The notes below the pieces were generated by a model that was given only the letters and a program-made list of their open reading frames with translations, made no database searches and had not been told where the DNA came from. A program made the position numbers and the translations under genes. DNA of 64,000 bases, from the NCBI RefSeq assembly GCF_964355755.1, contig NC_092671.1, forward strand, positions 10,416,001 through 10,480,000, in the 5' to 3' direction. The stretch's first letter is position 1, and each line of letters begins with the position of its first letter. Positions 1 through 64,000 of this stretch are shown in pieces. The stretch comes from Antedon mediterranea (lineage: Eukaryota > Animalia > Echinodermata).

Positions 1-137
1 TAGACGCGTGCGATGTTGAAAAGCGTTTTCTTTTTTGTGAACGAATTTACTGATGAAATTGTTTAACTAACACAAGATTTTAGTTTAACATTAAACATTT
101 TCTTTTCAAAAGTTTGCTAAGCGAAGATAAAAAAATT

Positions 138-3100
138 ATGTCTGCAATACACATGCAAAAAATCGATGACGTAGGGGAAGATGGTTTCTTTAACCACGAC
201 AGAGCTCATTATATAACTGCTCCACCGGTAAGTATAATTATAACTGGTAATGGTGCCTAGCCTAGCCTAGGCCTAGGCCTAATTAAAAAAAAAACAAAAA
301 AAACTTAATATAAACGTACTTTCTATACTAAGCTAGGCCTAGGCCTAGGTGAGATAACCTTTTAGGATCCTACCCCCCTAGACCTGGTAGTAGGCCCATG
401 GTTAACTTTTATGATATAGGCCTTTGTATAAAGCTAAATCATTTTTATGAACGTTTATTCATATTAAATTAAACGACCATATTTTTCCAAAACAGACACA
501 TTCGTTTTTAATTTTATTTAAAAAATATTTAGACAGGATAAAAGCATATCAGGTATACCTAGATAATGCACCTGTTTTACATATGGTCCTGTTTTTTTAG
601 CAATAGATCAAAAACATTCATAAAAGACATTAAAAAAGCTTACAACATTACTTACTTACTTTTTAATATATCATCACATCATTCCATGCATCTGTTGTCG
701 TTACCAGTATGACAGTATGATAACTTTTTTTTTCAGAGTGGAGTTTTGAGTGTTCATATGAAAAAGTTACAAAACATAAATGAACAGTGTATCCTTTGCT
801 ATATTACAGTGATTTTTCTGACATTATACTACATCATAGCATGCAATGATGAGAATGAGTGGTAAGCCTATATCAACTTGAATAGGTAAATATGTGGAAA
901 TTACTATAATAATAATAATAATAATAGGTTGCTTTAGTTGGCTCATTTACGTATAACATACACTAATGTAATTTCCAATCATCTTTTTATCTGTTTTCAT
1001 TTATTTTATTTTTTATTCTAAAATCAACGACTCATTTTTCGTTTCACTCGATCCATAATTATAATTATGACAGACAGTATCCATGTACATGCTTGACAAC
1101 TGCACAACGGTGAACCATATATATACATAGTAACAGTTACAGAATCGAGATATTATACTGTGTTTATACATTTACAAACACCCGTTTTAATTAATTATAT
1201 ACACGGCACATTTACTGTAAGGATTAAAATGTCTCTAATGCATAAATTCTATCCATGGAGAAATAAGTTATAAATTGGATCATTTTGTCTCCGAACATGT
1301 TCTTAACACTGAACAGTAATTGGTGCGGTAGATCCAGAGTTGTACATTCGTTTTCGTGTAGGCAATTTCATCAAGACAAGTGGCAGATATACTTCTGAGG
1401 ATGGAACGATCGTCTTTGACGATACCAAACATTTCTCAATAACGGTATCGAAAAATGTTTATTTTAAATGACTGTTAATCTTTTCTATTTAAAGCTCTGA
1501 CTACGCTATAAAACTTTATGTGACAACAACGTGTGATGTGCCCATATAAACATGATGATGTCATATCACTACCATATTTGGGCATATCACTACCATATTT
1601 GAGGAGGAAACCACACATTTTTGTCAAACTCGTTTGATAGTGTAGACAGAGCTTTATAAATTTACAAGTTGATAATTTTCAATGTTCACGTCCAGTACAA
1701 TAATTCAGCTAATGTTCACAAGAACGCCGTTCAACTTTCTATGATGAACAAGCGTATTTTAATACAAGACATTTAAAAATGTCTTTTGTGAGATCACGTT
1801 GTTATTTTGGTTACTGCTCCTGTCATTATTCTCGAACTAGGTCTCTAGAAAGATGAATGATGTTCTCAATGAAGTTCGTGTTGACCTGGTATTAGTTGAA
1901 AACTCACATACGCATCGTATTGTTGGTCATACTGATATACACATGTTTGATATCATTAAGGTAAATATTAACTGTAGGGCCTACTAATGAAGTAAATTGA
2001 AGTTATTATGTACAAAAAACACGCACTATTAATATTTTTTTCTCATATTTAAATTTTTTTAAATATCGCCCTCTTACCCAATTCATTACAAAACGTCTTG
2101 ATGTTGTGATATTAGTGTTCGATCCACCAACTATATGTGCTATTATTATTGCTTAATAACGAGAATTATAAGCAAAAAAATTGTATTGTGCCGTCAGTTT
2201 TAATGATTTTCTTTAATATAAGATTAGTTGTATTATTCCTCCCCTTCAACTAATTGTACTAACTACTCCATTTTATACTCATTACTAACGTTTATAATGC
2301 ATTATCACGACAATAATTTGTAGCCACTATCCATTATGAATATTACGCTATATCATTTACCTTACATGATTAGAGATACATAGATGCTTAATCGATTCGT
2401 CTGATAGCTCTGTATTAATTCTATAGTTTTTTTTCCAATATTTATAGAGTTTATATTTAGCGAATACATACGACATCCGATACAAGCATCAGGTAACTAA
2501 AGCCCACGAAAATGGAACAATTGTTAGTTTGTTAATTGCATATTGTGATAATGTTTTAGACAAAATCGTGACAATACAACGATTTTATTGTTTGTATTAA
2601 TCATGACGTCATTTGAGTGGGTTAAAAATATTATTATCAAAGACAGGAAAAATGATTATCCTATAGTTCTAGAACGAAATTAAAATTTGTGTTGTTCTTT
2701 ATGTTAAGAAAAATGTATGTTCTAGTGTAAGCCTTTAGGCCGATCAATTCCTGGCGAACCATGGTTGTTTAAATCCTAAATTAAACACCATTAGATTGTT
2801 GGTAAGTTTGAGATGGAACTTTGTTTTGCTTATGGGATATTTGGATTTGGATATTCGCATCAACTTGAAAATCGGCAGAAAAAAATCAGCGATATCGTAG
2901 GTCATTCCTTATTTGTTAGGGTCGAACCTCCCGAATACCGGAAGCAATCTAAAAGGTACGTTGCATCATAAAGATATACATACCAAAACATTTTAATATT
3001 AAGGATAGGTCTGAATGCTCAGACAGTGTCTTATTAAACATGTGTTAAGTTCTCGAGACGACCTAAAAACTACGCCCGACCCTACCTCAAGACGACCGTC

Positions 3101-5442
3101 TTGTCGGGATTCAACTCAGATCGCACCAACGAGTCAAGGCGTTTCGTCGGGCCTCGTCGTACGACGCTGTCTGAGTTGGCTTTTAGATCTATCCTTAATA
3201 TTAAAATTATATATCCTTGTTCCCTGCTATAGCTGTTATAACCATTTAAAATATGTGACATAGTGTCAACTATTTATGCGTAGTATATGATGAAAAGTTG
3301 TTACTTTATATTATTCATTATCATCACATTATCGAATAACTCGATTATAGGCTGTACACATCCATATCTTCATATAAAAAATATATTTTAATTTATTTTT
3401 ATATAGTATTTATATGCATTTTTAATGTTTATACAAATTTTATTTTAAATGTTTTTTACACAATCAGTGCAATAGGTGACCTACTAGATAGTGATTAGGT
3501 TCGCTTTTTAGGAATCTCTGCCTGGTTTTGTGTGTTGTTTTCTTGTTGTTTATCCACGTTTTTTTATATTGTATTTTTATGGAGACAAAATAAACGTTTT
3601 AAAACTGCCCACCCATTCCGTTAGAATTTAAAATCTTTTTTATCGTATATAGTCGAAACATTAAGCCTTGTCTACACTATCAAACTTTATGTGACAAAAA
3701 AAATGTGATGTACCCATATATGGACATAGCATATTACTACTTTTTTTTCTTTCTGTAAAATTTGTATTAAAGTAACGTTATTACAGCGATACCTATGAAA
3801 CATCCTGAAATAATACATTTTAAAGAGAAGGCCGATATCGGAAGCTTTCATCTTGATCAAGGTACCAGAAATGTATTGTTTTAATTAGGCCAGATACTGT
3901 AGATATAATATGCTGTTGCTCTTCAATTTAGCGTTAGTGAATGTTTATTGTAAGAATTAATACCTATAATTAAACATTGTCTAATTTGGTGCTGTCTATT
4001 ACTTCGGAAATCTTGATAAAGCAATTATTTTATGTTTTCATCTGACAGATCCAGTTATATCTTCAGTGCAGTTGTTCAATGACGCTGATATTGTTGGAGA
4101 ATCAAGTTTATTGCACAGAATGTCTAAGAGAAGGTTTGTGGCATACGGTACTTAAAGATTGTGCTAATTACAGTTCTATGTCGATAAGAAAGATTATGAC
4201 ATCTATGATATCAATGTGGATGTTTCCGATATTACGTTTTGCCTTTTATTTATTACAGTATAGCTACCAACTTTACATATATAGAATATGTTATACAGGT
4301 AACAATTTTGATGACGAAAGTGGTAGTGATTATTATACTTATTTAGAGTAGCAAAATACTTTTACTTGACTACTTAGGATGAATCGTCTGCAAAACACTT
4401 TCTCACAACTCCATGGACGTCAGCAACGCAAGAAATTCCTTGAGAAACTTGTACTTAGCCATATAGATGACCACGGAGCCGTAGATGTAAGTTGATGATG
4501 AAATTCAATAACAAGTAGGGCCTAGAGTTCCCATTCAAGATGAGATTGAGAGCCAAAACCAGATAGTTTAGCAGCAGCGGTGGGTACCGTAGCTTACATC
4601 GCTTGCCATCATCGAACCGGCTATCATTATTAAAATTGTAATGAACAATCTATGTTATTGTAGTTGCAAAACCCTATAATTTATATGTACCAAATCATAG
4701 TTTAAAGTCAACCTACAACTAAAAACGAAAATAACTTATGGTATTGATGCCGTTATAATCTTTCTTCAGGATCAAGATATCATTCCGGATAAACCTGGAG
4801 TTGGAAATCGTGATGGAGAAAATAGTCCAGGGGTTGTTCCTGGGAATTTAAGTTCTAGCGAGGAAGACGACGAAAATGTTTACACATTAGCTCCAATGCT
4901 CATTATGGCACCAGGTATTTTATATACCTATAAAATAATTACTGTAATATTGGCTTATGATGGCCAAAGTGTAATTAATACCGTAATGCACACACACACA
5001 CATGTTTAATCGCTAATTAACAGGTAAATATACAAATAATGTACTTATTAGGTTTAACAACAAGAGGTAGGGGTCGTGGAGTTGCTGATTTACCGACAGT
5101 TTCAGAGGTATGGGTTGTTATTCTTTTCTTATACCTTGTTAGAAGGTATAATAATTTAAATATAACATTAGTTCTTGGTTGTCGAAATTGTTACGATTAA
5201 TTGATATAAACCCGTATAAGTAATTAATCTAAATGGAATATCTTCATTATATTTAGGAAGAACGATCGAACTCGGCAGACAGCACCACTAGAGCAGACGA
5301 GGCATCATCGAACAAGGAACCTCAAGACAACCAGCAAGCAGCCGAACAAGGTGCATCTGGCGGCGGAGCATCTACGGCACTTGCCCGTGGTCTTTCAAGG
5401 TTCATTAGCCTACGACCATGGAGAAAGACAGCAACGGAATAA
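138..5442 (+). CDS. C2CD6: C2 domain protein, C2CD6/CATSPERT (ALS2CR11, CatSper-tau)-like, 12 exons
   Basis: Exons 138-227, 737-788, 1317-1444, 1841-1960, 2448-2492, 2795-2955, 3773-3861, 4049-4133, 4378-4486, 4770-4914, 5052-5107 and 5257-5442 (TAA) join in frame with GT-AG ends. Peptides GVLSVHMKKLQNI, LYIRFRVG, IVFDDTKHFSITVSRK, IVGHTDIHMFDIIK and FEMELCFAYGIFGFGYSHQL..SLFVRVEPP resemble the C2CD6 signature as I recall it (FMFSYGNFGYGFSHQL..MFMNLAPPP). Confidence 0.8.
789..1316 (+). other. U12-type (minor spliceosome) GT-AG intron in the C2CD6-like gene
   Basis: 5' site GTATCCTTT at 789. Branch box TTCTTAAC at 1300-1307, about 10 nt before the AG at 1315-1316. No polypyrimidine tract. Splicing keeps the frame (Q-L-IGAVDPELY). 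Confidence 0.85.
1493..1653. mobile_element. Palindromic MITE family A (PIF/Harbinger-like), copy
   Basis: Termini AGCTCTG(T)CTAC..GTGTAGACAGAGCT with internal TATCACTACCATATTT repeats. About 13 copies in the window. Confidence 0.8.
2991..3206. mobile_element. TIR-bounded MITE in a C2CD6 intron
   Basis: Inverted ends TTTTAATATTAAGGATAGGTCTGAA..CTCAGACAG / CTGTCTGAG..TAGATCTATCCTTAATATTAAAA around a GC-richer core. Confidence 0.65.
3664..3745. mobile_element. MITE family A, partial copy
   Basis: GTCTACACTATCAAACTTTATGTGACAAAAAAAATGTGATG left end only. Confidence 0.7.
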
Positions 5443-5692
5443 ATACAATGTCTTACTAGAGGATTACATGACAACCAAAAAGTATGATTTGGAGATATAT
5501 AATAAGACATATGAGCTGTTTAATTGCCGACTCCCATCGCCCATTGAAAAATGTAATAATTGACGCTTCTCAGACAACAGAATAATGATATATTATATAT
5601 ATATACATTTACTACTATAAGTAATTTGAGAAATATTCAACAATTTCATAACTACTAATTTAAGTGTAGTTTAAATCAGCCTTTACCAGGAA

Positions 5693-5770
5693 AGAGTGTA
5701 TTTACAAGAGTGTATTTACAAGAGTATATTTACAAGAGTGTATTTACAAGAGTGTATTTACAAGAGTGTA
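5693..5770. repeat. 15-bp minisatellite (AGAGTGTATTTACAA), about 5 copies
   Basis: Direct tandem copies between the convergent C2CD6 and GPCR1 3' ends. Confidence 0.9.
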
Positions 5771-6104
5771 ATTTCACACTTCCCTGCCTTTACAACGTAT
5801 TGTAGAGACTAAAATGGAAACATACAAATGTATCGAATTTGTTTATACTCGAACTATACATTCAGTAGTCCCCTGCTTTCTTTGACGAAAGAAATTAGAT
5901 TTTTTCATCCATGTCCTAGACAAGAGAATATAGGGCACTGCAGTGACAATTTAGATAATCTTGTTTAATAGGTTTGTTTACTAAGACCAGATTAAAATTA
6001 AGAATCAACATTTCCTTTTTAGATGATTACTTTGCAAATAAATCAATATTAATTATTATAAATCATAATTCAGTGTGCTGCGTATTATAGACTCGGGTGG
6101 TGAT

Positions 6105-7016
6105 TCATCTCGAGCGTATACTACATAACCATTTCATCCGATTTCTTGTAGCTTCTCTAAACTCACAGATCCTCCATCCATACACAATAGGGTTGATCAT
6201 AGAGTATGCTACTGCCAAGTCAAAAAAGGTGGCGTACACTATATCCAAATGATTGTTTTCCATGCATCCCAAATCTTCAAACACGATTTCCAAAATGCGA
6301 AAAATATCAATCGGCAGCCAACATAAAGTACTAGATCCAACAGTAATAGCGAATGTGCGGAGCAGCCTCTTTGATATTTGTAAATCTTGCGATCTAGACG
6401 GGCCTATTTTCTTTTCATGTTTTAAAACAGTTTTATATATCATAATGTAAACCACATTAACCTGAACAAGAAGCGCAAAATTAATCAATGCTAATGCATT
6501 GTGCAGTTCAATCTGTAGTTCAGAGTAGATTAAAGAAATTGCGATTGTAAATGACAATATCCACGTAAAAAATACACCTACAAATAGCCTGTAAGGTGAA
6601 TTAATATCTTTATTAAAAGGATACAACACTACAAGAAGTCTTTCGATGGATATGGCTAACAATGACTGTAACGAAGCGATTACAAATGCTGTGGAAAGGG
6701 CTGTCATAGCTACCGCAGTATCTTGGTCAAAACCATCTCCAACAATAACAGTAATAAGAATTGTTAAAGCAAATAACCCGTCTGCCAGAGCTAAAGAAGA
6801 TGTGAAAATGTATTGACGCTTTCGTAGAGGTTTTTCAAAAATTATTGGCAAAAATACATTGACATTAAACAGTAGTGATAATGAGCACAGTATGTACAAT
6901 ATTGTTACGTTAATACTATCTGTTGAGAGTTGATGGAAAAATATCTCAATTAGATTGAAGTCGCAATAAACTGTCGACGTCTCTGTTAAATTGCTATCGG
7001 TGCTGTTGTTGTCCAT
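6105..7016 (-). CDS. Intronless class A (rhodopsin-like) GPCR, paralog 1 (most divergent)
   Basis: 303 aa with 7 hydrophobic segments, LALAD (TM2), ERL (DRY position), CWLP, NPIVYGWR and N-terminal NxS/T sites. Confidence 0.93.
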   Translation of the reverse strand: MDNNSTDSNLTETSTVYCDFNLIEIFFHQLSTDSINVTILYILCSLSLLFNVNVFLPIIFEKPLRKRQYIFTSSLALADGLFALTILITVIVGDGFDQDTAVAMTALSTAFVIASLQSLLAISIERLLVVLYPFNKDINSPYRLFVGVFFTWILSFTIAISLIYSELQIELHNALALINFALLVQVNVVYIMIYKTVLKHEKKIGPSRSQDLQISKRLLRTFAITVGSSTLCWLPIDIFRILEIVFEDLGCMENNHLDIVYATFFDLAVAYSMINPIVYGWRICEFREATRNRMKWLCSIRSR

Positions 7017-7940
7017 TTTTTATACCGTATTCTTCAGAACATACAATTCAAATACAGTAAAGCAGGTTTATCTCCATTTTGTTAAGCGTTACTTCGGACT
7101 GTATTCAACAAGGACACCACTTGTCCAAATTGTATTCCTTGCGTAATAATCCAATTTGTCATCTACTGTATAGTCCGTAGTTATTACATCATAATCGACA
7201 TATTTTGTTGTATGTATGTTGTATGAACTTCTCCGTGATAATTACAAAAGGTAGACTGGAAATCAGGTTTCGAGTATGCGCAGTAAACAGATGATCTTCA
7301 AATCATGTTATGCAATGTTTGTAGACCTATGGGCCGCCGCCGGGCTTCGAAAATGCAAGTGAATCTTCAGTTTGGCAATTGGGACAAGGTTAGTATTATT
7401 ACTGCGCATGAATCGTCGTATATAGAACGTTATTAAATTCTTAAATTCAATAGCTACAAGCATGACTAGTCATTTGTTTGGTTGAAGATTTAAAATTTAA
7501 TTCTAGTTGACAATAAGTGTAGTGTATACTCAACGTTGCAATTGTTGGTTGGCCATGAAACTGTTTACAGTGCTTTCCGGTCGAAGTTACCGAGTCTCCA
7601 ATAGACAGTTATCAATTCCATAGATTGATCAAAATATAATTAAAACGTACAAAACCTGTATTACCTATAATAGTTAAAGAACCACGTTTGATATCAAATT
7701 TTGATAAACCTTCAATGTATTAAATGTATTCAATACAGGGATATAGGGAAATTGAATAAGTAACTCGGGGATTTGCCTGATCATCAAAGCTGGAGAGACT
7801 GTCATAAGCATAGCAAGAACGATATAATTAACTAAGATGATATAATTGACTATGGCTGGAATACGCAACCAGTCATTGTTACCAGCCAGTTAATTTAATA
7901 GGCCTACTTGGAAAATGTCACTAATACTGTATACATACAA

Positions 7941-8253
7941 TTAACGATTGTCGTTTAGTTGAAGTACCAATTGTAAATTTAAAAACAAATTTATAAACGC
8001 TGTTGCCTTAGATGTAAATTTTATTTTAAAAATATGTGTACGTGTGACATCACTTCTAACCCAGGATTAAATGAATACCACAGAAAGATTATCTGCGTCA
8101 GTTAAAGAACCACGTTTGGATTAGATTAACAATTGTCGTTTATTTTAAGTAGCAATTGTAAATTTGAAAACAAATTTATAAACGTTGTGTGTACGTGTGA
8201 CATCACTTCTAATCCAGGATTAAAGGAATACCACAGAAAGATTATCTGCGTCA
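7941..8253. repeat. Local tandem duplication, about 130-160 bp x2
   Basis: 7941-8100 matches 8127-8253, including TGTGTACGTGTGACATCACTTCTAA..GAATACCACAGAAAGATTATCTGCGTCA. Confidence 0.85.
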
Positions 8254-9062
8254 CTAAACTGTATTATATATAACAATGTGGAGAGTATTCTATGTTCGTT
8301 TTATGTTGTGTTATTGACAAAATCGAATAAAAAAAATTTCTGAAACATACTACGCTTAATAAAATATTAATAACTGATATAATATCAACAATACATATTT
8401 GACATGCCTTGTTCAGTGTTCCGACGTTATGGTGTTTCATTCCGACCTACCGTCCCTGTAGTAAACTATACTATTTACCAGTATAAGATAAGATTACTTT
8501 ATTTCATCCACAAAACAAGTATAATATTTAAAGTAAGATCTACAAACATTAATTATTATTTTATATTTTACGCCTATGCTTTACGAGAAGAACAGTATAA
8601 TAATATATCTTATATTTTAATTGTAAAACCAAATATAATCAATCAGCTTTAATTTGTGTATTTTCTTACACATTGAAACTTATGCACTACAATACAGATA
8701 CCAGTATAATTGCAAATGAAAATCGAAAAATTGCTAAAACAGTCAAGGATTTTATATAGTAGAAGTATATCCTTTTCTTTAGAGTGTTTATGTTTCTGAT
8801 CAATAGCAATATTTTCTTTCTATTCCTGCTAACTGTAGACCATTTTTTGCCCCATTAGCAACATTTCCTCTCTGTTTCTGCCCAGTAGTAATCTTTATTT
8901 ACACTGCTTTCTGGCCAACATCAACATTTCCTTCTATTCCTATTCAGTAAATAACCTATTTTGATTTAGGCATAGGCCTATACACAGCATGATTTTCTTT
9001 ATATTCCTGGCCAGTAATAACCGTATTTCTAAACTGTCGCAAACATTGTTTTCTGTTCCCAC

Positions 9063-10064
9063 CTACTTGGTAATAACCTTTAGGCCTACTGTTGCCGTTT
9101 TCTGAGCAGTATTTTTTCTTTTCTGTACCTGCCCATTAGTAACCTTTTCTTTAGACGGATTCTGTTTGTCGCAAATAAATAACCGTTTCTTTACGCTTTT
9201 TCTAATATCTTTATTTCTCCATCCGTATACTAATGGGTTAATCACGGCATATAATGCTGCGAAGTTAAAAGCAATAGCGTAAACGTCAATATAGATTTCT
9301 GACGTGCAACTAATGTTAAGAAATATGTCTAAAAGTGTAGTTACGTTTATTGGCAACCAACATAGTGCGTATGACGATATGATTATTGAAAATGTTTTTA
9401 GAAGTTTCCGAGTTGTACTGACATTTGTATTTGATTGCAGGGATCCTCTGAATCTATGCGCCTCCATTTTCTTATCTTGTTTAGCAACATATCTATATAT
9501 CATAAAGTAGATGGAATGAAGAATGTGAATCAGACAGATTTTGAATATAGTTAGGAAAGTCTCCATTTCATATAAGTGTCCAAATGCAAACAATAAACCA
9601 ATGAATATAAACGAAAATAACCATATTAATGCTAAAATAAAAAATATTTTTCGAGCAGAATTCACATTTGGATTAAATGGAAACAAAACGATAACCAAGA
9701 GTCTTTCAACTGCTATAGCTAGCAATGTGAACAGGGACACAAGCGAAGCTGATATTCCAACAGTTGCAACTATTATACTGGATGTAGTTGAAGCGTTTTT
9801 AATTTTAACTGAAATGAGGAAGAAAACAGCAAACAGTCCATCTGAGAGTGCCAAAGAACAAGTAAATATATGACTTCGCTTACGTAGTTCCTTTTCAACA
9901 ATAAACTGTAGAATCACAAACACATTTAATAATACTGCGATAACACAAGTTATTTGAAACAGAACTTTGTTAACGTGGTATTCATCTGCTCCTAATATTT
10001 GGTAGTATATTCCTGATAAAGAATAATTGCACAAAAACGATCCTGTTTCGTTACTTTCCATCAT
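9063..10064 (-). CDS. Intronless class A GPCR, paralog 2
   Basis: LALSD, ERL, CWLP and NPLVYGWR. The likely start is MMESNETGS at 10064/10061 by paralog alignment, although the ORF track extends to 10139. Confidence 0.92.
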   Translation of the reverse strand: MMESNETGSFLCNYSLSGIYYQILGADEYHVNKVLFQITCVIAVLLNVFVILQFIVEKELRKRSHIFTCSLALSDGLFAVFFLISVKIKNASTTSSIIVATVGISASLVSLFTLLAIAVERLLVIVLFPFNPNVNSARKIFFILALIWLFSFIFIGLLFAFGHLYEMETFLTIFKICLIHILHSIYFMIYRYVAKQDKKMEAHRFRGSLQSNTNVSTTRKLLKTFSIIISSYALCWLPINVTTLLDIFLNISCTSEIYIDVYAIAFNFAALYAVINPLVYGWRNKDIRKSVKKRLFICDKQNPSKEKVTNGQVQKRKNTAQKTATVGLKVITK

Positions 10065-11461
10065 GTCACTGAGACTGCCTTTCGTATGAGCTTTGATGTA
10101 CTGAATTTTAAAACGTCTAAACGTATTGTTGACGATCATGGGCGAAATTATTTCCTATATTCTCATGGTCAAACCAATTATTACTGGTATTAATAAACGA
10201 GTATCTGTTATAGTAAATCTATAGCAGATATCATAATCTATTTCATGAACACATTCATATCAATTTTCTAATTTTCTTTAATCAATAATAATCAGAGATA
10301 TACATAAAGGAGTTGAGCCAACAAATAAATGAAAAGGAAAAAAAACCTGATAAACCGTGTTCGCACAAAGAAGGCTGACTAATCATGAAAGAACAACTTG
10401 AAACATCTTAATTACAGTCCAATCTAATACTAAAAGCTGTAATGCGTAGCTTAGTTACAAATCATTTATATTTGATTACTTTTTGTAATGCTTTAACGGA
10501 TTGCAGATCATAACGACATACGAGAGTGGGATAAAACATCAGAGAAACAGCGTCAAATTGATAAAAATAAAAAATGTCCAATGTGCTTTAAAAGTAGATT
10601 TAGGTCCTAGTACATAATGCTACACAAGTTCGATTTCGTTTCCCAAATATCAACGCTTTGAAGGACCTGCATTTAAAAACACTTATTCAAACAAACAAAA
10701 AAACTGTGTCAACTTTGAACAAAATGTCTATTGTTTTCAAATAATATAAACATTTATTAATGATTGATGGTATATAATACAATACAACCTTGTGATTTTC
10801 CAAAACTACTGCATATAATACATAATAAAGCATAATATATCGGAGAAGGTAGATTAGTTAGATGCTGCTCCCAAAAGTCGCAGGTATTTGTTCTTGAATA
10901 TCGTTAATATAATATTTACAAAAAGACTATGGATTACATTTTCTTTAATTGGGCTTATTGGAATCTTCGAACTATCTTTTTTTATGACAGTTTTTCATAT
11001 TTAATACTGTATATACACAGCTGGTATTCGATATGTGTTATTTATTTTGTTTTTTCTAATTGTTGGTTTAGGCCTATGTAAATAAAATAATATACTCAAT
11101 AAATCAAATTTATTTTGATCACTATTTTAAATTACATTTAGATGATAATTTCATTTTACCTGCTATGCTATTTGTGTATACAGGTAGTATATATAAAACT
11201 TAAATAATTACAATTGCTGCCAATGCTTTGACGAAACTGAAAATTGTTGTTGTAAAAAACGGTTTTCTGCATAAGAACCGTTTCTAATCGAATTCATTTT
11301 GTTTTTTCTATATATATGATTGTAATCGTTCTTTAAATTGTATTATGAAATTACTTTGACTGATTTAGTTTTTGCCGTACAGTAAAATGACAACAATAAC
11401 AATTTTATTGGACTGTTTCTGTTGTTTTCTGACAAATGGAAGTAGTACCGCGGGTAACCGT

Positions 11462-12371
11462 TTATTTAGAATCTTTCAGTTTCTTGCACAAAAGCAACCG
11501 TTTCTTTGCACATTTTCTAATATCTGTATTTCTCCATCCGTATACTAATGGGTTAATGACGGCATATAGTGCTGTGAAGTTAAATGCAATAGCGTAAACG
11601 TCAAGATAAATTTTTGTCGTGCAACTAAATTTAAACAATATGTCCAAAAGTGTAGTTACGTTTATTGGCAACCAACATAGTGCGTATGACGATATGATTA
11701 TTGAAAATGTTTTTAGAAGTTTCCGAGTTGTACTGAAATTTGTATTTGATTGGGATCCTCTGAATCTATGCGCCTCCATTTTCTTATCTTGTTTAGCAAC
11801 ATATCTATATATCATAAAGTAGATGGAATGAAGAATGTGAATCAGACAGATTTTGAATATAACGAAAACAATTTTCAATATATATAACTGTTCAAATGCA
11901 AACAATAATCTAGCGAATGAAAACGAAAATAACCATGTAACTGCTGAAGTAGCAAATAGTCTTCGAGCAGAGTTCACATTTGGATTAAATGGAAACAAAA
12001 CGATAACCACGAGTCTTTCAACTGCTATAGCTAACAGTGTGAGAAGAGATACAAGCGAAGCTGATATTCCAATAGAGGAAATTATTAATATGGATGTAGT
12101 CGAAACGTTTTTAACAGTAACTGAAATAAAAAAGAAAACAGCAAACAGTCCATCTGAGAGTGCCAAAGAACAAGTAAATATATGACTTCGCTTACGTAGT
12201 TCCTTTTCAACAATAAACTGTAGAATCATAAACACATTTAATAATACTGCAATGACACAAGTTATTTGAAACAGAACTTTGTTTGTTAACCTGGTATTCA
12301 TCTGTTCCTATAACGTAGAAGTGTATTTCAAATATTGAATAATTACAAAAAAACGTTTCGTTAGTTTCCAT
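11462..12371 (-). pseudogene. Class A GPCR paralog 3 with a 4-bp frameshifting insertion near the 5' end
   Basis: The homologous start ATG at 12371 reads METNETFFCNYSIFEIHFYVIGTDEYQVNK. The sequence then has GTTAACAAACAAAGTT where paralog 2 has GTTAACAAAGTT (+4 nt near 12280). The downstream 7TM frame 11462-12301 is intact. Confidence 0.75.
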
Positions 12372-13279
12372 TGTGTACTACTTGTGTACCTGTTTACGCT
12401 TCCAACTGCCGTTTATAGATAAGTAATTAGAATTTCCAATCAAAAAAATCTGCCGTGAATAAAATATTAAAACAAGATGTTGCAGCAACCTATTGGGTTT
12501 ATACTTTGAGATTCTTTTCAAAATCAATAGCACGATTCAATTTAAGATACAGAAAATATATTTCTGAAACAGCATATTTATGTTCCAGTAAAGTTGAATA
12601 CTATGGCTAGAGAACACTGACTGGATATAAAACTGTACAGTAGGTCAAACAGATTTTCTCTGGCCTTGTAATATTAAAATACGTAGTGTCATGACGTATA
12701 TGTCTGCTATTATATTATAGGATATACGTAAATACCGGTACTACAACACTATTCTTTTTTGTTGATAACAAGAATCTGCTGTTCGCCACGCATGAGAAAA
12801 TTGTTCAATTGTACTGCTGTGTTCTGTTGATTGTTCAATGCAAGTGAATAGAGAAAACAAAACAGCCTACGATAGTATCTCAACAAATACTTGAAAAATT
12901 GTAAAATAATTGCCTAATCTGTTTTTCTGCAAGTTTGAAAAGTATGTTCTGGGTTGTTTAAATTAGTTTTGTTCTTTTTGATTTCGCAGCTTAGTGTAAT
13001 ACTTACGAAGATTCTGATAAAAACGGCCAAAGTACAAAATATACAAAGTAACAATTAACAAAAACTGCCAGATATACTAAATGTAACACAGTAGTGTAAA
13101 TATTTAATTCAATATTATCTGTTATATAACCATTTAAGTGCTGAAGAATTGTGCAAAACTGTGAAACCTTTATTCCAATATCGATAATGTATTATACACA
13201 ATTATATCTCTATAAATGTAATCATGGGAACGTACGAACTAAATGTTTAAAAAGTTGTTTAGATTGTTTATGTTTTTGG

Positions 13280-13700
13280 AGCAGCGGCGAGACTGTCTTT
13301 CTGTTCCTGTCTGTCCAGTAATAGTAACAGATTACTCTCTCCTGGCAAGTGGTAACCGTTTATTTAGACTGTTTCTGAGCAGTAGTAAAATTTTTCTTCC
13401 TATCCTGCTCTGATAGTAACCGTTTCTTTAGATTGCTCTCTGTCTGTCCAGTAAGTAACTGTTTATTCAGACTATTTCTGAGCAGTAGCAAGATTTTTCT
13501 TTCTATCTTGCTCTGATAGTAACCGTTTCTTTAGAGGCCTATATTGCTTCTGTTCCTGCCAAAGGGAAACTGTTTTTGTTCCTGTCAAATAGTAATTACG
13601 TTTATTTACAGTAGACTGTTTTTGTTCCTGTCCTGTAAGTAACCGTTTAATTAGACTGTTTTTGTCCCTTTCCAGTAGTAACCGTTTCTTTAGATTGTTT
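13280..13700 (-). repeat. Degenerate repeat array, about 35-40-bp units, spanning the GPCR4 C-tail and 3' UTR
   Basis: Recurrent GTAACCGTTT(C/A)TTTAGA(C/T)TG..TTCCTGTC units. The first units encode SKETVTTGKGQKQS. Confidence 0.7.
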
Positions 13701-14603
13701 CAGTTGTTTGCACATAAGCAACCGTTTCTTTGCACATTTTCTAAGATCTGTAAATCGCCATCCATATACCAAAGGGTTTATCACGGCATACAGCGCTGTC
13801 AAATTAAATCCGATGGCGTATATGTCAACATAATATTCTTTTGTGCAACTAAATTGATAATGTAAGTCTAACAGTGTGGTTATATTAATTGGTACCCAAC
13901 ACAATGCGTATGAAAAGAGGATAATTGTGAACGTTTTTAGAAGTTTCGTAGATGTATTTTTTTCATTTGTATTAGATCCTCTGGATATATGTCCTTCCAT
14001 TTTCTTCTCATGTCTATTGACACTTCTGTATATTATAAAGTATATAATGTGAAGAATATATATTAAAACCACGTTGTATATAGTGAGTATAATTTCCAAT
14101 ATATACGACTGATTGAAGATATACACTGATATTGTAGTTAAAAACGAAAAGAACCAGATAACTGCTGAAATAGCAAAGAGTCTTTTAGCAGAATTCACAT
14201 TTGGATTAAATGGAAACAAAACGATAACCACGAGCCTCTCAACTGCTATAGCTAGCAATGTGAAAAGTGACACAATTGCAGATGATATTCCAATAGATGC
14301 AATTAATTTCCCGGATGTAGGTGAAGTGTTTTGAATAGTAACTGAAATAAAAAAGAAAACAGCAAACAGTCCATCTGAGAGAGCCAAAGAACAAGTAAAT
14401 ATGTGACTTCGCTTATGTAGTTCCTTTTCAACAATGAACTGTAGGATCACAAACACATTTAACAACAATGCGATCATGCACGTTATTTGAAAAAGCACTT
14501 TGTTGATATGATATCTATCTGTTTCAATTATTTTGTAGTAATATATTTGGAATACCGACAGATTACACACAAATTGTTCTGGATCTGTTTCGTTGCTTTC
14601 CAT
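13647..14603 (-). CDS. Intronless class A GPCR, paralog 4
   Basis: 318 aa ORF with LALSD, ERL, CWVP and NPLVYGWR. Confidence 0.93.
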   Translation of the reverse strand: MESNETDPEQFVCNLSVFQIYYYKIIETDRYHINKVLFQITCMIALLLNVFVILQFIVEKELHKRSHIFTCSLALSDGLFAVFFFISVTIQNTSPTSGKLIASIGISSAIVSLFTLLAIAVERLVVIVLFPFNPNVNSAKRLFAISAVIWFFSFLTTISVYIFNQSYILEIILTIYNVVLIYILHIIYFIIYRSVNRHEKKMEGHISRGSNTNEKNTSTKLLKTFTIILFSYALCWVPINITTLLDLHYQFSCTKEYYVDIYAIGFNLTALYAVINPLVYGWRFTDLRKCAKKRLLMCKQLKQSKETVTTGKGQKQSN

Positions 14604-15191
14604 TGTTTGTATGAATTCCTCAGATTAAAATGTCGATTTGACTAAAATCTTTTAAATCTACTTGACCAGTAGTATAAATCAGTATTAGAAAATCTAATTC
14701 CATTCAAAATAGGTTAAGGTAGGTTGATCCAGGTTTGACTACTGTACGTTTAGTCCAGGCCCGACTACCACTGTGATACTTTAAGGTCATAGCAGTTGGT
14801 ATTATAATGGAAACTGTTGTTAATATAATGGAAGGGAGATGAAAAGAACGAAGCTTATCGCAACACATCCTGTTTTGCTGTTGACAAGGTCATGTTTAAT
14901 CATTGACGTCGAGGCATGATATTTGAACAACATAGGCCTAATGAAAAAAAAAACACAAAATTATTTTGAAAATCTTCATGAAAAACCCGATGGTATTCAA
15001 CTATGTTGTTAATTAATAAGTACATTGTTATTGTTTTCTTTTAATTTATTTTACATTTTACAGATAGTGTTTGTTTCTTTACTAAATCTACAATAAATGT
15101 TATCAACATATATTCGGAATTTATCACAAAAAGAAATCAGCTTTATAATATTTTGTAAAAAAAAGAGAAATATTTGATTACGAGTTTACAT

Positions 15192-16121
15192 TTAGATGAT
15201 TGTACTTGAAGGTTGGCACATGACATTTATTTTTTTGCACAGTAACCGTTTCTTTACACTTTTTCTAATATCTGTATATCGCCATCCGTACACCAAAGGG
15301 TTAATCACGGCATATAACGCTGTTAAGTTAAATATTATGGCGAATACATCTACATAATGTTCTTTTGTGCAACTAAATTGATAATGTAAGTCTAACAGTG
15401 TAGTTATATTAAGTGGTACCCAACACAATGCGTATGAAAAGAGGATAATTGTGAACGTTTTTAGAAGTTTCGTAGATGTATTTCTTTCACTTGTATTAGA
15501 TCCTCTGGATCTATGTCCTTCCATTTTCTTCTCATGTCTATTGACACTTCTATATATCATAAAGTATATAATGTGAAGAAAGTAGATCAAAACCACGTTG
15601 AATATATTGAGTGTAATTTCCAATGCATACACCCGATCAAAGGTATACATTAATATTGTAAATAAAAACGAAAAGAACCAAATGATTGCTGAAATAGTAA
15701 ATAATCTTCGAGCAGAGTTCACATTTGGATTAAATGGAAACAAAACGATAACAACGAGTCTTTCTACTGCTATAGCTAGCAGTGTGAGAAGTGACACAAG
15801 CGAAGCTGATATTGCAATACATGCAATTATTACTGTTGATGTAAGTGAAACGGTTTTAAGAATAAATGCAATAAACAAAAACATGGCAAACAGTCCATCT
15901 GAAAAAGCCAAAGAGCAAGTAAATATGTGACTCCGTTTACGTAGTTCTTTTTCAACAATAAACTGAAGAATCACAAACATATTCAATAGTATTGCGATCA
16001 CACAAAATATTTTAAGAATTATTTTGTTGATTTCATATCTATCTGTTTCTGTTATTTGGTAGATATACATTTCAAATACTGAATAATTACAAATAAATTG
16101 TCCTGTTCCATTGATTTCCAT
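15192..16121 (-). CDS. Intronless class A GPCR, paralog 5
   Basis: ATG at 16121 gives MEINGTGQFICNYS. Motifs LAFSD, ERL, CWVP and NPLVYGWR. Confidence 0.93.
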   Translation of the reverse strand: MEINGTGQFICNYSVFEMYIYQITETDRYEINKIILKIFCVIAILLNMFVILQFIVEKELRKRSHIFTCSLAFSDGLFAMFLFIAFILKTVSLTSTVIIACIAISASLVSLLTLLAIAVERLVVIVLFPFNPNVNSARRLFTISAIIWFFSFLFTILMYTFDRVYALEITLNIFNVVLIYFLHIIYFMIYRSVNRHEKKMEGHRSRGSNTSERNTSTKLLKTFTIILFSYALCWVPLNITTLLDLHYQFSCTKEHYVDVFAIIFNLTALYAVINPLVYGWRYTDIRKSVKKRLLCKKINVMCQPSSTII

Positions 16122-16620
16122 TGTAATATCCAACAGTCAAATCTTGACATGTGTAAATAAACAAATGTTACTGATCGAACAGACACGATATTTCCAACGT
16201 TTAATTGCGAATGCCTATTTGAACTCCACGCTAAACATGCTGATCAAAAGTTTAAAACTTCGTGCTGGTTTCCTTTGAAATTCCAAATGATTGGATTCGA
16301 AAAGTTGTGTTTGTACAGTTAGTAGGCAATCAATATTGTGGTAAACTGTTACTACTAACACTTAGATTTGTTGGCATGTAGAAAATTAGGATATGGATGG
16401 CCATGCCATTCAGTGGCTTATCCTAATATCCCCTTTTGTCTGTTTATAAGGTCAACTTCTGAAACCATTGATGTGAAAATACTTATAAATGCAGGAAATG
16501 ATAACATATTTTCGTTATGAATTTCATGAACTTTTCTTTCCATTTATAATATATCAGAGTATATCACGGAGTAAAAAAAACGTGTCAATCCAACTACTGT
16601 ACCATAATATTATAAGTCTA

Positions 16621-17915
16621 TCTATATATAAATTTACGTAAGGGCAAAATTCGGTAAATCGCGCCTTACTTCTAGAATTTTTACTCGATGGTATATAAAG
16701 TTGGTTCGTACTTTCGGTACTGATTTTAACCACCTGATGTAACCCTGTTTACTAATTAAATTAAGTTAGATAATTAGTTATTGACGATTAAAACGAATTT
16801 AGGTTCAACGATTTGCCCCAAATAGGGGTGTTTTCCGATCGTGGTATACACTGTCTAATGGATGTCCATCTTGAAAAATACCCGCCACAAAAATGCGAGG
16901 AGGCTTCGCATTTTCCTATCTCCTCCTACGAAATTGTTTTTAATAGCTGAAAACCGGTTGAACAGTTCGAGTACAGCATCATAATGTTGAAGACAGGCCG
17001 ATTTTCTTTAAAAAATACTATTTTGATACATTTAATATATGTTTTTACAAATGTATTGATTTGTGATGAATGGAACATTCCAAATTATTTGGTTTAACCA
17101 TACAGGTATAGATTTAGATTTATGGGCCCCCTTGGAGAATAAACATAAATAGTATTGCAATGCTGTACAATACTGTTAAGGTATTAACCACTTTTGATCG
17201 CAATTTGAATCGCAAATTTCTTACTGTGAGTGTTGGTACTGTTAGATGTAATATAAAAATATATACAAATAAACTTTATTACTGTGAGTGTGGGTAGGCC
17301 CTACTGTTAGATTATAAACATATAATATACAAATAAATAAACGTTATTACTGACAGTTGCTTCTCAACGTTTGTATTAATTAATAATTTAAAAATATATA
17401 AACGTCGTAGTGGTGTATCGTTACATGTACTTTACTATTTCAATCGACTATGACAGTGAGAGTTTTAACAAAGTACCGTATTAAATCGTAAATGTTTTAC
17501 TGTATTTAGTGGTATATTATTTATCGGCCTATAAAACATTAAAAACAATATTTCGTTACTGAGTGGATAAGAATATATTTTAAAATGTTTCCTCTTTGTA
17601 CCTATCTTCTTCCCCCATCCCTCAACCCTTAATGTTACATACAAAACACAAATTGGGTTTGTTTAAATGAGTCCAAATAAAAAAATTTGACTCATTTTGT
17701 TTCTCTCTCGGAAGTAATTCTCAGGGTGCTAATTTTGGTTGACTACATAAATCATTGTGTATATTTATTCGTTTCTGTAAACGACAATGTATTATAGTCC
17801 TGCGGTACGTACATTTGAAATCTCCATTTTTTTCTCGCTGGAAATACTGTGTATTCGAGAACCATCTGTGGGCACGACCTAGATGGTACGCGAGCGAAGC
17901 GAGCGTGCCATCTAG
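16621..17915 (+). mobile_element. Non-autonomous Helitron
   Basis: 5' end A|TCTATATATAAAT at 16621. 3' GC-rich hairpin (ACGCGAGCGAAGCGAGCGT) followed by CTAG|T at 17912-17916. Inserted between A and T with no TSD. Confidence 0.7.
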
Positions 17916-18058
17916 TACTTATAATCAACTTTAAAAGTTTTATCAGGTCTCGCATTGGATTGGATAATGACTGTGAGAAGTAGTGGGTCAAAGGTTTCCC
18001 ATCCCTGGCTGTGTGCGGTGATGCGGAACACAACTCGGACAACAAAAAAGAAGGTAGA

Positions 18059-24798
<6,740 letters not shown>

Positions 24799-27396
24799 CT
24801 AAGAATTCTTATTGGATCCAATTTACACTCATTAAGGTACAAACTAGCTGATTCTAATTTATACAGGTTTCTTAATCAATGCATTATAAAGATGGTCATA
24901 ATTGTTTTATGATTTCTGTTGTTTTTTTTAAACTGCACTTGTTGGTTTTTACTGTTTTTAAATTTTTAGTATTGTTAAAAACTCATATTAATTTGTTTTT
25001 CCTATTTTAAAATGTGGATAACTAATTACATACAATCTATTATTTAAATTTAAAAATTAGTTCAGTATAAAAAAGTAACTTACTATTTGTTTGAAAAAGG
25101 TTAATTGTTAGAATAATATAAATATATTTTATTTAGCACAATCTACTTAAAAATACTAAAATAAAAGTAATAATAATAAATTAAAAATATAAAATAAATT
25201 GCATCTACCACCAACGTTTTATGAATATTTGATTATTCTGCAGGCTTGTATTTAAACAGATGTATTGATTAGTTGGTTATTTCATTGCTATTCTCAATAC
25301 TGATCAATATTAGCACCATTAAATTTGACGATAAAGATATATATTTTTTAGCATAATGGCATTTTTTATTGCTTAATTAAAGTGTAGGATTACATGTCTA
25401 TCTATCTATTTTATTAAAACATCCAGAATTTTAATTAAAAATAAAGAGTGGTTAATTTAAATTACAGGGTTATTTAAGTTTATAAAGTATATTGAACCGT
25501 TAAGACCTGATTGTATACAGGTGAGAGAAAGGCCCGGTAATGTTGTCTTCCTAATTAATTATGATAATGATATGCTCCTTATTAGCATATATTTATATAG
25601 GTCGTGACAATCTTTTGTCATTTTAAAAGGAAGTATTATAATTATGGCAAAAATATAATGTATATAAAGAAATTTATTCAGGAAAAAGCAATATATGTAT
25701 ATACAAATTCTTAATAGATAGAGAAGAACTAAATAAAACTAAATTAAAAAAGTAAAAAAGTGAATTTAGTACTGTTTTTATATTCATGCCCAACAACTAC
25801 TAACTAGAAAAAAAAAACTAATCTTATAGGGGGCAGTATTGCTGTAAAACATAACTTTGGAAACTATTCATTAAATACAGTAATAAAATGAACAAAGCTG
25901 AATTTTATTGTATTTTTAGTCAGTAATTTTTATTATTCATATTTCAATTGTGGAATGATTTTTAATAAAATTGAATCGATGCAATGTTCTTTTTGTTGTG
26001 GTACATACTGATATATAATTTGTTTAAGAAAATAAAATTTAAAAGCATCTACTAATAATATTACAATGCATGTAGTTGGTCTTTGCTCACAGAAATAACC
26101 TTCCCTGGACATAATTTCGCTTTAAATTGAATATCCTATAGCTGAAATCTATACTGGGGTATTTGTGTAATTATTTTATGGTTTTATGATACTTATAAAA
26201 AGCCCCATTAAGAACAAGTGGATAATAAACAGTGCCTAAAATGATTGCAAATATCATGATGGTCGATTAAGTAGATACTCAATTAAGAAGATTATCATTT
26301 TATATATTTTTAAGAATGATATTCACGATAACATAATATTTGCTTTATTTTATAAGTAATTGATCATGTATTGTTGTGGTCAATAATATGAGTTCAAATC
26401 TAGTTTGTTTATGTTTGAGTTTGTTCACCATTATTGTTTTATTTTTACTGAGCACCTCCCCTGTGGTCACTTGTTTTATATTGAAATTAGAAAAGACCAA
26501 TGCATTGTTAATATCACTGGTGGTACGGTTGGTAAAACAACAATACACCGATTACAAATTAGTTCCAAGTTTTTATGGAAGTAGGCACTAAAAGACTAAC
26601 CTAAAGGGATTCTCCATCAGTCTTGTAATTTTCTAAATTTTAATCTGCTCTCTTCTTTCGTTTATTATTTTCATCGCCATCCTTTCATCTCTTTTATGTT
26701 TTCAGACAAATTGCCAAAAATAACCATAAATTAATTCATTCACTATCCTTCTTAAAAGTTAAGAATCTAGTTCCAACGATGAACAAGCACAATATACTCT
26801 CACATAAACAAAGTTTCTGAGAGTGGAATTGCTTTTTGGTCATGGGAAAAAATTCTGACATCTATTGGGATTTGAATCAAGATACTGGTATCTTCAATTC
26901 AATTCTATTACTGCGGGTCTGAACTTCTCAGCCTCCTAGATTTCTTTAATTTATTTCCTCTATGCCATATCCCATAGCAGAAAGAAAATAATGTTTACTA
27001 TAGCAACCATATTGAAGTAATTGTGGGATTAATTTATAGTTTTCAACTTCCTCTTTGTACTTTATTAGTATGAATGTTAATGATTTGAAGGAACTACATA
27101 ATTGGTTTTTGCGAAAATGATTAATGAGGTTGTTGACATATTAGTGTACCCAAGTGTTAAAGTTTGGTGTCAACTTTATGGTATAAATTCTAAACAGCGG
27201 CAATTGTTTTATTTCTTTGTTATATGTTTTTTATTTTAAGAATCGAAAAAAATGGCTGGATTTCAATTCATAATACCAAATTAAATGTTATTTTCTTTTT
27301 TTATATACATTTCCACTTAATGATGCTTTTGCAAATTAATCAATTTGGTATGTATTAATACTGTCAATCAAGCAATAATCAATGTATAATGATAAG

Positions 27397-27576
27397 CAGT
27401 GGAACCCCTTTAGAGACTCCCATCCAGGGGATATCCCCATGTTTACACTTCCTGTACAATAAACAATAATAATATGTAATAACACTATTACCAACACATA
27501 TTCAGAGGACACCCCCAGCTATTAATAATGGGACACTTTGTTAGCTCCTGAAGATTTCCCTGTAGGGATTTGACTG
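27397..27576. mobile_element. Decayed Tc1/pogo-like MITE
   Basis: CAGTGGAACCCC ... GGGATTTGACTG|TA ends with internal GGGGACAC-like repeats. Confidence 0.4.
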
Positions 27577-28255
27577 TAGGGCCTATTTTTCTAATTTAGA
27601 CTTGAAGGAATTAAGTTCAATTTTTTTTTAATGATTTTTTGCTTCTATTCAATTATGTTATTATTAACCAAATTTTCCAAGAAGCACTTCACCCTATCGG
27701 TAATACTTCCACTAATACTTCCACTAACTTTGCATTCCAATGTGTACACAATATGAAAAGTCATAAAAATGACAAATATGATGAGTCAATATAAGTTCAT
27801 TGATTACATTAGATGTCATTTAGGCCTTAAAAAGATTTTTAAAAAGGTCAAATTGGGTTATTGAGGGTCATTGAGTTGTGATAGGAATGCACCTCCCAGG
27901 AACTCCGAGAAAGTGATCTCCACTGGGCTGTAATTGGTTGCCTTAGTAACAATAATGGCTGATGCCTGAGAGCAATATTGTTGCTTATTACGTTACTTAT
28001 CAGTTTGAAGTGAGCTCATCCTTCCATGGACAAACAAAGTCTGTCTCCTCTATAGTGGTAAGTTCTTTGTTAATATTTTATCATTTTAATAGTATATCTT
28101 GCCTTTTTAGGCCTAATTTACCGCATATGTTAGCCTCATCATATGACATTGTCTGTGAAAATAGTGACATGATTCATACCTGTGGTAAACATTACTACAT
28201 TTTCCCTCCTTTGCACAGCTATTTGATGCAGTAAACAATAATGAAATCATACAGT

Positions 28256-28445
28256 TTTTATTTTATCCAGATTTGTTGTTTTGTTTGAGATACACTTTTT
28301 AAGAAAAACTATCGTGCGCTTAGTCTAAGTAGTTGTAATAATTTTAGTTAATTTTATTTTATCCACATTTGTTGTTTTGTTTGAGATGCACTTTTTTAAG
28401 AAAAACTATCGTGCGCTCATTAGTCTAAGTAGTTGTAATCATTTT
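28256..28445. repeat. Tandem duplication, about 95 bp x2
   Basis: TTTTATCCA.ATTTGTTGTTTTGTTTGAGAT..AAAACTATCGTGCGCT..TAGTCTAAGTAGTTGTAAT occurs twice. Confidence 0.85.
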
Positions 28446-29490
28446 ATTTTTAAAATCTTACATTTTATTGTGTTTTAATCTTTAATTTTGTATTGTTTGA
28501 TATTTCATTTGCTTTTCAATTCTACACATTTCTTTAACATTTTGAAACATTACCTGTATTTTAAAAATACTAAGTTTTTTCCAACATTTCAATATTCTTT
28601 TCCTGCAATAAGTGTAAAAAAAAACAATGCAATATTAGAATTTCTTCTATGCCTGAAGTGAATTTATATACTATTATTATTATGTAATAATATATGGGCC
28701 AACAGAAACCAATAGAAATACTAGTTTGTCTCCTCTTTCTTTTAAACTAAATCAAATGTATTACCAATTTAATCTCTAAAAAAGGATACACAGAATACTC
28801 TATGTATATATTTAAACACAAAATCTACTTAGGAAAGACATTTTTGTAGACTACTTTGTTAAAATTTATTAATTACAATTCCCTACAACTTATGATTAAG
28901 AGACCAACTCACCTGTATACCGGTAACTACAGGGGGTCCAGTGGGGGCCTGTTTTTTTACCTCCTGGGCTCGTGGATTCGGGGCTAATCATATCATGTGT
29001 CTGAATGTATCAACAATATTGTGTTTAGAAAATAAATATTGCACACACTAAGCAATATAAGGTGTAATTGTAAAAAAGTATCAGTTGCATGGTAAGTACT
29101 GTTCCTACTGGATGGTTGAAGGGCCCGTTTATATGAGCAATAAAACCGTATTTTAACAAAATAAGTCCTAAAATACTAAAAAACAAACCTTATTCCCACT
29201 GTATTCAAAATGGTAAATATATCACTTTACCCATCGGTAAATTTGACCATTCTTCGCAAATTGGATAATTCAATGTGGTAGATTTTTACCACGGTTTTAC
29301 CAAAATGTAACCATGACATGAAAGATCATAAGGTCATGAACTCCTGGGGTCAAGTCATACTGTACATTTGGATTGGACTTTTCAGCAGGACCTATAGTAA
29401 GTTCTACTGGTTATATTCGTTGGTAAAATTAACCTGTTGGTCTTGGTTTAATTCAATACCAGCCTTCAGATTTGACTTCTTAATCAATTC

Positions 29491-30281
29491 TATGGAACGC
29501 CGTTTACGCAACATTTCGATGATATGAATTTTATGACGCGATATGTGAATGAAATGCATCGATATGAATTGAATGGCGTGATATATGAATGAAATGTTTT
29601 GAATTGAATGCTTTGAATTGAATGTTTTGAATGAAATGTTTTGAATGAAATGTTTTGAATTGAATGTTTTGAATGAAATGTTTTGAATGAAATGTTTTGA
29701 ATGAAATGTTTTGAATGAAATGTTTGAATTGAATTGAAAAGTCAAACTATTGGCGGCGTATGTCATTCCCGCTCGCGATTTTTTTTCAACCTCTTAATAG
29801 GCCTAAGCATGGGTACCCTCATCTCCTTTCAACGCTGTCATCAATATGAATCCTTTACAGAGACTCCCTAACAGACCTGAAACATTGGAATACATATTTC
29901 CGAACCCAGGTCTGTTAGGATTCTCTGTAAAGGCAGCGTGGAAGAAAAGAGATGAGGGTACCCAGGCTTAGGCCTAAGAGGTTGAGAAAATAATCGCGAG
30001 CGAGAATGACATACGCCACCAATAGTTTGACTTTTCAATTCAATTCAAACATTTCATTCAAAACATTTCATTCAAAACATTTCATTTAAAACATTTCATT
30101 CAAAACATTTCATTCAAAACATTTCATTCAAAACATTTCATTCAAAATATTCAATTCAAAGCATTCAATTCAAAACATTTCATTCATATATCGCACCATT
30201 TAATTCATATCGATGCATTTCATTCACATATCGCGTCATAAAATTCATATCATCGAAATGTTGCGTAAACGGCGTTCCATA
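29491..30281. mobile_element. Foldback non-autonomous DNA transposon, IS3EU-like
   Basis: Inverted arms of about 380 bp start TATGGAACGCCG and end CGGCGTTCCATA. 6-bp TSD CAATTC at 29485-29490 and 30282-30287. Internal 14-mer TGAATGAAATGTTT arrays and a loop of about 30 bp near 29880-29908. Confidence 0.85.
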
Positions 30282-30309
30282 CAATTCTTTACAACCCAGC
30301 TAGTTTGAC

Positions 30310-30345
30310 CATAGAGATATTATAGTGAACTATAATATCTCTATG
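30310..30345. mobile_element. 36-bp hairpin with 7-bp TSD, P-element-like end remnant
   Basis: GTTTGAC|CATAGAGATATTATAGT-GA-ACTATAATATCTCTATG|GTTTGAC. Confidence 0.75.
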
Positions 30346-31008
30346 GTTTGACCAAATTAAGTCCAGTGTGATGAAGGCTTTAGTTTTAATAGTTCATCTC
30401 CAATTGTTTTATTTACAAATGTGTTATATGTAATACACATTTATAAAAATAATACAATTTGAGATAGCTAATTATTTTAACATTATCTAAAAGATTATTC
30501 AGTCTCTGTGTATCTGCAGTATTTACCAAAACCGATTAACTTTACAACATAATTTGTAATTTAAATTATCTACCTGCTAATTAACTTTTGGTATCCAATA
30601 AAGAATAAATATTTATATTATAATTATGTTCCTATTATTGTAATCAATGGATTGACATTTAACAATATGTTAAAGTAAAAGTACCATCATTTTCCTAGCT
30701 AGCAGTATAATCATTTTTATTGACATACTGTGTCATTTATATCTATAACACTCAACTCATTGTGCGTAGAAATAAAAAGATCAATGGTAAAACATTATAA
30801 CTACTAACAAGAATATTTCTATAAAGTCTCATTATATTTTTGTATATTGTAGAACAACTGTATTATAAACGTTTTTGTTTTGCATAAAATAAATTCATGT
30901 TTTTTTCTTAAAACCATAATTTTTTCAAATATATGTATTTTTTAAATTTTTTATATACATTACATTTTTTAATTGCAATTTCATTATTTTTCAATTTATT
31001 TTTTCAGA

Positions 31009-31456
31009 TTTATGCTGGTGCATCTTTATAAATTGGTTTGTTGTATCATTATGGTTGTATTTTATCCCTAAAGGCTTTATGAAACACAAATTTATCGTGT
31101 CATAGACTCTTTGTTACCTGATCACAAGAAGTATTGGCTTTCAAACGTCTCTGTTTACCCTCTTATTGGTTTCATTGATTTTACTTTGGTCACGCTCTAA
31201 CGATCTAGAAGTAATAAGCACATATCCTTCGAAAAGAGTATTAGCAATAATACAGGTTGTCTATATGCAAGGCTGCTGGAGTGTGTACCCATGTTAGAAG
31301 ACAACTACAAGGCTACAAGTGTGTTTGCTCATGCTTATGAGAAGACTTCAACGCAATCTTGAATATAACGAAGTAGAACACATATCTACCATGGCAACGT
31401 AAAGCTAATGTTTGTGAAAAGCTTGAAATTTTACCTTTGCTTGGAATGTTTACCAG
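31009..31456 (+). other. Candidate 5' non-coding exon of the EML-like gene
   Basis: Strong acceptor TTTTTTCAG and donor CAG|GTAAGT bound a less AT-rich block with no useful ORF. Confidence 0.4.
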
Positions 31457-32747
31457 GTAAGTAGCAACTATCTAATTGTCTTTGTAATTTTTCTTGATTC
31501 TTGATAGTATTTATGAATAATCTCATTAAAAAAACAATATACAAATACAGGAATTCAATTATTTTTGTATCAAAGTATTAATCTTTTGTATTTCAAAAAT
31601 AAAAAGAATATTGAAAAAATTAATTATTATTATTTACTAATCTAAAAAATATGCAATGATTACAATTTTTGTTTGTGTTTATTGACAAAGGGAAATTTTG
31701 TTGATAAATCAAAACAAATGAAATAGTAAATTGTGTAGTTATAGAATAAACTAAACTTTTAAAATATGAAATGAGATATTAAAATAACAAGTTTATAAAT
31801 ACTATGTTACTGTAGTTTGTATTTTCATAATTTAATTTTGGTATAAATTGTAAAAACAAAATTGCAAGCGCCTGACCCTAATGTTATTTCATATTTAATT
31901 TTCAAATATTATTGTAAAACCTGTTTTTTTTAAAACTTACTTTTTAAATGGTCAATTGAAAAGGTTACATGTATAAAGTACAAGTTCTGTATCCATTGTG
32001 CTTTTGTTTCCTTAATTACTCTTGAAATGTCAATGAATGTTAAAGACAATACCTTAGTTTCTTTTAAGTACTGTAGTTACTGTATTCCTGGAATTACCTT
32101 CCAGTAAAACTAATTATCATTAAGATTAGGATTTTTTTAAGGTTTTGTAAAGATTTAAAACCATATGTTTGGAGTTTATTTTTCACTTTAAAGTATATCA
32201 TTTTTGCTTTATTAATGCACTGCTGAAAAGATCACTATAAAATATGTACTACACACTACCATACATAACACAATTACTATTCAGCAACCACCCAACCACA
32301 CCCACACCCCCTCTCACGTGACTCCCACTTGGTTAGGGCACTAATGTGCTAGTACTATTAGTTCTATACTTAATAGTAAATAGTAATAGTAAATATTTAC
32401 TGTGGAGGATCAGGTTCAGGAGTGAGGTTGATTATGTAGGAGTTGATAACTAACGTGCATATAGCTTTGTTACTATTAGTATTTTGTATATAATTGTGTA
32501 GTGGGGTGTGGTGGTAGGACCAAAATAATATACTTTCTAATAAATTACTTTGTATAATGTTATCTAGCTTTCTTGGTAACCAAAAACATTAATTGGCGTA
32601 GTGGTGTTTAGTAGGACCCCAATAATATTTTCTAATATTTTGAAATACTTTTGTATACTGTATATTGAACTCTCTTTGTAAACAAAACATTATTTGATAT
32701 ATTATTAAACAAATATGTTTAATATTAATTAATGCCAGATTAATATA

Positions 32748-33593
32748 GGGCCTGTTTCTATTGAAAAATAAAAAAAGAACGGTTTTTTGGAAACCGGTTT
32801 CGGCTGTTGTTTATAAATAAAGATCGCGTTGCAGCTCAATTTTTACTCCAATAAAACCGGTTCCGTCCATGTGCGTTCGTTATGAATGACGTCATTATAT
32901 ACACCACAATGCAGTTCGTTAGGCGGAAGCGCGATTTGATCGTGGTCATGTTTACTTTTTTTCGCATAGCGCGATCCCCAAGAAATAGCATCCATTTCAT
33001 CATAGAAGGGGAATTATTACCTGAAACGTTATTGTGGTCCTTGGTTAAAGTATAGGTACGTCGCACCCTCTGATATTGTCAAGTTGAACTCGTCTATTTT
33101 TCACACGCTTTACAATATTCTTAAAAACATGTAGGCCTATACGTGAGTCTTTCTTCCGACTCCCGACAAGTCCCCTCATCTTCTTTCCTTCACATATTTT
33201 TTACGAACCTCGTAATGGCATCGGTCAACATTTTTTAGTTAAATAAAATACTCACTATCTAGAGAAATAAAAATGACTTAGGCCTAGGTCCTATCGCGCG
33301 AGTTTGACTGCGAGATGACCGCAATCATCCCAGTGCAGCAGACTGCAGAGTTCAGTTTTTGGGGTCAAATTGAGACCGCGATTGTGTTGCAGCTAAAAAT
33401 TGCTCCGCGGAAACCGGTTTCAGAACGGTTCTTTGCGATCGAGACCGCAATCAATTGGGGTTTTTGAAACCGTTTTTAAGATCGGTTCTTTTTTGTGGTT
33501 TTTTGTGGGGACCCATTTCTGCTGGCAAGAAAAAACGGTTCTTGAAAAGAACGGTATTCAAAACCGTATTCTCTGCTCTATAGAAACAGGCCC
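32748..33593. mobile_element. Harbinger-like non-autonomous element, 846 bp
   Basis: TIR GGGCCTGTTTCTAT / ATAGAAACAGGCCC, 3-bp TSD ATA and subterminal AACCG/CGGTT repeats. Confidence 0.8.
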
Positions 33594-34620
33594 ATAGTTA
33601 CCGTTATGATATTTTAATATAATCCTTATTTATATTAGTAAAATGTCCATAAAATAGAACATTTGTTGTCATGACAACGGTCCCAGTTGGTCAAAATGGC
33701 ATATGTTAGATTCAAAGGTCAGAATTTTAGTACCTATAATATCAAATTAAGAAACGCTTGCTAATTGCTTTACTTCCTCTGCAGCCAGTTAATTATGAGC
33801 AAAGTACAGACTTATAGTCCATTATAGTTTTCTGTTGATGATGTATAGATACAAAATTAATGAAAATACACTTTATTGCTCAAATTGAGCATTTCCGGAT
33901 GGTGTGTGTCTTAGGAGCCAGAAGTTTTCTTACTTTGATTTCTTGATAAATTTGAGAGGATTTAGGAATTGACAACTTAATACTATTGGATATTAGAGAT
34001 TTTTAACAAAATGTATTACAGTACAGCTAAGATTTATGTAGACAAGAATCAGGCAAGTTGATAGCATTTTACTTTGTAATCAAGAAAAGTAGTCGGATTA
34101 ATAATCAAACATCAGCAACAAATCATCTTAACTTTGTTTTAGGTCAATTATTTTAATTGAAGTTAGTTTAAAAAAAACTTAAGCAAATGTATTTTGTTCT
34201 TAAACCCTTAGATGATGAAATTATTTCTTTAGATTTAAAAAAAATTGTTTGATAAAATAGTAAAGCCTTACATTAAAAGACACTGTTACTGTAGGGTATA
34301 TTATCCTCTTACTTTAAACTTATTTTTCTCTCCAGCTACATACGATATGTTTTAAGTTTTAACTCCATTCCATATTAAACAGTATTGCGCAAATTCCAAA
34401 AGGAAGAAAAAATGTTTAATCAACCCTGAATTTTACTTAACAAATTAGTCTATAAATGTTATATATTGTTATTTATTATTTATTTGTACTAATAGTACAT
34501 TGCAATATCTAACTTTCTTTGTAAACAAAAACATTTTATATATACCACTAAATTACTCGTTGTCAATTATTTTCATTTTATTAGTTATGGGATGACATTG
34601 ATCCAGTTGTCATAAGGAAA

Positions 34621-37600
34621 ATGGAAAGTTACAAACGTGCTCCCTCCTCTACTAGCCTTTTAAGTAAGTTGATCAATATGTTAAGCTCTGTCTACACTAT
34701 CAAACTAGTGTGACAAAAAAGTGTGATGTGCCCAAATATGGTAGTGATATGTTTAAATTTAGTAGTGGTATGACATCATCATGTCCATTTATAGGCACAT
34801 CACACTCTTTTGTCACATAAAGTTTGATAGTGTAGACAGAATATACTTTATCTCCTGATTTAAAAACTCATTACAGTGACAACCATGACTTATATTTTGA
34901 TGGTCTTGTTTTAAATTATTTTCATTTTTAGAAAGTACAGTGAGTACAGACTTATAGTCCATTTTAGTTTTATGTTAAGGATGTATATACTAAACTTATA
35001 TACACGAAAATACACTTTATTGCTCAATTTAAGCATTTTCAAAAATCTTGTTAAAAATTGTTTTAATTTTTAGAAAGTAGAGTGAGCGGGATTCTTGAGG
35101 TGCACCCAATGACACCATTAGAACAAGAGGAGGAACTGAAAGAAGCAATGAAGACGCCGCTAGCTGCCGTCAGTCGCCAACGCCTGCGCGCAATGCAGAT
35201 CAACTTTCGTCGTTGTGGTTCTGTGGATAATTGTATATCCAGCAGGGAGTTGATGAACGTTTTTAATGAGCATAATTTGGGAATACCAAATAGAACATTC
35301 CAGATGTTGATAAGTCAATTTAACGAAGGAACAGGCATCAACCATGAGAGACTGTGGAAGTTTTTGGTAGAAGCACAATCAAAAACAGGTAAGAATTAGA
35401 CTTGTTCACACCTGGAAGTTGCATCAGTCATCATGCATATCGGCTGCTGTCCATTTCAGCCTCCATTCTTGTAGGCCTACTACCATAACAAAATATTTTG
35501 TTAGGCAATTGTGATTGGTAAGTAAAGCTGGCCTAACCCTTGTACACAATAAAAACGATTATTTCCATAACCGGCGGCAGAAATAATTGCCGGCCAAAGT
35601 GATCAGACATTATTATTCAATATTGAAAATACAAGACAGAGCAAATAAATTGATTTGTAATAGAGTTATTACTGTAAAGATCAATATTACATTAGATTTT
35701 TTACTTCAGTGAAATAATATGTGAAAACAAATCTTAAAAATTGAATTGAAAACTGAATTGATGAGTGAACTTGTAGTGGGTGAAATTGTTGCTTTTGCCC
35801 ACTGCAAAAAAAGTATAGTTTATTCTGTTATAAGGAAAATAAATTCTGATGTTTTGTTACAGTGACAACACCAACTCCTTACTTTCTCAAACCAATATTA
35901 ACTAAAATTTGATTGTCCAATTAGGTCGAGACAGTGTCCAGGCTATTCACAAGACACACAATCATTATATGGGGCATAGATTCAACGAAGAGCTGTCATC
36001 TGCAGACAGAGCCTTACTAGAGAAAGTACACAAGGCATTGATGTCAAGCAAGGAATATGATCTAATTGAATTAAGGACATCATGCGAAGATAAGGACCCA
36101 AGTAGAAATGGACAAATCCCAAAGAAGAAGGTATGTACTACCCAGACCTTCCTTTGGAACTCTAACAAACTTTCATCCCATATATATTAGGCAAACCGAA
36201 AAATGTCTGTTTTTGGCATTCATTAACGTGTTGGTAAAAATATTTAGTTGATGACAATAACAGTAAATCGACTCCTACAAATGACTGTTTTGAGAATATT
36301 ATATTTTAATATATAAACACAAAATTAGTCAAACATAACATGTTTATTCGTGTTAAATAATAATAGTATGAAAATAAAGGCTGCTTATTCAATGCTATTT
36401 TCCGTTACATAAGCCAACTAATAAACTGTATGATAAAATTATTTTTTGCACAGTCACTAGGCAAATCTAGTGTGATTATAAATGTCATTTATTTTAGCTT
36501 CAAATAACGCAGAACTCTTTAGTTAGTAATTCTCATTTAATACAATTGGGTATTTAGTTGAAATACATTCAATGTATTGATTCTGTTTGAAGGTTCGTTT
36601 ACGGTCATATTATATTGGGTTGTCATGGTTACATGATGCAGTTATTAAGTGCAAACTTAAGTGCCAGTATAATGCGGCATGACTTTCAAACAGTATAAAG
36701 CATGTGGGCTGTAAAGACATTTATTAATACATATTACAAAGTTGATTAACGTTGTCATTTTAAAGTATTGAATTTGGAAATGCATGGTAAACGATAAATT
36801 TTAATTTATATAATTCTTGTATAATTCTTTTCTACTTTCCAAAAATATAAGCATAAAGCATATTATTAGATTATATTAAAAACATTTTTTTTTTTCAAAT
36901 TTTATATAAATTAAGATATTCATATTTTCATTCTCTTTTTAAACAACTGAGTTTAAAATTATCTAAAAAACCCAAGAATTTCAAATAAATATATCCACAG
37001 CATTTTTGTTACTAATTTGCCATTGGATTTATAAATTAAAATCAATATAGAAATGAAATTGTTCAGTAATAGGAAAATTAATATAAAAAAAATAAGTGAT
37101 TTATTTATTGTATCATAAATATATATTAGATTTTGATAGAAATGATTAACAATATGATAATACCAAGCCATAAATCAAATTGATGTCCTAATTTATATTC
37201 AAATTGAAAAGAATATTTTTAAATATGAACATTGTTACTTATTGATTAGTTTCTTTGAAGTATTATAGTTACCATAGTAACTGTCTTTGTCAACAAAGAT
37301 GTTTGTTATTGAAACTAGTTGTTAGTCAAATTGAAATGGGCACAGATCATTATTTATAATTGCCATCTTTCAAATTTTCAATTAAAAATAAGTTTGAGTT
37401 TGTTATATATAATGTATGTCTGTCGACAGTAAAAATTTATATTAGCAATATAGGTCAAAGTTGACCCTCTAATAAGTCTATGCTTAGATTAACAATGATT
37501 TTATCAAGCCTGGGGTAGGATTATATTTGAGCAGAGTAAATTGTTGATCATGGCTGTCAATCATATTGTTTTTAACACAGTTTAATGTATTATAATTATT

Positions 37601-40600
37601 GATATTAAAAGAATAAAATGTGACAAATGAAGTAAGAAACTTGCAATCTGCCACAGTCTAGCTATGGCGATATCAAACTATGATTTTAAAATGGTCTTCC
37701 AATTATCTATGCATGGTCGACGAACTGTGGTTACACTGAGGAATTAACATTAAAGTTATTAATAATCCTTTAAACACAACGTTGTACCATCCCTATTTTA
37801 TAACCATTTTAATTATTCTAAAGTTTAAGCGAATCGTTGAAGAACAGCATCTCCCATTATCTGGTGCTTTGTTGAATAATTTGTTAAAGAAGTGTGATGA
37901 AGAAGGAAATGGGATGGTCAAGTAAGTATTTTACACCAATAAAGATAAATAAAGCTCTGTCTACACTATCAAGCTTTATGTGACCAAAAAAATGTGATGT
38001 GCCCATATATTGACACGATGATGTTATATCACTACCATAATTAGACATATCACTACCATATTTAGATACATCACACATTTTTTGTCAAACTAGTTTTGAT
38101 AGTGTAGACAGAGCTTAGGAATGTTTTGCTGTTGTCAGTGTTGACATTAAGGAGCTTGCAATTTGCGAGGAACAACGACCAAACTATGACATATTAGTTC
38201 ATTGTGAGCATGTGGGAATATTCAGAAATGTGTTGTCGCTCCTCACCTCACCGCAGGTTTGATGATTTTTAAGTCTAGGCAACGCCCGACAACATCAATT
38301 GACCAGAACTAGGTTGGTCGTCGGTCCTCGGTCCTCGGTTGTCTCAGATCGAAATCTCCCTATTCTTTAATGATATATTGTAGTTATTATATTACTATAC
38401 AAAATTGTATCAGAAAAACCAAAAGTAACTCAAGGCAGAAGATATGTTGAGAAGCACATCAGAATCTTGAAAATGATTTAAGAGATCACAAAATCTTTCA
38501 TCTCTTTATTTAGAATTACCTTGTTTATTCTATCAAACACAGTCATTTGATAATCTGTTTAAAAGTCAACACTATACAAAACAGTACATCGAAGGAAAAT
38601 TAAATTAAATGTATCATTTTTGTTTTAGCTGGTTTGAGTTTATGGTCCTCATGGAGAAAGCTGAACATCTGAGTATTGCTCACACAAAGACACCAGAGCC
38701 AACGAACCAAACTAATCAAGTCTTAAAATCAAATGCGCCCAAAAAAGCAGCTAATAATTCAGGTCCACCAGGTAATTAAGCTACGTTCTAAAATTAAGCC
38801 ATGTTCGCACTAAGTGGCTAGATAAATGATCATGTAAAACGGGTGTAATGTTTAAAGCTCGGTCTACACTATCAAACGTTATGTGACAAAAAAATGCGAT
38901 GACATGCCCATATAATGACGACATATCACTACCATATTTGAGCATATCACTACTATGTTTGGGCACATTGCACTTTTTTTGTAAAACTAGTTTGATAGTG
39001 TAGACAGAGCTTAAAAATAGAACTGTTCACAATAAACTCTGATGAGAGATTAAAAAATGTAACATCACTATAGTTACTGGACCAAATTCGGGTGTAATGT
39101 CATTAGTAGTTTTTGATTGAAAATGATTTCAGGTTGGTTAACAAATGGCAAAGTGATCCTAAATAAATATTTTGATTGGCAATAATTTTTTTACTTTCAG
39201 GAAAGAAATTAAATGAAAAAACTACAGGACCTGTTAAAACAAAAGGTAACATTTTGCTTGTAACTTTTTTGACTAGTGTTAATAATATAAAAAAAAAAAA
39301 ATTAAATGATTGATTCAGATTATTCAGATTTTGACCAAATATGGTTTTAAAACTGATTAGATTTAGATTTAGACAACACAAATCAAACTGGTATACAAAG
39401 TACAAACTTAATAACAAACTTGTTACATAGGTACAACACTTAATGCTGCTTCTAATGTAGTACGGGCATCTGTTTCCTCCAGAAAAAATCACATTACACT
39501 GAAAGGTAGAATTTGGAAAAAGTTGATAAAATAATCATTATTTTGTAATAATTATCATAAATATCATATATTTTTCATATTTTTAGCAACTTTATAAACA
39601 TTGGTGTTTCAAAGCATTTTTTGTTCATATCCAATATTTTGTAAATTTTCATATTTCATACATATTTTCTAGCAAAGCATTACTTTTACACAAGTTATTG
39701 TTGTCTTTCAGGTTTTTATAAAATTAAAAACAATATTATGAATTTCTATTATTTTCCTTCAAAACACTTTTATTATTTTAAATAATATTGAACATTATTT
39801 TAATTTCAAATTTTCTGAGGCATGCATTTATTGGGTCATATTTCATTATTAATGTACTTTTTTCATATTTTTGTTCAAATATTCACATGTTTTAACACTA
39901 TAGATACTTTATTACACAGTAGTTGTAAAACATATTTGCATTTTATAATTTTTTACCATGTTGATGTTTATAAAATTATATTCAATAATCATGTAATAAT
40001 TCATTAAATCATATAATCATATGATCATTTAAAAAAAAGTTCCACTGAATAATATACTGTATGTAGAGGATTCTTGAATACGATCAGATAGAAATTTTAA
40101 ATTCTTCTGTGTCTCTTTGTACTATTGTCAGTATATGTATTGTTAATTAATGTATATGTAAATAAATCTATGTTTATTTTTCTAGGAAAACAGACAAATA
40201 ATAACACTGGTATAAAGAAACCAATCATTGAAGAAAAAGGTACATTTTACATATTGTATTCACAAAGAAAAAAAAACTCATCAAATAATAATTGTGAACA
40301 AATCAGATGTGAATTCTCCACCAATCATATACTGTATGTTTCTTTGCCAGAAATATAAGGACACAAGCTTTGCAATTCAATGTGTATTAAAGATAAGACT
40401 ATTGATATTTTTTTGACAGTTTGTCAATTTTTAAATTCAAAATAAACAAATCCAAAAAATCTAAAGTTCTTAAATCTATTTAAAGCGATTTTTCGCTGTT
40501 GGATGTGGTTGAACTGAATATCTATTAATTTAACTTAATTTAATTAAATTATGTACCGTATATATAGAAAAGGCAACAGCGTCAGAACAGAGTGGAAAGG

Positions 40601-43600
40601 GAAGAAGTAGCGTTTTGTCAAATGAATCTGGAAAAGAATCAGGTCGCAAAGGTTAGTATTAAATATCTCTACATTACTAATTTTAGTATAATAAATAATA
40701 AACTAGTAACATTTTTTTTCATATATTGCATCAAAAATTGGCGACAACGAAAAGTATTATATGTAAAACCTATAAACAGTACCACATTTTAAATATTTTT
40801 GTATATAGCATGATACCTTTTAGATATTTGTATTGTTTGTAAGTGTTTTTATTTTAAAAGTTTATAAATATTTAGTATGTAATATACTTGGTCTTCATAT
40901 TTTCATTAATATTTGACATATTATTTGTTTAACAAATTAAAAGTCAAGAACATTTTCTCAGCATATTGGATCTATATTTTTAATACTGTTTATGTACGCC
41001 ATAAAAACATATTTTTATATTGGTATTTTAGAAAATTCTATGATAAAAATCCAGTTAGACTGTTTTCTATTGTTTTCCAATTGATAACTTGTTTAAAATC
41101 AATAAAAACACAACAGTCTTTTTGCATCTGTCATTTGAAATATACTAAGATCATGCCTTTCGTAATAATTGAAAATATGAAGAGAGTAATTTCTTACTAA
41201 CATGCTGAGATTAAAATTTCTTTTATCAAACGAATATTAAAAGGGAAACGTTAATGGTAAAAAAACAGTTTGTTCTTCCTCTCATGAACAGCTTCAGAAA
41301 TATGACCTAGAGGGGAAATTCTGTTTAATTACAGGGTCATATGTGACTTAGTTGGTAGCATATTATAGCATGTTTAACCTTATATCATTATGTATATTTC
41401 TTTTGTTTTGTTTTCTTATTGTAATATTTTGCATGTGTATTCAATTGTGTCGTAGTGACATTTAGAACAGGGGATACTTCTCCCTCGTCCAGTTGTAACT
41501 CAAGTAGAAGGGGGTCACTTTCGTCAGTGGCCGGAGAATCTGATTTATTGAAAGGTAAGAACAGCCATCAACCTATGTAACATACACAGTTTGCAAAATG
41601 GTGAAATGTTGAATCCTGGTTCATTCAATTTGGTGTCCTTGTTTTATATACTTTTGGCTTACTCTAATACATAATTAATATAATTATCTGATGTGATGTT
41701 TTCATACGTATGGTAGAATTATTTGGAGGATATATTATTTCTTGACTTAAATATTCTATGTTCTATTCTGTTAAGCTCTACCTACACTATCAAACTAGTT
41801 TGATAAAAATCGTGTGATGTACTCAAATATGATAGTGATATGCCCAAATATAGTAATGCTATGATATCATGTCCATATTTGGGCACATCACATTTTTTTG
41901 TCACAAATGTGTAAACATAACTTTAATCTCTATAATTGTTTAGGAGCTGCACAGCAATCTCCTCGAATTGGCAGTGCAAAGTCGAAGGCATCAAGGCCTG
42001 GAAGCTCGACCCCAGGACAATCTAGGCCTGGTAGTGTTGGTCCTGGTCAGACTAGGCCCGGGAGTTCAACTAATGGGCAATCTAGGCCAGGAAGCTCAAC
42101 TCCAGGCCAATCTAGAACTAATCCAGGGGAAGATCAAAGTCCCCGTCCAGGCAGTCGAAACACTCCCAATTCATCAAGAAGAGCATCACTCACTAGTCAA
42201 GGTAAATTTCTTGTTCCATATCAGCCCTTTAAAAAAATTTCTTTTAGTTATAACTATAAGTACACAAAATGATATTTTGTGTTCCAGCATGTGCCAGTTG
42301 TGTAATGTTATTTTATCAATATAAATTTGAATATGTAAACAGAATGTATGTTTTATATAATTATTTAATGATTAATTAAAAACATTTCCCAGCAAGCTTA
42401 CTTGAAATAATAGAAAAGGTTGGTCAATCAAAGGCAACCAAATTACCAAGTCTGAGCGCCTCTCTACCACAACTTTCTCGGTATTCTGAAGATGAAGATC
42501 GTTTGAACTTTAGCACTCTCTCATTGAAAACACTATCTGAAGTTGACATTACTCAGAGAGCTAACCAGCTGCCAGGACTGACAATGCCACTACATCAGCT
42601 GTTAGTTAAAAAAGCAACTTCAGATGTTCCTCCTTTGAAGAATGGTGACCTTAAGACGATTTCAGAAATCAACTCTGATGTGGCTAAAGTAGATTTGATG
42701 GCAGAAGATGATAAGATTGCGGATTCTGGTGTTGATGAGCCAATGTCTTCAGAGAAGACTGATGAAACTAGAACACCAGGAATGGAAACAGAGCCAGGCC
42801 TTGAAACAATCATTGAAAGTGATCAGCAGCCATCACCAGTGGAACACCTTGACATTCTGGCAAAGAGTTCTGATATTGCCGACAAATCAAAAACTGACAA
42901 ATCTAAACCGGTTAAAAAAGTTGAGTCAAGTAAGACGGTTGTAAAGAAGCCTCCAAAACTCACTAGACCTACACCAAGTACCACAGCTAAATCTGGTAAA
43001 GCAAAAGGAACCAAGGATGATAAAGGTACACCATGGTAGTGATCAGGCGGCATGCATCTTTGACGTTTTGACAATCTTTTCAGTAGTTATTGTGTTCATT
43101 GTATTCTTTGTGTTCTTATCCATTCTCCATCCATTTTGTAGATACTTGTGAAATTAACACGTTCAATGTTGCACTCATTGGTATTCTAAAGCACTACTAA
43201 TATTTACTTGACAAATTAATAGTCAAGATAAGTTATAAATGCAGTTAATGTAATGCAATCTTCATTTATAGTATCAATTTTGATATTAGCATACTAGAGT
43301 TATGAAAAAAACAAAGATTTTTGATTGTCAGTTTGTCCTTTGAGACATCAGAAATTTGGAGTGTTATAGATTTGATAAATTAAAGAACCAACACTTAGAA
43401 ACATCTACAGTATGTATTTGTTTCAGAGTATAATACTGCAGATAATACTGTTGAATACAACTATTGACCTTTTATTACCAGCAGGAAACGTGTTAATAAA
43501 ACAAGCATAGTCAAATATTGTAGTTTAGTGAAACTGCTTTAGAAACTAATACAAGTAGTTGATATTAAAAATGTAGAATTCAACATTTTCATAAAGTTCA

Positions 43601-46600
43601 TTTATCTAGTGTATTGTTATGTTACTATGGAGACAAAGCATGTTTAACAAAATGGAATGTAAAATCTAAATTAGTTTGTTGTAGCATTCATTTGTGTTCA
43701 TTTTCAGCGTCCAAATGATTAGCATCCTTAAATTGTAGTTGATTTCTAAGAAATTATGTATACTGTTACAATAACATTTTTTAATGATTTTGTATGAAAT
43801 AAAACATCTAAGTAAGTATGATATACTATGGCTAAGATAGATTACACAGATCAAGCATTTAGCCAGAGGGTTTAAAAGAATCTCGCCCCCACCACACTTT
43901 TCTTGAAGTTTTTTTTCAAACTAAAGACCACATTTTTTTTTGTTAATCCTACCTTGCCAGCAAGCAAACTTATCTAGACTAGGCCTAAATCTATCTTTTC
44001 TTTAGTCTCTTTACGTAAAATTCCTGACTATAGCAGATCTTCTTCAACAAACATGAGCCACTGTGTACCATGGCGTGAAACCTCAAGTTGCATATACCTC
44101 TCACATCACATCTTTCACCTATACATACCAACATAACATTTTTATCTAGGTACTGGTTATTCGTCCAGATGAAGTTTGTTAATAATAATCTTAATTATGA
44201 GATATATAAAATTTACTTTTTCGTTTGTAGGTGGAAAACGTGCGAAGAAACCACCTCCACTTGTGAAACGAACTGTCAAGCAAAAAGGTAAGCATATTTT
44301 TTTTTTTACTTTTTATAAACTATGAAAGTAGTTGGCAGCCGTCTGTCTCGAGAGACAATAGGTATGCGCCCTCTATCCGTCATTCGGTGCAGGGTCACAG
44401 CGCCTGCTGTGACTAGCCGTTTTTTACAACAGCACTGAAGTGACCTCTCCAGGGCGCACGCCTGGGCGAAGAAAAATATGGGGACCCTGCGATGCCCAGT
44501 CAGCAGAATCCCCCTCTCGGCCTTTACCGATAAAGTCCATAGGAGAGCAGAGCAATACGTATGGTACCAGTTTGGCTGCAGAAGCTGCCGGAAGGAGATC
44601 GAGTCAATGTTCCAAACCGCCTTAGGGGCTTCACTCCGGATTTGTCCTTGAGGTTTACTCCTGAAGCCTTTTCCAGGATGGATATAGCCGCAAGGCAGCG
44701 GAGGTTTAAAATCAGAGTTTTCCTTCTCCTAGGTGAACTGCCTGTCACGGCTGATGAACTCCACCTGTCCAAGTAAGCTTCTGGTTTTGAGGCGCCAGTG
44801 GCTCGCCTCCGTCCTGAAAGTAGTAATTATCAGGAAATACTATGTTACCTCTTTGTAAATAATATAATAGTATATCTGTAGGCCGACACTCTTGAGCCAT
44901 GGCGGTATAACATTATTTGTATATCTCCAGGCCTGAACCTTGTTTGATGGGTTGTGAATTTTACTGAATTCTAGATTCAATTTGTTTTCCAGATCCTAAA
45001 CTTCCACACAGTATGTCAATGCAGAACATGTCATCTATTTCTGAAGTAACAACCGAAAGAGGTAAAGGATTATTGCTGTTTTATTATAATATCTTATCAT
45101 CAAATAATTCATCTTATACAGTATAATCTTTGGAGTTTTATTATTAATACATTTTGTGATTTTTGACAATATTTTGTTTTAGATATGCCTCATAGTGAAT
45201 CAAGTCCAAACTTGATTGGCGTGATACCAAGCAACGAACTCGAAGATGAGACAGGTATAAATACATTATCAAATATAACAGTCAACTCTATGTGACAAAA
45301 GAATGTGATGTGCCCATATATGGACATGATGATGTCATATCACTACCATATTTAGGATATCACTACCATATTTTGGCACATTACATCTTTTTTATCAAAC
45401 TAGTTTGATAGTGTAGACATAAGCTTTAGATACTTACTTTGACTCCACCTAGGGTATACTGTAGGCCATCATGCTATTCAGAGTCGTGTTGTCATTCCAC
45501 ATTCTTTTTGTGGTGTCAGTATATAGGATTCGCATGCAGGTGTTCTTTGGAACTTGGTCTATATTTTGAGTCCTCTGGTCTTGTGGATTCCATGTCAGGG
45601 CTTGGCAGTTTCATTCAGTGTTTTTATACTGGAATCTCTTAATACACCAATACACTCACAAAATCAATCATTCCCTAAGGTTCCATAGGTCCCAATGTAT
45701 ACTGCAACACTTTCCAATAATAAAAAAGAAACATCATTTGGGTCCAAGAGTGTTTTTTGAGAGAGTTGACAGTATGTATATTTACATTCATCTTCTTGTC
45801 TTATTGCATTATAATAGTTTTATTAGTTCTGATGATCAATATTGCGATATCATAAATAATGTTAAATATATATTCATAGCAATAGGCTGGCGTGTGTTTG
45901 GTTATTTACTTGACTTTTTATAGTCTTGTTATTCAGTATATATTGCTGAGAATTTAATATCATTGTTTGTACCATGGAGTACTTATTCTTTACTCCATGT
46001 TTGTACAGAGTAAACAACCAGTTGTTGAGTTATAAGTTGAAAATAAACTTTGAAAAAAATGTATGCATATTGAGACTGACATGTTCTGTCTGCAATAAAG
46101 TCTATTAGAAAACTATAGGGTAATCATATTGTGGCCAATATTTTACCATTTCAATGTATTTGTGCATGTCAGTCTAAGGTTCTGTCTACACTATCAAATT
46201 AGTTTAACAAAAAGGTGTGATGTGCCCAATTGATAGTGACATGATGTCACATGTCCATATATATGCACATCACATTTTTTGGTTTGATAATTTAGACATA
46301 GCTTTACACGTTTAGTAGTTTCTACACGTCATACAGCTGTAGTAGAATACAAAGTATTGATATATTTTATTTAGACCTTTCTGAGAGCCCTTTAAATCAG
46401 AGCCTATCATCCCAGAACTCAATAGCAACAGCAACACAAGCACAAAAAGGTAAACACAGTAACTGAATATCAATGGTAACATTTTATTTTTGGGTAATTG
46501 TTCATTTGATAATAAATAAAGGCCTGCAACAGTGTACCTTTATTAATAAATAATATTTATTTTAATAACAAATTTATATTTATTTAAAATAATAAACTTT

Positions 46601-49600
46601 ATATTGTGATATCAGATACTGTTGAAAGTCCACTGAACCAGAGTATATCATCTGAAAATGTTGTAGTCATGACAACCCAAGGACAGAAAGGTAATATTAA
46701 TAAATCACTCATACCAACCATTAAATTGACCAACTACAATCAATAATGTCATCAGATGATATATCAGTCATTTAGTCTGATAACAAGACAATAGTTATTC
46801 AAAAAATTAAGAAACAATACTCAAATCAATACGTATTGTTAGTTTTCCTGTACATTGGGTTTATAAGTATATTTATCAATACATTTAGAAACAATTTTGT
46901 CAATAGTTAATTCCTTTAAAATCCTTTTTACAAAATATAGAAATAGGAATTATTATTGACGAAAGTTTTTTTGGAAATTTAATTCAATATGTAATAAAAC
47001 ATACAGAATAAGAACATTATTATCCAATACTTGTAAATAGCTTGTGATATAACCTGTTAAAAGCTCCAAAACATGCATACATATTGATTACAAATGTGTA
47101 GGTATAAGGCCTTTTATTTCTACTCGCGGCCAAATATGTTTTTCATTAAAACAATGTTTTCTTTTTTGTTATAAATAATCTTGCTTACATTAGTTGTGGC
47201 CATGGAGGCCAAATCCGGAACAAGTTCCCCTGGGTCTATCAACCTTTCACTGGATAGTGGCTCGGTATCAAGCCAAGGTCTTTTATTTTTTGTTTATATT
47301 TAAATACTGTCTTGTACTGTCACTTTTTGCTATTTCGTGTGCATCAGTATTTGCCACTACAATTTATTATTGTTTTCATCCACTGAATATCATCATGGTT
47401 GACAATAATATTTTTGAGTTGGGTTATTTAATTGCCAAGTTTAACCACATAGTGTTCTGAATAAAGAAATAACTAAATGCCATGGGATTTTGCATAAAGT
47501 TGTATTGTTTTTGCTTGTGTGTTGTAACAGCCATATATATGTTTTATTAAACCAATTCACTCTCTACTACTGGGGTGGTAATTCTGTGAATCAATGCCTG
47601 TATCCACTGCTGCCAGATATTTACAGTACAGTAGTATAATAATTAATCTGAAAAAAATGTTGCATTGAAATTGATTAGACTACCTATATCACTATACAAA
47701 CAGATTTTTTATTTTTTTTATTTTAGGACATAAGTTTCAAATGATATGTGTTCAATTTTGAAGCATACTTTCTTTTTTTTTTGGCTAAAAAAAAAAGAAA
47801 TAAGTCTTAATTTGTACTATTTTTGTTAAAATAGTTTGAAATTTTAAAATTTTGTAAGTGTTTTTTGTGTTAAAAACAAAACAGAATAGGAGTTGTTGCT
47901 TTTAATATTAAAAAATGTACTGTAGTTTATACTGTAAGTGTAGGATTCCCATGTCTTTCATTTTTGGAGTTGTGCTGTAATCTAGAATACCAGAATACGT
48001 TCATTAAGGTGCAATATTATAGAACATGCATTAGTAACTCATGGAGGTACCATACTCTGTATAACCAAGTTTCTGGTTGTGCATAGGAGTAAAATATGAT
48101 AATAAATGAGCACTAACAGGTTTTATTTTAATTCAACAATGACTTGTTTTATTTTTTTAGAGCAAAAGGCGTTGTCTCGTATTGAATCTAGCCACAGTTT
48201 GAACTCAATCAGTAGTCACAGCTCAGCAGGCTCACATGGTTTGTAAACGTTTTATTTTCAATAACTTTTAAAATAGCGAAAAATTATTTATATTCTTATT
48301 TCAAATCACAATAATTAATAATAACATTTGTTTCAGCAATATAAATGCTATATAAAAACACAAGAAGTATATAGCAGCACAACAACAGGGCATTAAGATA
48401 TAGAAAATGCAATATCTGAATATATCTAAGAGGAGCCACACAGTTTTAAGTGACTGTGGCACTGATAGACATTTTAACTAGTGTGTGTGAACTAGTGTTT
48501 AACTACAGTAGTTTGAACTGTGCATGTAGTACTAAATGATGATTTCTTTTTTCCCCTCTTTCTCTTTTTTTTTTATGCCATCATTATTAAAACCAGCCCC
48601 AGACACAGCTCCCTTGTTACAAGGGGCATCAGGGGCTTTTGGGTCTAAAAACTGGGGAAAACCCGTCAAACTTATGAATTCGTTCAAAGGATTCTTATCA
48701 CGGCACAAGAGTACAGACAAGTTGGCAGGTATAACTATGAAAAGTGCTTTCAAACCCAAATGTTGGTTTATGTTATGAAAAGTGTTGATCATGGCTTGTA
48801 TGCTTGCTTATGGCTGATGCTCTATATACAAAACTGCATTGAAACATTCATTGTATACAAAAATCGGGGACAAAAGGGTTACAAAACCGTTTTTTTGTGT
48901 TAGATTGTATTTTGAATAAGAATTTATTCTTCATCATCGTATAAATCATCATCTACATCAGTGTAAAAATCATTAACATCTGCAGCATTATCATAATCAT
49001 CATCATTGGCATTATCATAATCATTATTAACAATATGTCCTTTAGTTGTCTGTTTAGAGAATTATGTTTCAATGTTCTTCCTATCATTGTTGCGCTTCAG
49101 TGTTAAATGTCAACAAAGAGTTGTGCTTTATTTCAGTGTTTAATTATATTTTTTTCAAAAATTCATTGTAAATTTCTGTTCTTTATGCATTCCAATAATC
49201 TGTGAGTTGTATGTCTGTGTAAATGTATATGAAAGGTGTGTACACTATGTTATCAAACGCTATTAAAATACCAAAATTACCATATTTTTATGTTCATTAT
49301 ATAACATAATTATAATCTTTACCATTTATAAAACGTTTGGTTCATATTGTTAGGGTCAAAGGTGAAAATACCGCAAGAGCCAGTGAAGATGGAAGTAGTT
49401 GTTAGGGAACAACCAATGACAGTTCACGTTCCTGATACTTTTGCTGACAAGAAACTAAAGTTTGATGAACCCAAGGAGAATTTAACACTTAATTGGATGT
49501 AAGCAATATTAAATTTATATCGTACAATTTTACAATGGAATAGTGTTATCATCTATTTTAACTTGAACAATTTCATATTGCACTATAAAACTCTCTTATG

Positions 49601-52600
49601 TTAATTGAATGACTGTTTTCTTGTATGTGTATACATGAATTGTAAAGCTTTATCTACACTCAATCAAACTGTGTATGTGACGAAAGAAATGTGATGTGCC
49701 CATATATAAATGATGAGGTCATATCGATACCATGTTTGGGCATATCCCTACCATACTTGGGTACACACTTTTTTGTCAAACTAGTTTAATAGAATATAGA
49801 CGGAGCTTTACTGTTTTTTTAAGGTTTGCATGGAAGGATATTTCAACAAATATTGTTTATTTTTCTAGTTATGGGTATCGTGGCAATGATTGTAGGAATA
49901 ACTTACATCGTATATCAAGTGGTGAGATTGTATACTTCATCTCATATATAGCTATTATTTACAATCACAAACAACAGAAACAACGTTATTACAAGGATCA
50001 TACTGGTGATATTAGAAGGTATGTTACTCATTCTATGAATTGGGATTTATTAAATTAAAAACAGTGGTTTGAATTGGTCTACTTTTCTCAGGATAGATTT
50101 AGACTAATTTTAAAACCGTTTGATTCAAACTTGGGAGCCTACCATTTTTCTAATTACAGATATTAGATTAGGTTATTAAAATAGTCAATTATAATTTAAT
50201 TTTTAGATTTAATTGATTTGTGTCTATTCATTGTAGTATGGCAGTCCATGAAGATCAGGTAACCATAGCAACTGGTCAATCCGATTTAGATGGTACTAAA
50301 AAACAAGTTAAGGTAAACAAATTCATTTTTAAATTTAATAAATCAATCGTATGTTTGTTGATGATGAAATTATTCATCCTCAAATTAAAGAAATTCGGAA
50401 CATGTTTTCTACGAACCTATGGCAGCTGCAGTTCATTCTACAATGAACGACGATGATTGAAAATGTCATGTTTAGGGAAAAAAATATATTAGTTCTAAAG
50501 TATTTTTGTATATTTCAAATTTAACTCAAAATGAAATACATTATTTTATTTTTTTTTCAGACTTGTATTCGAATATGGAATAGTACAAACTTAAAAACAT
50601 TGCATGTTATTGAAGATGATGGATTTCAACAGGCTATTATATGTTTGTCTTTTTCTCAAGTTAGTGTTTTGCGATTTTTATTTTAAATTTGTACAAGATT
50701 TACTTCACTTAAAACGTGTACAATTTAAAAAATATAATATGTTCATATAATTTTTAAGATAAGCAATCTATCCCCATCTAAAATCTGTCTAAACTATCAA
50801 CCTTTTTGTGACAAAAAAGTGTGATGTGCCCATATAAGGACATATCACTACCATATTTGAGCATATCACTACCATATTTGGGTACATGACACTTGGCAAA
50901 CTAGTTTGATATTGTAGACATAGCATAAGCTTTATAATTTTCTCATTTTTCGTTCATAAATCAATAATTGTGATATTGATTGATTTTCTTTTTAAAGTAG
51001 GATATATTTTATTAATTTTTTTGCAGAATTTACTTGCAGCTGTCGATAATTATGAAAGTCACACACTATCATTATGGGATGCGAAGACATATAAAAAAGT
51101 GTCTGAAACTAAGGTTTGTCCACAAGGAAAGATTTTTTTATAACTTGTATCCCTATATATCTATGTATCTTTGCATTATCTTTTATTAGTAGCAATTTAT
51201 ACATACTGTAATATGAATACGAGTAAGAGATAACTAGATCGTCTGGTTACAGTGCTTGATACCATTAGTAGAGCTAGATATGTATCAGAAATTAATATAT
51301 GTATGTATATTTATGTATAAACATATAAGACTTACGTCTATGTTAAGCTCAGCTTAATGTTATAGTCTGTTATACATTCATGATTTCACTGTGATCGTTC
51401 TAATGTGTTTTTCTTTTAAATTAAAATCCAAATGTCTCCAGTAAGCCTGGTTGGATTTTAGATATTGGCTTCCCTTTAAAAAAAAATATTCTACAATAAT
51501 TAGGCAGAGTAATAATTTATGTTCAGTATATGTTTCATAAAAACCTTAAAACAACATGATATTTTATCTTTGATTTCATTATAACCATTTCAGTGCAATA
51601 CAGATATTGTTTGTCAGATCGGTTTTCACCCAAAGAAAACAACATGCATTGTGTCGATTGGCAAAGATCATCTGGTTTTCTGGGATCTCAAGGGAAGTGC
51701 CATCGAACAAACGATGGAAGCTGATTATGGGGTAAGACTAACGAACAAATTTATTTTTAATTGTTTTTTTTAAATAACTAAATATTTGATTGGTGAAACT
51801 TATCATTCTCATTCCCAATTATGTATCTGGTTCTTACCATGTGTTTGTATTACTTAAATGTATTTTTGTATAATTTATTTTAGGAGAATGAAAAACCTAA
51901 ATTCATAATATGTATGCTGTTTCGAGCAAATGGTGACATAGTGACAGGAGACTCAAATGGAACAATCATGATTTGGTTAAGTGGACAAAACACTCCAAGT
52001 CAAGTGATACGCAAAGCACATCAGGTGAGGAAGAATAATTGTGTTCTAAGCTAGAACTACACTATCAAACTTTATGTGACAACAAAAATGCATATATAGA
52101 CATAATGATGTCATATCACTACCATATATGGCACATCCACTTTTTTTTTGTCTAACTAGTTTGATAGTGTAGATAGCCTAGCTTTAAGTTTCTGTATATT
52201 CAATTAAGTTGAATCTGGATAATAGCTCCCATGCAAGCGTACATATTGCTTTCCATCTCAATTATTCTACTTTTACATTTTATAATGTTGATCTCTATTT
52301 TTTTTAGTGTCCAATATTTGCTTTAATTGAACACAAGAAATCACTACTAAGTGGAGGACGTGATGGTAGTATATATGCTTGGGATGTCAAGGATTCAAAA
52401 TGTTATAAATCAAGTGAATTACTCGTAAGATGATTTTACTTATTATGTTATAACTAATACACATCAAATTAAAAATCATAGGCCAAAGTTCCATACTAGT
52501 TGATTAGCAGCTTATCACAGTGACACAGCACAGTGTATGAAGCTTTCTAGTCTATATAGTACTATATACTATAGGAGAGGGTTGTATGTTTGTTATGGGA

Positions 52601-55600
52601 CGCATCCAAAACATTGGTATCAAAATCAACTTGTACTGGGAAAGTTTTTAACTATTTTCTAGTCATATTTTGTTTATATATATATATATATTATATAACT
52701 TGCACTAATGAATGCCTGAATGTTCTGCTAGTCTTTATGGTTTTGATTTAGCTTTTTGCTTATTTTATTTTTGAGATCCAGCCACAGCATTGTCATTTTT
52801 TCAGTAATTTATATATATGTTGTATATACAATCTGCAGACAGTACTGTTTCGATTTTATCAGATCTCGTCAGTGCAGATCAGGTTTCGAAATGATATGTA
52901 CTGCAGAACTGGCACAATATATAGTCTGAGCCAGGTATGCGGGACATGGTACACTGATTATGAACACAAAGAGTGCACAAACTAAAGGATTTTTGTTGTT
53001 GCAGATTCCCGCTTCTGCTGGGGGTATTCGTACCATACTTGTAGATGACTTGTTTACTTATGTTGGAACGACACTCAATTGTATACTGAGGTCAGAGTTG
53101 CAGGACACTGGACCATTGTTATCAGGGGCAATCATTGAAAAAAACCTCATAACACAGGTAACAACAAAATACTATTTTTAACTTGAACTTACTTGAAATG
53201 TTTATTTTATTGTTCATTCAACATAATTATATACTTTAAACATATAAATTTATATTACCAAGTGAGAATGATTATTAAAGGATAAGTCATGACACTCTCA
53301 CCTGGTCATTCCAGATATATATTTGCCCTACTCTCTGACGTAATTATTCAATATACATATGAGAATACCTGATCACTAGCCTGGCATTCATACCCAGTAG
53401 ACCACCAAGCCTGCTCAAGTAAAGTAGTGCAAACATCTGACTATTTGATTTAGCTTCCAGATGCAAAGCTACTTTGAAATAGTTATTAAATCATCATTGT
53501 AATTTTTAAAAGTAGATTTTTCTGAGTCCGTAATTTTCTTCAAAATTCATTCTGGTAAACTAGACATTGTGTGCCAGCCCACGACAGTGGATTGTATTTA
53601 TTTAAATGTCTAAACTATCAAACTTTATGTGACAAAAAAATGTGATGTGCCTATATATGGATATGATGATGTTGATGATGTCATATCACTACCATATTTG
53701 GGCACATCACACTTTGATCACAAGTTTGATAGTGTAGACAGAGCTTAAAACAAGGGATAAAGCTATAACAAACTGTTTCTGCTGTCACCAAATTTTTACC
53801 TCAATTTCCATTTAGGGACACTATGATGAAGTACATGGCTTGAGGGTGTACCCAGCACAGACGGCTGTTGCACCTTCATTGCAACAACATGCTCAGGGTG
53901 TGTTCCTAACATGTGGATACGATGGTATGGTCTGTTGCTATGATTCCAATACACATCAAGCATTGTGGAAGCATTGGGTAAAAGATTGCAATATTCAGTG
54001 CGTAGATATTCATCCAAATGGCACCATCCTAGTGATGGGTGGTAAGAGTGCAGAGTAAGTATTTCATTGCATGGTCAGTTAATTGTTACTTTAAGACTAC
54101 TTACCGGCTTTAGAAAGTTCTGTCCTATCTAACACTAGCAGGTCTGAAAATAATACCAAAAAGTGGTCTGGAATTGGGACCGTGGTCCGGATTGCCTCCA
54201 AAGTAATCCTTGACCACATATCTATCTGTATTTTTATTTTAGTAAAGATATTGCAATAACTTTTTAAGTATTCCTCCAAAACGACAGACACATGCGATCG
54301 ATTACATATACCTCCTTGGCGGAAGTAAATAAAAGGATATTTATATTAAGAAGTAGAGAAAAAATGAGTTTCGATCATAGATGCTTATGGCATTCATGTT
54401 TTTAAATCAAAAAATGTATATTTGAAAATACTTTGCTTTGAAGTGACATACAATCTCTCCGCTCCGCTTAAGCATCTTTCACATCTGTTCCGGTCCTGCT
54501 CAAGCAAATAAAATCAGATCTCAATGTTTATTTTCACGATGCTTCATGCAGCTATGCACCAATCTTTTTACATGATATACTGTACATGTAGCTCATGGCG
54601 CTTAATTACCAGGAAGAGTCGCTAATGCTGTACTCGCAAACCTGAACTAGAGCCAGAACAAGACTGGAACAGATGTGAAAGATACTTTAAACAAATACAA
54701 TTTATGGAATAATTTTGAATACATTCCTGTCCGTAGTTAGTAAGTATGTAAAATAATGAAACGATCAGTTTCATAAGAAATTTAGTGAGTTTCCATCACC
54801 ATAATTGTTTTTTTCTCTCTTTCGTTTTTATTCTAAAACACCAGTATTGGCAGCAGGTTAGTGCCTTGAAATAGTTAATTGCGTTTTTATATTATAGACT
54901 TATATAGCATTTTGATTTTTCTTACTATTTTGTAAGAAATTTGTGTTAGAAATTTCCTAACTTTGCTTTTGTGTGTTGTTGGCTTCAATATTCTTTATTT
55001 TTCAGTAAATGTTTCTATTTTCTTCAATAATTAATATTACTTAATGTTACTTTAGCTTAATCACACATAGTAATTTTAGTAACAGTATATAATAATGTTG
55101 TGACACATTTGGCACCCCATACTTGAGGCAGTAATGACAACAAAATGGTTACTTTATTTAGTTCCTATGGCAACTTGTTAAATAGTATAAGTAGTTATGA
55201 AGATATTATAACAAACAAGTTTTATTTTACTTTTTGAAATGATCACACTATTTTAAAATCTATGTACGAGTTCTTCTTTTTGTGTCTCTATTTGCTGTGT
55301 ATAAACAACTTGTTAAGGATCTTTTATTCTGGATTTATTTTAATCTTTGCTGCATGTTGCTTTAATCTTTTTGTGTTTTGTTGCAAATTGTTCAAAAGTT
55401 ACATGAAAATAGTCTTACTTTACTAAAAGTATATTTGTAATAAAAAGAACTATTTATAAGATTATTTATTTATGTTAGTATTTTATAATATTAATAGATC
55501 TGTGCTATAGATTCTCTAATGATACATACAGTATGCCTGCAGTTTTTGTAATAATTAGCATTACATAGTAGAGTACATAATTAGTTTAGTATAATCTGGT

Positions 55601-58074
55601 TAATTCTTCATGTTCAATATTAATATCTTAATTATCTAATTTTAAAATACATCAAAAATTTAAATTTATACATAATTATTCTGTTTTTCAGTCTCTGCTT
55701 TTTTAGTATTAATCTTGAAGGTAGTTTGTTTGAGTTGAATCGGTCAAAGGTCAGCAAGAGTATGATAACAACAGTTAAATTCTCTCCTGGTAAGTTTTGA
55801 GCATATGTTTATTCAATTTGCATTGGTTGTTGGTACAGTGATGTTTAACAATATCTCTCTCCTCGTTAAGGTCTATTTTCAACTCTTTAGAAGTGCACAT
55901 TTTGATGTATTTGGAAATCTATAGATCCAAAACACTGATGATGTGGGTATCACTGGATCTCAATAGAGATACAAATGAAATAAAAGCTAAATCAAAACGA
56001 AAGAAATGCCAAGCTTTTAAAAAACACTATTCCTTCATCAGGACAATAAAATAAATCTATAATTTATTTCAATTTGTTAAGCTTAGACATATCAGAGAGT
56101 TGCATTAGAGAGGGATGTTGGAAAAAGGGGAGAGCGAACATGGATTTAGTTTAGTAATAATAGAGCACTCTCCTTTTTTCCTTGTTGTGCCTTTTATAAG
56201 GAGAGTTTACAGTAGTTTCAAATTAATTAAATTAATTTGTCTTCTTGAAAATATTGTTGTAATGCTAATTTACCTAATGTACATTACTTCCTTATGAATA
56301 TTCATAAAGATGGACAAACACTAGCAGCTGGTTGCTATGATGGTAGAATCACAACAGTGAGATTGATTGATGATGGCAGGAGGACAGAGATCGTTGGAAA
56401 GTGTAACATTCATCAAAGTTCAATAACAGGTCTTGATTGGTCAAAAGATAAATGTTATAATGAAGATTACATTCTTCAGAGCAGTTCAAGTACATTTGAG
56501 TATTTTAATTGTAAGTAATTATCATAATTGATTAATTTATTTGATATTTTAATTACAATATTTATCAAGATGGTCAAATTTGGAGTGAGTGCAGAATCTC
56601 TTTGAGCTTTGCGCTATTCTCACTCCTGCTTATAAATATTATTATAATTACTAAAATATAAATGTGTCTTACATTATTAAAAGAAGGAAATTGACATTAA
56701 TTTTTTTGAAGGTTTGCATGGTGAAATCAATAATGTTGAGGACAATCAAAGTATATTGATCGAAACAGTTCTTTTCAGAACTATAAACTTTGTATGAACA
56801 TATTAATTTTCTATTGATGTGTTTGCTATCTTTTTCATTTTCAGTTACGCCTTCATGCGAGTTGATCAACAATTTGGTAGAAACTAGGAATGCAGAATGG
56901 ATGACAAACAATTGTATGGTTGGTTACCATACAAATGGTTAGTAACCATTTTTTTTTTATTACAGTTTATTTGGAAAATTGCCTAAAATATAGTGCTGTC
57001 CAGGATAACTTTATATAAGCTTAAGAGATTATGTCTGTTGGGGTCCCTTTATAATCTAAAATAAATAATTGTATTGTTTAATAGAATATAAAATAGAGTT
57101 AATTAGTTAATTTAAATTATTTGGTTTAAAAATCGCCTTTTTGTTATAAAGCTCTGTCTACACTATCAAACTTTATGTGACAAAAAAAATGTGATGTGCC
57201 CATATATGGACACAATGATGTCATATTGTCATATTACTACCATATTTGGGCACATCACACGTTTTTTTGTCACATAAAGTTTGATAGTGTAGACAGAGCT
57301 TAAGAATTGCGTGGGAGCTACACACCGTACCACTGCACTCAAATAGGTGTAACAAGTTACTTTAAATGAGTTATATAATCTATCATGCATCCTCCATCTA
57401 CCCCGACCCCATCTCCTCTAATCTGACATTTTTTGTATCTTACCATATGACATATATTATATACAATTCTGCAAAAGTGTTTATTATATACACTATTGAT
57501 TTGTAGGAATTTGGGGTGGTGAAATGGCCAGCACTGAGTTTACTACCGTTGACAGATCACATGATCAAAATCTGTTGGCAGCTGGTGATGAAGATGGTGA
57601 TATTAAATTGTACACACACCCTTGTAGTAACCAAGAGGTATTTTATTTTATTTTATTTTTAAAACCAGAAACAACAACAGAAACAAATCCGCCACTTACA
57701 GCTTGGTTGAAAAGAGACAATTACAACAACTCAGAAACACTTAAATTACGACGAAACAGATAAAGATTGGAATTAGAAATGTCGATATGCGGATGGGCCT
57801 GGACTAAACTATTATAAGATAAACTTAATCTACTGATGTAACCACTTAATATACTGATGTATTTACATTAACAAATTATAATTTAAGAGATTTATGAATA
57901 CATAATATTTATGAGATTTCTATGATACATACATTTTTTTTTCAGGCAAAATTTAAGAATTTTCACGGTCATGCTTTCGGAGTTAAATCAGTGGTGTTTG
58001 GAGAAACCGATAAATTTCTTATATCTATTGGTAATAGGGACTGTGCAATTATTCAGTGGAACTTGATCAAATAA
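34621..58074 (+). CDS. EML/EMAP-family protein (HELP + tandem WD40 propellers) with N-terminal EF-hand region and long Ser/Pro/Lys-rich linker
   Basis: Probable ATG at 34621 (AAAATGG). EF-hand exons 35074-35388, 35925-36130, 37824-37921 and 38629-38771 (DKDPSRNGQIPKKKF, CDEEGNGMVNWFEF). HELP motif PKENLTLNWIYGYRGNDCRNNL (49354-49498 / 49869-50018). WD exons with TGDSNG, SGGRDG, GHYDEVHGL, TCGYDG, AAGDEDGDIKLY and GHAFGVKSV..DCAIIQW. TAA at 58074. Confidence 0.85.
34684..34840. mobile_element. MITE family A copy
   Basis: TTA|AGCTCTGTCTACACTATCAAAC..GTTTGATAGTGTAGACAGA. Confidence 0.8.
37953..38115. mobile_element. MITE family A copy
   Basis: Full TIRs AGCTCTGTCTACACTATCAA / TTGATAGTGTAGACAGAGCT. 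Confidence 0.85.
38856..39011. mobile_element. MITE family A copy with TAA TSD
   Basis: TAA|AGCTCGGTCTACAC..GTGTAGACAGAGCT|TAA. Confidence 0.85.
41774..41915. mobile_element. MITE family A copy (decayed right end)
   Basis: AGCTCTACCTACACTATCAAACTAGTTTGA...GGGCACATCACATTTTTTTGTCAC. Confidence 0.7.
44333..44814 (-). mobile_element. Short non-autonomous RTE-clade retroelement (5' UTR fused to 3' end)
   Basis: 10-bp TSD TGAAAGTAGT at 44323-44332 and 44815-44824. The minus strand has an RTE-like 5' UTR motif CTAGGAGAAGGAAAACTCTGA and an RTE-like 3' end TTGTCTCTCGAGACAGACGGCTGCCA. GC-rich, with no RT ORF. Confidence 0.75.
45270..45425. mobile_element. MITE family A copy
   Basis: TATGTGACAAAAGAATGTGATGTGCCC..ACTAGTTTGATAGTGTAGAC. 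Confidence 0.75.
45973..45999. mobile_element. 27-bp hairpin with 7-bp TSD, P-element-like end remnant
   Basis: TTTGTAC|CATGGAGTA-CTTATTCTT-TACTCCATG|TTTGTAC. Confidence 0.65.
46176..46303. mobile_element. MITE family A copy (decayed)
   Basis: TCTGTCTACACTATCAAA..GTTTGATAATTTAGACATAGCT. Confidence 0.7.
49646..49807. mobile_element. MITE family A copy (decayed)
   Basis: AGCTTTATCTACAC..GTGATGTGCCC..TAGACGGAGCT. Confidence 0.7.
50780..50925. mobile_element. MITE family A copy
   Basis: CTGTCTAAACTATCAA..CTAGTTTGATATTGTAGAC. Confidence 0.7.
52049..52183. mobile_element. MITE family A copy
   Basis: CTACACTATCAAACTTTATGTGAC..CTAGTTTGATAGTGTAGA. Confidence 0.7.
52831..52879 (-). ncRNA. Type I minimal hammerhead ribozyme (Penelope-type, palindromic stem III)
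   Basis: The minus strand reads AUCUGCA-CUGACGA-GAU(CUGAUAAA)AUC-GAAA-CAG UA CUG-UC-UGCAGAU. All core nucleotides are present, stem I is 7 bp, and the GUC cleavage triplet is at 52840-52838. Confidence 0.85.
53605..53745. mobile_element. MITE family A copy
   Basis: TGTCTAAACTATCAAACTTTATGTGAC..GTGTAGACAGAGCT|TAA. Confidence 0.8.
54104..54328. mobile_element. Fragment of a non-autonomous DNA element (family uncertain)
   Basis: Ends in ACAGACAC..ATACCTCCTTGGCGGAAGTAA, a terminal motif I recognise from widespread animal repeats. Confidence 0.35.
54471..54686. mobile_element. Harbinger-like MITE
   Basis: TTA|AGCATCTTTCACATCTGTTCCGGTC ... GACTGGAACAGATGTGAAAGATACT|TTA. Confidence 0.8.
57150..57300. 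mobile_element. MITE family A, near-perfect palindromic copy with TAA TSD
   Basis: TAA|AGCTCTGTCTACACTATCAAACTTTATGTGACAAAAAAA..TTTTTTTGTCACATAAAGTTTGATAGTGTAGACAGAGCT|TAA. Confidence 0.9.
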
Positions 58075-58126
58075 CTGTTTTGTATACTCTGTGTAATAAA
58101 TGTAATCCCAAAAAGTTGATATATGA

Positions 58127-58460
58127 GAGGTGTTACTCGCTCCCTCAGCTAAAAAAACCATCATGCGGCAAATACGGGACTATGCATTTTTATGGGGACT
58201 ATGCATTTTTATGCAGTACCAATGGTAGGTCTACTCCTTATTTCCCCAAAAACCTGCATATCCAGTTAACAATGCCTATTCTATCATTTTACGAACTTAC
58301 CCAAAACAGCTGTTGGACTTATGAGATAGACTGCATACCTACCATATAATATTTAGAATAAGTAACATTATTGTCTATAACAAAATGTAATTCTGTGTTT
58401 TTTTGCCATATTAATTTTCATAAATATTTCGTTTTTTTCAAGTGGATGAGTTACCTTTAA
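58127..58460. mobile_element. Decayed TIR element (Kolobok-like) in the EML 3' UTR region
   Basis: AGGTGTTACTCGCTCC ... GGATGAGTTACCT|TTAA. Confidence 0.4.
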
Positions 58461-58805
58461 AATGTGAGGAAAAACAAAATTTCAAAACAATGTTCTGGTT
58501 TTTTTTTAAATGATATCAAGAATATGAATATTTTCATTGAATTAAATGAAATCATTTTTATCAGTTTATAAATATTGTTAATGCAGCTTTTTTATATATA
58601 AAGTATACATTTTGAATTATAGTTTTTTTTCTTGTCTAAATTAATTATTTTTATTAGGAAAAAGTTGTGCAAATAAAGTAATTTTTTAATTATTTATAAT
58701 TGAGATATAAGAATTATAATGTATGTATGTGAAAATGATAATAAATAGAAAATAATTAATATTGCATATAAAGTTATTATAATTTCTCATTTCTAAGTTC
58801 GTACA

Positions 58806-58991
58806 AGCTTTATAGCACACATGCGTTATCGTATACAACTCTGTGCAATCAGCTTTATAGCACACATGCGTTATCGTATACAACTCTGTGCAATCAGCTT
58901 TATAGCACACATGCGTTATCGTATACAACTCTGTGCAATCAGCTTTAGGCCTATAGCACACATGCGTTATCGTATACAACTCTGTGCAATC
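58806..58991. repeat. 45-bp tandem repeat x4
   Basis: AGCTTTATAGCACACATGCGTTATCGTATACAACTCTGTGCAATC in three identical copies. The fourth carries an extra GGCCTA. Confidence 0.95.
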
Positions 58992-60113
58992 AGAAACAAC
59001 ATTCATCATCGTTATCACCACCACCACCAATCGCGGGCGCTCAAACCACCACGTGAACTACGGACGATATCGAGGCGGCGACAAAGAAATATAAATAATT
59101 TCAAACATTAATTTAGCTATAGCGTTATGGTTCTTAATGTGTACATGTTTCAGTCAACGGTTCGTGTTGTCAATAATATTTTCAAGTATGTTTCAGTATT
59201 TATTTTCACTTTCCTGGTAATGCAATCTTCAAAATTCCGTTGCGTTTTGTTCCCAAATATTAGGAATGCTTCAAAATGTACATTCAAATCATGGAGCATG
59301 TTCAAATCCAATGGTTCCGTTAACACAATTATTGATGTCTGACCTTGTTAATAATCCTACCAATTTGTCTGAACCAGATGAGAATGTCTTTAGTCTAACA
59401 CGCGTGTTTACAAGCTAAAGCACTAATCCACATATATGTCGACTTATTTTTTCTTTATTGACCATGCTTACATTTTAATTTAAGTAATTGACATTATTTT
59501 ATTTAATATATTCCATTTTACTTCCATGGTTGGTTATATTCTGTTATAACAACCGTATTACAACTGTCGTTTAAATTAGGCTTAGACCTACATGACGAAA
59601 ATTAACTTAAGGTAGGTTTGGATTGGAACTAGTCATAGCTCAATAGCTAGCTTAAACGACTAAACACATGGAACAGATGGGATAGATATAAAAAATTGGC
59701 CCATCTAATAACTTCTTCGCCTTAAACCATGATCAAGAACCCCCTGCAAACAAATGTTAAATGAGTCCCTTAAAAAACTGTAATTGGTGTAAGCTTGTTT
59801 ATGACATGTACATTAAATTGGCAGTTTTCGACAATTAGAGTCCTAATTTTGCCACTGATTTGCTCAGGGCTTTTGCTCCCAATAAATTGTATGTTAAACA
59901 AATCATGGAGGTCTAAACATCCTCTTAAGGGACGATGAAATTTACTTTATACTAGGTAGAAATACGCTCACGATAAAAAATGTACTGTAAGAGATCATTA
60001 TAAATTTTATTTGAAATAATAAAAATAGGCCTATGGGTTTGTAATAATTACAACCTCAAAACAGCAATTTAGAACTCGGTTTGTATGATCGCCCTTTAAG
60101 CTAGGATCATCTC

Positions 60114-63100
60114 TCAGTATTTCAGTATTCAGTATTTATTGGTACTCACTTTCGAATCAGTGGCACACACCTTTCGGTGGTGCGTCCATACAAATATAAA
60201 CAACAACATATAAAAGGTAAATGATGATAAAACTTACATAATTAACTTACATTGGAAAAAAAAACAAAAACAAAAACAAAAACAAATGTACAGTAGTAAT
60301 TGCACACTTGAGTAGATACTTAAAAACAATTGTATAACGAGCAAATCAATAAATCGATGCAATAGGTCAGTAGTAAATACACGTTAGGGCCTACTTACAA
60401 AATTCAGACAGAAAAAAAAATACTTATACATAGTAAATAAAAAAAACAAACTAAAAAACAAAACAAAAACAAAAACAAAAAAAAAACAGAATAAAGGTAC
60501 AATAGGTGAACAGTATAAATAATACATAATCATGATAAAATTACTACGGTACATAAATCGAAATAAGCACAAATATATGTTTATATGTACTTGATATTAT
60601 AGATATAGCAAACAGCAAGTACAAGATTTTATTTGTTTAATGATTAGTTATTGGTATATCTAACTGGTCTATCAATAAACTAAATAAGCTAAAATGTCTG
60701 ACTGAAAAAAAAAAACAAAAAAAAAAACTTATACATAGAAAATAAAACTAAAAAACAATTGGATAACAGTATAACGATACAATAGGTCAAAAGTATAAAT
60801 AATACATAATCATGATTATTTTTACAAAAATCGAGATAAACACAAATATATGTTTATATGTATTTGAAGTTAGATAAGCAAATAAACTAGTTTATCAATG
60901 TAAAAGCCAAATAGGCTAATTATTGCGGTAATGTTGGTAATTTCTTATATATATCTAACCTGGTATCCCAGGCACTTTGTAGGTATTTTTTACAAGCCAA
61001 GTCAAAAATTTCCCCAAGAACAACGTTTTCATTATATAAATTGTCTAATAATGCTTACAATGCTTTTATCAACACTTTCAAAAAATTATATAATAAAAAC
61101 TTTAAAAAAAAAGAAAAAGTTCAAGAAAATCACAAAAAGTATAAAAAGTTCAAACAACCATGGATGAGCTCAAGACTCTTAAAGTCTAGCAAAAGAAAAC
61201 ATGTGTTGTACAACAAATTTATAAAACATCCCTCGTCTAAAAATAAGGATATTTATAAAGAGTTTAATAAGTCATTTATGCGTACATGCAAAACGGCAAA
61301 GAAATCATATTATGAAAATGTTTTTAACAATACTAAAGGAAATAAAAAAAAAAACATGGAATATTATAAATGATATTATAAATCCAGGTGGAGGCAAAAA
61401 TAATGTTCCATCCACTTTTACATCTGGTGACAAACTCATAGAGGGTTGTGAGCCTATTGCAAACCACATTAACGATTATTTTATTAATGTTGGTCTCAAG
61501 GTACGAGACAGTATTGAGCCATCAACGGCACAATACTCTGATTACCTGCTAAACAGGCAAAGTAACTCTATGTTTTTCTACCATGTAAATGAGGAGGAAG
61601 TGTTAAAAGTGATTCAATCACTTGATGCAAACAAAACACCTGGTTTTGATAATATTTCACCAAAGGTAGTCAAGGCAGTTGGTGATGCTATTGTAAAGCC
61701 CTTGACTTATATATTCAACGTATCTCTTCACTCCGGCTCAATACCGGAACAGATAAAAATTGCAAAAGTAATTCCCATATATAAAAAAGGGGACCGTCAT
61801 TTAGCCTCGAATTATCGCCCGATATCACTACTACCAATTTTCTCTAAAATCTTTGAAAAGATAGTCCATTCCAGATTGTATAATTACTTTAAAACTTACA
61901 ATAGGCCTATACTAAATGATTGGCAATACGGCTTCCGAAACAATCATTCAACCTCCCACGCTATAATTGATCTGATCCACAAAATACTAAAGGCATTTGA
62001 AAACAAAGAGTTCGTAATTGCCACATTTATGGATTTGTCAAAGGCATTTGATATTATTGACCACAGTATCTTACTGAACAAGCTATTCCACTATGGTATA
62101 AGAGGTGTTACACTAAAATGGTTCAGTAACTACTTAAAATCACGAAAGCAATATGTTTTTATAAATGGTACTTCGTCTAATATTAAGGAGACTAGTATTG
62201 GTGTTCCACAAGGGTCCGTTTTGGGACCTTTGTTGTTTCTTGTATATGTAAACGATATATGTAACTCAAGTACACAAATTGAATTAATTAGCTTTGCCGA
62301 TGATACAACAAGTGTGGAAATAACCTGAACGCATTGGCAAACACTATGAATGTGGAACTAGATAGAATTAATATGTGGTTCAAAGCTAATAAACTTTTAT
62401 TAAACACCAGCAAAACAAATTACGTAATCTTTAAAACTGCCCAAAGGCGTATTATTACAACCAACATTGAATTGAAAATGAATAACATTACTTTAGAACA
62501 ACAAAAAAATGTAACATTTCTTGGGGTTGTAATAAATGAGAACCTTTGCTGGAAAAATCATATAAGGCTTATTAGCAAAAAAACCGCTAGGTCTATTGGA
62601 ATATTGATAAAAACTAGACATTTTTTTCCTAATTATATTTTAACAAATTTGTATAATACATTAATTCTACCGCACCTTCAGTATGGAAACATTATTTGGG
62701 GCAGTACATATGATAGTACACTAGAATCCCTTCTTAAACTCCAGAAAAAGGCTGCTAGAATAATTTTATTTAAAAAGCCATGGCAACATTCTGAGCCACT
62801 GTTTAAGCAATTAAATATACTTAACATACAAGATATCAACAGAGTTACCGTCCTAGGTTTCATGGCCCAGATTAAAAGCAATGTTTTACCCAGACGAATC
62901 CAAATGATATTCAAAAGAAACGAAAATACTACCCATAATCTTCGAAATATTTGTAGCGTAAAACAACCATACTCTAGGTTAACGTCTGGTCAACATTTTA
63001 TCAGTATTCACGGACCGAAACTATGGAACGAGCTCTGTAGAAATCACTTAGATATTGTTAACAAAAATTATAAAATACTAAAAAAATATGTAAAAAGAGA

Positions 63101-64000
63101 CATTTTATCGAATTACAGAACTTAAAATGCTTCACTCATAAAATATAGATGCATATATTATGCATTTGTGTTGGTGTGTGCGAGTATACACACATAGTAC
63201 AAATAATCATGTTAAAAAAACAGTATCGATTTTTGATGATGAACAACTCTAAAATGTATATAGGAATGTTTTTTTTTTATTTTGTATCTATTATGTTGTG
63301 TTTATTGTTTTATGTTTTTTATGTAAAAGGGTCCTGCGAAAACAGAAGTGTAAACTTCTCTATGCAGGATCCTTGCCATCATTTATGCTATGAAACTGTA
63401 TTTATAAACGATGAGTAAATAAATGTGAATTGAATAACAAATGTAATTTCATTTCAGAGGTTCCTTCGTAGAAAGATTTGCAATAATGTTCAAACCCGTT
63501 ATTCATTAATTGTAATTTCATTGGGTAGAAGATTTCTTCTCTTAATTTACTAAATGTATTACATTCTAACATAAAGTGTGCGATAGTTTTAGTGTCATTA
63601 TTGCAGAGTGCACACATACCCGTACTCGTGGGTGACCATGACTGTTTCCTACCTTCAAGGTTTAGAGAGTTCGATCTCGCCTTAAATTTCAAACAACTTC
63701 TTTTAAAGTCATTTTTGTAAAGAAGGTATGGTTCTAGTATCGGTTTATTCTTGTACAATATATATTGTGTCAGAGATGATTTTGATTGTGCTCTCTTCTG
63801 CCATTCGTTATTATCGATATCTTTGTTCTTGCATTTAGGCCTAAATTGAGTTAACCAATTACCAGGTGATTCGTTGGTGAACATATCACCCATGTTACAT
63901 TTATGTAAGGCTTCTTTAACCTGATTTAACCATCCCCATTTTAATTTATCTTCAAGAATGTTTATGGCGTTAAAAATCACATTGGACCATCTGTCCTTCT
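60114..64000 (-). mobile_element. Non-LTR retrotransposon 3' part (C-terminal CCHC knuckle, RTEX/L2-like), interrupted by another LINE
   Basis: The ORF piece ending at 63433 has FKARSNSLNLE..CALC..HFMLEC..EMKLHLL. It continues at 61051-60920 as LDNLYNENVVLGEIFDLACKKYLQSAWDTR..*. AATAAA and an (ACTGAAT)n tail lie at 60140-60114. Confidence 0.8.
61052..63432 (+). mobile_element. 5'-truncated, frameshifted CR1/L2-group (Crack/Daphne-like) LINE with reverse transcriptase
   Basis: Motifs KTPGFD, NYRPISLL, QYGFR, FMDLSKAFD, GVPQGSVLGPLLF and FADDT. Frameshifts in the A-run near 61350 and near 62310. 3' stem-loop GGGTCCTGC..GCAGGATCC at 63329-63372, tail AATAAATGTGAATTG and flanking AATAA repeats. 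Confidence 0.92.

Follow-up and report, generated by a model that had tools for sequence, protein, structure and literature searches.

The 64-kb window (the whole stretch of Antedon mediterranea DNA analyzed here) carries many copies of the word TAGGCCTA and its near relatives. This motif family is a real insertion scar, polarized and, at one locus, polymorphic; most likely it is the footprint, in kind a known one, of a transposon whose family is unmatched to published ones. Both TAGGCCTA (6 bases gained) and the 9-base forms (7 bases gained) are insertions that double a TA, and not the product of substitution.

Motif excess and insertion at TA

Counted with overlaps, TAGGCCTA occurs 30 times in the window, whose base composition is 31% G+C, and it ranks first among all 8-mers under Markov models of orders 0 to 3. 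Simulations (30 per order) gave a mean of 0.37, 0.70, and 1.73 copies per window at orders 1, 2, and 3, with a maximum of 4; an order-4 model, with training data that include the motif itself, gave a mean of 7.9 and a maximum of 13. The earlier note had counted more than 20 copies by eye against fewer than 1 expected and had proposed a k-mer count against a Markov background; run on the window, this count confirms a strong excess at orders 1 to 3 (30 copies versus 0.4 to 1.7), and all 22 of the single coordinates named in that note carry a family motif (18243 standing for the range 18243-18600). The TA flanks are specific, since GGCC lies within TA..TA 30 times and within the other three A/T palindromic flanks 1, 2, and 0 times. 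Outside the two hotspots described below, 17 of the 30 copies remain versus 0.5 expected, all of them single units, and two of these (29798 and 29969) belong to a single inverted repeat, one in each arm.

Variants with one G/C more or fewer had been included in the same family, which holds for the longer forms window-wide and for the shorter ones inside hotspots only. The 9-base forms, TAGGGCCTA (6 copies) and TAGGCCCTA (1 copy), total 7 versus 0.1 to 0.5 in Markov simulation. The 7-base forms, TAGCCTA (7 copies) and TAGGCTA (3 copies), show no enrichment window-wide (10 versus 5.2 to 6.3 expected), with 7 versus 0.05 inside the hotspots and 3 versus 5.1 outside them. No copy of TAGGGCCCTA is present in the window. 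Sea urchins, fish, and certain insects presumably have the motif in large numbers too; a description of it as an insertion scar was not found in the literature searched, which covered few subscription journals.

Insertion was examined by comparing filled sites with empty counterparts at the following features.

17215..17350, forward strand: local duplication, the first copy with an empty TA and the second with TA-GGCCC-TA at 17295 (alignment; inside a very high-copy repeat)
58806..58993, forward strand: four 45-bp tandem units, three empty and the fourth with TA-GGCC-TA at 58946 (alignment)
61902..61909, forward strand: in-frame scar within a LINE reverse-transcriptase ORF, adding Arg-Pro (homologue comparison)
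29798..29976, no strand assigned: two motif copies at matching places in both arms of one 811-bp inverted repeat, counted as one event that was copied
1975, 4516, 7899, 8973, 9081, 11069, 14933, 20848, 27577, 28108, 33132, 33279, 35472, 43980, 60026, 60385, and 63836 (span 1975..63843), no strand assigned: other isolated 8- and 9-base scars, found by motif match and presumed to be insertions

Both empty/filled pairs reported earlier, at 17221 and 58806, are real. Alignment of the 17221/17295 pair leaves a single clean 7-base gap at TA; comprising two copies only, the pair shows a difference and no direction, and the repeat that holds it is present at roughly 10^3 to 10^4 times single-copy depth. 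The 45-bp tandem units are otherwise identical, three having TA and one TA-GGCC-TA, which gives the direction from empty to filled. A third comparison comes from the LINE ORF. Among 120 homologues, 10 of which have no anchor motifs, all 110 scorable ones are without the Arg-Pro, their anchor spacing is 34 versus 36 here, and the alignment gap falls exactly on the motif-encoded Arg-Pro. Insertion from TA to TA-GGCC-TA is thus shown at two sites, 58946 and 61902, and the TA duplication is 2 bp in all three comparisons (17221/17295, 58806-58993, and 61902), bearing out the claim of insertion at TA with the TA duplicated. Of 25 isolated sites compared with paralogues in the window, an empty paralogue exists for 2, another 2 are filled paralogues of one another, 1 (52174) is ambiguous, and the other 20 have no paralogue; 35 bases of own flank escaped masking, so that scores of exactly 70 are self-hits. 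The 20 sites without a window paralogue are presumably insertions as well.

The same scars recur in metagenome contigs, which were scanned with a 19-base array to yield 114 loci (384 kb); chosen for having an array, these give no measure of how common the motif is. Their GPCR, Hairy-Orange, and C2H2 zinc-finger genes point to mostly animal DNA, with some loci probably not animal. After automatic de-duplication and masking of 300 bp around the searched array, the 263 kb tested contained 129 copies of TAGGCCTA versus 2.75 expected, 150 of TAGGCTA/TAGCCTA versus 23.4, and 10 GGGCC forms versus 1.2, and hand de-duplication gave similar counts. The GGGCCC core was absent from the 263 kb (0.12 expected, hence little power), as was the GGCGCC core. 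Minor words in excess in the loci are TAGGGCTA (17 versus 4.9), TAGGGGCCTA (6 versus 0.24), and TAGGGTTA (12 versus 4.4, with none in the window).

Isolated 8-mers (n = 118) and 7-mers (n = 117) in the loci have similar flanks. At position -1, G is raised (1.7- and 1.6-fold, respectively), C is reduced (0.33- and 0.60-fold), and T is depleted (0.68- and 0.74-fold); at -2, T is raised (1.3-fold in both) and G reduced (0.46- and 0.54-fold); at -3, A is raised. This common bias fits one agent for both forms. Neither -1 nor -2 is significant among the window flanks (n = 16). The empty sites of the loci mostly resemble RTAY rather than TWA. In two loci, L028 and L029, 8-base higher-order units are repeated, and the arrays of the two differ in content.

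Hotspots and allelic variation

Two parts of the window hold dense arrays of scar units, the larger within a gene.

258..347, no strand assigned: hotspot 1, two nested scar-unit arrays (4 units and 2 units)
18243..18599, no strand assigned: hotspot 2, mixed 5-, 6-, and 7-base units in xylulokinase intron 1
18059..18112, forward strand: xylulokinase coding exon 1, 18 codons (sequence reading; GT donor 18113, next AG acceptor 18628)
18243..18280, no strand assigned: 38-bp scar array missing from the animal's other allele (contig alignment)

Hotspot 2 packs 16 family motifs into 500 bp, versus at most 6 in 5,000 random draws. Xylulokinase was identified from a later exon and its FGGY_C domain, and the best match of that exon is Anneissia japonica, a crinoid, at 89% identity; two starfish rank lower. 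The densest scar cluster lies in a housekeeping gene, 130 to 490 bp downstream of coding exon 1. Ten arrays, including four less certain 4-base units, occupy the 44 TA sites of this intron, versus 22 sites on 6,594 TA elsewhere, making the intron approximately 70-fold denser in scars per TA. Scar units are also clumped beyond random re-hits (P = 0.003 and 0.04, from the number of occupied sites). CpG is no marker of the hotspots in the window, and hotspots of the loci are no more CpG-rich than their surroundings (24 of 58, P = 0.26), so that a link to promoters rests on one gene.

Hotspot 2 is polymorphic. Three runs of a single sample, which probably is the animal that was assembled, each have contigs with the same 103-bp record, in which 18139 is joined to 18281. 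Its 15 linking letters match the sequence directly before the array and end in TA, indicating a second allele without array 18243-18280 and about 90 bp upstream. In run X6, this record has a depth of 150, compared with 156 to 158 at the window allele and 290 over the common flank, and the alleles differ by nine single-base differences within 1,251 bp from 18320. The 103-bp record also has 11 gap letters in 18281-18349, matching in length (and in length only) a 5-base plus a 6-base unit, and run X8 implies 14 extra letters between 18387 and 18449 by arithmetic from distances to the contig end; length therefore changes both ways at the hotspot. Individual indels of this comparison are those among the 12 of 44 listed, the 11- and 14-letter differences being lengths, and the 38-bp difference is read without direction. 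Each of the three runs further contains 74 to 79 partly fitting contigs, most of them piled on the array, showing that the genome has similar arrays elsewhere. In organism B (run X4), no contig of the hotspot itself was found, and five contigs have similar short arrays.

Isolated sites present another picture, and the description of the system as highly active is borne out at the hotspot only, where alleles differ by a 38-bp array. None of six isolated sites bridged by contigs (4516, 5406, 7899, 8973, 9081, and 14933) has a missing unit, with at most 4 gap letters, a weak result in that contigs collapse alleles; it stands among 12 of 136 indel matches listed and is dominated by high-copy repeats. 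In 12 allelic pairs of metagenome loci (34 kb, 159 substitutions), none of 55 allelic indels is a clean unit at an isolated site, and 8 of the 55 lie within or at the edge of one array.

Origin of the scars

With moderate confidence, we attribute the scars to excision footprints of a TA-targeting cut-and-paste transposon, the parent element of which is only predicted. A transposon with ends beginning GGC would leave and the broken chromosome be rejoined. If the cut fell 3 bases inside each end, as in Sleeping Beauty, two GGC overhangs would result; joining them with a 2-base overlap would give TAGGCCTA, with a 3-base overlap TAGGCTA or TAGCCTA, and with a 1-base overlap TAGGGCCTA or TAGGCCCTA. 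The 6-base form could dominate because GC is its own perfect complement. Many rounds of insertion and excision where the DNA is accessible, with some slippage of old units, would then build mixed arrays. Clumping beyond random, together with the higher-order units of L028 and L029, suggests that slippage or a preference for old scars probably adds to array growth.

Should the scars be footprints, GGC ends appear the better choice over GG or GGG ends. The earlier note had proposed GG(G)..(C)CC ends, which fit worse than GGC..GCC: TAGGGCCCTA is absent from the window and the 263 kb of loci, and TAGGCTA/TAGCCTA is abundant in the loci. The canonical product of a 3-base overlap, the 7-base forms, shows no excess outside the hotspots of the window, which counts against the GGC model.

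The footprint reading is supported by the direction of change at the two polarized sites, by the motif excess in the loci, by the length difference between alleles at the hotspot, by the flank bias common to 8- and 7-mers, and by an excess of CAG-type words, TACAGTA/TACTGTA (the footprint words of Sleeping Beauty) occurring 45 times in the window versus 18 to 24 expected, as word counts only. TACATGTA shows no excess there (4 versus 3.4). The same reading is weakened above all by the missing parent and also by the G at -1 and the minor words TAGGGCTA, TAGGGGCCTA, and TAGGGTTA, which GGC ends do not predict. As the earlier note had stated for the window, no autonomous parent is visible: no TA-GG..CC-TA inverted-repeat element was found in the 64-kb window or the 384 kb of loci (about 450 kb), where scans for TA-GG ends returned scar arrays only, besides one short element in locus L052. 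That element was not accepted as a parent, its inverted repeat running past the TA and leaving the boundary ambiguous. No DDE transposase was detected among 20 ORFs scanned (10 of the 41 long ORFs in the loci, 4 window ORFs, and 6 others). Of the proposed TA-targeting cut-and-paste origin, insertion at TA with doubling stands, and a transposon source is plausible, with the parent not found in the window and loci.

The missing parent favors a host process without any mobile element: after a staggered nuclease cut at TA, both 3' ends would be extended with G by a repair polymerase or telomerase and then joined head to head. Such a process, which we consider unlikely, is also consistent with the regional density (10 arrays on 44 TA versus 22 on 6,594), as a break hotspot would give, and with the mild excess of TAGGGTTA in the loci (12 versus 4.4). 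TAGG matches the register of the TTAGGG telomere repeat. Telomerase would nevertheless be expected to favor T at -1 and to add three G. T is instead depleted there (0.68- and 0.74-fold), GGG cores are rare, there is no copy of TAGGGCCCTA, and TAGGGTTA is missing from the window, all of which disfavors telomerase-mediated insertion. Untemplated base addition would be expected to vary in its products, but here one product dominates.

Replication slippage, spreading a microsatellite-like unit from chance seeds, would account for the clumping above random re-hits (P = 0.003 and 0.04), the 8-base higher-order units and differing array content of L028 and L029, and the shorter state of the second allele, which could be a deletion between direct TA repeats. 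Yet slippage copies neighbors and cannot create GGCC de novo as at 58946 and 61902, and the 17 copies outside the hotspots are single units. The two polarized single insertions rule it out as the sole cause; it explains part of the arrays, not their seeds, and as a full account it is very improbable.

No more credit than that can be given to a known GG-ended family with a 3-bp target, repair keeping only TA on each side. Zator and PIF/Harbinger have GG ends. AAGGCCTA, expected from TAA targets, occurs only once outside the hotspots, however, and the empty sites of the loci, mostly RTAY-like, do not fit TWA. These families, moreover, make 3-bp and TWA duplications, respectively (PMC10045372, PMC4482050), versus 2 bp in all three of our pairs. 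The faintest candidate is a selected palindrome, a putative protein-binding site accumulating near gene starts, as the cluster 130 to 490 bp behind the xylulokinase exon might suggest, but the motif sits as an insertion within a LINE ORF and a tandem repeat, arises as a block rather than by substitution, is missing from one allele as a whole array, and shows no CpG contrast in 58 loci; scars may still have been used later as putative binding sites.

Returning to excision footprints, a bolder version is tentative and, in our judgment, rather doubtful: a TA-cutting agent not yet described, be it a transposase family with GGC ends or one freed from its element, might work in the germ lines of animal groups that are unrelated, mutate whole genomes by insertions of 5 to 7 bases, re-hit its own scars, and rewrite gene-proximal introns so fast that the two chromosomes of one animal differ by whole arrays.

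Excision footprints are textbook knowledge, but they are usually met at single sites. In this window, one stereotyped scar exceeds every other 8-mer in over-representation, and it turns up again in unrelated DNA. If the scars are indeed footprints, their spectrum predicts the GGC ends and cut geometry of a transposon family unmatched to a published one and constitutes a record of transposition with no element left behind. They would then contribute sizeably to frameshifts, to polymorphism in small indels, and to regulatory-intron turnover, and would mislead the search for motifs in these animals.

Comparison with known transposon systems

The comparison draws on the accessible parts of the papers cited. 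Among the TA-type families compared by end bases, none is reported there with GG or GGC ends, and the accessible part of PMC9179366 has nothing on element ends. ISL2EU, Sailor, Zator, and PIF/Harbinger resemble the system inferred here in being cut-and-paste with short A/T target duplications. The duplication is AT in ISL2EU, TWA in PIF/Harbinger (PMC4482050), and 3 bp long in Zator (PMC10045372); in Sailor (DD82E) it is TATA, and the ends are GT or CC (PMC8533490). ISL2EU was rejected as the source, as AT-GGCC-AT occurs once versus 30 times for TA; Sailor was rejected because the cores here start with GG and TA alone is doubled. Mosquito/DD37E duplicates TA (PMC10379824), like the scars here, and is a candidate family by target duplication alone.

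Tc1/mariner footprints consist of a doubled TA and a few fixed bases (10.1101/659086, PMC2874221, PMC13148408, PMC7913693), with a core of 2 to 4 bp (PMC7913693). GGC and GGCC fit this range; the 5-base core (7 copies) exceeds it, which counts against the footprint reading. Sleeping Beauty, with its excision footprints TACAGTA/TACTGTA (10.1101/659086), shares the doubled TA, a short fixed core, shorter and longer variants, end joining, and the 3-base overhang proposed here. It differs in its 3-base CAG/CTG core, whereas the cores here are GGCC, GGC, and GGGCC, with a dominant product of 4 bases. Its footprints come from a transfection assay, whereas ours, with no element known, form a standing genome-wide load with nested arrays. 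Sleeping Beauty and ZB, a zebrafish Tc1/mariner element, prefer the target ATATATAT (PMC8934666, PMC7913693) and favor A at -1, whereas the loci here have G over A at -1, with T at -2 and A at -3 raised. ZB is alike in its TA target, short footprints, and some bias to open chromatin and transcription starts (PMC7913693); that bias is slight, whereas one intron here is approximately 70-fold denser per TA. Finally, Tc1 of Caenorhabditis elegans leaves a +4 scar in 78% of somatic events (PMC13148408, 10.1101/659086), and Tc1/Tc3 provide a precedent for a stereotyped TA insertion scar made by end joining; the worm scars are mainly somatic, whereas those described here are a net +6, inherited, and allelic.

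Further candidate TA-anchored scar words

Besides the GGCC scars (short GGCC-core insertions at a doubled TA, putatively transposon footprints), TACAGTA/TACTGTA, the footprint words of Sleeping Beauty, occur 45 times across the window versus 18 to 24 expected, with no copy in the two GGCC hotspots (258..347 and 18243..18599). They are probably a second scar class, made up of candidate insertions. TAGACCTA/TAGGTCTA is found six times versus 1.5 expected, and decayed scars and a further scar class are both candidate readings.

Copies of TAGACCTA/TAGGTCTA in the window
7322, 18426, 42964, 58226, 59583, 62588

Across L001-L114, the 114 metagenome loci picked by a 19-base scar array, TACATGTA (19 versus 4.6) and TACCGGTA (12 versus 2.0) are in excess outside the searched arrays, which suggests additional TA-anchored scar types in the source organisms.

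Receptor-like and retroelement coding regions

6105-16136, minus strand: five single-exon ORFs in tandem, 281 to 363 codons
61225-63125: LINE-type reverse-transcriptase region, spread over two overlapping frames
L027:6191-10324 (metagenome locus), minus strand: uninterrupted LTR-retrotransposon ORF, 1378 codons

The five tandem ORFs share 55 to 87% DNA identity and read like seven-helix receptors, a putative assignment. The LINE-type region has ~50% identity to its best database relatives, and the LTR-retrotransposon ORF combines protease, reverse transcriptase, RNase H, and integrase domains.

High-copy and inverted-repeat elements

A non-coding repeat at 16640-17915, with a depth ~10^3 to 10^4 times single-copy, terminates in a hairpin immediately upstream of the xylulokinase start; we take it to resemble Helentron/HINE. 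The repeat is also present at ~98% identity in run X2, labelled organism A, where it could represent trace DNA or transfer; the majority of the other contigs of this run continue with unlike sequence. The 811-bp inverted repeat at 29481-30291 (305-bp arms, 96%) is foldback-like, has internal 14-bp repeats, and carries the GGCC motif in each of its two arms. A candidate 330-bp element in a metagenome locus (L052:482-813) has TA-GGCG within its inverted ends, and the inverted repeat reaches 2 bases beyond the TA, leaving element boundary and duplication ambiguous.

Copies (~13) of a 165-bp miniature inverted-repeat element in the window
Copies 1-5: 1490-1656, 3663-3747, 34682-34840, 37952-38117, 38853-39016
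Copies 6-9: 41771-41905, 45284-45430, 46175-46306, 49643-49810
Copies 10-13: 50779-50928, 52048-52176, 53607-53748, 57147-57305

With AG..CT ends adjoining TTAA-like flanks, this miniature element presumably resembles Kolobok.
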